A DNA stretch of 64,000 nucleotides, from the NCBI GenBank assembly GCA_913061415.1, contig CAJXUD010000006.1, positions 63,505-127,504 on the forward strand, given 5' to 3'. Source of the stretch: an uncultured Oleispira sp. Its GTDB lineage: Bacteria > Pseudomonadota > Gammaproteobacteria > Pseudomonadales > Oceanobacteraceae. The position numbers were made by a program, and so were the translations under genes. How positions within the stretch are numbered: position 1 is the first letter of the stretch; every line of letters starts with the position of its first letter. The notes beneath the pieces are model-generated. The model ran no database searches and was not told the DNA's origin. It was given only the letters and a program-made list of their open reading frames with translations. Shown here piece after piece: positions 1 to 64,000 of this stretch.

Positions 1-1
1 T

Positions 2-829
2 CAGCAGCAAGCTTATACCGTATTTGCTCAGAGTATGGATCGCACAGGTTATGCACGAGGCACGTTATCGGTCGCCGCGGGTTTGACGGCTCCAGTACCT
101 AAGCTAGATCCGGTTGAATGGCTAGCGATGAAAGACATGATGGGGAAAATGGATCACGGCTCAATGGAAGGTGGCTCAATGGAAGGTAGTGATGCTAAAG
201 ATGGCAAAATGGATCACGGTGCCATGGATCACGGAAACATGGTGATGGACCATAGTCAGCATGGCATGCATCACGAACGTAAAGGCGCATTGGCTAAGCC
301 TTCTCAAACCGTCAATCATGCAAAAACGGAGTATGGGCCTTCGGTTGATATGAGAGTCGACATGCCAAGAACCAACCTAGACGACCCCGGTATCGGCTTA
401 AGAAACAATGGTCGTCGAGTACTGACGTTAGCAGATTTGCATTCTTTAGACGGCATACTTGATGATCCGCGTGAACCGGTACGCGAGATAGAGCTGCATC
501 TTACGGGAAATATGGAACGCTATAGCTGGTCATTTGATGGTTTGGAATTTGGCGAGAGTACCCCAGTTGCAATGAAGCAAGGTGAACGCATTCGGGTTAT
601 TTTGCAAAATGACACCATGATGACCCACCCAATGCACTTGCACGGTATGTGGAGTGATTTAGAAAGTGATGATGGTCAGTTAAGAGTGCGTCGGCATACG
701 ATACCGGTTCAACCAGCACAACGAATTAGTTTTTTAACCACACCACATGATTTAGGGCGTTGGGCATGGCATTGCCACCTGTTGTTCCACATGGATGCCG
801 GTATGTTCCGCGAGGTAGTTGTATCATGA
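2..829 (+). CDS. copA: Multicopper oxidase, CopA/PcoA type, C-terminal part (5' end lies outside the window)
   Basis: The frame is open from the window edge (codons from nt 2). Copper-ligand blocks HPMHLHG and HCHLLFHMDAGM are present, with a Met/His/Asp-rich MDHG repeat region. The stop overlaps the copB start (ATGA at 826-829). Confidence 0.85.
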   Translation, partial: QQQAYTVFAQSMDRTGYARGTLSVAAGLTAPVPKLDPVEWLAMKDMMGKMDHGSMEGGSMEGSDAKDGKMDHGAMDHGNMVMDHSQHGMHHERKGALAKPSQTVNHAKTEYGPSVDMRVDMPRTNLDDPGIGLRNNGRRVLTLADLHSLDGILDDPREPVREIELHLTGNMERYSWSFDGLEFGESTPVAMKQGERIRVILQNDTMMTHPMHLHGMWSDLESDDGQLRVRRHTIPVQPAQRISFLTTPHDLGRWAWHCHLLFHMDAGMFREVVVS

Positions 830-1764
830 AAAATACTCAAAATTTAACGCTGGTATTAACCATCGCTGGGCTTTTAAGTAGCCCACTCACTCTTGCGAGA
901 GAGCATGAAAAATACCCTGGAGAGCATCGAGAGATTGTTCGCGGGGCTCAAGAGATGGATCATTCAGGGCACGATATGTCAGGTCACGATATGTCAGGTC
1001 ACGATATGTCGAGTATGCAAGCTCAGGGTGGTGATGCGCCGATGGATGCTCGCGATCCTCATGCCTATTCTAATGGTTATACCCTTACCGAAGGACCTTA
1101 TGCACAGCCTGGGCCGAGACAGCTCAAACTTGCGGATGAGCATGCCTTTTGGGCGGTGATCGCTGATCGCTTGGAATATGACCTTGAAAGCGAGAATACC
1201 GTATTCGATTTACAAGGTTGGTACGGCACAACCTTTAACCGCTTGGTATTGAAAACAGAGGGTGAGTTTTCTGATGGCATACTTGAGGAAGTGCAAGCCG
1301 ATGTTTTATATAGTCAGGCTGTCAGTGGATATTTTGATGCCCAGGTCGGTGTGCGTTTAGATCAGTACGACGAAGGCAAAGATCGACAGTGGTTAGCCGT
1401 GGGTCTGCAAGGTTTAGCACCTTATTGGTTTGAACTTGATATAAGCGCCTACTTAGGCGAAGACGCCAGAACGGCATTAGCGGTAGAGGCAGAATATGAA
1501 TTACTGTTTACTCAAAAACTCATTTTGCAATCGCGCGCAGAGTTGACCGCCTATGGCAAAGAAGATTTGGATAATGGTATCGGCTCTGGCTTATCCAGTG
1601 GGGCAGTGGGTATGCGTCTTCGTTATGAAATTAGCCGCCAGTTTGCTCCGTATGCCGGGGTTGAGTGGAGCCGAGGCTTTTCTGCAACGGCAGATTTGAT
1701 GAGAGACGCTGGTGATCACGTTACTGATACTCAATACGTTGCTGGTTTACGTTTTTGGTTTTAA
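826..1764 (+). CDS. copB: Copper resistance outer-membrane protein CopB/PcoB
   Basis: Signal peptide MKNTQNLTLVLTIAGLLSSPLTLA, a Met/His-rich (GHDMS)x3 tract, then a beta-barrel-like region ending ...YVAGLRFWF. It is translationally coupled to the oxidase. The ORF-track start at 760 is an in-frame extension inside copA. Confidence 0.85.
   Translation: MKNTQNLTLVLTIAGLLSSPLTLAREHEKYPGEHREIVRGAQEMDHSGHDMSGHDMSGHDMSSMQAQGGDAPMDARDPHAYSNGYTLTEGPYAQPGPRQLKLADEHAFWAVIADRLEYDLESENTVFDLQGWYGTTFNRLVLKTEGEFSDGILEEVQADVLYSQAVSGYFDAQVGVRLDQYDEGKDRQWLAVGLQGLAPYWFELDISAYLGEDARTALAVEAEYELLFTQKLILQSRAELTAYGKEDLDNGIGSGLSSGAVGMRLRYEISRQFAPYAGVEWSRGFSATADLMRDAGDHVTDTQYVAGLRFWF
967..1011 (+). repeat. Three tandem 15-bp units (ggYcacgatatgtcR) encoding (GHDMS)x3 inside copB
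   Basis: Direct reading: gggcacgatatgtca / ggtcacgatatgtca / ggtcacgatatgtcg. Confidence 0.95.
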
Positions 1765-1780
1765 ATAAAAGGATATAACA

Positions 1781-2098
1781 ATGAAAAAATTAATGATTCA
1801 CTCTATGGCTTTATTGGCTACCGCCTTTATTGCATCAACGACCTTAGCTCATGATCCATCAGAGCATATGACAAAAAATGAAGAGCCAAAGTGTGCTGGC
1901 ATGGACCACAGTAAAATGGATATGACCGACCCTGTCGCTCAGGCCATGATGGAGCAATGCTCAATGTCGGGTGATAAACAAAAAATGGATATGAAGCACT
2001 CACAACACAAAAATATGCACTCATCTGAAAAAGATAAAGAATCGATGAGAATGAAAATGAAAGCGAATCATGACAGTCATGATGAACATCAACATTAA
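1781..2098 (+). CDS. Small secreted Met/His-rich protein, probable periplasmic copper-binding protein (PcoE/SilE-like composition)
   Basis: Signal peptide MKKLMIHSMALLATAFIASTTLA. The mature part is dominated by M, H, D and K (MDHSKMDM, MDMKHSQHKNMH, HDSHDEHQH). It sits directly after copAB and is followed by a terminator. Confidence 0.6.
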   Translation: MKKLMIHSMALLATAFIASTTLAHDPSEHMTKNEEPKCAGMDHSKMDMTDPVAQAMMEQCSMSGDKQKMDMKHSQHKNMHSSEKDKESMRMKMKANHDSHDEHQH

Positions 2099-2108
2099 TC
2101 GTTTTAAT

Positions 2109-2132
2109 GGCGCTAATCTTAGCGCCTTTTTT
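2109..2132 (+). terminator. Rho-independent terminator after the Met/His-rich gene
   Basis: Stem ggcgcta / tagcgcc with loop atct, followed by tttttt. Confidence 0.8.
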
Positions 2133-2158
2133 ATAGTTAATTTAAATAGGGCATCAAG

Positions 2159-2728
2159 ATGAAAACGATGACGACAATATCTTGTTTTAAAAAATTACTG
2201 CTTCTGGCGAGCATTTTATTATTGGGCGCACTCGCTTTTATTTATTCAGGCATCTACCCAATGGGTGCTGACTCTAAACATTTTCCAGCAACCTACTGGG
2301 TCTTAGAAACATTAAGAGAGCAATCGATCGCGCGTGCGGCTAAAGACATCGTTGTACCTGACAATATTAATGCATCAACGCGATTATTGGCAGGTGGCGC
2401 AGATTACAATGATATGTGTGCGAGCTGTCACCTTAAACCGGAAAAAAGCAGCAGTGACTTTAGTTTAGGTTTATACCCAGTGCCTCCTAATTTAGCGATA
2501 AAACATGATGATCATGCCCATAGTGATGATGAAAATACAGAAGATAAACGCCGCTTTTGGATTATTAAGCACGGAATTAAAGCATCGGGTATGCCTTCTT
2601 GGGCACCGGGCCATGATGATGAACGTATCTGGAATATGGTATCGTTTATAAAACGATTACCTGATTTAAATGCTCAGCAGTATCAAGTGCTGACTGCGAG
2701 AAAAAAGGGCGACACTGGGCATCATTAA
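2159..2728 (+). CDS. Membrane-anchored mono-heme c-type cytochrome
   Basis: N-terminal hydrophobic anchor LLLLASILLLGALAFIYSGIY and a single CxxCH motif (CASCH). Its context is the copper-resistance cluster. Confidence 0.7.
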   Translation: MKTMTTISCFKKLLLLASILLLGALAFIYSGIYPMGADSKHFPATYWVLETLREQSIARAAKDIVVPDNINASTRLLAGGADYNDMCASCHLKPEKSSSDFSLGLYPVPPNLAIKHDDHAHSDDENTEDKRRFWIIKHGIKASGMPSWAPGHDDERIWNMVSFIKRLPDLNAQQYQVLTARKKGDTGHH

Positions 2729-2856
2729 TAATCAGAGTAATAATTAAGTAGTAATAAAAATTAAGCATTAAGCAGCTCGCGAAACAGCTCGCGAGCACAA
2801 TGTCAGAAGAGAATACTAGAAGTGAACTGTATGAAGCGACTAAAATAAAAAACACA

Positions 2857-2904
2857 TAGTCGCCGCTTTAGTTGCCGTTTTAGTCGCCGCTTCAGTCGGC
2901 TACG
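2857..2904. repeat. Degenerate tandem 12-mers tagtcgccgctt / tagttgccgttt / tagtcgccgctt / cagtcggctacg
   Basis: Direct reading. The repeats lie in the convergent intergenic region and run into the stop codon of the cupredoxin-like gene. Confidence 0.8.
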
Positions 2905-3268
2905 ACACTGTAATTTTTCCTTGAATCATATTCATCTGACAATGAAAGTCATACTCGCCAGCATCCATGGCTGGTAGCTGAATCGTTTTCAGCTTATTCA
3001 ACGGCAAAGACTCACTGATCTGCAATGCAGGGATTAAAACCGCCTCTGCGCAGGGGGATGGATCTTTGCGCATAAACTGAATGCTCATTGGTTTATTGGC
3101 TGCGATTTTAATGCGTGACGGCGAATAAGTACCGTTTTCTACCGTGATCACAAACTCATTATTGTCGACCTTGCTTGTATCAATCACGACGACTTCTGGT
3201 TTATACAACCAAAACCACCAGATTATTAGTGCGATGAGTAGCAGCCCAGCTAAATTAATCATTAACAT
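2900..3268 (-). CDS. Membrane-anchored cupredoxin-like protein
   Basis: N-terminal TM helix LAGLLLIALIIWWFWL. The C-terminus ...GEYDFHCQMNMIQGKITVS has an H-C-x-M arrangement like type-1 copper ligands. It lies 37 nt downstream of the Cu-ATPase on the same strand. Confidence 0.6.
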   Translation of the reverse strand: MLMINLAGLLLIALIIWWFWLYKPEVVVIDTSKVDNNEFVITVENGTYSPSRIKIAANKPMSIQFMRKDPSPCAEAVLIPALQISESLPLNKLKTIQLPAMDAGEYDFHCQMNMIQGKITVS

Positions 3269-3305
3269 AATCTTATTCCTTTCATATTCTTTTCAACGAT
3301 TTTTT

Positions 3306-5552
3306 TTAATGCTCTTCGGCTTTAAAAAAACGTAAACGGTTGGCGTTGGTTACCACGGTTACCGACGAAAATGCCATCGCTGCACCGGCAATGACTGGGT
3401 TTAATAACAAACCAAATACTGGGAATAAAACACCCGCCGCAATCGGCACCCCAGCAGCGTTATAAATAAACGCGCCAAACAAGTTTTGTTTAATATTACG
3501 CAAAGTGGCTTTACTAATGGCAATGGCATCAGCCAAACCGTGTAGCGAGCCACGCATTAAGGTAATGTCGGAGCTTTCGATGGCCACATCGGTGCCAGTG
3601 CCAATGGCAAAACCGACGTTGGCAATAGCTAAGGCAGGGGCGTCGTTAATGCCGTCGCCCGTCATGCCGACAATTTCGCCTTGGGCTTGTAACTCTTGCA
3701 CCTTGGCGGATTTTTCTTCTGGCAGCACTTCGGCGAAAAACTCGGTAATGCCGACTTTATCGGCCACCGCTTTTGCTGTGGCGCGATTATCACCAGTGAG
3801 CATAATCACGCGCATACCATTGTCTTGCAGACGTTTAATCGCAGCGATGGAATCGTCTTTAATCGGATCGGCAACCGCAATGATGGCGGCCAACTGATTA
3901 TCAATCGACAGATACATAGGGGTTTTTGCTTCAGCTGCAAGCTGTTGTGCTTGTTCAACAAAATCATCTAGGTCGATCTTGTTTGAACGCATCAGTTTTT
4001 CGTTACCAAATAATAACGTTTTGCCATCAACCTCGGCTTGCACGCCATGACCTGCAATTGCCTTAAAGCTATGGGCTGTGCCTGCTTCGATGCCTTTTTC
4101 ATTAGCGGTTTCCATAATCGCCATGGCAAGCGGGTGTTCAGAGCCGCTTTCTAAGGTCGCCGCTAATTGCAAAATAGTCGCTTCGGTAAAGCCTTTGGCA
4201 GCCATTATGTCGGTAACTAATATGTCAGTCAGCTTAGGCGCGCCTAACGTGATGGTGCCTGTTTTATCCAGCACCATGGCGGTGATTTGTGAGGCGGTTT
4301 GTAAGGCTTCGCCATTACGGATTAATACGCCAGCTTCGGCCGATTTACCAATGCCTACCATTACCGACATCGGTGTTGCTAACCCAAGGGCGCAAGGGCA
4401 GGCAATGATCAATACAGTGGTCGCAGTGACCAATGCATAAGCAATGGCTGGGTGAGGGCCAAAGTTCAGCCACACCATGGCGCTGACCACCGCGATGATC
4501 ATAATCACGGGTACAAAGTACGCTGAGATAACATCGGCTAAACGCCCAATCGGTGGTTTAGAGTTTTGGGCTTGTTTCACCATGCGAATGATGTGAGCGA
4601 GAGAAGTGTTTTTACCTACTCGTGTCGCTTTAAAAAGAATCGAACCGGTTTTATTAATAGTGCCAGCCGCAACGTTTGCCCCTTCGGTTTTTTCAACGGG
4701 CATGGGTTCACCGGTGAGCATGGATTCATCAATGGCGGTATGACCTTCAGTCACAATGCCATCAACAGAAATTTTCTCACCCGGGCGAACGCGCACGATG
4801 TCGTTTAATACTACTTGGTCAATGTCGATATCAATTTCTTGCCCGTCACGAACCACTCGTGCGGTTTTCGGTTGTAGGCCGATTAAACGCTTAATCGCAT
4901 CGGAAGTTCTGCCACGGGCTTTTAATTCCATCGCAAGGCCAAGGTTGATTAAACCAATGATCATCGCCGTCGCTTCAAAATACACATGGCGCGCCATTTC
5001 TGGAATGGCTTCAGGGGCGAAGACCACGACCATGGAATAGAGCCAAGCGGTGCCAGTTCCGAGTGCGATTAAGGTGTCCATATTGGCAGAATGGTTTTTA
5101 AATGATTGCCATGCGCCGACATAAAAATGTCTACCCGAAAATACCATCACTAATAAGGTTAATACCCCAACCACAAACCAAACGATTTGTTCTTGGCTGC
5201 TATTAACACTCATTTCGCCAGTGATTAAACCGTATAACATCAGTGGTACACCCAAGCTCAGAGCAAGGATCATGTCTTGCATTAATTTTTTATAATAAAC
5301 CCAGTCGGCGGCTTCTTTTTCGCTAAGAGCTTGTTCTTCGTTTTCGGCTTGGCTCAGGGTGGCGTTATAACCGGCTTTTTCTACCGCCAGAATCAAAGCG
5401 TCGCTGTTAGAAGTCGTGCTAACTGAAACTGTGCGCTGGGCAAAGTTCATTTCCGCTTTTTCAACGCCTTCGACTTGTTGAATAGCGGTTTCAATTTTTT
5501 TGACGCAGCTACCGCAAGAAGCGCCATCAATTAATAATTCATAAACGGGCAT
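3306..5552 (-). CDS. copA: Copper-translocating P1B-type ATPase (CopA type; shares its name with the oxidase above but is unrelated to it)
   Basis: HMA domain [15 protein letters not shown] motif [18 protein letters not shown] and GDGINDAP; 748 aa. Confidence 0.95.
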
Positions 5553-5624
5553 GTCGAGCCTCCTTAAAAAAATGGTGAGAGCATAGCATCAATGTAGGAC
5601 TAAAATGCTTAACCTAGAGGTTAC

Positions 5625-5645
5625 ACCTGTGTCCCAGACACAGGT
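5625..5645 (-). terminator. Hairpin immediately downstream of fumC
   Basis: acctgtgtc-cca-gacacaggt has 9-bp arms and lies 14 nt after the fumC stop. There is no clear U-run, so confidence is low. Confidence 0.4.
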
Positions 5646-5658
5646 CAAGGACTAAAGG

Positions 5659-7062
5659 CTAATCTGATTTTTTATCTGGCGAGAGCATATTTTTAGGCAC
5701 GACCCATTGGTTGAAATCTTCTTCACTCAATAGCTCAAGTGCGAGCGCTGCTTCTAACAATGTAGTGCCTTCGTGATGCGCTTTTTTAGCAATTTTAGTC
5801 GCGTTGTCATAGCCAATATGAGGGTTTAATGCCGTCACTAGCATTAAGGATTCTTCGAGTAACGAATGAATACGTACTTCATTCGCGGTAATACCGACAA
5901 TACATTTATCGCTGAAGCTCTCGCAGCTATCGGCTAACAGTCGGATAGATTGCAGAAGGTTGTAAATCATGACGGGTTTAAACGCATTCAATTCAAAATG
6001 GCCATTAGAGCCAGCGACAGAAATGGTAACGTGATTGCCCATTACTTGAGCGGCTACCATCGTTAAGGCTTCGCACTGAGTTGGATTCACTTTACCGGGC
6101 ATGATGGATGAGCCGGGTTCGTTTTCTGGCAAACGGATTTCGCCAATACCACTGCGAGGGCCAGAGCCTAAAAAGCGAATGTCGTTAGCTATTTTCATTA
6201 AACTCACCGCTAACGTATTAAGTGCACCGCTGGCTTCAACAATGGCATCATGGGCAGCAATGGCTTCAAACTTATTTTTAGCCGTGGTAAAAGGAAGCTG
6301 GGTGATTCGGGCAACTTCTGCGGCAATGTGTAGATCAAAACCTTCGGGAGAATTAATCCCAGTCCCCACCGCTGTCGCTCCTTGGGCCAAAGGATATAGC
6401 GCGGGTAATATCGATTCGATTCGTCGAATACCGTATTCAACTTGAGTCGCATAGCCAGAAAATTCTTGGCCGAGTGTGATTGGCGTCGCGTCTTGCGTAT
6501 GGGTCCGGCCAATTTTTATTAAATGACCAAATTCTTCTTCTTTATGTTTCAGAGCACCATGAAGATGGCTGAGTGCAGGAATTAAACGATGAACAATTTC
6601 TTCAACTGCTGCAATGTGCATAGTGCTAGGAAAAGTATCGTTTGAAGACTGGCTCATGTTGCAATGATCGTTTGGGTGCACCGGAGTTTTACTGCCAATT
6701 ACACCGCCTAAAGCCTCTATTGCACGATTAGAAATCACTTCGTTGGCGTTCATGTTGGTCTGAGTACCCGAACCCGTTTGCCAGACCGATAGCGGAAAAT
6801 GATCGTTGAGTGTACCGTCCATCACCTCGGTGGCCGCTTCAACGATGGCATTGCCAATGGTTGGGTCTAAGCCTGCAAGTGTCATATTAACCTGTGCTGC
6901 AGATCGTTTAATAATGCCAAATGCTCGAATTAAAGGCTCGGGCATCGTCTCTATGCCTATGGGGAAGTTGATGAGCGAGCGCGCCGACTGAGCACCATAA
7001 TATTTGTCTGCGGGAACCTTTAGCTCCCCAAAAGAATCACTCTCTATACGATACTCAGTCAC
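5659..7062 (-). CDS. fumC: Class II fumarate hydratase
   Basis: Signature [16 protein letters not shown]-terminal [21 protein letters not shown], 467 aa. Confidence 0.95.
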
Positions 7063-7279
7063 GGGCTTATTCCTTTAATTGATATCTGTTTAAATGGATG
7101 TCGACTTAGTGGGGGGTAATTAGTCGACTTCACACATTGAATAGATGAAAAATCAGCGCCCTTAGTGCGCACGCCTTGACGGGTTTATTCACTATTATCG
7201 TTCATGAGGTGATCTCATCGTATTAAATAAAAGAGGGTAGTAAGGTGAAACATTAACATGAGATGTTCTATGAAAGGAT

Positions 7280-7306
7280 AGCAGCCTAATAGAGAATTAG
7301 GCTGCT
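7280..7306 (-). terminator. Hairpin downstream of the porin gene
   Basis: agcagcctaat-agaga-attaggctgct has 11-bp perfect arms and lies about 75 nt after the stop at 7382. Confidence 0.4.
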
Positions 7307-7381
7307 AAGGCAGGCTGGCTGCTATTTTAATCTAGATTTAGAAATCTACGATTAAAATTCGACTGATTAAAATTCAGTTTA

Positions 7382-8113
7382 TTAAAAATGAACTTTAACC
7401 AATGCGCTTACAACGTTTTCTTTGGTATCGAAACCAGAGGAGTGCTCGATTGCAAACTTGTTGTCCCAAGTTGCATGCTCGATACCCACATAGACTTTAT
7501 TGTCAGTACCAAGAGCTTGTGCCGCATCCCATTTCAACTGGTATGTGAAGTTGCTAGTGGCTGCTTTATTATCTTCATCTGTCGCAGTTGCCCAATCCCA
7601 AAAACCATCAAACATAAAGTTTTGGCCTGCAATTGCGAACGGTACGCCCCAAACTAACGTTGTTTGGTAGTTGTTTTCGTAGTTATCGTTCAAACGCTGA
7701 TAAGCATTTAAGCTAAGATTTTGGAAACCAGGAACATTAAAATCCGTTCCTAAACCGACCAAAAGGTTATCTTCGTCTTCACTCATTTCCCAAGTGGTCG
7801 CAACGTATAAGTTTTTAACCAAACCGCCATCAAAGTCAGATACTTTAAAGCGTGGTGCAACTTCGATATACGTTTGAGTTTGGTCACCATCTTCATCACC
7901 TGTAGACATTAGGCGATCAGCAAAAACAAAGATATCGCCCCAGCTATTAGCGCTAAAGTGTTCAAAAGTAACAACAGCTTGATCAGACTCTATTACTTCA
8001 TAGTCTTGGCCATACAACACAGATACGCTGTTATCATAAAAGAAGGTTTCTGCACTGGCAGCACCAGCGGTAACAGTCATTGTTGTTGCTAAAGCAAGCT
8101 TGGTAAAATTCAT
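7382..8113 (-). CDS. OmpK/Tsx-family outer-membrane channel (probable)
   Basis: Signal peptide MNFTKLALATTMTVTAGAASA/ETF and a beta-rich sequence ending ...ALVKVHF. The blocks IFVFADR, FKVSDF...LYVATTWEM resemble Vibrio OmpK as I remember it. I prefer the start at the second Met (8113). Confidence 0.55.
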   Translation of the reverse strand: MNFTKLALATTMTVTAGAASAETFFYDNSVSVLYGQDYEVIESDQAVVTFEHFSANSWGDIFVFADRLMSTGDEDGDQTQTYIEVAPRFKVSDFDGGLVKNLYVATTWEMSEDEDNLLVGLGTDFNVPGFQNLSLNAYQRLNDNYENNYQTTLVWGVPFAIAGQNFMFDGFWDWATATDEDNKAATSNFTYQLKWDAAQALGTDNKVYVGIEHATWDNKFAIEHSSGFDTKENVVSALVKVHF

Positions 8114-8254
8114 GGTTATTCCCATTATAATAATCGTTATAAACTTCGGTTAGGTCACCACTAAGCATTGCTTTTGCTGCAATATCCAACGGCTATGCGA
8201 GTATTATAGCCTTGAGGCAGAATAATTGTCCAACTGGTCAGCTGCCGTAATAAA

Positions 8255-8695
8255 TCAATCAGATATGCGCATATCGATGTTATTAATCGGATAACCGCGT
8301 TCTTTATAGAACTTATAGTGGAGTCGAGTCGCCGCTAGAACCGCATCTTGCTGAATTACAATTTCCAGTAAACGCTTATGGCGGGCAAAGGTCGCTGGAA
8401 TTTCAGTGGCTAAGTTCAGTAGTACATCAAAGTGGGGTGCTTGTTGATCACCAGAGCCAATGTACACGGGGCAGTTCTCTTCAAGGTCATCACTGCCTAC
8501 GAGACCGTGGGGAATAAAGCTATTTTCGCGATAGTTCCATAACAACTCATCAAAAGCTTTCGCTTCGGCGTCGTTATCAAGGTGAATATAAACCTTACAG
8601 CGGCTGCGGTAAGCTTTTTCAACGAGGCGGCAAGCAAAGTCTAATCTTTGCTGCGGCTCTTGTGCGGATAATATATAGAAGTCGATATCAGTCAT
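8255..8695 (-). CDS. holC: DNA polymerase III chi subunit
   Basis: MTDIDFYIL...RLDFACRLVEKAY...LLWNYRENSFIPH; chi-like size (about 146 aa from Met at 8695). Confidence 0.8.
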   Translation of the reverse strand: MTDIDFYILSAQEPQQRLDFACRLVEKAYRSRCKVYIHLDNDAEAKAFDELLWNYRENSFIPHGLVGSDDLEENCPVYIGSGDQQAPHFDVLLNLATEIPATFARHKRLLEIVIQQDAVLAATRLHYKFYKERGYPINNIDMRISD

Positions 8696-8773
8696 GGCGG
8701 CATTGTAACAGAATAAATACGCGGCTCGCATCTTCGTTAACCTGTTTAGTACGCGTACTAATTAATACACCGG

Positions 8774-9628
8774 CTAATCTTGTAGGTTTGGTAGTTGTTC
8801 GTTATTTTTCAACTTATTCAGCTCAGCCTGTTCTGCTCTTTGGCGCTCTTCCCATTGCAGTTCGCCAATAAGACGATCTAGGTAACGCTGGCCCATGCCA
8901 GAAACAATATTAAAAGCAAAGCCAACTTGGGTATTGCCATTTTGTGTGCCGACAACGTGGCGTGCGATCAGGCTGCAATCCATGTTGTTTTGGTCATTAA
9001 ACTTGATGCGGGCGACGGCAATATTACTATTGTTTTGTAAGCGCTCTACAGAATCACCTTTAAAAATAGCCTTAAAACCACTCGAAGAAAGATCAGCAAG
9101 CTGGCCTATGAGGTTATCCCCACCATCCTCCATTTTTAACTTTACTAAGATCTTGTGAGCTGGAGAGATCATCACTCGGTATGCGGTGCGACGTTGTAAA
9201 TAAAGTACTTGAGTCGGAAATTCAACACGATATTGCTCATTACTAGGCTGGTATTTGATTCGGCCCGTCATATTAAATTCGATTTTCACACCCTGGCTAT
9301 CGGCTAGCACAGAAAAACGACTGCCAGAACGAATTAATTCGTTACCACTATCAGGTACAACCTTGTCCAGAAAGAAGCTGCTGTGCTTGAGGCTAGCATT
9401 GGTAATTGCGGATGTGTAATGTTCGTCACTGCCTTCGATAGTGATCGACACAGGTTGCTGCATTAAAATAATTTTTCGTAATGCGCCATAAATATCCTCT
9501 AAGGTTTCTAAAAAATATTCGTCATTACTGGCTGCAGTGCTTACTGTTGCAGTTTTTTGCTCTACTGCGTTACTTTCATCAAGGTCACCTTCAACTGCAT
9601 TTTCGTCTGCCATAATTCCCTCTGCCAT
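8774..9628 (-). CDS. flgZ: PilZ-domain flagellar brake protein (YcgR/FlgZ type)
   Basis: c-di-GMP motifs RRTAYRV (RxxxR) and DLSSSGF (D/NxSxxG) follow a YcgR-type N-domain. It sits directly after flgN, as flgZ does in Pseudomonas. It has an acidic N-terminal extension of about 40 aa. Confidence 0.8.
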   Translation of the reverse strand: MAEGIMADENAVEGDLDESNAVEQKTATVSTAASNDEYFLETLEDIYGALRKIILMQQPVSITIEGSDEHYTSAITNASLKHSSFFLDKVVPDSGNELIRSGSRFSVLADSQGVKIEFNMTGRIKYQPSNEQYRVEFPTQVLYLQRRTAYRVMISPAHKILVKLKMEDGGDNLIGQLADLSSSGFKAIFKGDSVERLQNNSNIAVARIKFNDQNNMDCSLIARHVVGTQNGNTQVGFAFNIVSGMGQRYLDRLIGELQWEERQRAEQAELNKLKNNEQLPNLQD

Positions 9629-9643
9629 TTATGTTATGGCTTA

Positions 9644-10129
9644 CTAAGCTTTTGCGTAGCCTAAACCCGTTGATGTACCCTGTGTTTGGCCGCTCTTAGT
9701 ATATAAGTTAGGAGTATTCTTTTGTCCGCGCAAGATTTTCATTAAACCTTGTGTCTTTTTTCGGGCATTAAGCACGATAATAGACAGAATGTCGGTTAAT
9801 CGACGGTTCTCTATAAACTGATCGGCAAGTTGTTGCCACAAGGCGGCTAACTGCTCGTTATGTTCACTTTGGGGTGATTGTAATAATGGGTGCTGAAAGC
9901 AGTGTTTATCAAGAGGGATTTGCTGCTTTTCTAACCAAGCACATCGTGCCTGGCTTAAAGATTGAAGCTCATCAAGTTGCTGTTGTTTAACGGCTTGTAG
10001 CTTGCTGAGTTCTTCTATATTCGGTGGGTCTAGCAAATCGCGTTCGTCACAAAGGAGTCTATGCAATGTACGTGCGACTTCTAATTCTTGGCTTAGCTGT
10101 AAGTAAAATATTTCATGTAAGTTGGACAC
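9644..10129 (-). CDS. flgN: Flagellar export chaperone FlgN
   Basis: 161-aa helical Q/L-rich protein immediately after flgM. GTG start preceded by GGAG. Confidence 0.7.
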   Translation of the reverse strand: MSNLHEIFYLQLSQELEVARTLHRLLCDERDLLDPPNIEELSKLQAVKQQQLDELQSLSQARCAWLEKQQIPLDKHCFQHPLLQSPQSEHNEQLAALWQQLADQFIENRRLTDILSIIVLNARKKTQGLMKILRGQKNTPNLYTKSGQTQGTSTGLGYAKA

Positions 10130-10143
10130 GGTGACTCCAAGGA

Positions 10144-10452
10144 TTAATTAAGCTTTCCTTCGAAATCAAGCATTTTTCCTGCCAACTGTTGATAATCTAT
10201 TTTATATTCACCACTATCGATAGCACTGCGGATGCGATCAATGGTTTTATCATCGACATCAGGCATCTTGCTCACTTCAGCTTCAATTTGCTGAATGTTC
10301 ATGCTGCTGGAGCTCAATTTTACTTGATCGCCACTGCTGACATTCGCCGTCGTTTTACTATTTTCTTCTGTTTTTTGGTTTTGTTGGCTGGCAGCATCAG
10401 TTTTTGCTCTGCTCCCGCCATCAAGACCACTTGTTAACTTATTGATATTCAT
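10144..10452 (-). CDS. flgM: Anti-sigma-28 factor FlgM
   Basis: C-terminus ...DDKTIDRIRSAIDSGEYKIDYQQLAGKMLDFE is typical of FlgM. Start at MNINKL with a GGAGA RBS. Confidence 0.85.
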   Translation of the reverse strand: MNINKLTSGLDGGSRAKTDAASQQNQKTEENSKTTANVSSGDQVKLSSSSMNIQQIEAEVSKMPDVDDKTIDRIRSAIDSGEYKIDYQQLAGKMLDFEGKLN

Positions 10453-10499
10453 GGATATTTCTCCAAGCCATTGCATCTAGTTAGACTCCTATGGGTATT

Positions 10500-10526
10500 G
10501 TATCGGCTATTGCCTTGAGAACTTTA
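10500..10526 (-). promoter_or_regulatory. Sigma28 (FliA) promoter of flgMN(-flgZ)
   Basis: The minus strand reads TAAAGTTC-N11-GCCGATAC, compared with the consensus TAAAGTTT-N11-GCCGATAA. Confidence 0.8.
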
Positions 10527-10547
10527 ATCTTTTTTTACTAAAAAGCA

Positions 10548-11282
10548 TCAATCTATTAAAACTAAGTCAGAGCCTGCGACTCTGCCGTAGAGAACCTTGT
10601 TACTATTGCTATTTTTAACCTTGATTCGATCGCCTTTACGACCCTTTTTTAGGGCGATTCCATTCATGTTTACCGAGAAACCAGGGCGCTCTGCTTTTAG
10701 CGTGATGGCCTGGCCGCGCTTGATGATAATTGGCAAGTCGATCATGCTTGGGCTAATCGCTGTTCCGGCTTTAAGTGAGCGCTTACTAATGTTGCCAAGA
10801 ACGTCTGCTATATCGGTGTAATAGCCGCGTTGCAGATCGCCAATATTACGCTGCTGCAGGGCAATGTTGGTATTATTCACCCGCTGTCCACGCGGCAGAT
10901 GGTCCCGTAAAACGACAACATCACGCCATACTTCAATATCGGCATTCAGCATTAATGACCAACTTGCCCGATGCTGGCAGCTAACTTCAATGCTATTTCG
11001 TCCTAATCTAAGTGTATTTCTAGATACGACACTTAATGGGCTTTGGCACTCTGGGGCTTTATAGCCATCAGGAATTCCCGATATGATGACTTTATTCGTT
11101 GTCCCTGAACGCTGTCCTATGGTTTGCCACTGAGCCAATACCATATCGTTCACATACTGTTCTAATGTTATTGAATTAGGGACCAAATTGGCCTCGTTAG
11201 AGTGGCTAAAGGATGAAAAAAAACTCAAACAGATAAAAAATATTAAAGAGTGTTTATTCAATCTTCCACATTTGCTATTCAT
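10548..11282 (-). CDS. flgA: Flagellar P-ring assembly chaperone FlgA
   Basis: Signal peptide and a C-terminal SAF-like block GQAITLKAERPGFSVNMNGIALKKGRKGDRIKVKN...GRV. Confidence 0.85.
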   Translation of the reverse strand: MNSKCGRLNKHSLIFFICLSFFSSFSHSNEANLVPNSITLEQYVNDMVLAQWQTIGQRSGTTNKVIISGIPDGYKAPECQSPLSVVSRNTLRLGRNSIEVSCQHRASWSLMLNADIEVWRDVVVLRDHLPRGQRVNNTNIALQQRNIGDLQRGYYTDIADVLGNISKRSLKAGTAISPSMIDLPIIIKRGQAITLKAERPGFSVNMNGIALKKGRKGDRIKVKNSNSNKVLYGRVAGSDLVLID

Positions 11283-11408
11283 TTATTGATTCTCAACTAT
11301 GCTAAAAACAATGAACTGTAATTGCTGTGTCATTTTTACGACACCTTGGTCGATTTTATAGAGATACAGCAAACGTCATGCCGAAGACGTTAGCGTTAGG
11401 AGATATTT

Positions 11409-12344
11409 ATGGCAGGACTGATGGAGTCCGTAGATCAGCGAACCCAGCTAGTAGGGGCAAACCGCTTAGAGCTTCTGTTATTTAGAATGGAAGGCCCTCA
11501 GATATACGGTATTAATGTATTTAAAGTGAAAGAAGTTTTGCAATGCCCAAAGATGACGGTATTGCCTCACAGCCATCCTGTTGTTCGAGGCGTGGCGCAT
11601 CTGCGGGTAGGTACTTTACCCATTATGGACCTGAGCCTAGCGACCGGCGGTACTAAGGTTGGGGATGTTGATAATGCTTTTGTTATTATCACTGAATACA
11701 ATTTAAAAACGCAGGGCTTTTTGGTTGGCGGTGTTGAACGTATCGTCAACATGAATTGGGGGGATATTCATCCGCCACCAAAAGGCACTGGTCGTGAGCA
11801 TTATTTAACGGCGGTAACCGAAGTTGATGGAAAACTGGTTGAGATCATTGATGTTGAGAAGGTCTTAGCCGAAGTTTCACCGATGAATGAAACCATGTCG
11901 AATAATGTCGTTTCGGAAGAAGTTGCCGAAGAAGCGAAAGCGCTTCATGTGTTGATTGTTGATGATTCTAAAATTGCACGCAAACAGGTTAGTCGCTGCT
12001 TAGAAGAAATTGGTGTAGAAGTTACCGCACTCAATGATGGTAAACAGGCTTGGGAGCATCTTCAGCAGCTGACAGATTCGGGCATTAGGATTCAAGATAA
12101 ATACTTGATGCTCATTTCTGATATCGAAATGCCCGAAATGGATGGGTATACCTTAACGACCAATGTGCGTAATGATTCTCGTATTTCCGACTTTCATATT
12201 GTATTACACACCTCTTTAAGTGGGGTGTTTAATAAGGCGATGGTAGAAAAGGTTGGCGCTAATGGTTTTATCTCTAAATTTAATCCAGACATCCTAGGTG
12301 ATGTTGTGGTTAAACGCATAGAGCAATTTAAAAAGCCCAAGTAG
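11409..12344 (+). CDS. cheV: CheV (CheW-like domain fused to a receiver)
   Basis: N-terminal CheW-like domain (LLLFRMEG..YGINVFKVKEV) and a C-terminal receiver (VLIVDDS...SDIEMPEMDGY). Confidence 0.9.
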   Translation: MAGLMESVDQRTQLVGANRLELLLFRMEGPQIYGINVFKVKEVLQCPKMTVLPHSHPVVRGVAHLRVGTLPIMDLSLATGGTKVGDVDNAFVIITEYNLKTQGFLVGGVERIVNMNWGDIHPPPKGTGREHYLTAVTEVDGKLVEIIDVEKVLAEVSPMNETMSNNVVSEEVAEEAKALHVLIVDDSKIARKQVSRCLEEIGVEVTALNDGKQAWEHLQQLTDSGIRIQDKYLMLISDIEMPEMDGYTLTTNVRNDSRISDFHIVLHTSLSGVFNKAMVEKVGANGFISKFNPDILGDVVVKRIEQFKKPK

Positions 12345-12440
12345 TTAATAGATAAAAACAGTTAATCGCTAAAACGATTAATTGTTACAAATTAATTATT
12401 AAAAGCTAATTACTAAAAGTTAATTAAAAGATGAGTTAAG
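12345..12440. repeat. Seven quasi-periodic TTAAT(T)-N-AAAA units (13-17 bp spacing) filling the cheV-cheR spacer
   Basis: TTAAT/TAATT/TTAAG cores start at 12345, 12362, 12378, 12392, 12407, 12420 and 12436. Confidence 0.7.
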
Positions 12441-12443
12441 TAC

Positions 12444-13286
12444 ATGAGTTTCTTGATCAGCGCAACGGAATACGATCAGTTTCAACAGAAGCTAGAGCAA
12501 TACAGCGGGATTAAGCTGGGTGATAATAAAGAATATTTAATTACCAGTCGCTTAAGACGCTTATTCGAAAGTGAAAGTTTTACCACGCTTGCTGAGCTCA
12601 ATACTGCCATGGAGCGTAACTTAACATTGAAAGGGTTGGTTATTGATGCAATGACCACCAATGAAACATTATGGTTTCGAGATGACCACCCTTTTAGAAT
12701 CTTCAGTGAAAAACTCCTGCCAGAGCTGGCTAAAACCCGACGACCTATCAGAATTTGGTCAGCGGCGTGCAGTACGGGTCAAGAGCCTTACTCGCTGAGT
12801 ATTGCCGTAGAAGAATTCAAACGAAAAAATCCTGGAACGCTTAGTGGTGATGTAAAAATCATTGCGACGGATATTTCGCCGACGGCTTTAGATATCGCTA
12901 AAGAAGGTATTTATCCACAGTTAGCTTTAAAGCGTGGAATGAGTGATGTTCATTTAAAAAAATATTTTACCCAGCAAGGCGATGATGAATGGAAAATTAA
13001 TGCGGAAATACAGCGTCGCATAGAGTTTCGCTCATTAAACTTGCAAACAAGCTTTGGCGCGTTAGGAAAATTCGATATCGTCTTTTGTCGTAATGTTCTG
13101 ATTTATTTTTCGGCCGACTCCAAGCTTGATATATTAAAACGAATGCATACCACCTTGAATGACAATGGCCATTTGTTTGTGGGTGCGTCGGAAGCGGTTA
13201 ATCAATTATCCAAGATGTATCGCATGCAACAGTTTAATCCAGGGATTTCTTATCAAGCCTTACCACCCGAAAAAAATAGTCGGTAA
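12444..13286 (+). CDS. cheR: Chemotaxis methyltransferase CheR
   Basis: TNETLWFRD, IWSAACSTGQEPYS, VFCRNVLIYF. Confidence 0.92.
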   Translation: MSFLISATEYDQFQQKLEQYSGIKLGDNKEYLITSRLRRLFESESFTTLAELNTAMERNLTLKGLVIDAMTTNETLWFRDDHPFRIFSEKLLPELAKTRRPIRIWSAACSTGQEPYSLSIAVEEFKRKNPGTLSGDVKIIATDISPTALDIAKEGIYPQLALKRGMSDVHLKKYFTQQGDDEWKINAEIQRRIEFRSLNLQTSFGALGKFDIVFCRNVLIYFSADSKLDILKRMHTTLNDNGHLFVGASEAVNQLSKMYRMQQFNPGISYQALPPEKNSR

Positions 13287-13410
13287 GGCTTTGCCGCTCA
13301 CCCATCTCATCTTTTCCGCTTTACTTCTCTTCTGTTCTATCTTGCCGCTTAAAAAAACTCGAAGTCTTCTAAGTTGTTGAAAAACAACGAAATAAAATAA
13401 TTTTAAAAGT

Positions 13411-13426
13411 TGGTATGGCCTTTGCT
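13411..13426 (+). promoter_or_regulatory. Sigma54 promoter of flgBCDE
   Basis: TGGTAT-N5-TTGCT (consensus TGGCAC-N5-TTGCW), 39 nt before the flgB start. Confidence 0.8.
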
Positions 13427-13464
13427 ATAACTCTTACATGCACATTTTAGAAGAGAGTTACGTT

Positions 13465-13866
13465 ATGGGTTCAATCAATTTCAACAATGCTTTAGGGGTT
13501 CATTCCGATGCGATGTTATTGCGCGGCAAGCGTGCAGAAATTTTGGCCAATAACTTAGCCAACTCTGATACCCCAGGATTTAAAGCACGCGATATGAACT
13601 TTCAAGCGATGCTTGCCAAAGAAACTCAATCGGGTATGGCGATGAGCTCAACCAACAGTGCTCATATCTCAATGGGTTCAAATAGCACTAGTCAATCTAA
13701 TCAACTGATGTATCGCAATCCGTCTCAGCCTTCGATTGATGGTAATACGGTTGATACACAGTTAGAGCAAACCATCTTTTCTAGAAATGCCATGGACTAC
13801 AATACAAGCTTTGAATTTTTGAATGGAAAATTCAAAGGCCTTAAATCTGCGATCCGAGGAGAATAA
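13465..13866 (+). CDS. flgB: Proximal rod protein FlgB
   Basis: ANNLANSDTPGFKA block. Start at MGSINF with an upstream purine-rich RBS. Confidence 0.9.
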   Translation: MGSINFNNALGVHSDAMLLRGKRAEILANNLANSDTPGFKARDMNFQAMLAKETQSGMAMSSTNSAHISMGSNSTSQSNQLMYRNPSQPSIDGNTVDTQLEQTIFSRNAMDYNTSFEFLNGKFKGLKSAIRGE

Positions 13867-13868
13867 TT

Positions 13869-14315
13869 ATGTCATTAGGTAATATTTTTGATATCGCAGG
13901 TTCAGGCATGAACGCGCAATCGATTCGACTAAATACCACCGCCAGTAACATTGCCAACGCTGAAAGCGCAAGCAGCAGTATTGATGAAACTTATCGTGCT
14001 CGTAAGCCTTTTTTTGCGGTCATGCATAACGAATTTTTGAATGTGAATAAAGATAACGAATTTCATGCAAAGGGCGACGAAATTGGAGCGGGGGTTGAAG
14101 TACTCGGCATTGTAGAAAGTGATGCTCCTTTGCAGCCAAGATTTCAGCCTGACCATCCGTTAGCGAATGAAGAAGGTTATGTGTATTACCCAAATGTAAA
14201 TGTCGTTGAAGAAATGACGGACATGATGTCGTCTTCTCGCAGCTACCAAATGAACGTAGAAGTACTTAAAACAGCGAAGCAAATGCTGCAACGTACTTTG
14301 ATGTTAGGAGAATAA
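13869..14315 (+). CDS. flgC: Proximal rod protein FlgC
   Basis: SNIANAES near the N-terminus and SSSRSYQMNVEVLKTAKQML at the C-terminus. Confidence 0.92.
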   Translation: MSLGNIFDIAGSGMNAQSIRLNTTASNIANAESASSSIDETYRARKPFFAVMHNEFLNVNKDNEFHAKGDEIGAGVEVLGIVESDAPLQPRFQPDHPLANEEGYVYYPNVNVVEEMTDMMSSSRSYQMNVEVLKTAKQMLQRTLMLGE

Positions 14316-14317
14316 TC

Positions 14318-15115
14318 ATGTCGACTATTGATAATTCAAACCCAGCTTCTTCGGTACTCGATCAATATTCGAATACAGTAAAAAATGCTGATAAGCCTAA
14401 AAGCAATGAGATGGGGCAAGATGAGTTCTTAAAACTGATGATTGCCGAACTCAACAATCAAAACCCTTTAGATCCTCAAGATAATGGCGAATTTATTGCT
14501 CAACTTGCCCAGTTCTCCACGGTAGAAGGGCTGGATAAGTTAAATAATACAACGGAAGGCATGTCGGATGGTATGCGTTCAAGCCAAGCACTGCAGGCTT
14601 CATCTTTAGTGGGGCAGTCGGTCATTGTTGAAGGTAACGACATGGGCTTGCTACTGAATAAAGGCATTGTCAGCAGCTTCAGCGACTTACCAGAATCAGC
14701 CGCTAATTTGACGTTAACCATTGAAGATGAAAATGGTCAGTTGTTGGAACAAATTCCATTAGGCAATCACGAAGCCGGTGAAATGTCGATTCGTTGGGAC
14801 GGACTTAACCTAATGAAAGACGGCGAGATTGTTGATTTAGATTACAGCCAATTGAATCGCCAAGAGTTTTACGTTGATGAAAATGGCGAACAAGTTTTAG
14901 ACGAGGCGGGTAAACCTATTTATGCACCTTACCCTCCTGGTGAATACAGCTTTAAAGTGAGCGGCGGCGTCGGTGGCAAAACAGAAGAGTTTACAACTCT
15001 GATGAGTGCGCGTGTTGATAGTGTCAGCTTAAGCTCAACCGGTTCTGCAACGCTAAATCTTGCCGGTGGCAAGCGTGCAGGAATGGATGAAATCAAACAA
15101 ATTGTTAACGAATAA
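14318..15115 (+). CDS. flgD: Hook capping/assembly protein FlgD
   Basis: QDEFLKLMIAELNNQNPLDP motif and FlgD-type C-terminal beta domain. Confidence 0.9.
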   Translation: MSTIDNSNPASSVLDQYSNTVKNADKPKSNEMGQDEFLKLMIAELNNQNPLDPQDNGEFIAQLAQFSTVEGLDKLNNTTEGMSDGMRSSQALQASSLVGQSVIVEGNDMGLLLNKGIVSSFSDLPESAANLTLTIEDENGQLLEQIPLGNHEAGEMSIRWDGLNLMKDGEIVDLDYSQLNRQEFYVDENGEQVLDEAGKPIYAPYPPGEYSFKVSGGVGGKTEEFTTLMSARVDSVSLSSTGSATLNLAGGKRAGMDEIKQIVNE

Positions 15116-15139
15116 TCGTGGCGTCGTGGAGAAATTATT

Positions 15140-18100
15140 ATGAGCTTTAATATTGGTTTAAGTGGTATTCGCGCGGCTTCCACAGATTTGGAAGTAACGG
15201 GTAACAATGTTGCCAACGCAAGCACCACGGGTTTTAAAGAATCCCGTGCAGAATTTGGTGATGTCTATACCAATACATTGCTCGGTACCGGCAGTAAACC
15301 TGTGGGTAGCGGGGTGATGGTTGAAAACGTTCGCCAACAATTCAGCCAAGGTAATATTAGTGGCACCGAAAATGCGCTAGATATGGCCGTTGATGGTAAT
15401 GGTTTTTTTGTTTTAGAAGATCAAGGTGTTGTTTCATATACACGCGCTGGTTTGTTTGGGTTGGATAAAGATGGCTATATTGTTGCCAATAATAATGCCC
15501 GAGTGCAGGGCTTTGCGGCTAATGGCGAGGGTGTTGTTGGTGGTGTGCTAGGAGATCTTCAAATACAAGTAAGCAACCAAGCTCCAGCATTAACCAGTTT
15601 AGTATCAGCGCAGTTGAATCTAGATGCAGGTGAAGATGTACTGCAAGAGCAAGGCTTAGAGTTAATTGCAAGTGGGCTAGCCATTGGTGTGCCAGATTCT
15701 GGCATTATAGAATCAACGGCTTCTACATTAGTTGCTGCAGGGCAACCAACGACAGCGGGTACTCCTGCCATGGTTGACTGGACTATAGGCACTAATACTG
15801 TGGCGGCAATTGGTACAGCCGGTACCGCAGGTGTTGCAGATATTCAATTTGATATTGGTGATGGTAATGGCCTACAAACAGTTAGCGTACCTGCCATTAC
15901 TGCTGGAACACCGGAAGCGGGTGTATTATCGCAAATTCAAACGGCTATTGATGATGTGTTTGGATCTCAGCAGCTTGCGGCGACAACGTCAGCGACGGGC
16001 GAATTGATTATTCAACGTGCAGGCATTAATGCAACGAATGGCACGAGTTTCTCAACCAATGATATCAGCTTCAATGCGGTATTTGGTGCAAACTCTGGTG
16101 CAGTTCCGGGAACCGCTGGTTCGCAATTATTCGTAGGTTCAACGCCAATTAGTGCGGATTTCCGTTCAATTCCGGGTACTTCAACGACGACTCGAACAAC
16201 GGCTACGCCGCCTCTTGCTCTTGTAGCTTCAAGCCCTGGCGCCCCACATGAATTGACAGCGAACAACCCATACAGTGGTGCTGGTCTAGATTTTAGTGGA
16301 GCCAATGAGTTAGCGTTTAGTATCGCAACGGAAGGTGGTGCAACCTATAACATTACATTGGATGCAGCGACGTTTGGCGGTTCGGCCAACGTCGACGTGA
16401 CCTCAATGGCCAACGCTATTAATGCGCAAATTACTGCGATTGCCGGTGCAGGTAACGAAGAAACCCTTGTGGAAGTTCCTGTTGTATCGGGTCGCCTTAG
16501 ATTTCAAGCTCAAGTCGGGCCAGCAGCCAACGGTGATTTTGTTCAGATAGCCGATAATGCTGGGGCTTCATCGGGTCTTAGTTTAACGGATCTAGGTTTC
16601 TTATCGACCAACCGTTTTGACGGTGGTACAGAGCCTGTTCAAGCCAATAATCAGTTTGCTTTAGAAGTAACGAGTTCGAGCGGTAATGGTGCAGGTCCAT
16701 TTGATATTATTATCCCACCTGCAACTTATGCCAGCCTTGATGATGTCGTGAACGCAATACAGGAACAGATTGATGTACGCATCGGAGCAACCGGATTAAG
16801 CGGTAAGGTAACGGTTGATGCAGTGGGCGGACAATTAGTCTTTACCAATAGTATTACTGGGACGGGTGAGGGTATCGCGATAACGGGCACAGTAGCAGAA
16901 CCTTTAGCCGCTGCAGCGCTTGGATTAGATAGTCTATTTGCTGTTGCTGGTCAGGACGAAATTGATAGATCAAACTCCTTTCGTTTAAACTTAACGGTTC
17001 CTGCTCCTGATGAAGAGAATCGCTCAGGCTCAGTGTTAATTTCATTAGACGAAGAATATCGCTCGGTGCAACAATTGGCGACCAGTATTAATCGTCAATT
17101 GAACAGCCAAAACGCGGATGACTATGTTGGAATTAGAGCGCAGGCCGTTGAAGTATTGCCTAATACCGTACCACCAGAATTTACCTTAGAGCTTGTTGCA
17201 GTAGAAGAAGGTGAAGGCTCTATTATTAGTATTTCTAATATTTCAGCTCCGGGCGAAGAAGTGAATACCAATGACTTATTCGCAATATTGCAATCCAATC
17301 CAGCGAATACTAATTTGTTAACAACCGGTATTGAAGGGGTTAATAACCAATATCCAGAGCAGCAAGTAACGCTTATGGATCCTGAAGGAGCTGAAACAGT
17401 ATTAACGATTCCTGAAGGTACAGAAGCAAACGAAGTAGCCAGTATTTTTAATCAGCAGGCGGGTATTACCTCCATTGCGAATACGGTTATGACTGTGCCG
17501 TTATCCAGCTATAACAACCCGGGTAATACCATGACCCTAACGGTTAATGGACAGGCATTAAGCTCGACCAGTTTGCCGGAAATTGCGGATGAAATTAACG
17601 GCTTCCGTGGCACGACGTTACCAGGGTTTTTAGCGTCTATTACTGAAACTGGCGATCTGATCATTACGAACGAAATCGGTCGTGATGTGAAGTTAGAGAT
17701 CAATAGCACCTCGCCAACTGACAGTGTCATGGTATTAGGAGCTGAAAATACCGGTCCTGTTGTATTGGGTGGAACAGTATCCGCGCCAACAGCCGCGGCA
17801 GTAGGCGGTAGCGTTACGTTCACTTTGAATGAAGGTTATTCTTTGGCGAACCCACAGCCAAGTGTATCGGGATTATTTGGTGCGCTATCGGAAGATGAGT
17901 TCACCCCTGTTATTTTGAATGCGTTTGATCCTACTGATCAAGATACTTACAATCATGAAACGTCGTCCGAGATATTTGACAGCTTGGGGAACAGTCACTT
18001 TATGACGCAGTATTTTGTGAAAGAGCCGCTAGATCCTAGTCGTCCAAATGAACAAAATATCTGGGCTATGTATGTACAGGTTGATGGCCAAAATGTTGGA

Positions 18101-18757
18101 GATCCAGATTCCACATTAGATTTCCCTGAGAACCTTGCCCCTTCGCAAGCTCGTTTTGAATTGTTCTTTAATCAAGATGGAACTTTAGATACTCAAGCCA
18201 CTGGAGACATGTATATTTCTAACTGGGATCCAGTGGACGAAAATGGCGATCCTACTGGGGCGGTTAATTCTGTAAACGTTTTAGAAGGGGGGTTGCCGTT
18301 AACAAGCCCTGCAACAAACTCGAACTTTCAAATTGTATTGGACGGCACTACTCAGTTTGGTAGTTCATTCTCGGTCAGTGATGTGAATCAAAACGGTTAT
18401 ACAACAGGGCGTTTAGCGGGCCTACAAGTTGATCAAGAAGGGATGATCTTTGCGCGTTATACTAACGGCCAAGCACAAGCATTAGGCCAAGTTGCGTTAG
18501 CGAATTTCCGTAACCCTGAAGGATTAACACCATTAGGTGGCACCGGTTGGGCGGAATCATTTGAGTCGGGCGTGGGAACGGTTGGCTCGCCAAGAACCGC
18601 ATCGTTCGGTCAGGTGCGAGCGTCGGCATTAGAAGACTCTAACGTCGATATCTCAGAAGAGCTGGTGGGCTTAATCATCGCTCAGCGTAACTTCCAAGCC
18701 AGTGCTAAGACGATTGAAACCATGGACCAAGTGACGCAGACCATTTTGAATATATAA
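15140..18757 (+). CDS. flgE: Flagellar hook protein FlgE, giant form (1205 aa)
   Basis: Canonical N-terminus MSFNIGLSGIRAAS..NNVANASTTGFK and C-terminus LEDSNVDISEELVGLIIAQRNFQASAKTIETMDQV. An insertion of about 750 aa lies between ...AQLNLDAGEDV and FDPTDQDTYNHETS (about nt 15650-17905). Confidence 0.95.
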   Translation: MSFNIGLSGIRAASTDLEVTGNNVANASTTGFKESRAEFGDVYTNTLLGTGSKPVGSGVMVENVRQQFSQGNISGTENALDMAVDGNGFFVLEDQGVVSYTRAGLFGLDKDGYIVANNNARVQGFAANGEGVVGGVLGDLQIQVSNQAPALTSLVSAQLNLDAGEDVLQEQGLELIASGLAIGVPDSGIIESTASTLVAAGQPTTAGTPAMVDWTIGTNTVAAIGTAGTAGVADIQFDIGDGNGLQTVSVPAITAGTPEAGVLSQIQTAIDDVFGSQQLAATTSATGELIIQRAGINATNGTSFSTNDISFNAVFGANSGAVPGTAGSQLFVGSTPISADFRSIPGTSTTTRTTATPPLALVASSPGAPHELTANNPYSGAGLDFSGANELAFSIATEGGATYNITLDAATFGGSANVDVTSMANAINAQITAIAGAGNEETLVEVPVVSGRLRFQAQVGPAANGDFVQIADNAGASSGLSLTDLGFLSTNRFDGGTEPVQANNQFALEVTSSSGNGAGPFDIIIPPATYASLDDVVNAIQEQIDVRIGATGLSGKVTVDAVGGQLVFTNSITGTGEGIAITGTVAEPLAAAALGLDSLFAVAGQDEIDRSNSFRLNLTVPAPDEENRSGSVLISLDEEYRSVQQLATSINRQLNSQNADDYVGIRAQAVEVLPNTVPPEFTLELVAVEEGEGSIISISNISAPGEEVNTNDLFAILQSNPANTNLLTTGIEGVNNQYPEQQVTLMDPEGAETVLTIPEGTEANEVASIFNQQAGITSIANTVMTVPLSSYNNPGNTMTLTVNGQALSSTSLPEIADEINGFRGTTLPGFLASITETGDLIITNEIGRDVKLEINSTSPTDSVMVLGAENTGPVVLGGTVSAPTAAAVGGSVTFTLNEGYSLANPQPSVSGLFGALSEDEFTPVILNAFDPTDQDTYNHETSSEIFDSLGNSHFMTQYFVKEPLDPSRPNEQNIWAMYVQVDGQNVGDPDSTLDFPENLAPSQARFELFFNQDGTLDTQATGDMYISNWDPVDENGDPTGAVNSVNVLEGGLPLTSPATNSNFQIVLDGTTQFGSSFSVSDVNQNGYTTGRLAGLQVDQEGMIFARYTNGQAQALGQVALANFRNPEGLTPLGGTGWAESFESGVGTVGSPRTASFGQVRASALEDSNVDISEELVGLIIAQRNFQASAKTIETMDQVTQTILNI

Positions 18758-18923
18758 GTCATTCATTAGCCTGCTTCCTATTTTTTGTAGCGGCAATCTT
18801 TCTCGTCTTATCTTCAATAAGGCGGGGCGAGGTTGCCGTTTTTTATTGCCGTTTTGCATCCTTTCTTGCTCTATTTCCCAAAAACTTCCCTTGAAGCCCC
18901 GAATAACCAGACTATTTCAGTTT

Positions 18924-18939
18924 TGGCATCTACTTTGCA
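18924..18939 (+). promoter_or_regulatory. Sigma54 promoter of flgFGHI
   Basis: TGGCAT-N5-TTGCA, 53 nt before flgF. Confidence 0.85.
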
Positions 18940-18991
18940 ATACCTCTAGTTAATAGCAATACACACAGATTTAAGTTTCAGGAGTTAGGTT

Positions 18992-19744
18992 ATGGATCGC
19001 GCATTATACATTGCCATGTCCGGTGCCAAGCAAAACGTAGTGAGCCAAACGGCCCACTCAAACAACTTGGCCAACGCCAGTACCACAGGGTTTCGATCGG
19101 ATTATACCCAGTCGCGAGCACAGCCTGTATTTGGTGATCACTTTCCTACTCGCGCATTTGCTATGGCCGAACGTCCTGCTAGTGATTTTCGCCAAGGCCC
19201 TTTGCAAGAAACCGGACGTCAGATGGATGTTGCCATCGAAGGCCCAGGTTGGTTTGTCGTTGAAGGGGCCGATGGTGAAGAAGCGTATACCCGAGCGGGT
19301 GACTTATCGGTTGATCCGCAAGGGCGCTTAATGAATGCGCGTGGATTACAGCTTATGGGCGATGGTGGCCCCATCGAAATTCCGCCTTTTGAAACCATTG
19401 AAATTGCTCGTGACGGTACGATCTCTATTCGCCCACAAGGTGTGGGTGCTGAAGCCGTTGCCGAAGTTGTGCAAATTAGATTGGTAAACCCCGATGCAAA
19501 AACATTAGAAAAAGGCACCGATGGTTTATTTAGAATTCGTGACCGCCAGCCAGGTGATCCTGGTGCAAATGTTGATCCTAACATGTCATTAGTCAATGGA
19601 TTTGTCGAAGGCAGTAATGTCAATGCTGTTACCGAATTGACCCAAGTATTAGCGATGAATCGTCAGTACGAAATGCAAATCAAACTAATGAAAACGGCCG
19701 ATGAAAATAGCGCGGCCGCCACACAACTATTAAGTGCGCAATAA
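18992..19744 (+). CDS. flgF: Proximal rod protein FlgF
   Basis: NNLANASTTGFR and a C-terminal NRQYEMQIKLMKTADE block. Confidence 0.92.
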   Translation: MDRALYIAMSGAKQNVVSQTAHSNNLANASTTGFRSDYTQSRAQPVFGDHFPTRAFAMAERPASDFRQGPLQETGRQMDVAIEGPGWFVVEGADGEEAYTRAGDLSVDPQGRLMNARGLQLMGDGGPIEIPPFETIEIARDGTISIRPQGVGAEAVAEVVQIRLVNPDAKTLEKGTDGLFRIRDRQPGDPGANVDPNMSLVNGFVEGSNVNAVTELTQVLAMNRQYEMQIKLMKTADENSAAATQLLSAQ

Positions 19745-19769
19745 TAGAATTAACGTGCAGAGGTGATGT

Positions 19770-20555
19770 ATGCATCCAGCATTATGGGTCAGTAAAAGTG
19801 GGTTAGAAGCACAAGATTTAGCACTAACCACCGTCTCGAATAACTTGGCGAACGTATCAACAACGGGCTTTAAAAAAGACCGTCCGGTATTTGAAGACTT
19901 GTTATATCAGATCAAGCGCCAACCAGGGGCAAACTCTTCGGCCGATACGCGTTTACCTTCGGGTTTACAGGTCGGTACAGGGGTAAGAACCGCCGGTACG
20001 CAAAAAGTATTTACCACGGGCAGCTTACAGCTTACCGACCAGCCATTAGACATGGCGGTTAACGGTCGCGGATTTTTCCAAATCCAAATGCCGGATGGCA
20101 CGCAGTCGTATACCCGCGATGGTACCTTTCACATTAACGCCGAAGGCACGATTGTGAACGTTAATGGTTATGCACTAGAGCCTCAAATAGACATTCCAGA
20201 GCTGACCAATCAACTGACGATTAGTAACGACGGTATTGTGCAAGCGACCTTGTTTGGTGATCCTACACCGCAAGAGTTAGGGCAAATTGACTTGGTTGAT
20301 TTTATTAACCCAGCGGGTTTGCAATCAACGGGTGGAAACTTATACAAAGAAACCGCCGCCAGTGGTGCCCCTAATGTGGGTATTGCCGCGAACGATGGCT
20401 TTGGTTCGATAGAGCAAGGTGCGTTGGAAAATTCAAACGTAGAAGTGGTCGAAGAATTGGTGAAAATGATTACCGTTCAGCGCGCTTACGAAATGAATTC
20501 AAAAGTCGTATCAGCAGCCGATCAGATGTTGCAGTTCTTAACTCAAAATACGTAA
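19770..20555 (+). CDS. flgG: Distal rod protein FlgG
   Basis: NNLANVSTTGFKKDR and TVQRAYEMNSKVVSAADQML. Confidence 0.95.
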   Translation: MHPALWVSKSGLEAQDLALTTVSNNLANVSTTGFKKDRPVFEDLLYQIKRQPGANSSADTRLPSGLQVGTGVRTAGTQKVFTTGSLQLTDQPLDMAVNGRGFFQIQMPDGTQSYTRDGTFHINAEGTIVNVNGYALEPQIDIPELTNQLTISNDGIVQATLFGDPTPQELGQIDLVDFINPAGLQSTGGNLYKETAASGAPNVGIAANDGFGSIEQGALENSNVEVVEELVKMITVQRAYEMNSKVVSAADQMLQFLTQNT

Positions 20556-20597
20556 TTAATTAAACATGCGAATAGATGAAACACGCGGAGAAATAGT

Positions 20598-21281
20598 ATG
20601 AAAATTATTAACAGTTTAATTCCCGCAATATTACTGCTTACTGGCTGCACCAGTGTGCCATTAGAAAAAGATGTTTTTCCTAATGATCCGCAGTATGCCC
20701 CAGTGCCATCGTCTTCCTTGCGCGCTGCGCCGAATATTAATGGCTCGTTGTATAAATCAAATTACAGTTTAAGTTTATTTTCCGATCAGCAAGCAACGCA
20801 GGTTGGCGATATTATTACTGTCATCTTTGATGAACAATATAACTCATCCAAGTCGGCCGAAACAAAATCACAAAAAGATTCAAGTAATTCTTCAAATCCA
20901 ACCAACATCCTTAATACCGTACCGGGTTGGAGAAACTTAGGACTTGATATCGATCTTGATCATAAGCGCTCGTTTAAAGGAAAAGGCGACGCTGATAGAA
21001 GTAATAGTTTAAGTGGCACGATTTCTGTAACGGTTTCAGACATATTACCCAGCGGTGTTTTGCAAATACGCGGAGAAAAGTGGTTAACCTTAAGTGAAGG
21101 TGATGAATACATTCGCATTATTGGATTGATCCGCCCGCAAGACATCACCCCGCAAAATACCGTGATGTCTAGTAAAGTTGCCGATGCACGAATCAAATTT
21201 GGTGGCCGTGGCAACTTAAATAACTCGACCAAAGAAGGTTGGTTTGGTCGCATGACGAATAGCGCTTGGTGGCCCTTCTAA
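20598..21281 (+). CDS. flgH: L-ring lipoprotein FlgH
   Basis: Lipobox LLLTGC, QVGDIITV block and FlgH-type C-terminus. Confidence 0.92.
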   Translation: MKIINSLIPAILLLTGCTSVPLEKDVFPNDPQYAPVPSSSLRAAPNINGSLYKSNYSLSLFSDQQATQVGDIITVIFDEQYNSSKSAETKSQKDSSNSSNPTNILNTVPGWRNLGLDIDLDHKRSFKGKGDADRSNSLSGTISVTVSDILPSGVLQIRGEKWLTLSEGDEYIRIIGLIRPQDITPQNTVMSSKVADARIKFGGRGNLNNSTKEGWFGRMTNSAWWPF

Positions 21282-21361
21282 TTGCAGGACTTCTATAAAA
21301 GTGTCAATTTCTGGAGACGATGATGAACAGTTTGACTGATGAAGGGCTTAGGAAAATATAT

Positions 21362-22465
21362 ATGATGATTATTTGGCGCTTTATCGCGTTCGTATTTTTA
21401 ACATTACCGTTGGTATTAAATACAGCCTATGCCGAACGCATAAAAGATATAACGTCAATTGCAGGTGTTCGCAGTAATCAATTAATCGGTTATGGCTTAG
21501 TGGTTGGTTTAGACGGCACAGGTGATAAAGCGCCTTTCACAACACAAACCTTTAAAAACATGATGGCCGAATTTGGCATCACCATTCCTAATGGCACTGA
21601 CCCTAAGCTAAAAAACGTAGCCGCGGTATCGATTACTGCCGAGATGCCTGCTTTTGCTAAACCTGGCCAGCGTTTGGATATCACGGTTTCATCGTTAGGT
21701 AATGCCAAAAGCTTACGCGGTGGCTCTTTATTGTTTGCGCCATTGAAAGGGGCTGATGGGCAAGTCTATGCGTTAGCACAAGGTAATCTAGTGGTGGGTG
21801 GTTTTGGCATTCAAGGAAACGATGGCTCTAAGCTTACCGTTAATGTTCCTAGTGTTGGTAGAATTCCAAATGGTGCGACAGTAGAACGTGCGATTCCAAA
21901 TGGGTTTGGACATGGAGATAGCTTGGTGCTGAATCTGGATCAAGCAAACTTCACAACGGCTAGACACATCATTGATACTTTAAATGATCTGTTAGGTCCA
22001 GGCACTGCAGAAGCCTTAGATGGCACCTCGATTAGGGTTAGTGCGCCACGAGATCTAAGCCAACGTGTTTCGTTTTTATCGATAATCGAAAATATGGAAG
22101 TCAAGACAGGTGATGCACGAGCGAAAGTGATTATTAACTCGCGCACAGGCACTATTGTAATGGGGCAGCATGTAAGGATAGAGCCCGTCGCAGTAACGCA
22201 TGGCAGCTTAACGGTGATGGTGCAAGAAGACTTAGATGTTGTGCAGCCTAACGCATTGGGCGATGGAGAAACCGCCGTTGTCCCACGAACTAATATCACT
22301 GCTACCCAAGAAAATAGCCGCATGTTTAAATTTGGCCCGGGAGTTTCCTTAGATCAAATCGTGCAAGCGGTAAATGAAGTCGGCGCAGCACCAGGCGACT
22401 TAATGGCTATACTAGAAGCATTGAAGCAAGCAGGCGCATTAAAAGCCGAGCTTGTGGTTATTTAA
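21362..22465 (+). CDS. flgI: P-ring protein FlgI
   Basis: Signal peptide [24 protein letters not shown] followed by [31 protein letters not shown]. Start chosen at 21362 (AGGA RBS) rather than the ORF-track 21320. Confidence 0.92.
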
Positions 22466-22512
22466 TGCGGGTTTCATTATCTGAGGCCTTAAGAAGAGCT
22501 TAAGGAAGCACA

Positions 22513-22815
22513 ATGGCAAAGAGCAATTCGTTACTTGACGAGATAGAAACCATGACGGCAGAGATACATTCGTTGTTGAGACAAGGGGTGAAAGAGTTAA
22601 GTGATCAAAGGATAGAACAGCGCCAACGAAAAATAGAATTGTTATTTATTCACCCCGAGAGAATTACAGCTCAAGATCAGGCTCGCTTAAAAGCGATGGT
22701 AGAGCAAGATGACGGGGTAAAAAAACAGCTAAAAAAAGAACAACAGGCTTATCATAACCGCAACCTGAAGCGGTCGAAGTTGAAAATGTATGGACAGAAT
22801 AGTTCTGGTGTTTAG
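22513..22815 (+). CDS. Small helical protein of unknown function between flgI and flgJ (possibly a FliT-like export chaperone)
   Basis: 100 aa, no signal peptide, predicted all-helical with a basic tail. The segment SDQRIEQRQRKIELLF and the tail ...QQAYHNRNL recall FliT-family proteins by eye only. No fliT follows fliS in this locus. Confidence 0.35.
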   Translation: MAKSNSLLDEIETMTAEIHSLLRQGVKELSDQRIEQRQRKIELLFIHPERITAQDQARLKAMVEQDDGVKKQLKKEQQAYHNRNLKRSKLKMYGQNSSGV

Positions 22816-22944
22816 GTTTGTCATCCGCTCCTTTTATACGCCGCTGTAGTGAATCGTTTTTTATGCGGCAATTCCTTGCCACTTCCACATCCAACTTTAC
22901 GTCCAATCCTCCCGAATCCCGCATAAAACAAGCATTTTAAAACT

Positions 22945-22960
22945 TGGCAAAGAAATTGCT
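22945..22960 (+). promoter_or_regulatory. Sigma54 promoter of flgJKL
   Basis: TGGCAA-N5-TTGCT, 49 nt before flgJ. Confidence 0.8.
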
Positions 22961-23008
22961 CTGTTAATCACTAGAAACAAAAAAAGATGAACCGAATAGG
23001 GTCAATCC

Positions 23009-24064
23009 ATGATTAACAGCCAGATTGCACAGCCACAAGATGTTTATACAGACCTTAATAGTCTGCAAAGCATTAATGCTATTGGTCGCGAAGACAAAGG
23101 CGAAGCTTTGCGTAAAGTGGCTGAGCAGTTTGAATCTATGTTTGTCAAAATGATGATGAAGTCGATGCGTGATGCGAATAAGGTTTTTCAAGAAGATTCG
23201 ATTATGCATTCTCCGCAAGAAGATTTTTATCAACAAATGTATGACGACCAATTATCGGTCAGTTTAACCGGTAAGCAGGGTATGGGATTGGCAGATGTTA
23301 TTTATCGTCAGCTTAATCAAGAATATGGCGATCCTGAGGGACGTAAAGAGGTTCAGTGGCAGCCATTGGATGATCGTCGCAAAAACTTTTCTCATGCGAT
23401 CGACTTTAACCAAATTGAAAAGAAAAATACTCAGCTTAAACCTAAAAAAGAACAAGCGGGTTTTGAAATCGATGCGTCGTTTGTGAATAAAACTGAGCAA
23501 GATACATCCCCTGAAAAGCAAGCTGATAAACTGCAAACGTTTGCCAGCCCCGAGGCGTTTATAGAAACACTTTATCCGGCGGCGCAAAAAGTGGCTAAAG
23601 AAATGGGTGTTAGCCCTCAAGCGATTGTTTCTCAAGCCGCATTAGAAACTGGCTGGGGAAAGTTTGTGATCCATGGTGAAAATAGCCAAGGCGAGCAAGA
23701 AAACAGTTTTAATTTTTTTGGCATTAAGGCTGATAGTCGCTGGAGTGGTGAAAAAGTGAGTGTCACTACTCATGAATATCGAGATGGTCAGCGCGTAACA
23801 GAAAAAGCAGATTTCCGCTCATACCCTAGCATCGAAGCGGGCCTAAAAGATTATGCTGATTTCTTGCAGGCACAGCGTTATGAAAAGGCGATGGCGGCAG
23901 GAACAGATATCGAACAATACGCAAAAGAATTGCAGCAAGCTGGATACGCGACAGACCCTAAATACGCACAAAAAATAACGCGCATCGCCAACAGCGAACT
24001 GATGCAGCAAACTTTAAATACTACGCCATTAGCGCAAAATAGCGAAGAGGTGCCTCGTGGGTGA
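23009..24064 (+). CDS. flgJ: FlgJ: rod-binding domain plus peptidoglycan glucosaminidase
   Basis: N-terminal AEQFESMFVKMMMKSMR and a C-terminal muramidase/glucosaminidase region (AALETGWGK, FFGIKA, AGYATDPKYAQKI). Confidence 0.92.
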   Translation: MINSQIAQPQDVYTDLNSLQSINAIGREDKGEALRKVAEQFESMFVKMMMKSMRDANKVFQEDSIMHSPQEDFYQQMYDDQLSVSLTGKQGMGLADVIYRQLNQEYGDPEGRKEVQWQPLDDRRKNFSHAIDFNQIEKKNTQLKPKKEQAGFEIDASFVNKTEQDTSPEKQADKLQTFASPEAFIETLYPAAQKVAKEMGVSPQAIVSQAALETGWGKFVIHGENSQGEQENSFNFFGIKADSRWSGEKVSVTTHEYRDGQRVTEKADFRSYPSIEAGLKDYADFLQAQRYEKAMAAGTDIEQYAKELQQAGYATDPKYAQKITRIANSELMQQTLNTTPLAQNSEEVPRG

Positions 24065-27035
24065 TTTATTAGGCATAGGTATTTCTGGCTTAAAAGCTCA
24101 GCAAACAGCGCTGAGTGTTACGGGTCATAACATTACTAACGCGGGTACTGAAGGTTATAGCCGCCAGACGGTAAACTTTAATGAAAATACGCCTCAGTTT
24201 AGCGGCGGTGTTTGGACCGGTAATGGCGTTAACGTTGATTCTATTAAGCGCGTTTATGACGAATTCTTAACCGAGCAAATGCAGCGCGACTCATCGGCAT
24301 TTAATGAGAATGAAGTTTTGTCGGTTAACGCTTCACAAATTGACAGTTTATTGGCCGATTCAGGAACTGGCATACAGCCAGGCATCGAAAGAATGTTTGG
24401 CGCTTTGCAATCGGTGGTAGATGATCCTTCGTCACTTCCGGCCCGACAAGTTTTGATCAGTGAAGCCAACGGGCTTAGCGATCGATTTTCTACTATCAGT
24501 GATCGACTGAATGACCAAAGCGAAATTATTAATGGGCAAATGGATGTTATTGCTGGAGAAATTAGCACCATTGGTAATGCGATAGCTGACCTTAACGAAC
24601 AGATTCAATTTGCTTTAGCCGCATCTAATGGCCAACCACCGAATGATATGCTGGATCAGCGTGATCGACTAATAACCCAGCTTTCTGAATTGGTCTCAGT
24701 TGAGGTAACGATCCAAGATGGCAGTGCAATGAATGTCATGATCGGTAATGGGCAATCTTTAGTAATTGGAAATGAATCAAGTGAGCTATTTACCCAGGCT
24801 GGAGATTCTGATTCTTCCAGATTCGGTCTGTATTTCCGTAAAGGTGATACCGTCGTAGACGTCACAGCTGAAATTAAAGGTGGACAGCTGGGTGGAATGC
24901 TACAGTTTCGTGAGGTGGTATTAGAGCCAGCGATTAATGGTTTAGGTCGTCTCGCAGTAAGTATTAACGAAGCATTTAATCAACAACATCAGCTGGGTAT
25001 TGATTACGAAGGCTCAAAAGGCGGTAACTTTTTTGACGACGTAAACTCGCCGAGTAATAGCTATGCGAGGGTACATGGTGATGGCCGCAACAAAGCACCC
25101 AATGATCGCTTAGTTTCAGCGCATATCACCGATAGTTCGAAGTTAACCACCGATAATTATCGATTAGAATTCCCTGGTCCTGGGGAGTATGTGTTTAAAG
25201 TCTATAACGATACCACCGGCCAAGAATTAGAAGCAACTGCGCTAACCGGAGAGCTTCCGCAAACGGTTGAAGTTGATGGCTTTGAAATACGCTTAGAAGC
25301 GGGTACTTTTCAAGCAGGAGATCGTTTTTTAATTACACCAACGCGTGCCGCAGCAGGCAATCTTGATGTGCGCGTGACTCGACCAGAAGAAGTCGCCATT
25401 GCCTCACCGATTTCTACTGACTCGGCCATTGGTAACCGCGGAACAGGGGCTATTTCACAAGGTGCTGTTTACGATATTACAACACCTTATTTGGCCAGCG
25501 AAGGCGAGATGGACCCTCCTTTATTGGTGAAGTTTACGTCAGCCACAAGTTATGACGTATTGGATAACTCAGACCCTGGTAATCCGATACCACTCTTTCC
25601 ACCCTTGATGAATCAACGTTATATTCCGGGTATATCGAATAATATTTTACCACCCGACGAAGGTAAAACCGCCTTCACCAGTTTTGGTGGATATCTACCA
25701 ACAATGCCCACGTATCAGGCACCATCACCAGCGCCTACAGTAACGGCTGTAAATGGTTTTTTCCCTGAACGTATTACCATTAATCGTGAAGATCCTATTA
25801 CAGGGGCGCAAATAGCTCAGCCGCTATTAATCACGCCAGAAAATGCATCGGCGAAAGAAATAGCGCGGCTAATTTCAGAGAGAGATGGGGTGGAAGCAAG
25901 TGCACGAACAACGGTTCAGTTAAGCGACTTCACCCTAGATGCTAATCCATTTATGGATACAAACTTATCTCTAAATGGCATCACGCTCACCGATACCTTG
26001 GCTTTGACGCAAACAAAATATGCCGATGATTATCCTGCAGTTGTGCCCGAGCCTTTAGATGCCAACTTTATAGCCGATCGAATTAATGCCAATTTTGATT
26101 TTCGGGATATGGGAATTGTTGCCAAGAGTGATGGCGAAACTGTAACGATTATTGCGCTAAATGGCGAAGACTTAAGCTTTGAATTAACCGGAGATTTAGG
26201 AGATGGTTTTTCAATATCTAACTCTCAAGACATTCCACTGATTCAAACGGGACAGTCGCCTGTTGTTAACCTAACAGAAATAGATGGTTATGACTTTTCA
26301 ATAGACGGTCCTTATACTTATGAGTTTGAAGGCCCAGATAAAAAAATGTACAGCATAGAGCTGACGGGGAATCATAGTTCAGGGGCCGCTGTCTTAAATG
26401 AAATTCAAAATAAAATTGATAATTCAGGCCTTGTTCACCCAGGTAACTTACAAGTAGATATTGATGAAAAGGGCAGGATTAGTTTTCAAACAAAACTGCC
26501 CGTAACTGCAACAGGGATTAATGGCAGTAGCAAAATTGCCATGGGCGGTGAAATTAAAGTTGTACTTGATGAAGGTCACAGCTTAGAAATAGACCCACCT
26601 GGAAATAATTTATTTGATAGCAACCCCGTAGGTGAGTCTGTTCACTTTGGCTTTGATGTTGAAATAGAAGGGCTGATTCAAAATGGTGACGAATTTACTG
26701 TACAGTTTAATAAAGACGGTACCTCTGATAGCCGCAACGGTGTTGCACTGGGTAACTTGCAAACAAAAAAAATTGTTAATGGAAATACCAGCTTTAGCGG
26801 TGCTTATGCGACGCTGGTAGAAGAAGTGGGTTCTATAACCAGTAGAGCGCGCATAAATAAAGAATCAAGTGAAGTATTGCTGCGTAACTCTAAAGATGCG
26901 GTGAATAGCAGCTCTGGGGTTAACCTAGATGAAGAAGCCGCCGCCTTAATTCAGTATGAACTTGCTTACAATGCTTCTGCCAAAGTGATTCAAGTTGCGC
27001 GTGATATTTTTGATACTTTAATAAATACATTTTAA
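24057..27035 (+). CDS. flgK: Hook-filament junction protein FlgK (HAP1), enlarged (992 aa)
   Basis: GTG start overlaps the flgJ end. N-terminus LLGIGISGLKAQQTALSVTGHNITNAGTEGYSRQ and C-terminus GVNLDEEAAALIQYELAYNASAKVIQVARDIFDTLI. Confidence 0.93.
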   Translation: MGDLLGIGISGLKAQQTALSVTGHNITNAGTEGYSRQTVNFNENTPQFSGGVWTGNGVNVDSIKRVYDEFLTEQMQRDSSAFNENEVLSVNASQIDSLLADSGTGIQPGIERMFGALQSVVDDPSSLPARQVLISEANGLSDRFSTISDRLNDQSEIINGQMDVIAGEISTIGNAIADLNEQIQFALAASNGQPPNDMLDQRDRLITQLSELVSVEVTIQDGSAMNVMIGNGQSLVIGNESSELFTQAGDSDSSRFGLYFRKGDTVVDVTAEIKGGQLGGMLQFREVVLEPAINGLGRLAVSINEAFNQQHQLGIDYEGSKGGNFFDDVNSPSNSYARVHGDGRNKAPNDRLVSAHITDSSKLTTDNYRLEFPGPGEYVFKVYNDTTGQELEATALTGELPQTVEVDGFEIRLEAGTFQAGDRFLITPTRAAAGNLDVRVTRPEEVAIASPISTDSAIGNRGTGAISQGAVYDITTPYLASEGEMDPPLLVKFTSATSYDVLDNSDPGNPIPLFPPLMNQRYIPGISNNILPPDEGKTAFTSFGGYLPTMPTYQAPSPAPTVTAVNGFFPERITINREDPITGAQIAQPLLITPENASAKEIARLISERDGVEASARTTVQLSDFTLDANPFMDTNLSLNGITLTDTLALTQTKYADDYPAVVPEPLDANFIADRINANFDFRDMGIVAKSDGETVTIIALNGEDLSFELTGDLGDGFSISNSQDIPLIQTGQSPVVNLTEIDGYDFSIDGPYTYEFEGPDKKMYSIELTGNHSSGAAVLNEIQNKIDNSGLVHPGNLQVDIDEKGRISFQTKLPVTATGINGSSKIAMGGEIKVVLDEGHSLEIDPPGNNLFDSNPVGESVHFGFDVEIEGLIQNGDEFTVQFNKDGTSDSRNGVALGNLQTKKIVNGNTSFSGAYATLVEEVGSITSRARINKESSEVLLRNSKDAVNSSSGVNLDEEAAALIQYELAYNASAKVIQVARDIFDTLINTF

Positions 27036-27094
27036 ATAAAGACCGTTTTTAAAGAAAGACCGTTAATTAATTCAGTCATAAGGAGACTTTTAAC

Positions 27095-28333
27095 ATGCGT
27101 ATCTCTACCTTGCAGTCGTTTAATAAAGGGCTGAATTCGATTATGGATAATCAATCTCAGGTCAGTAAAACCCAGCAACAAGTTTCTACCGGTCGACGAG
27201 TATTAACCCCGGCAGATGACCCCATTGCGGCGACAAAAATATTACAGCTGCAGCAAGACTCGGCTTTAAGAGAGCAGTTTGGAAAAAACATGACGGGGGC
27301 CAAGGGCCGATTAGCGTTAGAAGAAACCCAAATGGCAGGGATTACCGAAAATTTGGATCGTCTAAAAGAGCTGACTATTCAGGCGGGAGGTGGAGGCGTC
27401 AACATCAGTGACCGTCAAGCTATAGCCTTCGAAGTTAATGTTATTCTAGAAGCCACCGTAGATTTGATGAATTCAAAAGATGCGGGTGGTGAATATTTAT
27501 TTGGCGGCTTTAAAGGCAATACACAGCCCTTTCAAAAAAATGAAAATGGCCGCTATGATTACGCAGGAGACGAAGGCCAGCGATTTATCTCCATTGCGTC
27601 CTCAACAACCGTTGCCACTGGGGATAATGGGAAAAAGTTATTTGTTGATGTAAAAGCTTCTGATAATACCTTTAATACACAAGTAAACCCGACTAACGGT
27701 GGCACCGGCGTAATTAATCCTGGTTTTGTCGTCGACCAAGAAGAGTATGATAAATTATACCCAGAAGACCTTATTATCACATTTAACCCAGAAACCGCCA
27801 TCTCGCCGCCGGGGCCTAACTATACCGTTCGTCAAGCGTCTGATGGGCGAGTTGTAGAGGGTGTTGATAATCGAGCGTTTAAACCAAGTGATAAAGTCAT
27901 AATCGCAGGGCTTGAACTTAAAATCAGTGGCAAGGTACAGCCAGGTGATGAATTTTTGGTTAATTCGTCAGAAAAACAAAGTTTAACCGATACACTTTAT
28001 CGTTTAAAAGATGGTTTGAATTCCTTAGAAGATATTCCAGTAGATAGTGAAGCATTAAAAAATCTACTAGCGAATACATTAGAGAATTTAGATAATGCAC
28101 AGGCAAGCATTTCACAAATACGCAGTGAAGTTGGTGCGCGGCTCAATGTAGTAGAAAATACTGAAGCACAAGCCGCAGATATCGACCTAGTCAGTAAGGA
28201 AGTTCTATCAAAAATCAGTGATGTAGACTTCGCAGAAGCTGTCAGTCGTTTAAGTTTACAAACATTTTTGCTAGAAACAGCACAGCAAAGCTATGCAAAA
28301 ATACAAAACCTTTCTCTGTTTAACCGCCTGTGA
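27095..28333 (+). CDS. flgL: Hook-filament junction protein FlgL (HAP3)
   Basis: Flagellin-like termini (MRISTLQSFN...; ...DFAEAVSRLSLQTFLLETAQQSYAKIQNLSLFN); 412 aa. Confidence 0.9.
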   Translation: MRISTLQSFNKGLNSIMDNQSQVSKTQQQVSTGRRVLTPADDPIAATKILQLQQDSALREQFGKNMTGAKGRLALEETQMAGITENLDRLKELTIQAGGGGVNISDRQAIAFEVNVILEATVDLMNSKDAGGEYLFGGFKGNTQPFQKNENGRYDYAGDEGQRFISIASSTTVATGDNGKKLFVDVKASDNTFNTQVNPTNGGTGVINPGFVVDQEEYDKLYPEDLIITFNPETAISPPGPNYTVRQASDGRVVEGVDNRAFKPSDKVIIAGLELKISGKVQPGDEFLVNSSEKQSLTDTLYRLKDGLNSLEDIPVDSEALKNLLANTLENLDNAQASISQIRSEVGARLNVVENTEAQAADIDLVSKEVLSKISDVDFAEAVSRLSLQTFLLETAQQSYAKIQNLSLFNRL

Positions 28334-28372
28334 AAAATATAAATATAAGTAGAAATAAAAAAAACCCTAAGT

Positions 28373-28396
28373 AGGTATTCAAAAAATTGAATACCT
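28373..28396 (+). terminator. Hairpin after flgL
   Basis: aggtattcaa-aaaa-ttgaatacct has 10-bp perfect arms. No T-run follows on the + strand. Confidence 0.45.
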
Positions 28397-28659
28397 GCGA
28401 AATTACCAAACCAAAACTGATAATATCATCTCTATGAAACGCTGCGCCTCGATACCCTTCGTGGCACATATCTGTATCTGATTATTGCTCAGCACCCCCC
28501 ATGCCACGATGGTAAAGCCCGCCAGCTCAAAGCAGTCTACCTTCATTGCTACAACGATGAAATTTTATAAAAACCTTAAATAAAACTCCAAAACCAAACA
28601 AGGTAGTAAAAACCCATTCCTTTATTCCAAATGCAACTAAACAATAATAAATTAATTTC

Positions 28660-28686
28660 TAAAGTAATCCCAAACTGTGTCGTTAA
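28660..28686 (+). promoter_or_regulatory. Sigma28 promoter of the flagellin gene
   Basis: TAAAGTAA-N11-GTCGTTAA, about 64 nt before the ATG. Confidence 0.75.
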
Positions 28687-28749
28687 CCTTATTGAAATAA
28701 AGAATTGTCCAGAAGTTTGGGCGTTCAGAACTAACAGAGGGTTAAAAAA

Positions 28750-31212
28750 ATGCCACAAATTATAAATACCAACATTGCCTCGTTGAACGCACAGCGTAAC
28801 TTGGACAAATCACAGTCTTCAAACCAGCAAGCGTTACAACGCTTATCATCAGGTCTTCGCATTAACAGTGCAAAAGACGATGCAGCAGGTATGGCGATTT
28901 CTACACGCTTCACCTCTCAGATTAAAGGTCTGAACGTAGCAGTACGTAACGCAGGTGATGGTATCGCACTAGCACAAACCGCAGAAGGCGCATTGGGCTC
29001 AATGAATGAAAGCTTACAGCGTATTCGTGAGCTAGCCGTACAGTCTTCTAACGCAACCAACTCAGATGTTGACCGCGATGCACTTCAAGCAGAAGTAAGT
29101 CAGTTGGTTTCTGAGATCACGAGAACGTCTGAAGAAACTGATTTTAATGGTCGTAAGTTACTTGATGGTTCTTTCACGGCAAGCTTCCAAGTTGGTGCAA
29201 ATGCTGGCCAAACTATTGATGTTTCGATTGCTGAACTAACATCTGAGAAGTTGGGTTCTGATTCTCAGGCGGGTGTTTCTTCGCAGGGTAATAGTTCTAA
29301 GCTTGGAAATGGTGATCTTGTCATTAATGGTGAGAATATTCGAGCTTCTGTTTCTGGTGATGATCAATTATCGTTTTCTGGAAAAGAATACTCGGCTATT
29401 GCAAAGGTTGCGGCAATTAATGATTCTAGTGAGAAGACTGGCGTGACTGCAACAGTTGATGAAAACGTTGTTCTTGGTGCTGATATGTCAGATCAAGCTG
29501 CGATTACTCCAGATACAGCAACGATCACCTTGAATGGTGTTGATATAGCCTTGCAGAGCACCGCTAACTCCTCTGATGCCGATAAAGCAGCGACCCGTGG
29601 CTCCGTAATCCAAGCAATCAATGCTAAAGCCGAACAAACTGGCGTAATGGCTTCTGATGGTGGTAATGATGGTGGTGTTATTTTAACTGCTGCAGATGGT
29701 CGAAATGTTACATTAACATCTGACTCTGGTACGGATGATGTCAATGATTTAACAATTTTTGGATTGTCGGATTCAAATACAGCAGGTACTGCTGCCGTGC
29801 AGTCTCAAGCAGGCTTTACGCTAACTGCTGAAAATGCGAATACCAGTATTAACATCACTGGTGGTGATGATACAGGCAATGGTAATCTAGCGAATTCAGG
29901 CTTAGCGGCCGGTAATTATTCAGCTCAGACTGCTTTTACAAGCTCTACTAAGCAAGAAGTTGGTGGCGCAGATGCCGCAGCAACTACCATTAATTCTACA
30001 GCAGCTACGGCAGCCTTAGCAGTAACTCAAGCAGCGGCTTCTGGCGTAACAATTGCGCTTCCGGGTGCAGACACACTGGTTGCTATTCAAGCTGAATTTG
30101 ATGCAGCTGGATATGATGTAACGGTAGGAGCACTAACACAAGAGGGTGTGGCAGTTGCTTCTGGTGAAGCAAAAGCTTCTGAAAAACGCTTGGCGGATGG
30201 TGATTTAGTTATTAATGATGTTGTGATCAAAGCATCAAGTACTTTGGATGATACGGCATCCGATACCAGTGCGGCATCATCAGATGCAGCTGCTTCAGGT
30301 ATTTCCATTGCAGCCGCAATTAATAAGGCTTCTGATTCAACGGGTGTTACCGCTGAAGTTAATGCAACAGAGGTTGTAGGCGGCGCTAATGCTCGATCTG
30401 GGGCTGTAGGGCTGACGTTTGGTGCAACGGCTGGTGCGGTTGCTGCTGGGGATAGCATTACATTAACGGTGAATGGCGTAGATATTAGCCTTACAGAAAC
30501 TGCAGATTATGAGAAGAATAAGGCTGCCGCTATCACTGCGTTTAATGAAGTTTCTGGTCAAACGGGTATTGTTGCTACAGACAACGGACAATCACTTACC
30601 TTAACCGCTGCAGATGGTCGAAATATATCATTGTTTGCTGATGGTGGTGCTGGTGAGGCTATGACTGACTTAGGCACAAGTATAGAAAACTTTGGTCTTA
30701 ATGCATCAAACGTTGGCCAGAATACTGGGGCGACAGGTGTGAAAGCATATACTAACGCAAGTGGTGCTGAAACAACCTATTCAACGGTTTCCTTAACTTC
30801 TGCTTCAGCATTTGAAGTAAGCTTTGGTACTGGTGGGGCCGAGGGCCTATCAGATTCAGGCTTGGTTGCAGGTAAATTTGGTGGTGGTGAAGATGGTCAA
30901 GCCTTGGTTGATGTGGACATCTCAACAGTAGCTGGTGCTCAAGAAGCCTTGGTTGCCATTGATAATGCCATTGGCCAGGTAGCGAGCCAGCGAGCTGACT
31001 TAGGTGCGATCCAAAACCGTATGGAATCAACAGTTAGTAACTTGCAGATTTCGTCTGAAAATTTGAACGCGGCTAACTCGCGAATTCAAGATGCCGATTT
31101 CGCAGCAGAGACAGCAGAACTGCAACGTACTAACGTGTTACAGCAGGCAGGTATTTCAGTTCTAGCGCAAGCTAACGCATCAGGCCAGCAGGTTCTATCT
31201 CTTCTAGGATAA
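28750..31212 (+). CDS. fliC: Flagellin, large form (820 aa) with an internally duplicated variable region
   Basis: N-terminus [18 protein letters not shown]...[16 protein letters not shown] and C-terminus [33 protein letters not shown]. The central region contains two paralogous modules of about 150 aa. Confidence 0.95.
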
Positions 31213-31316
31213 GTCGTAAGACTTAACGAGACTCTTCTATTGCTCAAATGGAACCATTAAGCATAGGAGAGTTTCAACCATTTAGAGATTATGAATCTAA
31301 GCCATTGAGGTGATTT

Positions 31317-31718
31317 ATGAATGATATGAAAGCAACCTTGAGCGATCGCGTTTCGCTAGTTCAACAAAACGCAAAGCCGCTTTCATTCTCTTCTGCTGCA
31401 GATGCTTATGGCAAAGAGCGAGCATCAGTTGTTGGTAAAATCGAGAGTGGCCAAGAGTTGCCACAGGGTGTTAGGGCTATTGCCGATATCAGTGATGAAC
31501 AAGTAAAAGATGCTGTTTCTAAATTGAATGAATATGTGCAATCGACCGAACGTACACTAGACTTTCAAATGGATGAAGACAGCGGAAAGACAGTGATTAA
31601 GGTGTTTGATAAAGCATCTTCAGAATTGATTCGTCAGATTCCTAACGAATTAGCTTTAGAGTTGGCGCAGAACTTGAATGATGATGAACCATCGTTATTG
31701 TTTAGCGCACAAGTGTGA
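31317..31718 (+). CDS. flaG: FlaG family protein
   Basis: 133 aa with the block RTLDFQMDEDSGKTVIKVFDKASSELIRQIP. It occupies the conserved position between the flagellin gene and fliD. Confidence 0.85.
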   Translation: MNDMKATLSDRVSLVQQNAKPLSFSSAADAYGKERASVVGKIESGQELPQGVRAIADISDEQVKDAVSKLNEYVQSTERTLDFQMDEDSGKTVIKVFDKASSELIRQIPNELALELAQNLNDDEPSLLFSAQV

Positions 31719-31767
31719 CATTAAGAACTATTTAGTAGAACTTAAGCCACTAATTTAACAAAGCAGC

Positions 31768-31794
31768 TAAAAATAACCCCAGACTGGCCGATAA
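31768..31794 (+). promoter_or_regulatory. Sigma28 promoter of fliD
   Basis: TAAAAATA-N11-GCCGATAA, 65 nt before fliD. Confidence 0.75.
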
Positions 31795-31858
31795 GGTTAG
31801 TACTGGGGTTTTTGCGTTTAAGCTAAAGGCGCGGTTTACAAGATACTGGAGGCAGGCC

Positions 31859-34800
31859 ATGGCTGCTATTGAATCATTAGGGTTAGGCTCAGGGGTTTTA
31901 ACCAATGACTTGGTCGATAAGATTGTCGGGGCCGAGCGTGAAGCGGCGGATAAGCGCTTTGAACGTGAAGAAACGATTATCGATGCTCGCATTACTGCCT
32001 ATGGTGAAATTAAATCTCTATCGTCTACCCTACAAGTTGCTACCAGCGCACTTTCTTTACCGTCCACGTCGGGTTCAACCACAGCGTCGTCTTCTGATGA
32101 AGCTATTTTAACAACTGAAGCGTCTATTTTAGCCGAGCCAGGCACTTACAGTGTAGAGGTGTTAAATACCGCAAAAGCACACAGTGTGGTTACCGATGCG
32201 TACAGCAGTATTGATGAAATAATTGGTACGGGTGAAATTCAAATTACCTTTGGTGAAATTACTTATGATGGTACGGGTGGCTTTTTAAGTCAGGATGTTG
32301 ATCCTGCTAAAGGCGGCTCACCCATTGTGATTGACGATTCGAATAAAACATTGAGTGGTATTCGAGAAGCAATCAATAATGCGGACATTGGGGCAAAAGC
32401 ATCGATCATTAATGATGGTTCTGGTTATCGCTTAGTAATCACCTCTGAAGAAACCGGTGAAAATAATGCCATGCGCATTATGACCAAGGATGACTTGGGC
32501 GGCACAGCAACATCGGGATTGTCTTCTATTGCTTATAACGAAGTTCAAACCGGTGCTGGCACTATGTCAGAAACGGCAAAAGGTGAAGATGCATTATTGA
32601 AAGCCAATGGTCTCACCATCACTCGTGAATCAAATAGTATTCAAGAAGTTGTTCCTGGGGTGACATTAAATTTATTATCAGCCGACGTCGGTAAACCTAT
32701 TTCAATTGTAGTTGCTCCCGATACGGCAGGTATTCAAGAAAAAATTCAGGATTTTGTTAATGCTTATAATGAATTCAAAAAATTCTCTGATGACTTAACC
32801 TCGTACAATTCAGAAAGTGATCAGGCAGGTTTGTTATTAGGTGATTCGACAATTCGAGGGATTCAATCGCAAGTACGCTCTATGATCAGTCAACCAATCG
32901 CCGGTTTATCAGGTACTAAATACCGCTCATTAACCGAGCTGGGCGTGAATACAGATAAAAATAATGATTACCTTTTAGAGTTTGATCCGGCTGTTTTTGC
33001 AAAGGCGATACGAGAAGAACGTGATACCGTCGTTAGCATTATGTCTAAAAGTGGTGAAGCTACCGATTCACAAATTCGTTATGTGAATGACTCAATTAAT
33101 ACGCAGCCAGGCACGTATGGTATAGAAGTTACTCAACTTGCCACTCAGGCTACTTATTCGGGAGGCAGTGTTACGGGTTTAGATTTTTCTAGCCCTGTTA
33201 TGATTGATGGTAGTAACAATAATTTTAGTATTAATATCAATGGTACAACTGCTGCGATTGAATTAATTCAAGGGAGTTATGCTACGGGTGAAGAATTAGC
33301 CAAGCAAATCAGTTTTCAAATAAACAGTAATGATGCATTTAAAAGTCTTTCTTATGCGGTATCGACTAGCTATAGCGCTACCGATAAAAACTTTTCAATA
33401 ACGTCAAATAAATACGGCGCCGAATCACAAGTTTCTTTTACCAGTACCGATTCAAATACTGCCAATACTTTAGGGTTTAATACCACGGGTAAAGGTGCAT
33501 TTGATGCCGTTGCTTTAACAACACTGAACAGTGATGCATTTTTAGGAAAAGGTTCTACTACTCAGCCGGGTTCACGCACGGTTTTAGAAAGTAATGGTAT
33601 TAATTTTGCCACGAACAATGCGTCATTTTCTTTGGATATTGGTGGTGGTCCTGTTGCCGTTACGGTGAACTTGAATGCGGCGGGTAATGATCTAAACGGT
33701 GATAGTGATATTGGTAACCGTAAAGATACTCTACAGGCGATTCAAACCGCTATTGATGCAACTGCTTTGAACGGCGCTGTCATTGCCGACTTTGATGATA
33801 ATGGGTATTTAACCTTTACGACATCGGCTTTGGGTAGCAGTGAACAGATTGAAATTACCAGTGTCGGTAGCACAAGCAGTGATACGGCATTGGGTTTAAA
33901 AGCGGATCAGGGCGTACAAACCAATGGTGATGATCCTGGTTTAACGTTTGCATCGGCCACTGAGTTTAATATGGCTGTCGATGGTATTAGCACAACGACA
34001 AAGGTCAGCGTGCCATCGGGTACTTATTTAAGCGGTGCTGACTTAGCCACAGCGATTGAGTTGGCGATGGATACTGCTTTGGCGGCAGATCCTGCGTTTG
34101 TCGGATTAACCAAAGGTGGCGTGAGTAATATTGGAACACGCGATATTAGTGCTCCTATCGATTTCTCTACCAGTAATTCTGGATTTATGCTGAATGTGTC
34201 GGGTGTCGAAAAAGAAATTATTGTTAATGGTAATGACCCCGATAATATTGTGAATATTCAAGCGGCGTTAGATACCGCCTATGGCGCTGGAATTGTTTCC
34301 GCAAGTTTGGATGGTTCGGGTGTTAAGTTGTCGTCGGTAACGACGGGTCATAATGAATACATTGAAATTACGGCTGATGGGCGGGGTGCTATTAGTGATA
34401 CCAGTTCTGCCGTGACCAATATCACAACCGGTATTGATTTTAGTGGTGTGGGTGATAATGCAACTTTTACTTTAGCGGTTGATGGCGTTGATATTAACGT
34501 TGATGTGAACGGCGATGGTACTGCAGGTACGAATGATGCTGCATCCACGTTGAATATTGTGCAAAGTGCTGTTGATACGGCCTTGGTAGGCAGTGGGCAG
34601 TTCTCTGAAGGCGATGTGGTTGCCAAACTAGATGGTAGCGGTAATTTATATTTTGAAACGCTGGCTAAAAATGGCGTTAAAACGGCTGCAACTTATGGCT
34701 CGGGTGCGAGCATTGAAGTTAAAAATATCGATGCAAATGCTTCGGCTGACTTAGGCTTAGCTGCCAGTACCGTTTCTAATGGTTACGATACTTTTGGTTT

Positions 34801-35818
34801 CGATGAAACCCGACGTTACGGTTATGATTTAGAGGCTGATGTTGAATACAAGTACGATCCAGTCACCGATTTGGGTTCGTTTAAAATCAATGTTGGTGGC
34901 AATGCTACCGAAGTCTCTTTTAGTGATATTGATGCCGCCGCCATCTCGCTAATCGGGCTGCAGGATGTCAGTATTTATACGCCAACCGTCGCACAAGGAA
35001 AGAACATTGAAGGCAAAATTAATGGCGTTGAGGCTAAAGGCAATGGCCAATATTTGTCAGCAACAGATGGTAATAAAAAAGCCAGTAATGGGTATTACAT
35101 TGCAAATTCCGCGGCTGATTTTACCGCTGGAGTTAATTTAGACGCAACCAATAATAGCTTTACAATTGAAGTTGATGGTGTCGAAAGAACGATTAGTCTG
35201 GCTCAGCCAAGTTCTTATAACTCGGGTGCTGGCTTAGCCGCCGCGTTACAGAAAGCGATTAATGACGATGTCACATTTAAAGCAGATGGTATTGAAGTTA
35301 AGGTCGAATATGACGATGACCCTGCGTCTTTTTCTTATCAAAAATTCGGCATTATTTCAGGCTCTACGGGGGCGTCCTCATCGGTTAAAATGGTGGACGT
35401 ACCTGGGCCAACTTCTGCAATCTTTGGTTTTATCAACGGACAAGCGGATGGCCAGACGGGTAAAGCCCAAGAAGGTCAGATTGATCCATCAAGTGGTGTG
35501 CGCTTAAAAATTACTGGAGGCGCGTTAGGGGATCGTGGCTCTGTTACTTATATTTCGGGCTTTGCTGATCAATTAAATGCTAGTTTGTTATCGCTGCTCG
35601 ATAATAAGACGGGTTTAATTACCACAAAACAAAATGCGTTAGATAATGATAAAGTGCAATTAGAAGAGGAGAGAGAGCGACTTGATACGCGAATGTCTGC
35701 ACAAGAAGCGCGTCTTAAGAGTCAGTTTTTATATAATGATGCGATCGTATCAAAGTTAAATTCAACGTCTGATTTTATAACCCAGCAGTTTGAGGCAATG
35801 AATAACTCTAAGAAGTAA
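31859..35818 (+). CDS. fliD: Filament cap protein FliD (HAP2), giant form (1319 aa)
   Basis: N-terminus MAAIESLGLGSGVLTNDLVDKIV...ITAYGEIKS and C-terminus ...LDTRMSAQEARLKSQFLYNDAIVSKLNSTSDFITQQF. The central part carries at least 7 repeat modules. Confidence 0.93.
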   Translation: MAAIESLGLGSGVLTNDLVDKIVGAEREAADKRFEREETIIDARITAYGEIKSLSSTLQVATSALSLPSTSGSTTASSSDEAILTTEASILAEPGTYSVEVLNTAKAHSVVTDAYSSIDEIIGTGEIQITFGEITYDGTGGFLSQDVDPAKGGSPIVIDDSNKTLSGIREAINNADIGAKASIINDGSGYRLVITSEETGENNAMRIMTKDDLGGTATSGLSSIAYNEVQTGAGTMSETAKGEDALLKANGLTITRESNSIQEVVPGVTLNLLSADVGKPISIVVAPDTAGIQEKIQDFVNAYNEFKKFSDDLTSYNSESDQAGLLLGDSTIRGIQSQVRSMISQPIAGLSGTKYRSLTELGVNTDKNNDYLLEFDPAVFAKAIREERDTVVSIMSKSGEATDSQIRYVNDSINTQPGTYGIEVTQLATQATYSGGSVTGLDFSSPVMIDGSNNNFSININGTTAAIELIQGSYATGEELAKQISFQINSNDAFKSLSYAVSTSYSATDKNFSITSNKYGAESQVSFTSTDSNTANTLGFNTTGKGAFDAVALTTLNSDAFLGKGSTTQPGSRTVLESNGINFATNNASFSLDIGGGPVAVTVNLNAAGNDLNGDSDIGNRKDTLQAIQTAIDATALNGAVIADFDDNGYLTFTTSALGSSEQIEITSVGSTSSDTALGLKADQGVQTNGDDPGLTFASATEFNMAVDGISTTTKVSVPSGTYLSGADLATAIELAMDTALAADPAFVGLTKGGVSNIGTRDISAPIDFSTSNSGFMLNVSGVEKEIIVNGNDPDNIVNIQAALDTAYGAGIVSASLDGSGVKLSSVTTGHNEYIEITADGRGAISDTSSAVTNITTGIDFSGVGDNATFTLAVDGVDINVDVNGDGTAGTNDAASTLNIVQSAVDTALVGSGQFSEGDVVAKLDGSGNLYFETLAKNGVKTAATYGSGASIEVKNIDANASADLGLAASTVSNGYDTFGFDETRRYGYDLEADVEYKYDPVTDLGSFKINVGGNATEVSFSDIDAAAISLIGLQDVSIYTPTVAQGKNIEGKINGVEAKGNGQYLSATDGNKKASNGYYIANSAADFTAGVNLDATNNSFTIEVDGVERTISLAQPSSYNSGAGLAAALQKAINDDVTFKADGIEVKVEYDDDPASFSYQKFGIISGSTGASSSVKMVDVPGPTSAIFGFINGQADGQTGKAQEGQIDPSSGVRLKITGGALGDRGSVTYISGFADQLNASLLSLLDNKTGLITTKQNALDNDKVQLEEERERLDTRMSAQEARLKSQFLYNDAIVSKLNSTSDFITQQFEAMNNSKK

Positions 35819-35923
35819 TGGCTTAGTGGTTATTCGTTGTTTAAAAGCTTTAGATGAAATTATCAAAATTGATGTTTTAAAAATGTTGTACGCAGTTATT
35901 AAAAACTCATAAATCACTTATTG

Positions 35924-35958
35924 AAAAGGCCTTTGGTATTTAGTCAAAGGCCTTTTTT
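35924..35958. terminator. Bidirectional rho-independent terminator between convergent fliD and the methyltransferase gene
   Basis: aaaaggcctttg-gtatttagt-caaaggcctttt has 12-bp perfect arms, an A-run before and a T-run after. Confidence 0.8.
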
Positions 35959-36012
35959 ATTGCAGATTCTATTGATAATTAATGCAGATTTAAATATTAG
36001 TTTTAGATCATT

Positions 36013-38103
36013 TTATAAAAACTTAATATTTGATTGCTTACGGCAATAAAATTGATACATTCCTGCAAAAATCCCCTCATGCTCTTGTTCAACGGTATGC
36101 CAGTTATCTAAGGTATTTTTATCGTATAAGTCGCCTACCTGCTGCTTGAATGCATTTAACGCATTTGGGGTAGGTAACATACCGATAAAGTCCATGTGAT
36201 TGCTTGCTAACAAATCTGTAATGCCTTGCGGTGTAAATTGATGCTCTTGCTCATGAAAAATCAGATCACGGCAGTTACTCATACTATAAAAATCATGTGA
36301 ATTAACTATATCCGACCAATTACCAGGTATTTGATTCATTAACAGGGCTTGGCGTAATAGACGCTGATTGATATCGGCCCCTGTTTGCTGTTTGTTTTTA
36401 GCCACTATTTCTCTCAAAGTGATCACTTGCTTACGTGCTGATTGGCTGTAGAGCGCAATTTTCATAACGCCTGTAGGAGATAACAATTTATTCAAACTTT
36501 TTAAGCCCGCTTCTGGATGCTCCATGTGGTGCAATACCCCAGAGCATTCAATAACATCAAACAGCATTGGAAAGTTATTAAATTCTAAAATATCTGCTTG
36601 AATAAATTGGATGTTATTAACACCGTATTTTTCGGCCTGTTTTTTTGCATAAGCTAAGGCGCGGCCACTTAAATCAATGGCTACAATGTTTAAATCATTG
36701 AAATAACTCGCAAGGCGAATAGCTTGTCGGCCCGTACCACAGCCGGCAACTAAAACATTGAGCTTTTGCTTACCTTGCCAATGACTTAAATTTAAATCAG
36801 GAAAATTCTTAAGTAGAGCACTCTGGTAACTACTTGCGGTATTAAAACCAATATCTTTCCAACGAGGATAAGGGTTGTCTTCGTATTGATTTTTGACTCG
36901 TTCAGATATTACATTTCTATTAGCTGGGTTGCGGTTAGACCAGAAGGGTAATTTTTTCGCGAGTTGAATTTCATCATTGCGAGTATTAATTGCGTACTTA
37001 ACAATGTCTTTTAAATTGCTATGCTCAAGTGCTTGTTGTACGGTCTCACTGTTAAAGACGGTTGCAATGCTTGTAGTCGATAAGTCTTGGTATTGAGCCA
37101 ATATAATGACCGCAGGCGCAATATCGTCTAGCTGCCATTGTGTTTCTTCAGTGATTTGTAATAACAGCTGCTCTAGGCTTTCAATTATTTTTTCTTCATC
37201 GGATGTGATTGGCCAGACATATTCGTTCAATTGCGCTTGTATTGCCATGCTGTGAGCGAAGTTTAAATGGCTGCTAGGAATCGTCATATCTTGAACGGTA
37301 TTAAATAACATTGTTTGTCGAAGGCTAATAAAAAGTCGTTCTAATAACGCATCGCAAAAATGAAAATGTTGTAAGCTACTGAGTAAGAGTGGATCACCAG
37401 CAATTTGGTCGAATGAAAGTGGTGTGCTGGCTTCATTAATTTGAAGTTTATGATGTAATAGTGTTGTTGTCAGGTTTCTCAGTAATGAGTGGTCGACATT
37501 TTCAAACTCTAAGTAACGTAATACGTTTGCTTCTAATTCTTCGGAATAAAAATCCGCATTGATATAAGACGCAGATTCGAACAACTTGTTTCGAATATAA
37601 GGATCATGTGCTTCTGTCTTGATCAGTTCTTGATACATCTGAAAAGCCGGTACGTATTTGCCTTGCTCTAAATAGGTGTATGCTAATAATGATGCCGAGC
37701 GAGTTGCTACCTTAGAAATCTTCAGTGAAGCATTAAGATATTTTTCTGCTTGCTCTAACTGCCTAAGTGCTAACGCAATGTGACCGGCTGTGTATAAAAC
37801 GGCTGGACTATCATTGCTTATACTGAGTGCACGATTAATCAGTGTTTGCGCTTGGTTTGGCTTATCTCGGAACAACTCAATACGTGCAGCTAAGTTTAAA
37901 CCTTTGATGCCTGTTGGGTTGATATCGAGCGCTTTTTTAACCTTATACAAGGTCGCATCCAATAAGCCATTATTCAGCGTACTGTCATATTCAGGTGATT
38001 GTAGTTTGGCAAAGTCATAGCTCGCTTCTTGCACCCATAACGAATAAGCGTCGAGGTCAATTGGGTGAGCCGTTTTTGCATCAGAGGCGTGTAAAAAGTT
38101 CAT
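36013..38103 (-). CDS. TPR-repeat protein fused to a class I SAM-dependent methyltransferase
   Basis: The N-terminal ~220 aa have TPR-like periodicity (A..Y...G.Y..A). The C-terminal Rossmann motif I is LNVLVAGCGTGRQAIRLA, followed by VAIDLS, FIQADI and FDVIECSGVLHHM. It is the only minus-strand gene inside the fliC-fliS block. Confidence 0.8.
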   Translation of the reverse strand: MNFLHASDAKTAHPIDLDAYSLWVQEASYDFAKLQSPEYDSTLNNGLLDATLYKVKKALDINPTGIKGLNLAARIELFRDKPNQAQTLINRALSISNDSPAVLYTAGHIALALRQLEQAEKYLNASLKISKVATRSASLLAYTYLEQGKYVPAFQMYQELIKTEAHDPYIRNKLFESASYINADFYSEELEANVLRYLEFENVDHSLLRNLTTTLLHHKLQINEASTPLSFDQIAGDPLLLSSLQHFHFCDALLERLFISLRQTMLFNTVQDMTIPSSHLNFAHSMAIQAQLNEYVWPITSDEEKIIESLEQLLLQITEETQWQLDDIAPAVIILAQYQDLSTTSIATVFNSETVQQALEHSNLKDIVKYAINTRNDEIQLAKKLPFWSNRNPANRNVISERVKNQYEDNPYPRWKDIGFNTASSYQSALLKNFPDLNLSHWQGKQKLNVLVAGCGTGRQAIRLASYFNDLNIVAIDLSGRALAYAKKQAEKYGVNNIQFIQADILEFNNFPMLFDVIECSGVLHHMEHPEAGLKSLNKLLSPTGVMKIALYSQSARKQVITLREIVAKNKQQTGADINQRLLRQALLMNQIPGNWSDIVNSHDFYSMSNCRDLIFHEQEHQFTPQGITDLLASNHMDFIGMLPTPNALNAFKQQVGDLYDKNTLDNWHTVEQEHEGIFAGMYQFYCRKQSNIKFL

Positions 38104-38140
38104 GGTTCAATACCAAATTTATTTCTAGTTAATGAGACTA

Positions 38141-38156
38141 AGCAAGCCTAATGCCA
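38141..38156 (-). promoter_or_regulatory. Sigma54 promoter of the TPR-methyltransferase gene
   Basis: The minus strand reads TGGCAT-N5-TTGCT, 38 nt upstream of the ATG at 38103. Confidence 0.75.
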
Positions 38157-38277
38157 ATATAAGAAAGCTATATTTTTCAATGGGTTAGGGTCTTTATGAC
38201 GTGTTGGATGTTTAGATTGCCGCTTTTAGCGGCAGCGACTTACCGTTAATTCCTTTATAAGTAAGCAAATTAATTAT

Positions 38278-38304
38278 TAAAGTATTCTCAACTCTGGCCG
38301 CCAT
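38278..38304 (+). promoter_or_regulatory. Possible sigma28 promoter of fliS
   Basis: TAAAGTAT-N11-GCCGCCAT. The -10 element is degenerate relative to GCCGATAA. Confidence 0.45.
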
Positions 38305-38340
38305 AAGTAAGGAGAGAAGAATCAATTAAGAGGCTGAGTT

Positions 38341-38796
38341 ATGTATAGCAAAGGTGCAAATCAATACCGCCAAGTCGGTATGACATCAGAAGTAGAAGGT
38401 GCTGACCCACATCGTTTGATTCAGATGTTAATGGAAGGTGCGCTGACGCGGATGTCACAAGCTAAAAATATGATTGATGATAAAAACTATGAAGGCAAAG
38501 CTAAGTTGCTGGGCCGAGTAATGGAAATCATCGCGACCTTACAATCAAGTCTTGATCATGATCATGGTGGTGAAATTTCATCAAACCTTGAACGTTTGTA
38601 CGACTATATGAATCGTCGTTTATTAGAGGCTTCTAGTGCAAATGACACATTAATGATTGATGAAGTCATGAAGTTGCTGTTAGAAGTGAAATCAGGCTGG
38701 GATGGTATTCGTGCAGAGTATCTAACTTCAACCAGCAAAAGTGTCAATAAAAGCGCCAATATCAGCGAGTCTTCTCTAAAGTCTTTGACTGTATAA
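38341..38796 (+). CDS. fliS: Flagellin-specific chaperone FliS
   Basis: YRQVGMTSEVEGADPHRLIQMLMEGAL and a four-helix FliS pattern. It has a C-terminal Ser/Lys-rich extension of about 25 aa. Confidence 0.9.
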   Translation: MYSKGANQYRQVGMTSEVEGADPHRLIQMLMEGALTRMSQAKNMIDDKNYEGKAKLLGRVMEIIATLQSSLDHDHGGEISSNLERLYDYMNRRLLEASSANDTLMIDEVMKLLLEVKSGWDGIRAEYLTSTSKSVNKSANISESSLKSLTV

Positions 38797-38952
38797 AGAC
38801 TAATCAAATACTGTAAAAAAACAGCTTTTTTAATGATAATCATCTTTAAGCACTCTTTAGGGCTTAAAGATGCTTGTCATCTTGCGTCAAAATCAGCTAT
38901 AAAAGCCTACAGAGAAATAAATTATAAAAATAAAAATATGAGTGCCAGAAGT

Positions 38953-38981
38953 TTGACCTATCAGTGAATAGCTACTTTACT
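38953..38981 (+). promoter_or_regulatory. Possible sigma70 promoter of fleQ
   Basis: TTGACC-N17-TTTACT, about 80 nt before fleQ. Only 4 of 6 positions match in the -10. Confidence 0.3.
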
Positions 38982-39061
38982 ATTAACAGCAAAGTCAAAA
39001 TGATGGCGGGGCCTGGCTTGGATGCTAGTGATAATAAATTTTAAATTAAGGCATGTATCCC

Positions 39062-40525
39062 ATGTGGAGAGAAATTAAGGTTCTGTTGATTGACGATGAT
39101 GTTCAGCGGAGTCATGATCTTAAAGTTGTTTTAGACTTTCTTGGGGAAGAAGCGATTACAGTGAATTCGGATACTTGGTGCAAACAAGTAGAAGCGGAAA
39201 TTACTGAACGCAATGATATTTCGGCTGTCCTTCTAGGCAGTTGTACGAATATTGGTCTGTCTAAAATGGTTGAAGATATTATCGCTTGGGATAATGGCGC
39301 ACCTATTTTGTATTTTGGTGATGAATCCACAGACGCTGTTCCAGAAAATTTACGCCGTGCGATTTTAGCCAATGTAAAAATGCCACCTAGTTATAACAAC
39401 TTATTAGATAGCCTACATCGTTGCCAAGTTTATCGTGAACAGTTCACTCACAACCGAAGCCGCGCTGAGCGCCGAGATGTTCAGTTGTTTAGAAGCCTTG
39501 TGGGTACTAGCCGACAGATTCAGACCGTTCGTGAACTTATTATGCAAGTCGCTGATAAAGATGTGAGCGTATTGATTACGGGTGAATCGGGTACGGGTAA
39601 AGAAGTGGTTGCTCGTAACCTGCATTATCATTCCAATCGTAAATCGGGTCCATTTGTACCTGTTAACTGTGGTGCGATTCCTGCAGAACTTTTAGAAAGT
39701 GAATTATTTGGCCATGAAAAAGGCGCGTTCACGGGGGCGATTACTACACGCCAAGGCCGTTTTGAAATGGCCGAAGGTGGTACACTTTTCTTAGACGAAA
39801 TTGGTGATATGCCTTTAAACATGCAAGTTAAGATATTGCGTGTTTTACAAGAACATACGTATGAGCGGGTGGGTGGTACTAAGACCATGAAAACCAACGT
39901 TCGTATTATTGCTGCGACCCACAAAAATTTAGAGCAGATGATTGATCGTGAAATCTTCCGTGAAGATTTGTACTACCGATTGAATGTTTTTCCTATCGAG
40001 ATGCCTGCATTACGCGATCGAGTTGAAGATTTACCTTTATTATTAAACGAATTAATTTCTCGTATGGAGTATGAAAAACGAGGTTCTATTCGCTTTAACT
40101 CAGCGGCTATTATGTCGCTATGCAGTCATGAATGGCATGGTAACGTTCGCGAACTCGCCAATTTGGTAGAGCGATTAGCCATTCTTCACCCTTATGGTGT
40201 GGTGGGTGTTAATGAATTACCGAAGAAATTCCGTCACGTTGATGAAACCGATGAAAATGGCATGATGCAAGCGCCAGTTTTAGCCGATGTGACACAAGTA
40301 GAAAACGGTTTGGTTGGAATTGACTCACCAGCACTACTGCCGGTTAATGGTTTGGATTTGAAAGAATATCTTAATGATTTGGAAAAATCGTTAATTCAGC
40401 AAGCGCTTGATGATGCCACGGGTGTGGTAGCACGAGCTGCTGAGAAGTTAAAAATTCGTCGTACGACATTAGTAGAAAAAATGCGTAAGTACGATATAAG
40501 CCGTAAAGAAAAAGAAACGGCGTAA
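39062..40525 (+). CDS. fleQ: Sigma54-dependent flagellar master regulator FleQ/FlrA
   Basis: The N-terminus [30 protein letters not shown] resembles P. aeruginosa FleQ as I remember it. AAA+ motifs GESGTGKE and [15 protein letters not shown] are present, with a C-terminal Fis-type HTH. Confidence 0.93.
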
Positions 40526-40574
40526 TAAACGGTATCTGTCTGCCTTTATATATGTCTTTATATGAAGCAAAAAA

Positions 40575-40630
40575 GTTAGACGCATAAAAGCCCCCACTTT
40601 TATGCGTCTAACGTGTTATTTTCTTTTCTT
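40575..40630 (+). terminator. Rho-independent terminator after fleQ
   Basis: gttagacgcataaaag-ccccca-cttttatgcgtctaac has 16-bp perfect arms and is followed by a T-rich tract. Confidence 0.85.
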
Positions 40631-40751
40631 CCCTTTTCTTGTATATCCTTTCATTTTTGATAATTGATGTCTTTTTACCCTCATCCTGCTTTGTTCGTTC
40701 TGATCCTTATTTATTTTCTGTCACTTTAATTAAAAAATCACGACGTAAAGT

Positions 40752-40767
40752 CGGCACGCTAATTGCT
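40752..40767 (+). promoter_or_regulatory. Sigma54 promoter of fleSR
   Basis: CGGCAC-N5-TTGCT (GG/GC dinucleotides correctly spaced), 56 nt before fleS. Confidence 0.75.
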
Positions 40768-40822
40768 GAATAGCTAGTAATACTATTTTGATGTCGAATT
40801 ACCGACACAGGCAGGAATATTT

Positions 40823-42115
40823 ATGGCTAGCGTCGCTTTATTAGATACAGCGCAAAAAAATCTTTCAAGTCGAGAACACTTGTCGCAAGAGCAGCTTAAC
40901 CGTGAGCAGCTAAAAGATGCCTTTAACTTATTCAGTTCGATGTCGGATCGGCTTTCGCAGAGCTATGAATTTTTAGAATCTAAAGTAGAGGAGCTTAGTG
41001 GGGAACTTGCAGAAGTTTCTTATCAGCGAATGCAAGAGTTGGCTGAAAAGGAGCGGATTGCAGAGCGTCTTGAAAGTTTATTGCACATGCTGCCTGGTGG
41101 GATTTTATTATTAGATGGTGATGGGCGTATTCGTGAGTGCAACCCAGCAGCATCGGCGCTATTACTGCCTGACGCAGTTAAGCGCAATGCAAATAATGAT
41201 GTGAATAAACAAGCGAATAGCGACTCGTTATTAGGTGAACTATGGCGCGATGTGATTAAAACAAGCTTTAGCCCGAAGCCCGATGATGGGCACGAAATAT
41301 CTTTAGTCGATGGCCGCCGAGTGAGTTTACAAACCGCATCGCTAGGCTCCGAGCCAGGGCAAATCATTTTAATCACAGATCAAACAGAAACACGAAAGCT
41401 GCAAGAAAGTTTAAGCCAGCACCAGCGCTTATCGTCGATGGGGAATATGGTGGCGTCATTGGCTCATCAAATTAGAACGCCCCTAAGCGCAGCCATGATT
41501 TATGGCGAGCATTTGCAAAGTTCAGAACTGCAGCCAGAGCAGCGAGAAAAATTCGCCAATAAAATGATGCAAAGACTGCATCACTTAGAGCATCAAATTC
41601 GTGACATGCTTATTTTCGCTCGCGGAGAAGCCCCTCTTAATGATGATCTTGCTTTATCGCAGTTATTGCATGATTGGCAAGAAGCGCTAGAAATTCCTTT
41701 GCAACAACACCGTGCGACCTGTGAGTTTGAGGTTAATAAAGTAGATGTTCATATTCACTGCAATCGAGATGCATTAATTGGCGCTCTGATGAATTTGGTG
41801 AATAACGCTTTAGAAGCCTGTGGACAAGATGCCAAGTTAAAAGTACGGGTGAGCGTAAATGTTCAGTATCAGGTGAATATCGAAATTGAAGATAATGGCC
41901 CAGGGTTTACCAGTGCGATTAACGATCAGATCTTACAACCATTTTTTACGACCAAAAGTAACGGCACAGGCTTAGGGCTTGCGGTTGTGCAGGCGATTGC
42001 GCGAGCGCATTACGGTGAGTTTTCGATTCGTTCTGCTGGTGAAGTCGGTGCTATTGCCAGCTTCCGCTTACCAGCACAGCCGATTGCAAAAGATAAAACA
42101 AACATCAGTCATTAA
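40823..42115 (+). CDS. fleS: Flagellar two-component sensor kinase FleS/FlrB
   Basis: PAS-like region, H-box SLAHQIRTPLSAA, N-box LVNNALEA, and G-boxes EDNGPGF and GTGLGLAV. No TM segments. Confidence 0.9.
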   Translation: MASVALLDTAQKNLSSREHLSQEQLNREQLKDAFNLFSSMSDRLSQSYEFLESKVEELSGELAEVSYQRMQELAEKERIAERLESLLHMLPGGILLLDGDGRIRECNPAASALLLPDAVKRNANNDVNKQANSDSLLGELWRDVIKTSFSPKPDDGHEISLVDGRRVSLQTASLGSEPGQIILITDQTETRKLQESLSQHQRLSSMGNMVASLAHQIRTPLSAAMIYGEHLQSSELQPEQREKFANKMMQRLHHLEHQIRDMLIFARGEAPLNDDLALSQLLHDWQEALEIPLQQHRATCEFEVNKVDVHIHCNRDALIGALMNLVNNALEACGQDAKLKVRVSVNVQYQVNIEIEDNGPGFTSAINDQILQPFFTTKSNGTGLGLAVVQAIARAHYGEFSIRSAGEVGAIASFRLPAQPIAKDKTNISH

Positions 42116-42203
42116 TCCTTGCTTCAAGGTATTAATGGTCAATAACACAATAATAATGAAATGTTGCAGCGCAGCTAATTGCACATAAGTAACGGAGAAA
42201 AAT

Positions 42204-43589
42204 ATGAAAATTCTAGTGGTTGAAGATGATCCGAACTTAAGAGAAGCCATTGTTGATTCTTTGATGATGAAGGGCCATCAAGTGCATGAAGTTTGTAATG
42301 GCGTAGAGGCCGTTAAGGTTATTGCTCAAACCTCGTTGGATATTGTATTGAGTGATATCAATATGCCGCAAATGGATGGGCTGCAATTATTGGCGCATGT
42401 TAAAAAAAATCAGCCGTGGTTGCCGATGATCTTAATGACGGCATATGGCGATGTTGGCCAAGCGGTTAAAGCGATGCAGTTGGGGGCTAACGATTATTTA
42501 ATGAAGCCGTTTGAAGTTCAAGAACTGCTTTCGTTACTTAATAAATACCAAACGACAGCTGCTGTGGTGGAAGAGGATAAGCCGATCGCGGAATCGGCGG
42601 TAAGTAAAAACTTATTCCGAGTGGCCGAGAAGGTCGCGGCAACGGATTCTACCGTTTTGATTTCAGGAGAAAGCGGAACCGGTAAAGAAGTATTGGCACG
42701 CTATATTCATCAGCATTCACAGCGAGTTGGACAGCCGTTTGTGGCTATTAACTGCGCGGCCATTCCAGAGAATATGCTGGAGGCGATGTTGTTTGGTTAT
42801 GAAAAAGGTGCCTTTACTGGCGCTTATGCCGCTACACCAGGAAAGTTTGAGCAAGCCAATGGCGGCACGTTATTGCTAGACGAAATAACAGAAATGGATA
42901 TTTCGCTGCAAGCTAAGTTATTACGTGTTTTGCAAGAGCAGCAGGTTGAACGCTTAGGTGGCAAAAAGGTCATCGATCTTGATGTGCGAATTATTGCGAC
43001 CACTAACCGTGAGCTCGCAGATTATGTGGCGGACGGGCATTTTCGTGAAGATTTATATTATCGCCTAAGTGTATTTCCATTGAACTGGATGCCATTACGC
43101 GAACGGATTGAAGATATAAAACCGCTGACGCAATTACTGTTGCAAAAACATGCGGGAAAAATGAAAAAACCGGTACCGAATCTCAATGCCGAGGCACAGA
43201 AAAAATTATTATCACACCCATGGCCAGGTAATGTCCGAGAGTTAGATAATACCGTACAGCGCGCGTTGATTATGCAGCAAGGAGTTGAGATTACTGCTGA
43301 AGATTTAGTCTTAACCCCTGTGCCGAAAAATCGTCGCTTTGACATGCCAGAAACGTCAGAAAATATTGTAAGTAGTTTATCTGACGCTTCAGTGGTTGAT
43401 AATGCAACGGGTAGCGCGTTAGGCAGTGATTTGAAACAACGAGAAGTTGAATTAATTGTTCAGGCATTAAACGAAGAGCCGAGCCGTAAAGAAGCAGCTG
43501 AAAGGTTAGGTATTAGCCCACGCACCTTACGTTATAAGGTTGCCAAGCTGCGTGAAGAGGGAATCGATATAGAAGCGCAGCTGGTATAA
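42204..43589 (+). CDS. fleR: Sigma54-dependent response regulator FleR/FlrC
   Basis: Receiver (KILVVEDD...SDINMPQMDG...KP), AAA+ motifs ([18 protein letters not shown]) and a C-terminal HTH. Confidence 0.93.
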   Translation: MKILVVEDDPNLREAIVDSLMMKGHQVHEVCNGVEAVKVIAQTSLDIVLSDINMPQMDGLQLLAHVKKNQPWLPMILMTAYGDVGQAVKAMQLGANDYLMKPFEVQELLSLLNKYQTTAAVVEEDKPIAESAVSKNLFRVAEKVAATDSTVLISGESGTGKEVLARYIHQHSQRVGQPFVAINCAAIPENMLEAMLFGYEKGAFTGAYAATPGKFEQANGGTLLLDEITEMDISLQAKLLRVLQEQQVERLGGKKVIDLDVRIIATTNRELADYVADGHFREDLYYRLSVFPLNWMPLRERIEDIKPLTQLLLQKHAGKMKKPVPNLNAEAQKKLLSHPWPGNVRELDNTVQRALIMQQGVEITAEDLVLTPVPKNRRFDMPETSENIVSSLSDASVVDNATGSALGSDLKQREVELIVQALNEEPSRKEAAERLGISPRTLRYKVAKLREEGIDIEAQLV

Positions 43590-43636
43590 GGCTGCACTTC
43601 TTGAAAATAATTCTAATCTTTAATCAATTCTAAAGT

Positions 43637-43652
43637 TGGCCCACAAGTTGCA
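43637..43652 (+). promoter_or_regulatory. Sigma54 promoter of fliEFGHIJ
   Basis: TGGCCC-N5-TTGCA, 95 nt before the fliE ATG. Confidence 0.8.
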
Positions 43653-43746
43653 AAAAGGAAAGATAGATGGCAAAAGTGCCAAAAAAATATAGATGAAGTT
43701 GATTCAAAAGCGTCAACTTCACCAATAAAAGGTCGAGGTGTTGGTT

Positions 43747-44361
43747 ATGGTTAATCGTGCGGATATCAACTCTGTTTTATTACAGATGCGTCAAGTGCGC
43801 CAGCAAATGCAAACCGCAGATCCAGCGTCTGCAGCGGGTCTGCAAAACTCGATTCAACCAACCCAGCAAAATGCTTCCGTAGGGGCTCCGCAAAATAGTT
43901 TTGCGGCTCAGCTTCAGCAGCAAAGAAGTCAGCTAGATCCTTCGATGATGACATCACCTAGCGCGTCTAATTTTAATACGCCTTCTGCTAATAGCCTGAA
44001 TAGCTCAAACATCAATCCGGCAAGTATGACGCCTTCTCAGTTTCGTAATGAACTTACTCAACAAGATTTGATCAACCAAACCGCTGCTTTTGAAACACGC
44101 CCAGGTAATCAGATGAATTTATCTTCATCGTCGTCGACGCCCAGTATTGGTGAAATGATGGGTAATGCGGTTAATCAGGTTAATGATACGCAAATGCACG
44201 CAGGTAGCTTGAGCACTCGATATACGCAGGGCGATCCTAATATCGATCTACCAGAAGTGATGGTAGCGATGCAAAAATCCAGTGTGTCTTTCCAAGCAAT
44301 GTCGCAAGTACGCAATAAGTTATTAGAAGCGTATAAAGACATTATGAACATGCCAGTATAG
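43747..44361 (+). CDS. fliE: MS-ring/rod adaptor FliE, enlarged (about 204 aa)
   Basis: The C-terminus GDPNIDLPEVMVAMQKSSVSFQAMSQVRNKLLEAYKDIMNMPV is canonical and the N-terminal helix is INSVLLQMRQVRQQ. A Q/S/N/P-rich insert of about 100 aa lies between them. ATG at 43747 follows GAGG. Confidence 0.88.
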   Translation: MVNRADINSVLLQMRQVRQQMQTADPASAAGLQNSIQPTQQNASVGAPQNSFAAQLQQQRSQLDPSMMTSPSASNFNTPSANSLNSSNINPASMTPSQFRNELTQQDLINQTAAFETRPGNQMNLSSSSSTPSIGEMMGNAVNQVNDTQMHAGSLSTRYTQGDPNIDLPEVMVAMQKSSVSFQAMSQVRNKLLEAYKDIMNMPV

Positions 44362-44375
44362 TGGGGCATTCTTAA

Positions 44376-46091
44376 ATGGCTAATGCAGTTGCTAACCCAG
44401 AACAAAATAAAGCCGCGGATGATGCGTCATCAGACTTGATGGCCCAAGACACTGACGAACAAAATGAGGGTAATCTTCATCCTGTCGTCGCCGGTTTTAA
44501 TAAGCTATCCATCGTTCGACAAGCGGCTTTGTTAGGTGGATTTGCTTTAGCGATTGCGCTGACAATTGCCATCTTTATTTGGTCGAAAGAACCTAACTAC
44601 AAACCTCTGATCAATCGCATGCAGGATTATAATGCACAAGAAATTGTTGAGGTTCTGCAGCGCGAAGGCTTTGAATTTGAAATAGATCCTACCTCGCAGG
44701 TATTGATGGTACGTGCCGACGAATTGCATGATGCGCGGTTAAAGCTTGCCGCTGCCAGTTTGATTGATGACAAAACGGTCGGGCTTGAGCTGTTGGATAA
44801 TGAATCCAATCTTGGGACTAGCCATTTTATTGAAACAGCGCGCTATCGTCGTGGGTTAGAAGGCGAACTTGCGAGAACAATTGCCAGTATTCAGGCGGTA
44901 AGAAATGCACGAGTGCATCTTGCGATACCCAAGCAATCGGTTTTTGTTCGAGATCATCGCCAGCCAAGAGCATCGGTGTTTTTAGAACTCTATGCCGGTG
45001 CCAACTTGCACAAAGATCAAGTTGAGGCGATTGTGAATCTGGTTTCTTCTTCGATTAGCGAAATGGATAAAGGGTCTGTTTCGGTGGTCGATCAAAAGGG
45101 CAACCTGCTATCGAAGATTGAGCATAATAATCAAGAGCTATTAGCGACAAAGCAATTGCAATATACCGAGCGTGTTGAAGACTCAATCAGCACCCGTGTA
45201 AATAGTATTTTAAAACCTGTATTAGGCATTGAAAATTATAAGGCTGAGGTATCGGCGGATATCGACTTTACGGTCGTGGAGCAATCTGAAGAAACATTTA
45301 ATCCTGATCTAATAGCGATTCGCAGCGAACAGCTAATCAACGAACAAACCGTGAGTGGTGCAGAAGGCGGTATTCCGGGTGCTTTAACAAATCAGCCTCC
45401 AGGGCAAGCTGAAGCCCCAGAGCAGATCGACCCAGCGACTGGTTTACCTATGAATCCAATGGATAAACGCAGCGAAACTACTCGAAATTATGAAGTTGAT
45501 CGTACCTTAAGTTATAAACAGCAGCAGGTTGGGCGTATTAATCGCTTAACCGTCGCGGTCGTGATTAATGACAAGCAGTTGATGAATGCTGAAACTGGCG
45601 AGATGGAATTTTCTCCTTGGAAAGAGAACGACTTAGAACGTTTAGAAATATTAGTGAAAGATGCGGTTGGCTTTAATGCCGCACGGGGTGATAGTGTTAA
45701 TGTCATTAACTCGCCGTTTATGGGTAAGAGCGAAATTGAACTGGGCAGCCCTGAGTTTTGGAGTCAGCCTTGGTTCTGGGAAATTATGAAGCAGGTATTA
45801 GCAGGGCTGTTCTTGTTAGTACTGATTTTTGGTGTCATTCGTCCTACCATTCATAGTATTGCCAATAAAGGCCGTAGTGATGAAGACGGCATGGGAATGG
45901 ACGACTTCTCAGATTCTAGTGATGAGTTTGATGAAGATCGAGTGACCCTGTCTGGTGCTGATGATTTCTTATTACCCGGTGCTTCAGACGGCTTTGAACG
46001 CCAGCTGGATGCATTGAAAGGTCTGATTGCCGAGGACCCAGCACGTGTTGCCCAGGTGCTGATTCAATGGATTAACGCTGAAGATGAATAA
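44376..46091 (+). CDS. fliF: MS-ring protein FliF
   Basis: 571 aa. The TM helix ALLGGFALAIALTIAIFIW, a YscJ/FliF-type periplasmic region, a second TM and an acidic C-terminus give FliF topology. It sits between fliE and fliG. Confidence 0.93.
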   Translation: MANAVANPEQNKAADDASSDLMAQDTDEQNEGNLHPVVAGFNKLSIVRQAALLGGFALAIALTIAIFIWSKEPNYKPLINRMQDYNAQEIVEVLQREGFEFEIDPTSQVLMVRADELHDARLKLAAASLIDDKTVGLELLDNESNLGTSHFIETARYRRGLEGELARTIASIQAVRNARVHLAIPKQSVFVRDHRQPRASVFLELYAGANLHKDQVEAIVNLVSSSISEMDKGSVSVVDQKGNLLSKIEHNNQELLATKQLQYTERVEDSISTRVNSILKPVLGIENYKAEVSADIDFTVVEQSEETFNPDLIAIRSEQLINEQTVSGAEGGIPGALTNQPPGQAEAPEQIDPATGLPMNPMDKRSETTRNYEVDRTLSYKQQQVGRINRLTVAVVINDKQLMNAETGEMEFSPWKENDLERLEILVKDAVGFNAARGDSVNVINSPFMGKSEIELGSPEFWSQPWFWEIMKQVLAGLFLLVLIFGVIRPTIHSIANKGRSDEDGMGMDDFSDSSDEFDEDRVTLSGADDFLLPGASDGFERQLDALKGLIAEDPARVAQVLIQWINAEDE

Positions 46092-46114
46092 CGTGCATAA
46101 GGTAAAGCAATCAC

Positions 46115-47155
46115 ATGGCTGAAAATACAACGCCTGCAGAAACCAGTCCGAAAGAGTTATTGGCGAATTTATCTCGAGTTGAGCGCTCGGCTATCTTGTT
46201 GATGAGTCTTGGTGAAAAAGACGCCGCTGAAATTTTAAAGCACTTGGGGCCAAAAGAAGTTCAGAAAGTAGGTACTTCGATGTCGAGTCTAAAAGGGGTT
46301 CGACAAGATGAAGTTGAAGGCGTAGTGCTTGAGTTTCTTCAAGCCGTTGGCGGCCAAACAGGTATGGGCTTAGGCTCGGATGATTATATTCGTAATATGC
46401 TGACTCAAGCGTTAGGTGATGATAAAGCAGGTGCTTTGATCGACCGTATTTTGCTGGGTGGCAGTACCACTGGGTTGGATTCCTTAAAATGGATGGAGTC
46501 TCGTCAGGTTGCTGATTTGATTCGACACGAACACCCTCAGATTCAAGCCATTGTTATCTCTTATCTTGACGCCGATCAGTCGGCTGAAATTCTGTCTAAC
46601 TTTGATGAAAAAGTACGTCTCGATATTATTATGCGAGTCGCCTCTTTAGAGGCGGTTCAGCCTGCGGCACTGCAAGAGCTCAATGATATTCTAGAGCGTC
46701 AATTCTCTGGTAAAGCCGGAACACAAACTCAAACCATGGGTGGGGTTAAAGTGGCGGCAGGTATTGTTAACTTGGTTGATAGTACGATTGCCAATGACTT
46801 GCTTGAACAAATCAAAGAAACCGATGAAGACATGGGTAACAAGATCCAAGATCTGATGTTTGTATTTGATAACTTGGTTGATGTCGATGATCGCGGTATT
46901 CAGGCATTAATGCGTGAAGTATCGACTGATCTTCTCGTGGTTGCACTTAAAGGTGCTGATAATGCGGTGCAAGAAAAAATCTTTAAGAATATGTCTAAGC
47001 GTGCAGCAGAATTGTTACGTGATGACTTAGAAGCAAAAGGTCCAATGAAGGTGAGTGAAGTAGAGAATGCTCAGAAAGAGATTCTTACCATTGCTCGTCG
47101 CTTGGCTGACGCGGGAGAAATTATGCTTGGTGGTGGTGGTGAGGCTATGGTGTAA
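46115..47155 (+). CDS. fliG: Rotor/switch protein FliG
   Basis: 346 aa with ERSAILLMSLGEKDAAEILKHL and MFVFDNL blocks and a C-terminal charged helix region. Confidence 0.95.
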   Translation: MAENTTPAETSPKELLANLSRVERSAILLMSLGEKDAAEILKHLGPKEVQKVGTSMSSLKGVRQDEVEGVVLEFLQAVGGQTGMGLGSDDYIRNMLTQALGDDKAGALIDRILLGGSTTGLDSLKWMESRQVADLIRHEHPQIQAIVISYLDADQSAEILSNFDEKVRLDIIMRVASLEAVQPAALQELNDILERQFSGKAGTQTQTMGGVKVAAGIVNLVDSTIANDLLEQIKETDEDMGNKIQDLMFVFDNLVDVDDRGIQALMREVSTDLLVVALKGADNAVQEKIFKNMSKRAAELLRDDLEAKGPMKVSEVENAQKEILTIARRLADAGEIMLGGGGEAMV

Positions 47156-47169
47156 ACCATTGAATAGCG

Positions 47170-48345
47170 ATGACGACTACGGAGAATATAATGAGTGATG
47201 AGGACGAAGAGTTTCAAGCGAGTAGTGAAGATATTGAGATTAAACCGTGGGATTTGCCATATTGGAGTGGCGGCCCAGCGGTTAAAAAGAAACCCGCTTT
47301 AGATGAAAAAGACTCTGAAGACGAGGTCGAAGTGGTTGAACCGATTACGGTAGAAGAGTTAGAAACTATTCGTAATGAAGGCTATGAAGAAGGATTTTTA
47401 CAAGGCTTAAACGAAGGCCGTGAAAAGGGCGAAAAAGAAGGTATCGCTACGGGCAAATCAGAAGGCCATAAAGAAGGGCATAAGCAAGGTACCCAAGAAG
47501 GAAATCGTTTGGGTTTTGAAGCAGGGCAAGCAGAAGGCTTGGCTGCAGGAAAAGAAGAAATCGCCTTGGCCGCCAGTAACTTGGCAAAGCTAACTCAGCA
47601 GCTAGAGCAAAGCCTAGTTGAAAAGGACAGCGCTTTACCCGCGGTATTAAGCCAGTTAATAAAAACCGCTTGCGAAACGATTATTGGCCGTGAATTAGAG
47701 CAGGGTGATGATCAAATTACACAAAAAGTGCTTATGGCATTAGAGCAGCTTCCTAGTGGTGCTGAAAATATTAAAATCTTTGTGAGCTCAGCCGATTCCA
47801 CGTTTTTAGAAGAGGGTTTAAAGACGGCAGGCTGTGAAATGAATTACAAAGTAGATGCTAGTTTAGAGACGGGCAGTGCGAAAATTACAACGACTCAGTC
47901 GTTATTAGAATTCAGTTTGCAAGAACGTATGGACGTTGTGTTTGAACGAATAGATCAAGAATGTGAAAAGCTTGATTTAACCGATATTGAAGGCGAACCG
48001 CTAATAGAAAGCAATAATAATGATGAGTCTATTGCTGATGACACTTCAGGTATTGAAGAGTCAGGTATTGAAGAGTCAGGTGTTGAATCGAAAGAATCAT
48101 TGGATGCAGAATTAGATACTTCAATTGACACTGAAACCACTAATAAACCCGACGCCGCGATAGAAGCAGAGGCGGTGATAGAAACAGAGACCCCAGAGCT
48201 AGCGGTTGTGGAAGAGGTTAATACTGAAGAAGCTCTCGTTGAAGAAACGGTTGAAGAGGCTATAGAAGAAACTGTTGAAGAAACTATAGAAGACACCGCA
48301 ACCGATAATCAAAACGATCTATCCGCAGAAGATGACGTGACATGA
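47170..48345 (+). CDS. fliH: Export ATPase regulator FliH, enlarged (391 aa)
   Basis: Glycine-repeat segment [55 protein letters not shown] and a FliH core. A C-terminal tail of about 130 aa is extremely acidic. The stop overlaps the fliI start. Confidence 0.88.
48046..48090 (+). repeat. Three tandem 15-bp units (tcaggtRttgaaKMg) encoding [15 protein letters not shown] in the FliH tail
   Basis: Direct reading. Confidence 0.9.
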
Positions 48346-49694
48346 GTTTAAGCGATCAGATTAGCGACATTAATTTCAATAAATTATCACTGCAAAAAAA
48401 AGCCAGTGGAAGATTAATTCGCATGGTCGGCTTAACTTTGGAAGCCGAAGGCTTAGTCGTTAAGATTGGCGATCGCTGCATGGTTGAACGCCGCGATGAT
48501 ACTGACATTGAAGCTGAGGTTGTCGGTTTTGATGGCAGCCGTATTTTTTTAATGCCTATTGAGCAAGTTGATGGCCTGCAAGCAGGCACCAAAGTTAGCC
48601 CTTTGTCAGGTTCTAGCGGCGTGCCAGTGGGCTTTCAGCTGTTAGGAAGAGTCCTTGATGGCGTAGGGCGTCCTTTAGACGGTAAAGGCCCCTTACAGGC
48701 TGAAGAAGGCTCGCTACAAGGCGAACAGATAAACCCCTTACACCGTGATCCCATTCGCACCCCCTTAGATGTTGGCATTCGTTCGATTAATGCCTTAATG
48801 ACCGTTGGCCGTGGCCAGCGTTTGGGTCTATTTGCCGGTAGTGGTGTGGGTAAAAGTATGCTGCTGGGAATGATGACTCGGTTTACCGAAGCCGATATTA
48901 CGGTGGTTGGTTTAATCGGTGAACGTGGCCGAGAAGTAAAAGAATTTATTGATGAAATTTTAGGTGAAGAAGGTATGGCGCGCTCTGTTGTGATTGCCTC
49001 ACCGGCAGACGATTCTCCTTTGATGCGTTTACGGGCCGCCATGTATTGCACATCGGTTGCTGAGTATTACCGCAAGCAAGGTAAAAACGTATTATTACTG
49101 ATGGACTCTTTAACCCGTTATGCCCAAGCCCAGCGTGAAATTGCATTAGCCGTCGGCGAACCACCGGCGACGAAAGGCTATCCACCTTCTGTATTTACCA
49201 AGATCCCTAAATTGGTAGAACGAGCGGGTAATGGAGAAGCGGGTGGTGGTTCGATTACGGCGTTTTATACGGTATTAAGCGAAGGCGATGACCTGCAAGA
49301 TCCGGTGGCCGATGCCAGTCGAGCCATCTTAGATGGCCACATCGTATTATCTCGAAAATTAGCCGATGAAGGTCATTACCCCGCCATCGACATCGAAGCG
49401 TCGATCAGTCGTGCTATGCCTCAAATTGTGTCGAAACAATGGCTGCAAAAGGCGCAGATGTTGCGTCAGCTATATGCGCATTATCAAGAAAATAAAGATC
49501 TTGTGAGTGTAGGGGCTTATCAAGCAGGCACAGACCCAACGCTAGACCTAGCGTTGAATCGAATTCCTATGATTCAAAGCTTTTTACAGCAAGAATTAAG
49601 TGAGTGTGTAAAAATTGACGCGAGCCTTGAGCAACTAAAAGCTATCTTACCGGATGTGCCGCAGGCCGATGTGAATGGGCAAGTGAATGAGTAA
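48342..49694 (+). CDS. fliI: Flagellar export ATPase FliI
   Basis: Walker A GSGVGKS and Walker [11 protein letters not shown]; F1-beta-like, 450 aa. Confidence 0.96.
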
Positions 49695-50136
49695 GCAAAG
49701 AATCAAGCGTCTTGGCTTCGTACTTAAAATGGCCGCAGATAAAGAGCAGCAAGATTTGCAAGTATGGGGTCAGTACCAACAGAAACTGGAGCAAGAAATA
49801 CAGAAACTCACTCAATTAGAACAATATATGGCTGAGTACCGCAACAGCTTAACTAGCCAGCACGCGGCCCCGATTCAAGGTGGACAGATTCAAAATACCA
49901 TTGCCTTTATTGAACAGATTAAAGATGCCAGTGGCCATCAAGAGCAACAGATTAACTTAGTTCGCCAGCAAGCTGATGGCGCTAAGCGAGTTTATTTAGA
50001 TGCTCGCGCCAAAGCTGAGGCATTACGTAAGTTAATCGAAAAACTTGCCCTGCAAGCCTCTGCGCTAGAAGATAAGCAAGATCAAAAAATGATGGATGAG
50101 TTTGCCGCGCGCAGTGCTCGTAACCGCCAAGTCTAA
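49687..50136 (+). CDS. fliJ: Flagellar export stalk protein FliJ
   Basis: 149-aa coiled-coil protein that overlaps the fliI end. It occupies the conserved position. Confidence 0.8.
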
Positions 50137-50293
50137 TACTCGTTCTATCTAATATTCAGCTCTAAATGCCTGCCCTTAACTACGAGCAGCCCGCTAGCTG
50201 AAGTAAAAATTTCTTATTAATATTCAAATCAAAATTCGCAGCTTTCTAATTGCCGTCTATTCTTAGAGTAAACGTCAATAGGAATTAAATGAC

Positions 50294-50587
50294 ATGTCTG
50301 AAGGGCATCAAATTGTATGCAGTGAGCGGATGACCATCGAAAAAGTGGAAAGCTTTTATACCGAGTTAGAATCTGCCTTATTGGAACATACCGAAATAGA
50401 ATTAATCGCTGAAGGCGTACAGCAGTGTGATACCGCCTCGCTGCAGTTAATTACTCATTTTATTGATGCCGCGAAGCAACAAGGTCACCGGGTGACTTGG
50501 GTTAAACCTTCAGAATCCGTTCTTAATGTGGCTGAGCTATTAGGCTTACTTGAGCCGCTTGAACTAACACAACATATTACGCAGTAG
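50294..50587 (+). CDS. STAS-domain protein at the head of the chemosensory cluster
   Basis: 97 aa with a SpoIIAA/MlaB-like pattern (IELIAEGVQQCDTASLQLITHFI). Confidence 0.65.
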   Translation: MSEGHQIVCSERMTIEKVESFYTELESALLEHTEIELIAEGVQQCDTASLQLITHFIDAAKQQGHRVTWVKPSESVLNVAELLGLLEPLELTQHITQ

Positions 50588-50603
50588 TTATTAGAAAGGG
50601 AGT

Positions 50604-50972
50604 ATGCCAATGGCAACTATTTTAGCGGTAGACGATTCAACCTCGATGCGACAGATGGTCTCGTTTACCTTAAAGGGTGCAGGCTATGACGTGAGAGAGG
50701 CATGTGATGGAAGTGAAGCCCTAGACATTGCCAAAACTCAGCAGTTTGATTTGGTCTTATCCGATGTGAATATGCCTGTGATGGATGGTATTCAATTGGT
50801 AACGGAGCTGCGTAAATTGGGCGAGTATAAATTTGTCCCCATCTTGATGCTCACAACCGAATCTTCTGGCGATACAAAAATGGCCGGAAAGAAAGCCGGA
50901 GCAACCGGGTGGATAGTAAAACCTTTTAATCCGGACCAGTTATTAAATACAATTAAAAAAGTGTTGGGTTAA
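50604..50972 (+). CDS. cheY: CheY-like response regulator
   Basis: ILAVDDS...LVLSDVNMPVMDG...MLTTE...KP. The alternative ATG at 50610 has better RBS spacing. Confidence 0.9.
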   Translation: MPMATILAVDDSTSMRQMVSFTLKGAGYDVREACDGSEALDIAKTQQFDLVLSDVNMPVMDGIQLVTELRKLGEYKFVPILMLTTESSGDTKMAGKKAGATGWIVKPFNPDQLLNTIKKVLG

Positions 50973-50977
50973 TTATT

Positions 50978-53152
50978 ATGAGTATTGATCTCTCACAATT
51001 TCACCAGGTCTTCTTCGAAGAGAGTTTCGAAGGGCTTGATATTATGGAATCCAATTTATTAGCATTAAATATCGCTGAAGTTGATTCTGAGACGATTAAT
51101 ACTATCTTCCGTGCGGCCCATTCTATCAAGGGTGGCGCGGGTACTTTTGGATTTATGCAAATATCCGGATTTACTCATGTATTAGAAACCTTATTAGATG
51201 AAATTCGCAGCGGTGAACGTGATATTGAGCAAGAACATATTGATATGCTCTTGCAGTGTGTTGATTGTTTACGTGGATTGATGAGTGATCTACAAGCAGG
51301 CAATGAACCAGATATGGCTCAAGCTGATGAGCTTAAAATACATTTTGAAAAAGTACTGGCAAATAATAGCAAAAACTCTACGGAGAGTGAGAATGCGGGT
51401 GAACCGTGCGTCGATGATAAAAGCACGAGTGAGCAAGGCAGGGCAGGCTGGATAGTCCATTTTATTCCATGCGAAGACGTGCTTTGTACGGGCAATGAAC
51501 CCTATCGAATGTTTCGTGAACTGAAAGACTTAGCTGAAGCCGTAAACGGAAGTTTTGAGGTGGAGTGTCATCGACAATCATTGCCAAAGTTTTCAGAAAT
51601 GCACCCTGAAATGTGCTATCTCTCGTGGACTATTCATATTCGCGCTGACGTTGAACTATCCGATATAGAAGAAATATTTGAGTGGGTCGTAGACGATTGT
51701 GATATTCGTTATGAACCTCTGTCGGATAGTGGTAGTGATACAACTGTCGAAGCGGTTCCTGAGTCACTCGTCCCTGAAGGTGAAACTTCTCCTCCATTAC
51801 ACAATAACGACGCCGTCAATACCGACCCCAAAGTCAGTGCTGCAGCAGAGGATAACCTCAAAATTGATAGCCGCGAGATAGATAGCTGCGAGATTGATCG
51901 TAACGAGGTTAAAGCAAAAGCCAACGCTAGCGTAAAAGTCACCAAAAAGAGTACAGAAACCACATCAATTCGAGTATCCATCGATAAGATCGATGGCTTA
52001 ATCAATATGGTTGGTGAGCTGGTAATCACTCAATCAATGCTCGGACAGTTAGGGCAAGAATTTGATATGAGTCGAATTCAACGTTTGCAAGAAGGGCTTG
52101 CTCAGCTTGAGCAAAATACTCGAGAGCTACAAGAAAGTGTAATGAAAATTCGTATGCTTCCCATTAGTTTTGCCTTCAGTCGCTTTCCACGGTTAGTCCG
52201 AGATTTAAGTAAGCAGCTTAGTAAAGAAGTTGATCTTGAAATGATCGGAGAAAATACTGAGTTGGATAAAACAGTCATGGAGAAAATCGGTGACCCACTG
52301 GTGCATCTTGTCAGAAATTCTTTAGATCATGGGCTGGAATGTCCCGAAGAACGAATCCGTAATGGCAAGACGAGCGTCGGAAAAATAACCCTCAATGCTT
52401 TTCATCATGGCGGCTCCATTGTCATCGAAGTGAAGGATGATGGCGCAGGTTTAAACAAAGATAGAATACGTGATAAAGCCCTAGAAAAAGGCTTAATTAC
52501 GAAAGACGACAATCTAACCGATGGCCAAATTTATGACCTGATATTTCAGCCAGGATTTTCAACAGCCGATGTTGTAAGCGATGTATCCGGTCGTGGCGTC
52601 GGTATGGATGTGGTTAAACGAAATATTACAGAGCTGAATGGTTCGATAGAAGTATCGTCAATTCCTGGAGAAGGTTCCATATTTTCCATCAGATTACCCC
52701 TGACATTAGCCATACTTGATGGCCAGCTCGTTAAGGTGGGTAACGAAATTTATATTTTCCCTTTAGTGTCTATTGTCGAATCCATTCAGTTAGAAAAATC
52801 CATGCTAAACAATATTACGGGCAGTCAATACGTTATGCAGTTGCGTAATGACTACGTTCCTATTATTTGTCTGCAGGATATATTTAACATTAAAACGGCA
52901 AGGCAGGATCTTGAAGGTGCAATGTTAGTCGTTGTTGAAGGGGATAATGGCAAGGTGGGCGTTGTGGTTGATGAGTTATTGGGTCAGCAGCAAGTGGTCA
53001 TTAAAAGCCTTGAGAAAAATTATCAAAAAGTCGACTCAATCTCTGGCGCGACTATTCTAGGCGATGGAACGGTAGCCTTAATCTTAGATGTATCAGGGTT
53101 AAATACTCGGACTTCGGATAAAAAAAATGACTCTCACATTCATGCTGCTTAA
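50978..53152 (+). CDS. cheA: Chemotaxis histidine kinase CheA
   Basis: Hpt motif AAHSIKGGAGTFGF, dimerisation and HATPase domains (HLVRNSLDHG, DDGAGL, GRGVGMDVV) and a C-terminal CheW-like domain. Confidence 0.95.
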   Translation: MSIDLSQFHQVFFEESFEGLDIMESNLLALNIAEVDSETINTIFRAAHSIKGGAGTFGFMQISGFTHVLETLLDEIRSGERDIEQEHIDMLLQCVDCLRGLMSDLQAGNEPDMAQADELKIHFEKVLANNSKNSTESENAGEPCVDDKSTSEQGRAGWIVHFIPCEDVLCTGNEPYRMFRELKDLAEAVNGSFEVECHRQSLPKFSEMHPEMCYLSWTIHIRADVELSDIEEIFEWVVDDCDIRYEPLSDSGSDTTVEAVPESLVPEGETSPPLHNNDAVNTDPKVSAAAEDNLKIDSREIDSCEIDRNEVKAKANASVKVTKKSTETTSIRVSIDKIDGLINMVGELVITQSMLGQLGQEFDMSRIQRLQEGLAQLEQNTRELQESVMKIRMLPISFAFSRFPRLVRDLSKQLSKEVDLEMIGENTELDKTVMEKIGDPLVHLVRNSLDHGLECPEERIRNGKTSVGKITLNAFHHGGSIVIEVKDDGAGLNKDRIRDKALEKGLITKDDNLTDGQIYDLIFQPGFSTADVVSDVSGRGVGMDVVKRNITELNGSIEVSSIPGEGSIFSIRLPLTLAILDGQLVKVGNEIYIFPLVSIVESIQLEKSMLNNITGSQYVMQLRNDYVPIICLQDIFNIKTARQDLEGAMLVVVEGDNGKVGVVVDELLGQQQVVIKSLEKNYQKVDSISGATILGDGTVALILDVSGLNTRTSDKKNDSHIHAA

Positions 53153-53179
53153 TACGCTGCTTAAAAGGAGAAATGCATT

Positions 53180-53749
53180 ATGAATGCAGCTCAATTAAAC
53201 AATAAGGATGCTGATTCTGGACACGGTACAGATGATGAACAACAGTATTTAACGTTCATTATGGCCGGTGAAGAATATGGCGTAGATATTCTAGCGGTTC
53301 AAGAAATTAGAGGTTGGGAGCCAACGACGGTTATTCCTAATGCACCAAATTACATAAAAGGGGTCATTAACCTGCGAGGAACCATTGTCCCTATTATGGA
53401 TTTACGCAGCCGTTTTAATCTAGCAAGTGTTGAATATAGCCCTGTTACCGTTGTTATTATTTTGAAAATTGAAACAGAGCGTGGCGAACGCGTTATGGGT
53501 ATTGTTGTTGATGCTGTATCTGAAGTGCATGCCATCAGTGATTCTGATACACAAAACAGCCCTGATTTAATAGAAGATTTGAATACCGAGTTTATTAAAG
53601 GACTGGTGTCAATTGAAGATAACATGATTATTTTGTTGGATGTGAATCGACTGTTAACGATCGATAAGCAGCTGCTAACGTTAACTTCAGAGCTGGCTTC
53701 AGGGTTGGATTCAGAGTCGACTGCAGAGCATGAAGAAAACAAACAATAA
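53180..53749 (+). CDS. cheW: CheW coupling protein
   Basis: [24 protein letters not shown]...[14 protein letters not shown]. Confidence 0.92.
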
Positions 53750-53774
53750 CAAGGTGACAAAAAGGGAATATATC

Positions 53775-56312
53775 ATGTCAAAAGAGTATAAGACGACTCA
53801 TTGGATTACGCCGGCACTCACTGCATTGCCACTTACAATTGCCCTATTGTATTTCGTTGTAACTGCGCTTAATACTGTTTTTGCCATAGTGGTCGTGATG
53901 CTAGCGTTTGCTGTATCTATTGGGCTTGGCTGGTGGCACTTAACAAAAGAAGATGATCAAGACGAGGTTGAAAAATTAGAGCATCTTGAGCGTTTGGTCA
54001 AAGCGTTGGACATGTGTAATACCAATATCATGATTGCGGATACGAATAATGATATTTGTTATACCAATACCACAATGAATCTTATGATGAAAAATGCCGA
54101 AGCTGATATCCGCAGCGAGTTGCCAAATTTTAGAAGTGGCGACCTGGTCGGTAGCAATATGGATACTTTCCATAAAAAACCTCTTCATCAAAGAGATATG
54201 ATTGCGAGTTTAAAGAATACTTATAAAACAACGTTTGTCATTGGTGGAAGAACGCTACGGCTCATCGCTACTCCTCTTTTTAGTGACGAACAGATACGTT
54301 TAGGAACGGTGCTTGAGTGGTCTGACAAAACAGAAGATGTTGCGCAAGAGCATGTAGAGAAGCAGGCTGCTAAAGAAAATATTCGGATTCGCAAAGCGTT
54401 AGATGCTTGTAATACCAATGTGATGATGGCAGATGAAAATTTAAACATCATTTATATGAACGAAACGGTCACAGAAATGATGATTGCGGCTGAAGCCGAT
54501 TTGAAAATGGCATTACCGAATTTTGATGCACATAATTTGATGGGTGAGAACATAGATGTTTTCCATAAAAATCCAGCGCATCAGCGCGAGATGCTGGAAA
54601 AATTAGCCAGTGTTTATAAAACGGTTATCCAAGTGGGTGCGCGCACCTTTAGTTTGATTGCTACGCCCGTCTTCGAAGAAGGCCAGCGCCTAGGCACCGT
54701 TGTAGAGTGGCTTGATAAAACAGAAATGCTAGCACAAGAAACGGCCGAGAAAGTGATTGCTGATACAAATGCCAGAGTTAAGCAAGCGCTAGATTCTGTC
54801 ACCGGCAATACCATGATTGCCGATAATGATTTTAATATTATCTACATGAATGCTGCTGTGCTAAAAATGATGAAGCATGCAGAGGCGGATATTCGCAAAG
54901 ACCTTCCGAATTTTGATGCGAGTCATTTGCTTGGGCAAAGTATCGATTCATTTCATAAACACCCATCTCATCAGCGAGACCTCGTTGCTAAATTAACGGG
55001 TACTTATAAGGCCAATATCGTTTTAGGTGGACGAACTTTTGTACTGGTTGCGAATCCGATTGAAAATGAGCAAGGGGAGCGATTAGGTGCTGTAGTTGAA
55101 TGGTTGGATCGTACTGATGAAGTTGCCGTAGAAAAAGAAGTTGATGGTTTGGTTCAGGCAGCGATCAATGGAGACTTATCTCATCGAATAAAAGTTGATG
55201 ATAAAGAAGGTTTCTTTTTAACCTTAGCGACAGGGCTTAATGATTTAGTGGGTGTTGCTGATAATGTCGTGAATGATATGGCGCGAGTGTTTAATGCTTT
55301 AGCCAATGGTCGCCTGACAGAAACCATTACGGCTGATTATCAGGGTTCGTTTGAGCAGCTTAAAATAGACTCAACGGCGACGGTCGAGAAACTGACCGAA
55401 ATTATTAATAATATTCGTGATTCTGCGTCTGCGGTTTCATCAGGGGCAAGCGAGATATCTCAGGGGCATGCTGACTTGAGTCAGAGAACGGAGTCTCAGG
55501 CTTCGAATCTTGAAGAGACAGCTTCAAGCATGGAAGAAATGACCAGTGCCGTGAAGCAAACCAGTGATAACTCAACCCACGCTACTGAATTAGCCGTTTC
55601 AGCCAGTAAACAAGCAGTAGAAGGCGGTGAAGTAGTGAGTCGCGCAGTAGCGGCAATGGATGAGATTAATCAGGCCAGCAATAAAATTGCCGACATTATT
55701 GGAGTGATTGACGAGATTGCCTTTCAAACCAATTTATTGGCATTAAATGCCGCCGTCGAAGCCGCTCGGGCCGGAGAGCAGGGGCGTGGTTTTGCCGTTG
55801 TCGCCGGAGAAGTGCGTAATCTTGCACAGCGCTCTGCTGGTGCTGCAAAAGAAATTAAGGATCTAATCCGCGACAGTGTCGATAAAGTGACCGTAGGCAC
55901 CAACTTAGTCAATGAGTCAGGCAAAACACTCAAAGATATTGTTTCGGCGGTTAAGCGCGTTACCGATATGATTGAAGAGATTAGTATTGCAGCAAAAGAA
56001 CAATCCTCTGGAATAGATCAGGTCAATACTTCAATTGTACAGATGGATGAAATGACCCAACAAAATGCCGCTTTAGTCGAAGAGGCAGCTTCAGCAGGCG
56101 AATCAATGGCGGAACAGTCTCGAGCGATGATGACGTTGATGGACTTTTTTACGCTGGATAATAGCCCTATTACGCGTATGGCAGAATATAAGCCTGAGTC
56201 TATTGTCGAGGTGCAGTCATCAACAACAGCATTACCTTCATCGCCAACCACCATACCTAGTCAAGGCGCTATTATGAGTGATTCGGAAGATGATGAATGG
56301 CAGGAGTTTTAA
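53775..56312 (+). CDS. Aer2-like methyl-accepting chemotaxis protein with a TM hairpin and three tandem PAS domains
   Basis: Two adjacent TM helices with no periplasmic domain. Three paralogous PAS units each contain N(I/V)M(I/M)AD..., FHK.P.HQR and VEW.D+T. They are followed by HAMP segments, an MA domain ([42 protein letters not shown]) and a C-terminal EWQEF pentapeptide. Confidence 0.88.
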
Positions 56313-56321
56313 TTAATCTTT

Positions 56322-57173
56322 ATGTCGAGAGATCATGTAAATACAGATTATAGGAATAAGGAATTTCCTATGACGGATAAAGATTTTCAACGCATTGCTG
56401 GGCTTGCGGGGCGATATACAGGAATCGTTCTTGGGGATCATAAACGCGATATGGTTTATGGTCGAATTGCCCGTAGAGTAAGAAAATTAAATTTATTCAG
56501 TTTTACTCATTATTTGGATTATTTAGAAGCGAATACGACTCAAGAGCTGTCCTGTTTTATTAATGTTATTACGACGAATCTGACGTCTTTTTTTCGCGAA
56601 AATCATCATTTTGACTACTTAGAAAAGACCGTGTTGCCGGAATTACGTAAAAAAAATGCTACGGCTAAGCGCCTACGTATCTGGTCGGCTGGCTGTTCTT
56701 CCGGGCAGGAACCTTATTCTATTGCAATGACGTTATTAAAAGCGTCAATGCCGGGCGATTGGGATATCAAGATCTTGGCAACAGATCTTGATTCAGATGT
56801 ACTGGCTAAGGCTAAGCAGGCTGTGTATTCGATAGCCGACGTTGACGGCTTAAATGATGCGACCATTAAGGGATCTTTTCAGCACAGCAGTAATAACAAG
56901 GAAGTAAAAGTTAAAGAGAAGGTCTCTAAATACATTCACTTTAAACGTTTGAATCTGTTAGAAAATTGGCCGATGTCAGGGCCGTTTGATGTGATATTTT
57001 GCCGAAATGTCGTCATCTATTTTGATAAGCCCACGCAAAAAATATTATTTAATCGATATGCTGATATGTTGTCTATTGGTGGCTATTTATTCATAGGTCA
57101 CTCTGAGAACTTAAACGGTGTCAGTAATCGTTTTGAAAATATAGGACACACTATTTATCGGAAAATTTTCTGA
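56322..57173 (+). CDS. cheR: Chemotaxis methyltransferase CheR (second copy)
   Basis: TNLTSFFRE, IWSAGCSSGQEPYS, IFCRNVVIYF. Confidence 0.92.
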   Translation: MSRDHVNTDYRNKEFPMTDKDFQRIAGLAGRYTGIVLGDHKRDMVYGRIARRVRKLNLFSFTHYLDYLEANTTQELSCFINVITTNLTSFFRENHHFDYLEKTVLPELRKKNATAKRLRIWSAGCSSGQEPYSIAMTLLKASMPGDWDIKILATDLDSDVLAKAKQAVYSIADVDGLNDATIKGSFQHSSNNKEVKVKEKVSKYIHFKRLNLLENWPMSGPFDVIFCRNVVIYFDKPTQKILFNRYADMLSIGGYLFIGHSENLNGVSNRFENIGHTIYRKIF

Positions 57174-57847
57174 TGGGATTTTTAAACGATATTTCTAGTG
57201 TTCCCCAGCCACCAGTCACTATAGGTTTTGAACATATTAATCGCTATTGGGATGGACTTAATAAAGTCTGGTCGGCAAAAATACTGCCTGGTGAATTGTA
57301 TGTTTCTAGTCATGGAGAAATGATTTCGACCGTATTAGGCTCTTGTATTTCGGTTTGTATTCGCGATACAAAAAAAGGAATTGGAGGTATGAATCATTTT
57401 ATGTTGCCGCAAACGAATGAGTTTTCGAGTGATAGCTGGGGAAGTAACTCAGTGACTTCAGCGTCACGCTATGGTAATTGGGCCATGGAGTATTTGATTA
57501 ATGCGATTATAAAACTGGGTGGCGAAAAGAAGAATTTTGAAGTTAAAGTTTTTGGTGGCGGCCAAATGATGGCGAGCATGACTGATATTGGCCAAAAGAA
57601 TATTCTATTTGTTTATCAGTACTTAGCAGAAGAGCAGTTAAATATAGTCGCCAGTGATGTGGGTGATATTTATGCCCGAAAAGTCCTTTTCTTTCCAGAT
57701 ACAGGTAGCGTTAAAGTTAGGCGTATTAAAAATGTTAAGAACGATACGATTATTCGCCGTGAAACAGCATACGAAAAACATGTGGGTGTAGAGAGCAAGT
57801 CTGAGAGTGATACGTCTAATATCGAACTTTTTGGTGATACAAAATGA
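57173..57847 (+). CDS. cheD: Chemoreceptor glutamine deamidase CheD
   Basis: LGSCISVCIRD...GGMNHFMLP block. Start and stop overlap cheR and cheB. Confidence 0.88.
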   Translation: MGFLNDISSVPQPPVTIGFEHINRYWDGLNKVWSAKILPGELYVSSHGEMISTVLGSCISVCIRDTKKGIGGMNHFMLPQTNEFSSDSWGSNSVTSASRYGNWAMEYLINAIIKLGGEKKNFEVKVFGGGQMMASMTDIGQKNILFVYQYLAEEQLNIVASDVGDIYARKVLFFPDTGSVKVRRIKNVKNDTIIRRETAYEKHVGVESKSESDTSNIELFGDTK

Positions 57848-58869
57848 AAAAAACTCGGGTATTAGTTATTGATGATTCTGCTTTGATTAGAAAAATGCTC
57901 ACCGAAATACTCAATAGTTGTTCTGATATCGAGGTCATCGGTTCGGCGGAAGACCCTATTGATGCAAGAGAAAAAATTAAGCAGTTATCTCCGGATGTTT
58001 TAACCCTTGATATCGAAATGCCAAAGATGTCAGGTCTGCAATTTTTAAAGAATCTAATGCGATTGCGCCCAATGCCTGTAATTATGGTCTCGACACTCAC
58101 GGAACGCGGTGCTCCTGAGACGTTAGAGGCCTTGGAGGTCGGGGCGGTAGATTATATTTGCAAGCCCAAAGCAAATACTGAAGTTAAACTTAAAATATTT
58201 TCCAATGAGCTTATTACAAAAGTGCGAATGGCATCCTCTGCACACGTCCAGCCTTATCGTCAGAATAAGGCCGTCATGGCGCTTACAAAATCAGAGGCAG
58301 GCTACTCAAAGATTATTGCTATTGGTGCTTCTACAGGAGGCATAGAGGCGATTAAGCAGGTATTAGCCTCGGTCCCCGCTCATTGTCCGCCTATTTTGAT
58401 TTCACAACATATTCCTAAAGTTTTCAGTACTTCATTTGCAGAGCGATTAGACCGTTTCTTGGAGGTGAGTGTATTTGAGGCACAAGAAGGGATGCTTATT
58501 CGCCCTGGTTGTGTCTATATCGCGCCGGGAGACTATCATCTTACTGTGGCTAACTCGGGCAATAATAAAGTGTGTAGAATCATACAGACTGAGAGAATCA
58601 ATCGCCATCGGCCAGCGGTTGATGTCATGTTTGAGTCTATATTAAGTATGTATGGCTCAAGTGTTGTCGCCGTAATGTTAACGGGTATGGGAAATGATGG
58701 CGCACACGGCATGCTTAAACTAAAACAAGCAGGAGCGATTACATACGCTCAGGATGAGGCTACTTCGGTGGTATGGGGGATGCCACAGGCGGCTTATAAG
58801 CTGGGGGCTGTCGATGAGCTCTTACCCTTATCGAAGATTACTGAAAAAATGCTTAAATCAGCACAATAA
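57844..58869 (+). CDS. cheB: Chemotaxis methylesterase CheB
   Basis: Receiver (VLVIDDS...LDIEMPKMSG) plus esterase domain (IAIGASTGG, MLTGMGNDG). Confidence 0.94.
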   Translation: MKKTRVLVIDDSALIRKMLTEILNSCSDIEVIGSAEDPIDAREKIKQLSPDVLTLDIEMPKMSGLQFLKNLMRLRPMPVIMVSTLTERGAPETLEALEVGAVDYICKPKANTEVKLKIFSNELITKVRMASSAHVQPYRQNKAVMALTKSEAGYSKIIAIGASTGGIEAIKQVLASVPAHCPPILISQHIPKVFSTSFAERLDRFLEVSVFEAQEGMLIRPGCVYIAPGDYHLTVANSGNNKVCRIIQTERINRHRPAVDVMFESILSMYGSSVVAVMLTGMGNDGAHGMLKLKQAGAITYAQDEATSVVWGMPQAAYKLGAVDELLPLSKITEKMLKSAQ

Positions 58870-58943
58870 AAAGGATTCTTTAAATTACTAGGCTAGTATC
58901 AAATATAGACTAAAGTATAAAGAGATCATTAAGGAGTTAAGGC

Positions 58944-59249
58944 ATGGGTGTTCAATCGAAGATTGATGAAAGTGGACAAGAGGTAACGATCAAGGTTGAA
59001 GGTCGTTTTGACTTTAGTGCGCACCAAGAGTTTCGAGAAGCTTATGAAGTAGCGTCATCAAAAATTACGTCTTATGTTGTCGACTTAGGGAATGCCTCGT
59101 ATTTAGATAGCTCCGCGTTAGGTATGTTATTGCTATTACGAGATTATGCGGGTGGTGATGATGCGTGTATAACCATCACTAAGTGCAACGACGATGTGAG
59201 AAGAATTTTGAGTATTTCAAATTTTGAGCAGTTGTTTACGATTAAATAA
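58944..59249 (+). CDS. hsbA: STAS anti-sigma-factor antagonist, HsbA-like
   Basis: 101 aa. VVDLGNASYLDSSALGMLLLL has the phosphorylatable Ser at position 56 of this ORF. It is followed by an HsbR-like gene. Confidence 0.75.
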   Translation: MGVQSKIDESGQEVTIKVEGRFDFSAHQEFREAYEVASSKITSYVVDLGNASYLDSSALGMLLLLRDYAGGDDACITITKCNDDVRRILSISNFEQLFTIK

Positions 59250-59261
59250 CGGGTTGCGTTC

Positions 59262-60980
59262 ATGAAGATTCTTATTGCTGACGATAATCCTGTTGATCGA
59301 TTGTTATTGAGCAAAATTGTCAGTAAAGAAGGGCATCATGTTATTGAGGCCAAAAATGGCAAAGAAGCCATTGAGTATTTTTTACAAGAATCCCCAGATA
59401 TTATTTTATTAGATGTCATCATGCCGCTGCTAAACGGTAAAGATGCTGCGAAAGAAATCAAGCGTCTTGCCGGTGAAGAACTCGTCCCTATTATTTTTTT
59501 AACATCACTTGTTGACGCTCAAAGCCTTGCGGATTGTCTAGAGGCTGGTGGCGATGATTTTTTAACAAAACCTTATAATCATATCATTCTAAAAGCGAAA
59601 ATTGATGCATTTGTGCGTATGAGAAATATGCATGGAATACTGCAAAAGCAACGCGATACCATTGTTGAGCATAATCAGCATATGTTACGCGAACAGCATG
59701 TGGCGAAAACTGTTTTTGATAATGTAGCGCACTCAGGTTGTCTAGATGCCGAAAATATTAAATACATGCTTTCTCCATTGGCGGTCTTTAATGGTGATGT
59801 ACTGCTTGCTGCGCGAAAGCCTGCAGGTGGTATGCATGTTCTATTGGGCGATTTTACCGGACATGGCTTACCGGCAGCTATTGGTGCGATGCCCGTTGCA
59901 GAGATATTTTATGGTATGACCGCAAAGGGCTTCGGCCTTCAAATGATATTACGAGAGATAAATACCAAACTTAAAAAGATACTTCCCGTTGGTTTTTTTT
60001 GCTGCGCTGCTGCGGTTAGTTTGAATTTTTCTGAGCGCAGTATGAGTGTATGGATGGGTGGAGTGCCGGATTGTTATTTATTAACTAACAAGGGCAGTCA
60101 TCTTGAATCTATTCAATCTCAGCACTTACCACTGGGTGTTTTAAAAACTGAACAGTTTAATGATGACATGACCGAACACAGTATGGACATTGAAGATCGA
60201 TTTTTTATGTGGTCGGATGGCATTGTTGAGGCCCGAAATAGTCAAGGTGAAATGTTTGGAGAAGAGCGTTTAAGGTCTATTTTTAGTAATGATATTGATC
60301 CGAATGTATTATTTGATGCGGTACAAAAAAGCATTAATGAGTTTGTTGGTGAGACAGAGAAAGATGATGATACAACGCTTGTTGAGTTGAAAATGGTTGA
60401 TGATGAGGCCGTGGATCAAGCAGTATCTTCTCGAAGGTCATCATCAGTGGCTAGTGATTGGAAAATTGATTATGAACTAGGGGCTGATTCGTTAAGAAAT
60501 TTTAATCCGTTGCCACTGGTTATGCACATAATGATGGAAGTTCCTATTTTACGAGTGATGGGAGGACAATTATTTACGGTGGTATCAGAGCTATTTTCTA
60601 ATGCGTTGGAGCATGGCTTATTAACATTAGATTCTGCAATGAAATCAACACCGGCAGGTTTTGCTGAATTTTATGCGGTACGTGAACAGCGGTTAACTGC
60701 ACTTCAATCTGGGTTTATTAAAATACAGATGCAGCATACGTCTAAAAATGGCCGTACAGGTATATTTAAACTCAGTATAGAAGACAGTGGTGAAGGATTT
60801 AATTATAAAAAAGTAAGCCATGAAAAAGCGCTTGAAATTGCTGATAATACCTCAGAAAAAAACATATATAGCGGTCGAGGTTTACCCCTTATTAATGCAT
60901 TATGTCATTCATTAGAATATGTCGGGTGTGGCAATAAAGTAGTTGCAGAGATACACTGGCCACAGAAAAATAAAGTTTAG
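59262..60980 (+). CDS. hsbR: Response regulator with receiver, PP2C phosphatase and RsbW-like Ser kinase domains (HsbR-like)
   Basis: Receiver (ILIADDN...LDVIMPLLNG...KP), a PP2C/SpoIIE-like centre (GDFTGHGLPAA...DDDTTL) and a C-terminal HATPase_c-like part (ELFSNALEHG, EDSGEGF, GRGLPL). Confidence 0.8.
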   Translation: MKILIADDNPVDRLLLSKIVSKEGHHVIEAKNGKEAIEYFLQESPDIILLDVIMPLLNGKDAAKEIKRLAGEELVPIIFLTSLVDAQSLADCLEAGGDDFLTKPYNHIILKAKIDAFVRMRNMHGILQKQRDTIVEHNQHMLREQHVAKTVFDNVAHSGCLDAENIKYMLSPLAVFNGDVLLAARKPAGGMHVLLGDFTGHGLPAAIGAMPVAEIFYGMTAKGFGLQMILREINTKLKKILPVGFFCCAAAVSLNFSERSMSVWMGGVPDCYLLTNKGSHLESIQSQHLPLGVLKTEQFNDDMTEHSMDIEDRFFMWSDGIVEARNSQGEMFGEERLRSIFSNDIDPNVLFDAVQKSINEFVGETEKDDDTTLVELKMVDDEAVDQAVSSRRSSSVASDWKIDYELGADSLRNFNPLPLVMHIMMEVPILRVMGGQLFTVVSELFSNALEHGLLTLDSAMKSTPAGFAEFYAVREQRLTALQSGFIKIQMQHTSKNGRTGIFKLSIEDSGEGFNYKKVSHEKALEIADNTSEKNIYSGRGLPLINALCHSLEYVGCGNKVVAEIHWPQKNKV

Positions 60981-60996
60981 ATGTTAGGAGTTAATT

Positions 60997-61341
60997 GTGG
61001 ATAAAAACGCTCATTTTGATATTGAAGCGCTTGCTATGCTAGAAGAAATTATGGAAGATGAATTTTCTGAATTAATTCAGGTTTTTATCATTGATTCTGA
61101 TCCTCGAGTACCTGCAATGCAAAGTGCGTTTGATGAGCGGAATGCTTTATTATTAAAAGAAATTGCTCATAGTTTTAAAGGCGCTTCCAGTAACCTTTCA
61201 GCACTGCCTTTAGCAGAAGTTTGTTTTAACATAGAACAAAAAGCGCGAGACGTTGATTTTGACGGTATTCAGTCTCTTATTTCAGAAACGGATGTTGAAT
61301 ATCAATCCGTTAAAACGATTCTTTTATCACTCATTAAATAA
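60997..61341 (+). CDS. hptB: Histidine phosphotransfer protein (HptB-like)
   Basis: GTG start 6 nt after AGGAG. Hpt motif AHSFKGASSNL; 114 aa. Confidence 0.8.
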   Translation: MDKNAHFDIEALAMLEEIMEDEFSELIQVFIIDSDPRVPAMQSAFDERNALLLKEIAHSFKGASSNLSALPLAEVCFNIEQKARDVDFDGIQSLISETDVEYQSVKTILLSLIK

Positions 61342-61362
61342 TTTTTATCCTCCCTTCCTAGT

Positions 61363-61378
61363 TGGCCCGCCCTTTGCT
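61363..61378 (+). promoter_or_regulatory. Sigma54 promoter of fliK
   Basis: TGGCCC-N5-TTGCT, 30 nt before the preferred fliK start. Confidence 0.8.
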
Positions 61379-61407
61379 CTCACTAAGTATGATTAATGGG
61401 AGCACCT

Positions 61408-62658
61408 ATGGAAACTCAATCGACACAACATGGCTTAATGCAAATATTCTCAGCCGGAGTGGCTGCTGATCCTAAGTTATCTGGAATAGAGGGTCTTGGA
61501 GAGCAAGGTTTCTCCAGTGTACTTTCAGGTTTGTTGCCAGATAAGGCAGGACAGTCCATGCCTTTAGAGGATGAAGGTTTGCCGCACCTAGGCCAAGCTT
61601 TGCCGCTTGAAGCGCTCGCTTCAAATTCATTGTTAATTAATACCAGCGTTTCGAATACAGACGCTTCTAATTCGGACACCTCACTTCTGTTGAACCCTAT
61701 TGCAGAGGGGGAGAGCGTTACAGAAGCATCTACAGAAAACGAAACGCCTTCAAATTTGCTTGAGCAGCAAGGCTTTTATGCACAATCATTAGTGTCTAGT
61801 TTAATCGATCAGAAAACCGTGTCTTCTCAGGCTAATACTTTGAGCGCAGTGGCTGTTGCCACAGAATCCTCTAAATCCCCTTCTGTCATGGCACAGCACT
61901 TAAACCAGAATACGACCCCCGACATTATGACGGCGAGCGACCTAGAGGATGAAGGTGAATTAAATGAACGTTTTCTTGGTTCGGAGTCTACGTCAACTTC
62001 AGCAACTTCTAAAAAATCAACTCTCGAACTCATGACGACACCGCAAGCCCCTGTCGCATTGAAGACTTTAACCTCTGCTGAAGCAAATATTAATCTTGCA
62101 TTGGCTTTGAACGAAGACCCTACGAGTCAATCTTTAGATGAGTTGATTGATGGTGAGATGATAGAAAAGGGCGAACTTGAAGCGAAATCAAATTCATTAG
62201 AACGCAAACAAGATGACCAAACTCTTAAATTAAGTAAAGGGCAACAAGCATGGGGTGATGCATTAACAGAGCGCATCACAATGAACGCCGCTAAAGATAT
62301 TAAGCAAGTGACCATTCATTTAGACCCCCCGGAGTTGGGGAGTCTTGAGTTGAAGTTACACATTAAAGATGATCAGCAAACACAGGTTCATGTGCAAGTG
62401 CAGAATCATCAAGTAAAAGAGGCGCTTGAAAGTAGCGCGCATCGACTGCGCGATATGCTAGCGGGTCAGGGATTAGAGCTTTCTGAGTTTGATGTGCAGG
62501 CCGATACTGGGCGAGGAGATCAGTCAGCGTTTGATTCTGACTCGCAGCAAGGTAAGGAACAATCACCGGATTCTGACACTTTTCAGCAAGAGGGAGAAGA
62601 AATCAGTGTCGATATAGCAAAAGCAAAAAATAATAATATATTAGATACCTTTGTTTAA
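61408..62658 (+). CDS. fliK: Hook-length control protein FliK
   Basis: Low-complexity S/T/Q/E-rich N-terminal ruler region and a C-terminal FliK domain (VTIHLDPPELGSLELKLHIKDDQQTQVHVQVQNHQVKEALESSAHRLRDMLAGQGLEL). Start chosen at 61408 (GGGAG RBS); the ORF track starts at 61396. Confidence 0.88.
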   Translation: METQSTQHGLMQIFSAGVAADPKLSGIEGLGEQGFSSVLSGLLPDKAGQSMPLEDEGLPHLGQALPLEALASNSLLINTSVSNTDASNSDTSLLLNPIAEGESVTEASTENETPSNLLEQQGFYAQSLVSSLIDQKTVSSQANTLSAVAVATESSKSPSVMAQHLNQNTTPDIMTASDLEDEGELNERFLGSESTSTSATSKKSTLELMTTPQAPVALKTLTSAEANINLALALNEDPTSQSLDELIDGEMIEKGELEAKSNSLERKQDDQTLKLSKGQQAWGDALTERITMNAAKDIKQVTIHLDPPELGSLELKLHIKDDQQTQVHVQVQNHQVKEALESSAHRLRDMLAGQGLELSEFDVQADTGRGDQSAFDSDSQQGKEQSPDSDTFQQEGEEISVDIAKAKNNNILDTFV

Positions 62659-62689
62659 CGCCTGCTCATACCTTGTCTAAGCTGTCTTT

Positions 62690-62718
62690 AGGGCCTGTTA
62701 ACAAATAAAACAGGCCCT
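62690..62718 (+). terminator. Hairpin after fliK
   Basis: agggcctgtt-aacaaataa-aacaggccct has 10-bp perfect arms and no clear T-run. Confidence 0.5.
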
Positions 62719-62752
62719 TAGATACCGTCTATGTTTTTTTGACGCAAAAACA

Positions 62753-62768
62753 TGGCATGCGTATTGCT
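62753..62768 (+). promoter_or_regulatory. Sigma54 promoter of fliLM...
   Basis: TGGCAT-N5-TTGCT, 33 nt before fliL. Confidence 0.85.
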
Positions 62769-62800
62769 ATTTTGACTATAAGCACCGGAGAACTGACGTT

Positions 62801-63334
62801 ATGGCTGAAGAACAAGATTTGACCCTCGATCAAGACAATGCTGAAGAGCAGGGTGGAGGAAAGAAAAAGCTAATCATCATTATTGTGGCAATCGTATTAT
62901 TAATTGGTATTGCTATAGGCGTTACGGTCTTTTTAATGGCTGGCGATAGCGATGAGAGTGAAGATGGAGCGGTTACCGAAGGTGAGACTGCGGAAGTGGT
63001 TGAAGATATACCAACTCCTGCAATTTATATAAAAATGAAGCCAAGATTTATTGTTAATTACAATGTGGGTACTCGACAGCGATTTTTGCAGGCCAGCATA
63101 GAAATTATGACTCGCTCTCAACCGGTTATAGCGGCGATTGAACTGCATAATCCAATGCTACGAAATACCATTGTTGGGGTATTGGCAGAGCAAGACTTTA
63201 AACAATTACGTACTCCAGAAGGTCGTAGTGAGCTCATTGATATTCTTCATGAACAGTTAGCGGCCGTCTTACAAGCGGAAGCAGGTGTAGAAGGTATCGA
63301 GGCCGTTTTATTCACTGACTTTGTGATGCAATAA
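62801..63334 (+). CDS. fliL: Flagellar basal-body-associated protein FliL
   Basis: Single TM KKLIIIIVAIVLLIGIAIGVTVFLM followed by a FliL-type periplasmic domain. It sits before fliM. Confidence 0.9.
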   Translation: MAEEQDLTLDQDNAEEQGGGKKKLIIIIVAIVLLIGIAIGVTVFLMAGDSDESEDGAVTEGETAEVVEDIPTPAIYIKMKPRFIVNYNVGTRQRFLQASIEIMTRSQPVIAAIELHNPMLRNTIVGVLAEQDFKQLRTPEGRSELIDILHEQLAAVLQAEAGVEGIEAVLFTDFVMQ

Positions 63335-63344
63335 GGGAACGCGC

Positions 63345-64000
63345 GTGCAAGACTTACTAAGCCAAGACGAGATTGATGCCTTATTACATGGGGTCGATGA
63401 TGTAGATTTAGAACCCGAGTCGGATATCGATTCTGCGGGTGTTAAGGCTTACGATATTACCAGTAACGACCGCATTGTGCGTGGTCGTATGCCAACCCTG
63501 GAAATGATCAACGAACGTTTTGCCCGTTATACCCGAATTAGCATGTTTAACTTTTTACGCCGCAGTGCCGATGTTGCATCGGGTGGCGTGCAGATAATGA
63601 AGTTTGGTGAATACGTTCATACCTTATATGTACCCACTAGTTTGAATCTCGTAAAAATTCGCCCTCTTAGAGGCACGTCACTTTTTATATTGGATGCCAA
63701 ATTAGTCTTTAAGCTCGTGGATAACTTTTTTGGTGGTGATGGGCGTCATGCAAAAATTGAAGGGCGTGAATTTACACCCACAGAAATTCGAGTTATCCAG
63801 CTAGTCTTGGCGCAAGTATTCAAAGATTATAAAGAGGCTTGGAGTACTATTTTAGATGCTGATTTTGAGTATGTTGGCTCTGAAGTGAACCCCGCAATGG
63901 CTAACATTGTGAGCCCTTCTGAAGTGGTCGTGGTCAGTACATTTCATATCGAGTTGGATGGTGGTGGCGGTGACATGCACATCACAGTACCGTATTCGAT
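63345..64000 (+). CDS. fliM: Switch protein FliM, N-terminal part (runs off the window)
   Basis: My translation from GTG at 63345 reads VQDLLSQDEIDALLHGVDD...RGRMPTLEMINERFARYTRISMFNFLRR, which contains the CheY-P-binding LSQDEIDALL motif. It is absent from the ORF track because there is no stop in the window. Confidence 0.9.
   Translation, partial: MQDLLSQDEIDALLHGVDDVDLEPESDIDSAGVKAYDITSNDRIVRGRMPTLEMINERFARYTRISMFNFLRRSADVASGGVQIMKFGEYVHTLYVPTSLNLVKIRPLRGTSLFILDAKLVFKLVDNFFGGDGRHAKIEGREFTPTEIRVIQLVLAQVFKDYKEAWSTILDADFEYVGSEVNPAMANIVSPSEVVVVSTFHIELDGGGGDMHITVPYS

Follow-up and report, generated by a model that had tools for sequence, protein, structure and literature searches.

The hook protein FlgE, the hook-associated protein FlgK and the cap protein FliD of an Oleispira-like gammaproteobacterium are two to three times their normal size because strings of small decoration domains have been inserted into them. 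We give a probability of roughly 0.6 to the reading that these strings form a fixed outer layer round the hook, the junction and the cap. The flagellin FliC has been enlarged differently, by way of its DE unit. The window (the whole stretch of 64,000 nucleotides that was analysed) carries a flagellar late-gene region, and its relevant features are collected in Table 1.

The inserts and their distribution among the axial proteins

Re-derivation of the open reading frames reproduced the coordinates and lengths of FlgE, FlgK, FliC and FliD given in a preliminary description of this DNA, all of the peptides quoted there were found in the translations, and Pfam and NCBIfam searches identified all four proteins and put their extra mass in the middle, flanked by the canonical N- and C-terminal domains. 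The long reading frames are not assembly artefacts: proteins of equal size are encoded in complete genomes of Oleispira, Thalassolituus, Bacterioplanes and Venatoribacter, as well as in drafts and MAGs from Bacterioplanoides, Parathalassolituus and other genera. The axial proteins FlgC (148 aa), FlgF (250 aa) and FlgG (261 aa) and the hook cap FlgD (265 aa) are of ordinary size. FlgL had been counted among the buried or periplasmic proteins, which is incorrect: it is an exposed junction protein, not enlarged here by these modules, and the class-B HMM search of the window proteins found no class-B module in it.

The FlgE insert of about 770 aa lies between the N-terminal part of D0/Dc/D1 (residues 1 to about 150) and D2 (920-1087), which is followed by the C-terminal part of D1/D0 (1088-1205). 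The FliD insert (residues 441-1199, approximately) splits the FliD_C Pfam domain near profile position 168. In the AF2 models both inserts are beads of beta-beta-alpha-beta-beta(-beta) domains, with pLDDT 80-93 in the FlgE insert and a mean of 84.5 for the FliD model as a whole; the pTM of the FlgE model is 0.31, so that the arrangement of its domains relative to one another is unreliable and a regular layer is indistinguishable in it from a floppy brush. The top Foldseek match of the whole FlgE model is D2/D3 of Pseudomonas aeruginosa FliC (8erm; TM 0.63 over 181 columns, the aligned part of the model not being reported). The inserts are free of cysteine and acidic (pI about 4.05), which is compatible with export.

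Table 1. Flagellar genes of the window and the domains within their products; positions are those of the window, and residues (aa) those of each protein.
Feature	aa	Position	Strand	Evidence
flgE, hook protein	1205 in length	15140..18757	+	NF004238 equivalog 465 bits (cutoff 400); AF2 model
FlgE M1, class B	205-330	15752..16129	+	hhalign 96% to broad class-B profile; HMM 8e-5; AF2 bb-a-bbb, pLDDT 85-93
FlgE M2, class B, weakest member	375-490	16262..16609	+	hhalign 94% to B2; HMM 3.6e-4, borderline; AF2 bb-a-bbb
FlgE M3, class B	498-595	16631..16924	+	FliD-seeded profile 7.9e-10; hhalign FliD M3 96%, FliD M2 92.5%
FlgE M4, class B	608-692	16961..17215	+	HMM 45.5 bits; hhalign 97% to family profile
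FlgE cassette	735-908	17342..17863	+	hhalign to FlgK; phmmer match
flgK, hook-associated protein 1, GTG start	992 in length	24057..27035	+	TIGR02492 314 bits (cutoff 170.75)
FlgK a (class C) and b (class A, Flagellin_IN-like)	560-632, 632-715	25734..26201	+	hhalign
FlgK c, class B	755-835	26319..26561	+	HMM 75.9 bits; hhalign FliD M2 92.8%, FliD M3 93.9%, FlgE M3 88.7%
flgL, hook-associated protein 3	412 in length	27095..28333	+	Pfam/NCBIfam
fliC, flagellin	820 in length	28750..31212	+	Pfam/NCBIfam
FliC DE1 unit	183-395	29296..29934	+	PF07196 34.4 bits (cutoff 22.7); phmmer 1e-12
FliC centre, site of relatives' DX insert; short here	396-479	29935..30186	+	alignment of 8 FliCs; no class-B HMM match
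FliC DE2 unit, tandem duplicate of DE1	480-715	30187..30894	+	PF07196 19.6 bits; phmmer; hhalign
fliD, filament cap	1319 in length	31859..35818	+	Pfam; AF2 model; Foldseek matches FliD cores
FliD canonical D3, Flagellin_IN-like	118-215	32210..32503	+	PF07196 20.7 bits; hhalign 88% to class-B profile
FliD M1, class B	445-540	33191..33478	+	M1~M6 hhalign 99.2%; HMM 70 bits
FliD M2, class B	583-682	33605..33904	+	M2~M5 hhalign 98.4%; HMM 51.9 bits
FliD M3, class B half module (bb-a only)	693-752	33935..34114	+	M3~M6 hhalign 97.3%; AF2 secondary structure
FliD M4, class B	768-848	34160..34402	+	M2~M4 hhalign 96.9%; HMM 44.8 bits
FliD M5, class B	863-972	34445..34774	+	HMM 55.3 bits
FliD domain X, beta-rich	983-1096	34805..35146	+	AF2
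FliD M6, class B	1095-1192	35141..35434	+	HMM 76.2 bits

Module classes and their relationships

The recurrence of a unit of roughly 100 aa, as first described, is real, but its core is shorter, at about 80 aa (80 profile positions; 60-125 aa with linkers). The principal module, class B, has the order beta-beta-alpha-beta-beta-beta, has no Pfam model, and is present in four copies in FlgE, one in FlgK and 5.5 in FliD. Class A is of the Flagellin_IN type, with four copies in FliC and one each in FlgE and FlgK, and the native D3 domain of FliD also belongs to it; class C is represented by a single module in FlgE and another in FlgK. Domain X of FliD gave no significant hhalign match and is assigned to none of the three classes.

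Recurrence is far above chance both within FliD and among FliD, FlgE and FlgK. Shuffled or reversed decoys served as controls, and none was ever included in the iterative HMM searches; a profile seeded with one FliD module pulled in modules of FlgE and FlgK and zero decoys, and the hhalign scores of real pairs were 30-100, as against 24.9-27.4 for the best reversed decoy. The proposal that hook, HAP1 and cap share homologous inserts is borne out by hhalign, which links FlgE M1 with FliD M2 at 93.5% in addition to the pairs of FlgE M3 and FlgK c with FliD modules in Table 1. FlgE and FlgK have a further C+A cassette of about 170 aa in common, which in FlgE comprises the class-C M5 (736-792), the Flagellin_IN-like class-A M6 (795-872) and a beta tail, and which matches FlgK 565-752 at 98.5% (hhalign, P 3.7e-15, 159 columns). 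The FlgK modules a and b are the counterparts of M5 (98%) and M6 (88%), and b also matches module 2b of FliC (85%).

The proposal does not extend to the flagellin of the window, on which the class-B profile found no match. Its units with ITLNGVDI and LTVNGVDI had been taken for the module of FlgE and FliD, but they are copies of the Flagellin_IN motif and lie within a duplicated DE unit of about 210-235 aa. DE1 contains two Flagellin_IN-type modules (183-250 and 252-330) and a beta part, and it matches DE2 at 99.9% over 200 columns (hhalign); by these comparisons the protein, which is "large" rather than "giant" (defined as >1000 aa), is enlarged by the known DE1/DE2 tandem duplication and not by class B. 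Class B is found in flagellins only among the relatives, within the DX insert: against a profile built from FliD, FlgE and FlgK alone, the DX modules of T. marinus and of the relative L002 score 25.6 and 19.5 bits, and the best decoy 9.1. As judged from these sequence matches, class B builds part of the DX insert in the giant flagellins of relatives, an insert earlier considered to have arisen de novo.

Searches of the inserts with PF07196 gave a divided result, in that FliC DE1 exceeds the cutoff, FliD D3 and FlgE M6 (a weak 13.9 bits) come near it, and the class-B copies of the window never reach the gathering score; in the class-B family as a whole, 7 of 41 members have weak matches (best E 1e-3). 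The modules share the beta-beta-alpha-beta-beta-beta topology and the I-N/I-Q helix signature with Flagellin_IN, with FliD D3 and with D2/D3 of Pseudomonas-type flagellins (8erm), but class B is a family of its own, and its homology to them is remote (hhalign 60-93% through intermediates). Direct comparison of the A2 and B2 profiles gives 60% (P 8e-5); the intermediates are FlgE M6, at 93% to B and 84% to A, and FliD D3, at 88% to B. The link between classes A and B is weak and runs by way of these intermediates, and the three classes would form a single remote superfamily, to which the Flagellin_IN motif and FliD D3 also belong. In the PDB, the class-B profile finds its best match in the D3 domain of Bdellovibrio FliD (6kty, E 0.03), and the modules may plausibly descend from FliD D3.

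Conservation and the alternatives to a structural layer

The co-expansion of hook, HAP1 and cap is conserved throughout the clade. Across its members FlgE measures 1185-1261 aa, FlgK 992-993 aa and FliD 1306-1326 aa, with FliC varying between 820 and 1344 aa, and the FliD modules are 58-69% identical to those of the window, compared with 62-68% for the core. A degree of conservation similar to that of the cores, with indels nearly absent, indicates that the insert modules are under structural constraint and are not hypervariable antigenic loops. Beyond the clade, class B was found in 852 protein clusters at E<=1e-3, and about 90% of the best 150 of these are FliD, FliC, FlgK, FlgL or FlgE.

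If a duplication-prone module had simply spread, without specific function, through exported proteins able to accommodate insertions on their outside, a variable copy number would be in keeping with this, and it ranges from 1 to 15 over the 852 clusters; the outer domains of axial proteins are, moreover, known insertion hot spots, and a natural FlgE variant (P0404, 951 aa) lacks about two modules, M1 and M2, which are the most exposed and least conserved, so that at least part of the FlgE insert is dispensable. Such neutral accretion is nevertheless very unlikely, given lengths that are nearly invariant (FliD about ±10 aa, FlgK ±1 aa) across genera with a FliD identity of only about 55%, the core-like conservation described above, and the cost of an export load raised by some 800 residues for every subunit.

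The modules might instead be functional surface domains, either for adhesion or binding (for instance to prey, particles or droplets of oil) or as O-glycosylation scaffolds along the exposed flagellum. Hydrocarbon degradation or surface attachment is common in the clade, and Venatoribacter is described as a predator; the inserts are rich in Ser and Thr (19-21%), the glycosylation genes Maf, NeuB and PIG-L adjoin fliC in relatives, and class B is also present in a small number of large proteins unrelated to flagella, among them an FG-GAP protein (1852 aa) and two others with lengths of 2684 and 6694 aa. We consider this improbable, although the least so of the three alternatives: the searches found no enzyme or known binding-domain signature and no glycosylation island within the window, strong conservation and a copy number that stays constant in FliD and in FlgK are unusual for adhesins, and hook and cap make up so small a share of the flagellar surface that little binding area would be gained.

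A proteinaceous "sheath" that protects the conserved inner part of hook, junction and cap against proteases, flagellotropic phages or the receptors of grazers is marginally less probable again. It would fit the enlargement of permanently exposed proteins only, neither the rod nor the transient FlgD cap being enlarged, and the strong depletion of Lys and Arg in the inserts (2-5%) would confer resistance to trypsin-like proteases. The same fold also decorates tail sheath and baseplate proteins of phages in which these are enlarged, viral proteins being matched by Foldseek at E 1e-11. An arms race, however, predicts rapid change, yet the modules of FliD and FlgK and M3-M6 of FlgE are conserved like cores, FlgL is left uncoated, and what varies is the flagellin.

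A proposed outer layer and its relation to known systems

The preferred reading is that the inserts probably serve to give hook, junction and cap a fixed outer layer of protein. Independently folding decoration domains would have been inserted into the outermost canonical domain of FlgE, FlgK and FliD; after type III export and polymerisation they would lie outside the conserved D0-D2 core and build an extra, geometrically fixed layer round hook, junction and cap, beside a thick filament, and this layer probably stiffens or protects a single fast polar flagellum. The enlargement is apparently not needed for assembly itself: FlgD is ordinary although it assembles the giant FlgE, and FliD length does not track FliC length, which together argue that enlargement follows permanent exposure. 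Since FlgL is exposed and has no module enlargement, any coat would be discontinuous.

Outer domains beyond the Salmonella set are known on hook, junction and cap in Campylobacter and Helicobacter (FlgE D3/D4, 5jxl; FliD D4, 9gsx and 6iwy), and the window FliD model aligns with C. jejuni and H. pylori FliD over about 500 columns (Foldseek). In favour of the proposed layer, D4, the additional domain in C. jejuni FliD, sits at the periphery of the cap cavity (PMC12221982). The Campylobacter and Helicobacter proteins have one or two extra domains per subunit, whereas here there are six or seven, one recognisable repeat family is common to different axial proteins, and the clade is gammaproteobacterial, its single polar flagellum having no sheath. 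The decoration domains of phage tail sheaths and baseplates (DUF3383; 8fvg) are likewise a similar small fold repeated outside a helical tubular assembly, but they belong to a different system, and the weak sequence signal (best DUF3383 E 5.5e-5, below the Pfam cutoff) does not establish common ancestry.

The closest precedent is the work of Thomson et al. (2018, PLoS One; PMC6248924), in which the giant flagellins of Oceanospirillales were described as a DE tandem duplication with a DX insert, DE having no matches outside flagellins and DX no homologues, and DX was regarded as probably de novo; the filaments of O. marinus and B. marisrubri are at least 30 nm wide (PMC6248924), which also favours the proposed layer. 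The present organism belongs to that clade (the current name of Oleibacter marinus is Thalassolituus marinus), and its FliC has DE1 and DE2, the FliCs of its relatives having DX inserts; the differences are that FlgE, FlgK and FliD are enlarged here and that the window FliC is essentially without DX. FlgE and FlgK also have, in their common cassette, a Flagellin_IN-like module with remote similarity to DE. We found no paper describing a co-expansion of hook and cap, in agreement with the preliminary description. That study, which dealt with flagellin only, asked openly whether other flagellar components are enlarged (PMC6248924), and the enlarged FlgE, FlgK and FliD answer this question in the affirmative.

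Axial proteins of the late-gene block and their sizes across the clade

The standard flagellar late-gene block (flgBCDEFGHIJKL, fliC, flaG and fliD) lies on the + strand at 13.4-35.8 kb of the window, with flgN, flgA and a PilZ regulator on its 5' side and a TPR-methyltransferase gene, fliS, fleQ, fliE-fliI and che genes on its 3' side. The coordinates and lengths which the preliminary description assigned to four products of this block are exact (FlgE, 1205 aa; FlgK, 992 aa from a GTG start; FliC, 820 aa; FliD, 1319 aa), all of the peptides which it quoted are found in the translations, and canonical domains do sit at both ends of all four proteins when these are compared with Pfam and NCBIfam models (see the table). 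FlgE is identified as the hook protein by PF00460, PF22692, PF07559 and PF06429, each of which exceeds its cutoff, and by the equivalog NF004238 (465.1 bits, cutoff 400), FlgK as HAP1 by PF22638 (247.9 bits) and TIGR02492 (314.5 bits, cutoff 170.75), and FliC as a flagellin by PF00669 (156.6 bits) and PF00700 (90.7 bits). FliD is identified as the filament cap by PF02465 (68.7 bits) and PF07195 (140.9 bits), with the FliD_C domain split by the insert, and by a core fold which agrees in Foldseek comparisons with known FliD structures; its score against the NCBIfam equivalog NF005955 is 232.8, under the cutoff of 387.

Domains and modules of the four large axial proteins, in residues of each protein; module boundaries were set from AlphaFold2 (AF2) secondary structure. 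Class A, Flagellin_IN-type module; class B, module of about 80 aa described in the text; class C, module found once each in FlgE and FlgK.
Protein	Feature	Residues	Class or remark	Source
FlgE	Flg_bb_rod	4-33		Pfam/NCBIfam
FlgE	D1	83-148		Pfam/NCBIfam
FlgE	M1	205-330	class B	
FlgE	M2	375-490	class B, borderline in HMM	
FlgE	M3	498-595	class B	
FlgE	M4	608-692	class B	
FlgE	M5	736-792	class C	
FlgE	M6	795-872	class A	
FlgE	FlgE_D2	920-1087		Pfam/NCBIfam
FlgE	C-terminal domain	1162-1205		Pfam/NCBIfam
FlgK	D1	93-326		Pfam/NCBIfam
FlgK	D2-like	352-428		Pfam/NCBIfam
FlgK	a	560-632	class C	
FlgK	b	632-715	class A	
FlgK	c	755-835	class B	
FlgK	C-terminal domain	951-990		Pfam/NCBIfam
FliC	Flagellin_N	5-143		Pfam/NCBIfam
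FliC	Flagellin_C	736-819		Pfam/NCBIfam
FliD	FliD_N	11-108		Pfam/NCBIfam
FliD	FliD_C		interrupted at 405, resumes near 1200	Pfam/NCBIfam
FliD	M1	445-540		AF2
FliD	M2	583-682		AF2
FliD	M3	693-752	half module	AF2
FliD	M4	768-848		AF2
FliD	M5	863-972		AF2
FliD	X	983-1096	beta-rich, unlike the modules	
FliD	M6	1095-1192	HMM seed	AF2

Searches with the insert regions return hundreds of orthologues of near-constant size (FliD 1306-1326 aa, FlgE mostly 1185-1261 aa) from Oleispira antarctica RB-8, Thalassolituus spp., Bacterioplanes, Bacterioplanoides, Venatoribacter and Parathalassolituus. The search with the FlgK insert gave mostly fragments, and full-length FlgK sizes were taken from genome loci; at every locus examined FlgK is 992-993 aa and FlgL 412 aa. 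In a near-identical MAG (L002), FlgE, FlgK and FliD have the window's own sizes of 1205, 992 and 1319 aa and identities to the window of 98.8%, 95.8% and 93.3%. FliC measures 820 aa in the window and 877-1344 aa in its relatives, the intermediate lengths at the genome loci being 957, 988, 1131, 1140, 1211 and 1255 aa. Because the sizes of the hook, junction and cap proteins are fixed while those of FliC are scattered, flagellin is the variable part of the structure. The explanation that the long reading frames are an assembly artefact is rejected, since several of the genomes are complete and carry genes of identical sizes. In the locus of a close relative (L010 39-2894, protein P0404) FlgE departs from the clade sizes: it has 951 aa, is 76% identical across the aligned part, and lacks M1 and about one more module, beside a FlgK, a FlgL and a FliC of the sizes usual in the clade (992, 412 and 1131 aa); this FlgE is a natural module-deletion variant.

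Between fliD and fliS, on the - strand at 36013-38103, is encoded a 696-aa protein with TPR and SAM-dependent methyltransferase parts, which may modify flagellar proteins; homologues of 672-710 aa occur on the opposite strand shortly 5' of fliS in O. antarctica, Thalassolituus, Bacterioplanes and Venatoribacter. For an ORF of 100 aa in the flgI-flgJ gap (22513-22815) a Pfam search gave nothing; an unannotated 97-aa gene occupies the corresponding place in both O. antarctica RB-8 and L010. A HepT/MNT-type toxin-antitoxin pair (a HepT-like protein and a nucleotidyltransferase) stands between flgL and fliC in Venatoribacter (L007 4823-5624) and Thalassolituus marinus (L009 4413-5217), and is absent from the window.

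Module classes in the inserts

The four inserts (window 15590-17896, 25347-26906, 29245-30951 and 33179-35455) all lack Cys and have a pI of about 4.05-4.25; Lys and Arg are scarce in them (2-5%, the lowest value, 2%, being that of FlgE). AF2 models of FliD (residues 110-1309, 56 sequences, mean pLDDT 84.5, pTM 0.60) and FlgE (residues 6-1205, 43 sequences, pLDDT 80-93 in the insert domains and a core of low confidence as a monomer) present the inserts as chains of small contiguous domains, each made of two strands, a helix and two or three strands; as read from the DSSP strings of the whole models, every module shows the element order bb-a-bb(b).

Plain BLASTP among the four inserts gives a single convincing cross match, between FlgE and FlgK, and an HMM built from FliD alone with two orthologues lacks the depth to detect FlgE (E 0.05). 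The module shared between proteins was detected by hhalign comparison, all against all, of orthologue alignments cut at the module boundaries; reversed templates served as decoys and scored 24.9 at most. Within FliD the pairs M1-M6, M2-M5 and M3-M6 score 99.2%, 98.4% and 97.3%; between FlgE and FliD, M3-M3 scores 96%, FlgE M1-FliD M2 93.5% and FlgE M3-FliD M2 92.5%; and FlgK c is matched by FliD M3 (93.9%), FliD M2 (92.8%) and FlgE M3 (88.7%). An iterative HMM grown from a single seed, FliD M6, on orthologues mixed with shuffled and reversed decoys recruited the other FliD modules, then two modules of T. marinus FliC, then FlgE M3, FlgE M4 and FlgK c, and no decoy of either kind passed the threshold. 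The FliD-seeded profile picks up FlgE 502-583 (7.9e-10) and FlgK 765-829 (8.4e-6), and a broad profile of 1216 instances extends to FlgE M1 (8e-5) and, at a borderline value, to FlgE M2 (3.6e-4), for which hhalign against the broad profile gives 96% and 94%. The resulting class B has 80 profile positions with the consensus xNxxFxxxVxG..I.L..G.Y.sG..La..Iq..In...v.V...G.l.F...G..S.I.i..V (alignment A3). A recent repeat expansion at the DNA level is rejected as the origin of the copies, the members of module pairs sharing just 15-40% protein identity.

The preliminary description had placed one and the same module in all four proteins. By hhalign and HMM this holds strictly for FlgE, FlgK and FliD, and for the window FliC at the level of the superfamily only; the peptides quoted from FlgE and FliD and the second one from FlgK belong to class B, and those from FliC and the first one from FlgK (LSLNGITL..ADRINANF, in FlgK b) to class A. 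The class-B profile has no match in the window FliC, the extra mass of which is a tandem duplication, DE1 (183-395) and DE2 (480-715), whose units align by hhalign at 99.9% (P 3.7e-36, 200 columns) and by phmmer at 1e-12; this is the DE duplication already described for giant flagellins (Thomson et al. 2018, PMC6248924). Each DE unit contains two class-A modules, and PF07196 matches DE1 in two stretches at 34.4 bits, over the gathering threshold of 22.7, and DE2 at 19.6 bits, just under it. No DX insert, the element named by those authors between the DE units, was found in the window protein, where a spacer of about 84 aa without a class-B match separates them, and at 820 aa this FliC is not a giant flagellin (>1000 aa) by their definition and falls in the 'large' class (>800 aa).

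Comparison of the fliC loci of the window (28750-31212), L002 (14704-18126) and L004 (6665-9298) shows the flagellin of L002 to be strongly divergent (1140 against 820 aa, with DE1 only 49% identical), and the outer region of the window FliC to be nearer to that of O. antarctica RB-8 (DE1 68%) than to that of L002. This pattern in the sequences suggests flagellin allele replacement or recombination inside an otherwise conserved flagellar locus.

The relation between the two classes is distant. No module of the FlgE, FlgK or FliD inserts in the window reaches the PF07196 threshold; of these modules only FlgE M6 is matched at all (13.9 bits), and D3, the canonical FliD domain, scores 20.7 bits. 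PF07196 misses every class-B copy of the window and matches 7 of 41 members of the class-B family weakly (best E 1e-3). Among solved structures the class-B profile is best matched by Bdellovibrio FliD, in its D3 domain (6kty, E 0.03), and hhalign, the one method to support a remote homology to Flagellin_IN, places FliD D3 at 88% with class B, and FlgE M6 at 93% with class B and 84% with class A. Compared directly, classes A and B give 60% (P 8e-5, against P >= 0.15 for decoys), and an iterated class-A profile stays confined to FliC, without recruiting FlgE M6, FlgK b or FliD D3. The two classes are probably separate families of one remote superfamily with a common topology.

FlgE and FlgK also share a longer cassette, FlgE 735-908 being homologous to FlgK 565-752 by hhalign (98.5%, P 3.7e-15, 159 columns) and directly by phmmer, in which a class-C module (FlgE M5, FlgK a) comes first, a class-A module (FlgE M6, FlgK b) next and a beta tail last. 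The FlgK cassette aligns with DE2 at 74% (P 2.8e-5), and the FliC module 2b with FlgK b at 85%, a remote similarity of the cassette to the flagellin DE unit; Thomson et al. (PMC6248924) found no DE matches outside flagellins. In the PDB the FlgE model is matched best by P. aeruginosa flagellin in its D2/D3 fragment, 8erm (181 columns, rmsd 3.7 Å, TM 0.63 on the target, scored on the whole model and not assigned to any part of FlgE), and next by Helicobacter flagellins.

Distribution of class B outside the clade

A search of 1.84 billion representative proteins with the class-B profile yields 852 clusters at E <= 1e-3, of which 207 reach E <= 1e-10. Among the best 150 of the 852, classified by core-domain phmmer and Pfam, are about 76 FliD (640-1860 aa), 51 flagellins (many of them 1600-1800 aa long and carrying 8-10 copies, a single one of 2382 aa carrying 15), 6 FlgK (up to 1341 aa), 4 FlgL (510-853 aa), 2 FlgE and a few non-flagellar giants (an FG-GAP protein, 1852 aa, and two others, 2684 and 6694 aa). 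Unlike these module-bearing FlgL, the FlgL of the window (27095-28333, 412 aa) is free of class B. Class B is a widespread family, nearly specific to exposed flagellar proteins, for which Pfam has no model.

A profile built from modules of FliD, FlgE and FlgK, with flagellins left out (A3), matches T. marinus FliC (L009 5665-9432) in its DX insert at 25.6, 15.0 and 13.8 bits and L002 FliC in its own at 19.5 bits, the best decoy reaching 9.1 bits; DX therefore consists at least partly of class-B modules. T. marinus is the former Oleibacter marinus of the study in which DX was judged to be free of homologues and probably of de novo origin (Thomson et al. 2018, PMC6248924), and that view is corrected by these matches.

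The viral proteins closest to the FliD model (window 32186-35785) in Foldseek, with E values as low as 1e-11, are enlarged sheath proteins of phage tails and 'baseplate J-like' proteins, and its PDB matches include the sheath of phage E217, among whole-model results that were mostly FliD cores; several class-B modules have sub-threshold matches to DUF3383. One small fold seems to decorate the exteriors of both phage tails and flagella.

Constraint on the modules and a possible outer layer

The modules are conserved to about the same degree as the cores of the proteins which carry them. The FliD modules share 58-69% identity with those of the window and the FliD core 62-68% (in orthologues down to about 55% overall identity); for FlgE M3 and M4 the figure is 69-77% and for D2 it is 73%, and indels in all of these are practically nil; the exceptions are FlgE M1 and M2, with 50-52% identity and indels. 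Because the modules are inserted at the outer end of the subunit (in FlgE at the passage from D1 to D2, in FliD inside FliD_C), they are expected to lie outside the conserved core after assembly. In Campylobacter the additional FliD domain, D4, is peripheral and outside the flagellin-folding cavity (PMC12221982). That the modules are fixed in copy number and conserved like the core speaks for defined contacts, from which we infer that an extra outer layer would cover the hook, the junction and the cap. The filaments of relatives are at least 30 nm wide, and these organisms swim very fast (PMC6248924).

An alternative purpose of the enlargement, the assembly of large subunits, is opposed by two observations: the hook cap FlgD (14318-15115) is of ordinary size, 265 aa, though it assembles a FlgE of 1205 aa, and the length of FliD is constant while that of FliC varies by more than 500 aa. 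Enlargement therefore appears not to be required for assembling big subunits, and would instead track permanent exposure, to which FlgL, exposed yet free of modules, is an exception. The contrast between the permanent filament cap FliD, which is big, and the transient hook cap FlgD, which is not, provides a natural test of what an enlarged cap is for. Among functions of the modules, protection or a surface property competes with mechanical stiffening.

A more far-reaching reading of these results, to which we give a probability of roughly one in three, is that class B may be an unrecognised portable 'armour' family, remotely akin to Flagellin_IN and FliD D3 and specific to permanently exposed axial proteins, which would have moved among FliD, FliC, FlgK, FlgL and FlgE in hundreds of lineages, and which in the Oleispira/Thalassolituus clade would wrap hook, junction and cap in an ordered extra shell that in relatives would take in the filament as well. 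Elaboration of the outer domains of axial proteins is already known from epsilonproteobacteria, and the genes of the window are already annotated in public genomes; in the literature searched, no paper reported hook, junction or cap proteins of increased size from this clade, or a repeat family common to different axial proteins.

The question left open by the giant-flagellin study (PMC6248924) is answered in the affirmative: hook, junction and cap proteins are enlarged too, and their sizes are steadier than that of flagellin. Cultured organisms (O. antarctica RB-8, T. marinus and V. cucullus) are at hand for asking how a universal-joint hook works with about 770 extra residues per subunit. 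If the 'armour' reading is true, these bacteria would possess a thick flagellum made entirely of protein, with hook mechanics unlike those of the Salmonella paradigm.

Follow-up and report, generated by a model that had tools for sequence, protein, structure and literature searches.

How large can the subunit of a flagellar hook become, and what might its additional residues do for the hook? The question is raised by a locus in a 64,000-nucleotide stretch of DNA from an uncultured Oleispira sp. (the window), in which flgE, encoding a giant hook protein, occupies 15140..18757 (+). The gene is one open frame, stop-free throughout in the list of open reading frames, and specifies a protein of 1205 aa (124 kDa, pI 4.05). 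Normal hook proteins have 402-437 aa, and the earlier note on this DNA was right to call the frame uninterrupted and the product about three times the textbook size.

The protein is the flagellar hook protein FlgE, as judged by its D0, D1 and D2 domains and by its slot in the operon. Pfam recognizes Flg_bb_rod (PF00460) at aa 4-33 (29.6 bits, cut-off 20.7), the FlgE/F/G D1 domain (PF22692) at aa 83-148, FlgE_D2 (PF07559) at aa 920-1087 (E 1e-32) and Flg_bbr_C (PF06429) at aa 1162-1205 (51.8 bits, cut-off 23), and the top sequence matches in the PDB are FlgE chains (E 8e-61 to 1e-52). The gene order in the window is flgB, flgC, flgD (14318-15115), flgE, flgF (18992-19744), flgG, flgH, flgI, flgJ, flgK, flgL. 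Oleispira antarctica RB-8 has the same operon order and a 1185-aa FlgE orthologue, and five further loci likewise carry an enlarged flgE in the flgD-flgE-flgF slot. A megablast search of the window against plasmids gave no match.

Where do the extra residues enter the protein? In phmmer searches against the PDB, aa 1-166 align with residues 1-163 of Salmonella FlgE and 4-171 of a Vibrio-type FlgE, and aa 928-1205 align with Salmonella 169-402 and Vibrio-type 177-436. Because the flanks that align to normal FlgE stop at aa 166 and resume at aa 928, the insert can be placed at aa ~167-927 (nt 15641-17920, ~760 aa), where it stands in place of about 5 residues of normal hooks; the span of about 750 aa at 15650-17905 given earlier was therefore close to the mark. 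The N-terminal part of the core, aa 1-167 (15140..15640, +), comprises D0, Dc, the N-terminal segment of D1 and the first strand of D2, as seen in the alignments to Salmonella and Vibrio-type FlgE. The C-terminal part, aa 928-1205 with the stop codon (17921..18757, +), comprises the rest of D2, the C-terminal segment of D1 and the D0 helix, according to the Salmonella alignment and Pfam. With aa 166 equivalent to Salmonella residue 163 and aa 928 to residue 169, the insertion site corresponds to Salmonella T167/P168. We take D2 of Salmonella FlgE to begin at residue ~145, so that the insertion falls inside D2, after its first strand, and not at the D1 boundary proposed in the earlier note. The same T167/P168 site has been used to graft D3-D4 of Campylobacter jejuni FlgE into the Salmonella hook, with functional hooks as the outcome, and the D3 domain of Caulobacter FlgE occupies the same site in D2 (PMC5069557).

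By sequence, the insert resembles little that is catalogued. Pfam finds nothing significant between aa ~175 and 920 of the whole protein and no match in five separate pieces of the insert, the nearest family being DUF5766 at 19 bits, under its cut-off. The insert alone has 0 matches at E<=10 among PDB sequences, and a profile of the FlgE family finds no non-FlgE match there. As previously noted, the insert is rich in A, G, T, S and V (50% together) and lacks Cys, as does the entire FlgE protein; its surface is strongly acidic and poor in Lys.

Structure prediction by AlphaFold2 is more informative. Two monomer models were made, the second covering only aa 168-735, that is, the insert without its last unit. 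In these models the insert folds into four tandem beta-beta-alpha-beta-beta modules (A-D) followed by a bilobal unit of ~190 aa (E/F), with pLDDT of 80-98 overall (module D and E/F are partly lower) and pTM of 0.32 and 0.48; the inter-domain geometry is undefined. The border alignment and the structure prediction, both put forward in the earlier note as checks, thus delimit the insert and resolve it into folded modules. The proposed module starts at nt 15836, 16304, 16645, 16973, 17370 and 17525 (aa 233, 389, 503, 612, 744 and 796) each coincide with a first beta-strand, but the last two mark the lobes of one bilobal domain.

The insert begins with a conserved linker, aa 168-206 (15641..15757, +; LQEQGLELIASGLAIGVPDSGIIESTASTLVAAGQPTTA), which is disordered in the monomer models (pLDDT <50 in both) and yet about 70% identical across homologues; an HMM of this linker matches distant members of the family. 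Module A (aa ~207-332; 15758..16135, +) is predicted with pLDDT of 89-98 and is followed by a conserved Thr-rich linker, aa 333-356 (16136..16207, +; ..FRSIPGTSTTTRTTATPP..), with pLDDT <50 and 82% identity in the bin of aa 331-360. Since these 'disordered' linkers rank among the best conserved segments, they may make specific contacts in the assembly. Module B (aa ~357-497; 16208..16630, +; pLDDT 86-96) has one further strand (beta-beta-alpha-beta-beta-beta) and the motif 'AINAQI' in its helix. Module C (aa ~498-606; 16631..16957, +; pLDDT 85-96) has the same predicted fold as its neighbors, and so does module D (aa ~607-735; 16958..17344, +) at lower confidence (pLDDT 66-80, with a low-confidence tail at aa 703-735). 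Profile-profile comparison detects internal repeats among A-D at probabilities of 67-94%: for module A, hhalign pairs 240-291 with 515-568 (93.8%); for module B, 403-489 with 521-598 (78%); and for module D, 504-578 with 612-693 (67%) and 482-549 with 591-664 (91%). These repeats are visible by profile methods only, and a BLASTP self-comparison of the five axial proteins of the window showed none.

What kind of domains are these? When A-D alone were searched with Foldseek, the matches included FliD D2-D3 from five species at probabilities of 0.9-0.99 (5fhy, 5h5t, 5h5v, 5xlj, 9m6i), led by 5fhy_A (E 3e-4, probability 0.99), and over 15 other FliD entries followed at 0.7-0.99. TM scores were 0.2-0.4 and the rmsd high, as is to be expected when alignments span several domains. 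Modules A-D are accordingly modeled as having the fold of FliD head domains, of the 'flagellin IN-motif' type. The Pfam family for that motif (PF07196, Flagellin hook IN motif) has no match at E<=10 in the window FlgE or its five pieces; two sister hooks of 1330 aa (P0242 and P0258) do match it, at 28.4 bits (cut-off 22.7), and the matched position is also found weakly by HMMs of module D (7.8 bits, E 9e-4) and module B (4.3 bits).

The E/F block (aa 736-927; 17345..17920, +; pLDDT 77-91) is predicted to contain 15 strands, 13 of them at least 5 residues long, and 2 helices. With the full FlgE model as query, the best Foldseek match is 8erm, D2/D3 of Pseudomonas aeruginosa PAO1 FliC (E 1.5e-7, probability 1.00, TM(target) 0.64, 189 columns of 199 residues, 23% identity), followed by Helicobacter pylori FlaA and FlaB and the PAO1 filament. 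Because the 8erm match vanishes when only aa 168-735 is searched, the flagellin-like fold is assigned to E/F; by elimination, then, this block appears to resemble the outer domains of Pseudomonas/Helicobacter-type flagellins. The two lobes (from aa 744 and 796) show no profile similarity to the A-D repeat in hhalign. Sequence comparison is silent on the flagellin connection: phmmer and hmmsearch runs of the insert and the family profile against the PDB returned no flagellins, and the outer region of the window FliC, used as a query for the PAO1 D2/D3 sequence, gave no usable match.

The window encodes the other axial proteins as well, and most of these are also large. The hook-filament junction protein FlgK (24057..27035, +; Pfam) is enlarged to 992 aa, the flagellin FliC (28750..31212, +; Pfam Flagellin_N and Flagellin_C) has 820 aa, and the giant filament cap protein FliD (31859..35818, +; Pfam and module-C HMM) has 1319 aa, with units like module C. 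FliK, the hook-length ruler (61396..62658, +), is ordinary in length at 420 aa, in line with the earlier count of about 417, and is identified by a weak NCBIfam match to the FliK C-terminal family (E 9e-6). The sole BLASTP match among the five axial proteins of the window is a weak one between FlgE 731-810, the start of E/F, and FlgK 562-647 (E 3e-4). An HMM of this E-start segment scores 15.4 bits on the window FlgK, and the module-C HMM scores 16.9 bits on the window FliD, with matches at 452-541, 626-681 and 1096-1152; 0 of 1000 shuffles reach either score. Two copies of module C are also found in P0168, a FlgL/flagellin-like protein (E 2e-14 and 8e-16). HMMs run against the window FliC and against shuffles found no similarity between FliC and the FlgE insert, the E/F HMMs scoring no better on FliC than on shuffles. 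The kinship with FliD and FliC suggested in the earlier note thus holds at the level of predicted fold for both; at the level of sequence it extends to FliD and FlgK and fails for FliC. Because FliD-type and flagellin-type outer domains appear to sit together in a hook protein, these results suggest that axial-protein genes exchange modules.

Is the insert maintained by selection? The 115 homologues compared have a near-constant length of ~1185-1260 aa at 60-80% identity (the Thalassolituus FlgE, for example, has 1209 aa). Mean identity to the window FlgE per 30-aa bin runs from 94% to 69% in the N-terminal core and from 44 to 87% in the insert. Purifying selection acts on the insert, for which dN/dS is 0.085, as against 0.046 in the C-terminal core. 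Beyond these close relatives, the enlarged-hook family of marine Gammaproteobacteria grades in length from 654 to 1613 aa; the number of modules differs between lineages, and the E/F block is common to every member, down to that of 654 aa. The best explanation is that E/F was the ancestral addition and that the tandem modules accumulated N-terminal to it. A non-flagellar FG-GAP protein (P0130), which shares, over 76% of its length, 67% identity with the insert of a 1580-aa FlgE, was considered as a sign of a generic surface module and given little weight, being a singleton and either a fusion or a chimera of a metagenome-assembled genome. Literature searches found no paper on hooks of more than 1000 aa and none describing the hooks of this family.

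The sizes of the axial proteins were compared in three loci from a scan of a genome collection for FlgK and in six extra loci fetched singly. FlgK is enlarged (876-1146 aa) in all five family loci that include it (O. antarctica, L002, L005, L006 and L008), and flagellin is enlarged (690-1140 aa) in each of the three FlgK-bearing family loci that reach it. The lengths of FlgE and FlgK do not co-vary monotonically (820/1057, 939/876, 1205/992 and 1603/1146 aa), and near-identical strains that share a 1205-aa FlgE have FliC proteins of 820 to 1140 aa. Any matching of diameter between hook and filament is therefore loose at best.

How might such a protein build a working hook? We think it likely that this is a functional Oleispira hook subunit with added outer layers, which make for a thicker and stiffer hook. 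The D0-D1-D2 core would build the normal tube of 11 protofilaments, with the ~760 additional residues carried in a surface loop of D2, at the site used in Campylobacter and Caulobacter. Lying outside D2, the domains of the insert would raise the hook diameter from ~18 nm to ~31-33 nm, and the added contacts between subunits would stiffen the single polar hook, passing on torque without buckling. As a scaling estimate, the masses of the window proteins give a hook of 31-33 nm and a filament of ~30 nm, and the extra domains probably widen the hook to roughly the thickness of the giant filaments published for this clade. The widened hook would also match the junction protein FlgK and the cap protein FliD, which are equally enlarged. 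The monomer models leave the inter-domain geometry undefined, and we infer ordered layers that raise thickness or stiffness from the Campylobacter analogy and the mass scaling; where the domains lie on the hook, how wide it is and what mechanical role they play are inferred as well.

A joint about 32 nm thick, of normal length and yet bending every turn, poses a mechanical puzzle. In a hook 55 nm long and 32 nm in diameter that is bent by 90 degrees, the surface would undergo an axial strain of about +/-46% every turn; this argues that the outer domains must slide or pack loosely, which could limit stiffening. A bolder form of the argument, which we hold only tentatively and think rather improbable, is that a continuous outer jacket of protein, about 30-35 nm wide, runs the full length of the external flagellum and that the hook acts within it as a universal joint of a new kind. 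All four parts, from hook and junction to filament and cap, would draw modules from one shared pool, swapped between the axial-protein genes, while the six outer lobes and the conserved 'disordered' linkers would slide or re-pair with each revolution and so absorb a surface strain of about +/-45%.

Perhaps the extra domains serve mainly at the surface instead, as a flexible, beads-on-a-string brush around a hook of normal build, acting in adhesion to oil droplets or particles, in carrying glycans, or as a shield against flagellotropic phages or grazers. Low-confidence linkers do separate A, B-C, D and E/F, pTM is low, and the bending strain favors loose packing. Lineages differ in module number, and the insert combines a very acidic surface, poor in Lys, with one Thr-rich linker. 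Outer domains of flagellin and FliD are surface-exposed and often adhesive or antigenic, and Oleispira and Thalassolituus, among the cultured hosts, are hydrocarbon degraders. It is difficult, however, to reconcile a brush with the low dN/dS and near-constant length of the hook protein, which are unlike those of diversifying surface antigens; FliC of the same strains is, by contrast, hypervariable. The linkers called disordered are strongly conserved, and a hook ~55 nm long offers a tiny adhesive surface beside the filament. We regard a mainly surface role as unlikely.

If the giant product were not what ends up in the hook, either intein-like or proteolytic processing would have to remove the insert, or flgE would have to be a non-structural paralogue here. 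Campylobacter and Helicobacter each have a second flgE-like gene, but in Campylobacter the larger of the two proteins forms the hook (PMC5069557), and the gene considered here sits in the canonical flgD-flgE-flgF slot across loci. An intein or other self-processing insert was rejected: Pfam finds no Hint/intein or protease domain, the protein lacks Cys, and the insert is made of domains of flagellar type, with predicted folds of flagellar outer domains. With FlgK and FliD enlarged in parallel, we consider processing or paralogy very improbable. The source organism is known from metagenome-assembled genomes only, and a more trivial explanation would be a contig chimera or a sequencing error that joined two genes. 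This has a negligible chance of being correct and is effectively refuted: the identical 1205-aa protein and cluster mates of at least 90% identity (41 sequences) occur on dozens of separate contigs from NCBI, JGI, ENA, Logan and Tara, and more than 115 full-length homologues are known, closed genomes of cultured species among them.

If the preferred reading of a functional, thickened hook is correct, the hook lattice tolerates 3-4 times the canonical subunit mass, given that cultured species encode relatives as long as 1613 aa. Among the organisms concerned, O. antarctica, Thalassolituus, Natronospirillum and Marinicellulosiphila are available in culture and tractable.

The closest functional parallel is the hook of C. 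jejuni (FlgE of 851-865 aa; 5jxl, 5az4), a polar flagellate whose outer domains D3/D4 sit at the same D2 loop, widen the hook and are needed for robust motility. The Campylobacter hook measures 28 nm against 18 nm in Salmonella, and deletion of D3-D4 leaves cells poorly motile (PMC5097172); the 865-aa Campylobacter protein has been treated as among the longest hook proteins (PMC5069557). The insert described here is about twice as long (~760 versus ~386 aa), has 5 units with 6 lobes versus 2 domains, and is predicted to have flagellin- and FliD-like folds. Homology to the epsilonproteobacterial D3/D4, which the earlier note named as a refuting condition, gained no support from sequence or from the top-ranking structural matches. 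The family profile matches 5jxl and 5az4 in the core alone (profile positions 939-1204). Neither entry is among the 50 Foldseek matches listed for the full model, even by virtue of the shared core, or among those listed for A-D; the only Campylobacter entry among the 50 is 9gsx_W, at probability 0.15. The matches listed thus hold no positive structural evidence for similarity to D3/D4. In Caulobacter crescentus, D3 of FlgE (5ay6) is one domain of ~145 aa with a fold unrelated to that predicted for the window insert; a weak Foldseek match (probability 0.63) may come from the shared D2.

The closest parallels in domain content come from the filament and its cap. Modules A-D find their best match by fold in the FliD head domains D2-D3, and module C also by sequence in the window FliD. 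D2/D3 of PAO1 FliC (8erm, 8sug) has a topology like that modeled for E/F, with ~13 strands, 2 helices and a long central strand, although it belongs to a flagellin and E/F to a hook, and the two lack significant sequence similarity. The outer domains of PAO1 flagellin contact neighboring subunits, and motility in viscous media depends on them. Within the same clade as the window hook, Thomson et al. (2018, PMC6248924) described giant flagellins of Oceanospirillales (Bermanella, Oleibacter/Thalassolituus and Oleispira) with DE and DX regions, and filaments of at least 30 nm in Bermanella and Oleibacter (=Thalassolituus). That work dealt with FliC only, reported no DE matches outside flagellins and left open whether other flagellar components are enlarged; at the genomic level, hook, junction and cap are. 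The giant flagellins and the hook share the same stepwise accretion or duplication of outer domains, and the DE-containing flagellins named by Thomson et al., those of Pseudomonas and Helicobacter, are the top structural matches of the E/F block of the hook.

The hook gene flgE (window 15140-18757, plus strand) is a single reading frame of 1205 aa (computed 124 kDa, pI 4.05), uninterrupted as the earlier note had claimed. It lies in a canonical operon with the order flgB, flgC, flgD, flgE, flgF, flgG, flgH, flgI, flgJ, flgK, flgL, in which flgB is found at 13438-13866, flgD at 14318-15115 and flgF at 18992-19744. Pfam recognizes the core (Flg_bb_rod at aa 4-33, D1 at 83-148, FlgE_D2 at 920-1087 and Flg_bbr_C at 1162-1205), with no significant domain at aa ~175-920. 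When the protein was compared with all PDB chains by phmmer, aa 1-166 aligned to Salmonella FlgE 1-163 and Vibrio-type FlgE 4-171, and aa 928-1205 to Salmonella 169-402 and Vibrio-type 177-436; therefore, ~760 residues (aa 167-927; nt 15641-17920) stand in place of ~5. The insertion point is equivalent to Salmonella T167/P168, the position of Campylobacter D3-D4 and Caulobacter D3, and the site at which Yoon et al. grafted the C. jejuni D3-D4 into Salmonella FlgE (PMC5069557). The coordinates first proposed for the insert thus hold, but the site is a loop after the first D2 strand and not the D1/D2 boundary. The composition is also as described, with A, G, T, S and V at 50% and no Cys. Lys accounts for 2 of the 760 residues (0.3%), Asp plus Glu number 80 against 17 Lys plus Arg, and Cys is absent from all five axial proteins, whose pI values lie at 4.0-4.7.

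Could such a gene be an assembly artefact? This is excluded by its recurrence on independent contigs and by an orthologue in a cultured strain. The 1205-aa protein and its cluster mates of at least 90% identity (41 sequences) are found on many contigs from NCBI, JGI, ENA, Logan and Tara, annotated 'MAG: Oleispira sp.', and cultured Oleispira antarctica RB-8 carries a 1185-aa FlgE in the same operon.

Indels in the insert are few across 115 full-length homologues with overall identities of 60-81%, and its identity to the query, taken in bins of 30 aa, is 44-87%. BLAST found no internal repeats in FlgE; profile-profile comparison of 90-aa sub-alignments of the insert paired aa 240-291 with 515-568 (93.8%), 482-549 with 591-664 (91%), 403-489 with 521-598 (78%) and 504-578 with 612-693 (67%). 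An AlphaFold2 model of aa 6-1205 has a mean pLDDT of 64.9; its insert domains reach 80-94, whereas its D0/D1 core is poor, a result to be expected when a monomer is modelled. Another model, limited to aa 168-735, averages 78.6. The models predict four tandem modules, A (aa ~207-332), B (~357-497), C (~498-606) and D (~607-702), each beta-beta-alpha-beta-beta(-beta), and a bilobal, beta-rich E/F unit (aa 736-927) built of two helices and 15 strands, of which 13 span five or more residues and one is long and central. The six module starts proposed in the earlier note fall on the first strand of A, B, C, D and each E/F lobe. Two linkers, aa 168-206 (window 15641-15757) and 333-356 (window 16136-16207; FRSIPGTSTTTRTTATPP), are predicted to be disordered in the monomer (pLDDT below 50), yet few stretches of the insert are better conserved; one, GTSTTTRTTATPP, is rich in Thr. 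They may act as contact strands between subunits or as sites of glycosylation.

What are the relatives of these modules? The insert alone matched no PDB sequence even at E<=10, a profile of the 115-sequence family retrieved from the PDB only FlgE, FlgG and FlgF cores plus one marginal FlgC match (E 0.06), and Pfam scans of five sub-pieces of the insert were empty. In a Foldseek search of the PDB with the full model, flagellin outer domains ranked first, above FlgE cores. The top match was D2/D3 of P. aeruginosa PAO1 FliC (8erm; E 1.5e-7, TM 0.64, 189/199 residues, 23% identity), and the other leading matches were the H. pylori FlaA and FlaB filaments and the PAO1 filament, with FliD lower down (E 2e-3). 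Because the flagellin matches vanish with the aa 168-735 model, which holds only A-D, the flagellin-like bilobal unit would, indirectly and by elimination, be E/F; its strand and helix count is consistent with the published description of PAO1 D2/D3 (PMC10256154). The A-D model instead led to FliD D2-D3 head domains of Pseudomonas, Salmonella, E. coli and Serratia (probability 0.9-0.99, TM only 0.2-0.4). The Campylobacter FlgE entries 5jxl and 5az4 were absent from the 50 Foldseek matches listed, which is weak negative evidence, since not even the core common to these hooks retrieved them; the firmer evidence is that of the sequence searches, in which the insert showed no likeness to Campylobacter D3-D4.

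Sharing of modules among the axial proteins can also be seen with HMMs. The module-C HMM scored 16.9 bits on the window FliD (maximum of 1000 shuffles, 11.4), in which several units match this profile, and the E/F-start HMM scored 15.4 bits on a short stretch of FlgK (shuffle maximum 7.5). The insert HMMs gave nothing on the window FliC. Of the kinship with FliD and FliC modules proposed earlier, the FliD half is therefore supported, by HMM and by Foldseek, and the FliC half is not supported by sequence, though the E/F fold would be flagellin-like. A FlgL/flagellin-like protein from the database searches, P0168, has two module-C copies (E 2e-14 and 8e-16). In sister hooks of 1330 aa, PF07196 ('Flagellin hook IN motif') scores above its Pfam cut-off, and the HMMs of modules D and B match weakly at that position (7.8 and 4.3 bits, respectively); Pfam found no PF07196 in the window FlgE, whole or in insert pieces.

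An exhaustive phmmer search of 1.84 billion representative proteins with the insert returned only 61 clusters at E<=1e-3. Nearly all full-length matches are hook proteins in which both the N-terminal and the C-terminal core is intact, and the remainder are mostly short fragments. Lengths are graded: 654, 757-820, 926-940, 1030-1060, 1180-1260, 1307-1336, 1461-1478 and 1573-1613 aa. Hooks of ~1190-1215 aa occur in Oleispira, Thalassolituus, Bacterioplanoides, Venatoribacter and Parathalassolituus, of 817-820 aa in Marinagarivorans and Simiduia, of ~1330 aa in Ca. Azotimanducaceae and Ca. Pelagadaptatus, of 1573 aa in Natronospirillum operosum and of 1613 aa in Marinicellulosiphila megalodicopiae. 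The hooks of these last two species (P0333 and P0334) are larger than that of the window, as is P0319 (locus L008, 2913-7724), a metagenomic 1603-aa protein paired with a 1146-aa FlgK. Since E/F is common to every full-length member mapped while the number of N-terminal modules differs, E/F is the ancestral outer domain, and later growth was by tandem accretion and nested insertion. The 654-aa member has little beyond E/F in its outer part. In P0162, P0255 and P0319 (1330-1603 aa), counterparts of aa 736-870 and 871-927 are parted by 400-550 extra residues, a nested insertion in the ancestral domain besides the tandem N-terminal modules. One singleton, P0130 (MAG Saccharospirillaceae, MCJ8313519.1; 1481 aa), has an N-terminal FG-GAP repeat and no hook core; its aa ~290-1300 resemble the hook insert, and the insert of a 1580-aa FlgE matches it over 76% of the P0130 length at 67% identity. 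Either a gene fusion has carried the outer array of the hook over to another surface protein, or P0130 is a MAG chimera.

The external axial proteins of the window are all enlarged but FlgL (412 aa): FlgK (24057-27035) has 992 aa, FliC (28750-31212) 820 and FliD (31859-35818) 1319. FlgD (265 aa) is ordinary, as is FliK, which had been put at about 417 aa and is a 420-aa ORF at 61396-62658. Related loci show the same pattern of large FlgE, FlgK and FliC: 992-aa FlgK and 877-aa FliC in O. antarctica RB-8; 1205, 992 and 1140 aa in L002; and 939, 876 and 690 aa in L006. FliC lies outside the locus in Simiduia (L005; FlgE 820, FlgK 1057 aa) and in L008. The L002 strain is 96% identical to the window in FlgK and 93% in FliD, but the termini of its flagellin (L002 14701-18123) share only 59-62% identity with those of the window FliC, and the central parts cannot be aligned; therefore, nearly identical genomes differ by a swap of the flagellin outer region, with FlgE kept at 1205 aa.

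Several neighbouring genes deserve mention. A 696-aa TPR and SAM-methyltransferase ORF (36013-38103, minus strand) lies between fliD and fliS, and a 684-aa protein with a similar domain set adjoins flgL in the 1603-aa hook locus (L008 17447-17724); alike by domain set alone, they may be flagellar protein-modifying enzymes. Within the flagellar region, chemotaxis genes cluster between fliI and fliK (50978-56312) and encode CheA, a protein with a CheW domain and an MCP with PAS and HAMP domains; further ORFs follow up to 58869. The listed start of the FliE ORF (43738-44361; 207 aa, GTG) is probably too far upstream, because the match is confined to the last 70 residues. FliH (47170-48345) is unusually long at 391 aa.

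How might such an insert serve the hook? Most likely, it would form extra outer layers that bring the hook into line with the thick junction and filament and give a single polar hook, normal in length, more stiffness. Hook width is 28 nm in Campylobacter and 18 nm in Salmonella; the Campylobacter D3-D4 domains add inter-subunit contacts, and their deletion cripples motility (PMC5097172). Scaling subunit volume at packing fractions of 0.49 and 0.43 (Campylobacter and Salmonella hooks) gives estimates of ~31-33 nm for the window hook and, by the same scaling, ~30 nm for its FliC filament. A role mainly at the surface, with the insert as a flexible brush for adhesion, glycan display or shielding, seems to us less probable: the insert is of constant length and under strong purifying selection (dN/dS against L002 0.085; C-terminal core, 0.046), unlike the hypervariable FliC of the same strains. 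It is also unlikely that the insert is processed away or that FlgE is a non-structural paralogue, given the canonical operon position, the lack of Cys and the lack of any intein signature in Pfam scans of the protein and insert pieces.

Bending poses a genuine problem for outer layers that stiffen the hook. With a 55-nm hook bent 90 degrees, surface axial strain per turn is about +/-46% at a width of 32 nm and +/-26% at 18 nm; at the larger strain, the outer domains would have to slide or re-pair, and one can speculate that the conserved 'disordered' linkers are candidates for enabling this.

Enlarged hooks with outer domains at the T167/P168-equivalent site were already known; our literature searches found no account of these giant hooks. 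What is new is the scale, at 3-4 times the canonical size and well past a hook termed 'one of the longest' (PMC5069557), the FliD- and flagellin-type origin of the domains, and the graded family in marine Gammaproteobacteria. Thomson et al. (PMC6248924) reported that the filaments of Bermanella and Oleibacter marinus (present-day Thalassolituus maritimus) are at least 30 nm thick and explicitly asked if other flagellar components are correspondingly large. Their 'DE region' of giant flagellins, found in no non-flagellin protein, was named also in Pseudomonas and Helicobacter flagellins, the very ones that head the FlgE Foldseek list, and the stepwise growth of the hook resembles that described for the giant flagellins themselves.

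What the first reader, a model, noticed from the sequence alone, without database searches (positions are those of the whole stretch)
33180..35400. Filament cap FliD is about 2.8 times normal size with at least seven serial modules
Seen: the canonical FliD N-terminal coiled coil and head domains run to about residue 440 (...GTYGIEVTQLATQATYSGG). At least seven x-F-x-I/L-x-V units then follow, starting near nt 33218, 33620, 33959, 34177, 34460, 34874 and 35153. One of these lies after the INGVEAKGNGQYL segment. The canonical C-terminal coiled coil follows. Established: FliD forms an oligomeric cap whose legs insert into the filament tip, and normal size is about 470 aa. Inference: a cap must match the diameter of the filament it sits on, so a much larger plate or skirt is expected. 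This many repeats could also act as an exposed adhesin-like surface, as FliD does in some pathogens.
Basis: partly seen in the sequence, partly recalled or inferred. Interest (0 to 1): 0.7.

Follow-up and report, generated by a model that had tools for sequence, protein, structure and literature searches.

The report
Giant flagellar cap with repeated modules
This marine bacterium's flagellar cap protein (FliD) is nearly three times the E. coli size because about 830 residues of repeated small domains are inserted into its leg region, and across bacteria the number of these domains tends to rise with the size of the neighbouring flagellin.

Summary
The ORF at 31859..35818 (+) encodes a 1319-aa FliD with all seven motif sites at the stated coordinates.

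- **Repeats.** Six of the seven units (U1-U5, U7) are demonstrably homologous. Five are complete β-β-α-β-β-β domains and U3 is a half unit. U6 is not detectably related to the others; its C-terminal half carries an ancestral strand motif (INGVEAKGNGQYL).
- **Position.** The 831-aa insert replaces about 20 residues at the junction of the D1 and D0 domains. This is the site where Campylobacter FliD carries its D4 domain.
- **Origin.** Profile comparison suggests the modules are paralogues of FliD's own D3 domain. No Pfam or NCBIfam model covers them.
- **Conservation.** The 7-unit form keeps an almost fixed length (about 1305-1325 aa) across Oleispira, Thalassolituus, Bacterioplanes, Oceanobacter, Reinekea and Salinispirillum. 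This set includes the strain shown in 2018 to make thick filaments. The insert is under strong purifying selection (dN/dS 0.06).
- **Wider series.** Other β/γ-proteobacteria carry 1, 2, 3, 4, 5 or 8 modules. Module number correlates with neighbouring flagellin length (rho 0.83, not phylogeny-corrected), but not within the 7-unit group.

Best reading: a peripheral collar on the cap that scales with thick filaments. Its function is inferred, not shown. I found no paper describing it. I class it as a new variant of a known kind.

The parts
31768..31794 (+). sigma-28 (FliA)-type promoter-like site TAAAAATA-N11-GCCGATAA, 65 nt upstream of the fliD start codon
   Evidence: Only match to TAAA-N(14-17)-GCCGATAA in the 64-kb window; 0.08 expected by chance. 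Sequence read. Function not tested.
31859..35818 (+). fliD coding sequence, 1319 aa (136.6 kDa, pI 4.2, no Cys or Trp)
   Evidence: Full-length homologues 99% identical and annotated as FliD exist in public data.
31859..33070 (+). canonical FliD core, aa 1-404: N-terminal D0 helix, D1, and the D2/D3 head
   Evidence: Matches Salmonella FliD 9gnz residues 1-381 at E 3.6e-34. Pfam FliD_N and FliD_C positions 1-168.
33071..33190 (+). first segment of the insert's base β-domain, aa 405-444 (includes GTYGIEVTQLATQ)
   Evidence: β-strands at aa 406-410, 418-426 and 432-434 in the AF2 model. Conserved in all one-module FliDs. That it pairs with the later base segments is inferred.
33191..33592 (+). 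module U1 (aa 445-578), complete. This is the module type present in every 'long' FliD of this kind.
   Evidence: Stand-alone AF2 model has pLDDT 90.3 and pTM 0.82.
33593..33931 (+). module U2 (aa 579-691), complete
   Evidence: hhalign against U4 97.3% and against U5 98.8%. β-β-α-β-β-β pattern in the model.
33932..34150 (+). module U3 (aa 692-764), a half unit with only the β-β-α part, followed by a loop
   Evidence: hhalign against U1 95.4% and against U7 97.1%, over 36-38 columns only. Secondary structure.
34151..34432 (+). module U4 (aa 765-858), complete
34433..34846 (+). module U5 (aa 859-996), complete
34847..35125 (+). U6 (aa 997-1089). The N-terminal half looks like a half module (β-β-β-α) of unproven homology. 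The C-terminal half is the ancestral base strand motif GKNIEGKINGVEAKGNGQYL.
   Evidence: No significant similarity to the other units. The motif aligns with the invariant G.DV.GTINGV.A.G.GQ.L of one-module FliDs.
35126..35398 (+). module U7 (aa 1090-1180), complete. It is inserted inside the ancestral base segment and is the closest paralogue of U1.
   Evidence: U1-U7: 34% identity over 85 aa, z 10.5, hhalign 99.2%.
35399..35815 (+). last base-domain strands (GVRLKITGGALGDRGSVTYISG) followed by the C-terminal D1/D0 coiled-coil helix, aa 1181-1319
   Evidence: Pfam FliD_C positions 165-236. Matches Salmonella FliD residues 402-467 and the 5gna peptide. Helix at aa 1253-1317 in the model.
35923..35957 (.). 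14-bp hairpin flanked by an A-run and a U-run. Likely a bidirectional intrinsic terminator between fliD and the convergent methyltransferase gene.
   Evidence: dG -17.7 kcal/mol, z -4.8, 0 of 200 shuffles fold as well.
28750..31212 (+). neighbouring large flagellin, 820 aa
   Evidence: Flagellin_N and Flagellin_C at the two ends, with about 590 aa of outer region between them.
31317..31718 (+). flaG
   Evidence: Pfam FlaG.

Best explanation
**Shown.**
- This is the flagellar filament cap protein FliD.
- About 20 residues that link the last D1 helix to the C-terminal D0 helix in Salmonella FliD are replaced here by an 831-aa insert (85 kDa, pI 4.05).
- The insert has three short β segments (aa 405-444, about 1047-1094, about 1213-1231). 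Between them lie five complete α/β modules of roughly 100 aa, one half module, and one half-module-like piece.
- The modules are related to each other.
- The arrangement is conserved at nearly constant length over a whole family-level clade.

**Likely.**
- The modules are paralogues of FliD's own D3 domain.
- The three β segments together form one base β-domain from which the modules loop out.
- The array grew from a one-module ancestor of about 670 aa.

**Inferred mechanism.**
- The insert leaves D1 at the position where Campylobacter FliD carries D4. That domain lies on the outside of the cap, away from the flagellin-folding cavity.
- Five FliD subunits would therefore hang about 35 extra domains (about 425 kDa) around the periphery of the cap, as a collar.
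- I propose this collar occupies the radial shell that the very large outer domains of the flagellin fill in the thick filament.
- It could brace the cap on a wide tip. It could also shield or guide the outer domains of the newest subunits while they fold.
- The conserved D0/D1 legs and D2/D3 plate would still perform the capping itself.
For: **Identity.** Pfam, NCBIfam and PDB sequence matches. Gene order is flagellin-flaG-fliD...fliS.

**Repeats.**

**Structure.** The AF2 model of aa 405-1319 has pLDDT 89.9 and pTM 0.64, with a recurring β-β-α-β-β-β pattern.

**D3 ancestry.** hhalign of the merged module profile against the D3 profile of 71 diverse FliDs gives 92.6% probability, E 4.5e-7, 73 columns in register. 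Foldseek's best hits are FliD structures: 6IWY at E 4.7e-7 and 9GSX at E 4e-6.

**Insertion site.** Query aa 399 aligns with Salmonella residue 381, and aa 1252 with residue 402. [quoted passage not shown]

**Selection and conservation.**
- dN/dS is 0.062 in the insert and 0.037 in the core, against a relative 93% identical.
- Residue conservation in the insert equals that of the core across 118 homologues.
- Length stays at 1305-1326 aa down to 37% identity.

**Scaling with flagellin.**
- A graded series of 1, 2, 3, 4, 5, 7 and 8 modules exists.
- The median neighbouring flagellin is 507 aa for one module, 687 aa for two, and 1050 aa for seven.
- The 8-module, 1408-aa FliD sits next to a 1393-aa flagellin. 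The 5-module FliD of Maricurvus sits next to a 1347-aa flagellin.
- Spearman rho is 0.83 over 65 loci.
- The thick-filament strain DSM 24913 has the 7-unit FliD.
Against: **Against strict size matching.**
- Within the 7-unit group, FliD length does not track flagellin length: flagellin spans 732-1359 aa and rho is 0.05.
- One-module FliDs occur next to flagellins of 266-888 aa.
- A FliD with about four modules sits next to a 579-aa flagellin.
- The correlation is not corrected for phylogeny. Most of the 7-unit loci belong to one clade.

**Against a role in flagellin assembly.**
- Extra FliD domains studied elsewhere are dispensable for filament assembly. This holds for the Vibrio D4 deletion (PMC13106801) and for replacement of the Pseudomonas head domains (PMC8533109).
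- Campylobacter D4 is judged not to take part in flagellin incorporation.

**Gaps in the structural evidence.**
- The cap modules are not related to the flagellin outer domains (hhalign at most 9%), so homotypic contacts are not implied.
- No oligomer model or tip image was available.
- The spatial arrangement of the modules could not be inspected.
Confidence: 0.45

Rival explanations
1. Tip adhesin. The module array is an exposed binding surface at the distal end of the flagellum, for example for particles, oil droplets or other cells. The canonical core does the capping.
For: FliD is reported to mediate adherence in some bacteria, and C. jejuni D4 was proposed to relate to heparin binding (PMC7316729). 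Serial small domains on an exposed, non-essential part of the protein are typical of adhesins. Several genera that carry it are oil-degrading marine bacteria, according to the titles and abstracts listed.
Against: - Copy number is fixed at seven units across genera, with an orthologous unit-by-unit match.
- dN/dS is 0.06 and conservation equals that of the core. Adhesin repeat arrays usually vary in copy number and evolve faster (my own knowledge).
- No known adhesin or lectin family matches any unit.
- This idea does not explain the association with flagellin size.
Confidence: 0.2
2. Cap stabiliser or spacer for the start of assembly. The modules make lateral contacts between FliD subunits, or contacts with the enlarged junction and hook proteins. 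This would hold the pentamer on a very wide hook-filament junction before the first flagellins arrive.
For: In this window FlgK is 992 aa and FlgE is 1205 aa. In Campylobacter, D4 of one FliD lies between D3 of its neighbour and a FlgL subunit (PMC12221982). The constant length of FliD despite variable flagellin length fits a partner other than flagellin.
Against: FlgL, the direct partner of the cap at the junction, is of ordinary size here (412 aa). No data were gathered on FlgK or FlgE sizes in the other lineages. No complex model is available.
Confidence: 0.2
3. Tolerated expansion with no specific role. Domain duplication occurred at a permissive site and was simply retained.
For: Outer and head domains of FliD can be deleted or swapped without loss of function in Pseudomonas and Vibrio. 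Duplication of outer domains is common in axial flagellar proteins (PMC6248924).
Against: Length and unit order are conserved down to about 37% identity, and dN/dS is 0.06. An unneeded 85-kDa segment that has to be exported unfolded through the flagellar channel would be expected to decay or vary.
Confidence: 0.1

Closest known systems
Campylobacter jejuni FliD with its D4 domain (PDB 6SIH, 9GSX; 642 aa)
   Same: The extra globular domain is inserted at the same place, in the C-terminal part of D1 just before the last helix. It lies on the outside of the cap, away from the folding cavity. Whole-chain Foldseek match at E 4e-6.
   Different: Campylobacter has one domain of about 100 aa, against an 831-aa array here. 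No sequence similarity between the inserts was detectable. Domain-level fold equivalence was not established.
One-module 'long' FliD (650-700 aa) of Methylococcales, Cellvibrionales, Nitrosomonadales, Chitinimonas and others
   Same: Same core, same base strands (GTYxVxVTQLATQ ... G.DV.GTINGV.A.G.GQ.L ... GL.L.V.GG..G.RG.V), and a U1-type module at the same position. This is the likely ancestral state.
   Different: One module instead of seven units. In the giant form, U2 to the N-terminal half of U6 are added after U1, and U7 is inserted inside the base segment.
Helicobacter pylori FliD, domains D2-D5 (PDB 6IWY; 685 aa)
   Same: A FliD enlarged by additional β-rich domains. It is the best Foldseek hit to the insert model, at E 4.7e-7.
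   Different: In H. pylori the extra domains are described as part of the head region, D2-D5 (PMC8533109), not as a D1/D0-junction insert. It has two extra domains, not seven units.
Vibrio FliD D4 (2026 report, sheathed flagella)
   Same: A FliD of about 670 aa with an extra domain that widens the cap to about 16.8 nm. That domain is not needed for filament assembly (PMC13106801).
   Different: Vibrio D4 is described as helical, on top of the cap, and modelled with D3. The Vibrio-type NCBIfam model PRK08724 matches this protein only at aa 5-211, so the inserts are unrelated. I saw no evidence either way on whether these bacteria have flagellar sheaths.
Giant flagellins of Oceanospirillales with duplicated DE regions (Thomson et al. 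2018)
   Same: Same organisms and the same evolutionary route: stepwise internal domain duplication in the outward-facing part of an axial flagellar protein.
   Different: A different protein and different domains. hhalign of the cap modules against the flagellin family gives at most 9% probability. The 2018 paper does not mention FliD, and it asks whether other flagellar components are correspondingly large.

Membership tests
FliD / HAP2 filament cap protein | N-terminal FliD_N region (D0/D1 helix) | tested here: met
   PF02465 at aa 11-108, E 6.9e-19.
FliD / HAP2 filament cap protein | FliD_C region, including the C-terminal coiled-coil helix | tested here: met
   PF07195 is split: aa 242-405 and aa 1231-1302. 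PDB matches to 9gnz residues 402-467 and to the 5gna peptide. AF2 helix at aa 1253-1317.
FliD / HAP2 filament cap protein | D2/D3 head domains homologous to solved FliD heads | tested here: met
   phmmer against 5h5v, 5fhy and 5xlj at E 7e-34 to 6e-14, over aa 42-403.
FliD / HAP2 filament cap protein | Gene context next to flagellin, flaG and fliS | tested here: met
   Flagellin 28750..31212, flaG 31317..31718, fliS 38341..38796. The same order is seen in related loci.
FliD / HAP2 filament cap protein | Forms an oligomeric cap at the filament tip | not testable with these tools
   Needs imaging or biochemistry.
FliD with a D1-inserted D4 domain (C. jejuni type) | Extra domain inserted in the C-terminal part of D1 | tested here: met
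   The insert lies between the residues that align to Salmonella 381 and 402. C. jejuni residues of about 450-557 are unaligned at the same place. Literature description.
FliD with a D1-inserted D4 domain (C. jejuni type) | Insert homologous to C. jejuni D4 | tested here: inconclusive
   No sequence match from the insert alone. Only the whole-chain Foldseek hit, E 4e-6 with low TM-score.
Vibrio-type FliD (NCBIfam PRK08724, helical D4) | Full-length match to the family model | tested here: not met
   122.9 bits against a cut-off of 580; the best-scoring stretch covers only aa 5-211.
Flagellin DE-region repeats (Thomson 2018) | Modules homologous to the flagellin outer-domain repeats of the same clade | tested here: not met
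   hhalign of each module profile against a 27-sequence flagellin alignment gives at most 9.3% probability.
Flagellin_IN motif (PF07196) and known adhesin repeat domains | Pfam match within the insert | tested here: not met
   No Pfam family reaches its threshold in any unit, even with the E-value limit raised to 5. Some homologues carry a precomputed PF07196 hit.
FliD D3-domain paralogue (proposed origin of the modules) | Profile-level homology in register with D3 | tested here: met
   92.6% probability, E 4.5e-7, 73 columns. U2 alone gives 73%. Support at fold level is weak: the single U1 model against FliD chains gives TM 0.42-0.43.

The most novel reading that the evidence does not exclude
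The number of D3-like modules at the D1/D0 junction of FliD works as an evolvable 'size adaptor'. Lineages that thicken their filament by enlarging the flagellin outer domains add cap modules in step, from 1 up to 8. The resulting collar is needed to assemble or keep a thick filament. This would be a previously unrecognised co-evolving pair within the flagellum. It would also answer the question left open in 2018, whether other flagellar parts scale with giant flagellins.
Probability: 0.3. Interest if true: 0.7.

Novelty: new variant of a known kind. Interest (0 to 1): 0.55.

Why it matters
Cap proteins with one or two extra domains are known. A cap protein twice as large as the biggest studied ones does not appear in any paper I could search. 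Nor does a conserved seven-unit array or a graded 1-to-8 module series across proteobacteria.

The 2018 study that described thick filaments built from giant flagellins asked whether other flagellar components are correspondingly large. In this window the answer is yes for FliD (1319 aa), the hook protein FlgE (1205 aa) and the junction protein FlgK (992 aa). FliD is also giant in the very strain imaged in that study.

This offers a natural system for asking what the outer domains of the cap do. It comes with a clear deletion experiment and culturable organisms.

Tried and rejected
- **Chance or low-complexity artefact.** Rejected by shuffle controls and by in-register profile matches.
- **Assembly error or gene fusion.** Rejected. 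The same 1316-1320-aa protein occurs in complete genomes, including O. antarctica RB-8, Bacterioplanes sanyensis, Thalassolituus and Venatoribacter.
- **U6 as a seventh homologous module.** Not supported by sequence or profile.
- **Modules as copies of flagellin outer domains.** Rejected.
- **Modules as the Vibrio D4.** Rejected.
- **Precise fold assignment for one module.** Foldseek of the U1 model gave no PDB hit at E 1e-3 or better. The best TM-scores (0.61-0.64) were to a phage sheath protein and a giant-virus capsid protein. Flagellar domains reached only 0.37-0.43.
- **Uninformative context look-ups.** Several were cut at contig ends or were not next to a flagellin gene.
- **P0199.** This 744-aa tandem-repeat protein with module-like units sits on a 2.3-kb contig, so its nature could not be settled.
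- **Coordinates.** Model coordinates are not exposed, so contacts between domains could not be examined.


Full report
**What is there.** The region lies inside one ORF, 31859..35818 on the + strand, of 1319 aa.
- Pfam finds FliD_N at aa 11-108. It finds FliD_C in two pieces: profile positions 1-168 at aa 242-405 and positions 165-236 at aa 1231-1302.
- The N-terminal 400 residues match solved FliD structures (Salmonella 9gnz residues 1-381, E 3.6e-34).
- The last 66 residues match Salmonella residues 402-467 and the FliD C-terminal peptide in 5gna.
- The neighbours are an 820-aa flagellin, flaG upstream, and fliS further downstream.
- So this is FliD. About 830 residues stand where the enteric protein has about 20, at the junction of the last D1 helix and the C-terminal D0 helix.

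**The repeats.** Shuffles give 1.9 on average, and 0.45% of shuffles reach seven. I cut the insert into seven units, U1 to U7.
- Pairwise alignment against shuffled partners gives z = 7-10.5 for U1-U7, U2-U4, U2-U5, U4-U5 and U3-U7.
- Profiles made from 118 full-length homologues link U1, U2, U3, U4, U5 and U7 at 88-99% hhalign probability, always in register.
- There are two subgroups, {U1, U3, U7} and {U2, U4, U5}.
- U3 shares only the first half of the unit.
- U6 shows no significant relation to any other unit.
- An AlphaFold2 model of aa 405-1319, built with a 76-sequence alignment, is confident (pLDDT 89.9, pTM 0.64). It shows the same β-β-α-β-β-β pattern in U1, U2, U4, U5 and U7. U3 and the first half of U6 show only β-β-α.
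- So there are five complete modules, one homologous half module, and one half-module-like piece.

**Ancestral frame.** Diverse relatives share three conserved strand segments: GTYxVxVTQLATQ, then G.DV.GTINGV.A.G.GQ.L, then GL.L.V.GG..G.RG.V.
- In the short relatives, the second and third segments are contiguous.
- Here they are separated by U7.
- I infer that the three segments form one base β-domain from which the modules loop out. I could not check this because model coordinates are not exposed.

**Origin of the module.**
- No Pfam or NCBIfam model covers aa 440-1235.
- No PDB sequence matches the insert alone.
- A merged profile of the five complete modules matches the D3-domain profile of 71 diverse FliDs at 92.6% probability (E 4.5e-7, 73 columns, same order of elements).
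- Foldseek of the large model finds FliD structures first: H. pylori 6IWY at E 4.7e-7 and C. jejuni 9GSX at E 4e-6, followed by P. aeruginosa FliC D2/D3 and several FliD D2-D3 crystals.
- A stand-alone U1 model (pLDDT 90.3) has no significant PDB neighbour. Flagellar domains reach only TM 0.37-0.43.
- I therefore rate 'paralogue of D3' as likely, not proven.
- The modules are not related to the outer domains of the flagellins of the same clade (at most 9%).

**Distribution.**
- The best 120 database hits are all 1306-1326 aa apart from three fragments. They come from Oleispira (81% identity to O. antarctica RB-8), Bacterioplanoides, Bacterioplanes, Thalassolituus, Venatoribacter, Parathalassolituus and Oceanobacter.
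- Reinekea and Salinibius, and Salinispirillum and Natronospirillum, carry it too.
- A search of 1.84 billion representative proteins with the insert found only 212 representatives at E 1e-3 or better.
- Annotating those with unit HMMs shows a modular series, N-core + n modules + C-tail:

| FliD length (aa) | modules (n) |
|---|---|
| 650-700 | 1 |
| 770-830 | 2 |
| 916-943 | 3 |
| 1020-1081 | about 4 |
| 1154-1171 | 5 |
| 1292-1319 | 7 units |
| 1408 (one form) | 8, including one module inside the head |

- One-module forms are widespread in Methylococcales, Cellvibrionales, Nitrosomonadales and Chitinimonas.
- Arrays in some lineages consist only of U1-like units. The giant form is heterogeneous. 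I infer that amplification happened more than once.

**Selection.**
- Across homologues the insert is as conserved as the core.
- Against a relative 93% identical, where dS is about 0.7, dN/dS is 0.062 for the insert and 0.037 for the core.
- Unit order and total length hold down to 37-38% identity.

| modules | loci | neighbouring flagellin, aa |
|---|---|---|
| 1 | 29 | median 507 (range 266-888) |
| 2 | 6 | median 687 |
| 3 | 1 | 704 |
| 4 | 1 | 723 |
| 5 (Maricurvus) | 1 | 1347 |
| 7 units | 26 | median 1050 (range 732-1359) |
| 8 | 1 | 1393 |

- Spearman rho is 0.83.
- A second FliD with about four modules, next to a 579-aa flagellin, turned up later and is not in this table or in rho.
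- Locus L009 is strain DSM 24913. The 2018 study lists that strain number as Oleibacter marinus 2O1 and reports filaments at least 30 nm wide, against 24 nm in Salmonella. That paper does not mention FliD, and it asks whether other components are correspondingly large.
- Caveats: the correlation is not corrected for phylogeny, and within the 7-unit group FliD length is flat while flagellin length nearly doubles (rho 0.05).

**Mechanism.** The insertion point is where C. jejuni FliD carries D4.
- It is placed on the outside of the cap, between a neighbour's D3 and FlgL, and far from the folding cavity (PMC12221982).
- By analogy, five subunits would place about 35 domains (5 x 85 kDa) around the cap periphery, at the radius filled by the flagellin outer domains. 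This is the collar model. It is an inference.
- Work in Pseudomonas and Vibrio shows that head or extra FliD domains can be removed without losing filaments. So the array is probably accessory to capping itself.
- Rival roles are tip adhesion, bracing the cap on the enlarged junction, and no specific role.

**Transcription signals.**
- A sigma-28-type match (TAAAAATA-N11-GCCGATAA) lies 65 nt upstream of the start codon and is unique in the window.
- A strong hairpin with flanking A and U runs follows the stop codon.
- Both are pattern or energy matches only.

**Literature.** Searches combining FliD with the genera concerned, or with giant flagellins, returned no description of this protein. 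The library does not cover most subscription journals.

**Verdict.** The feature is real and conserved. It extends a known theme, extra FliD domains, much further than has been described, and it shows a suggestive link to filament thickness. I class it as a new variant of a known kind, with interest 0.55.

Noticed in passing
window 15140..18757 (+): The hook protein FlgE is 1205 aa, about three times the E. coli size. Pfam assigns only the ends and FlgE_D2 at aa 920-1087, leaving roughly aa 150-920 unassigned. A stretch at aa 503-583 resembles FliD module U2 (hhalign 62%, E 7.5e-5).
   Followed up: partly
window 24057..27035 (+): The hook-filament junction protein FlgK is 992 aa, with about aa 430-950 unassigned by Pfam. 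FlgL (27095..28333, 412 aa) and FlgD (14318..15115, 265 aa) are of ordinary size.
   Followed up: no
window 36013..38103 (-): A 696-aa protein with TPR repeats and a SAM-dependent methyltransferase domain lies between fliD and fliS, convergent with fliD. An unrelated metagenome locus (L090 6567..7604) also has a minus-strand methyltransferase right after a multi-module fliD. It may be a flagellar protein modification enzyme.
   Followed up: no
window 31775..31815: The GCCGATAA element of the sigma-28-like site lies in the loop of an inverted repeat (CCCCAG ... CTGGGG) followed by TTTTT. That repeat could act as a flaG terminator overlapping the fliD promoter.
   Followed up: no
L084 8793..13019 (metagenome contig, protein P0132): This 1408-aa FliD has an additional module inserted inside the head region (aa 248-342) as well as the C-terminal array. 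It sits next to a 1393-aa flagellin.
   Followed up: partly
L027 (MAG labelled Polaribacter sp.): The contig carries an Oleispira-like 1322-aa FliD (75% identity) and a 1060-aa flagellin. This is probably a binning error in the MAG, since the sequence looks gammaproteobacterial.
   Followed up: no
protein P0199 (744 aa, from a 2.3-kb metagenome contig): About eight tandem copies of an ~88-aa unit show the same F-x-L-x-x-DG ... AEELR..IQ.AVD ... GD.VV.LD pattern as the FliD modules, with no FliD core in the fragment. The module may occur in other proteins. P0193, a 510-aa FlgL-like or flagellin-like protein, also gave a weak module hit.
   Followed up: partly
L001 10001..13501 (GCA_016716085.1): A 1166-aa FliD with five U1-like modules sits away from any flagellin gene, among unrelated genes and next to a transposase-family gene.
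   Followed up: no
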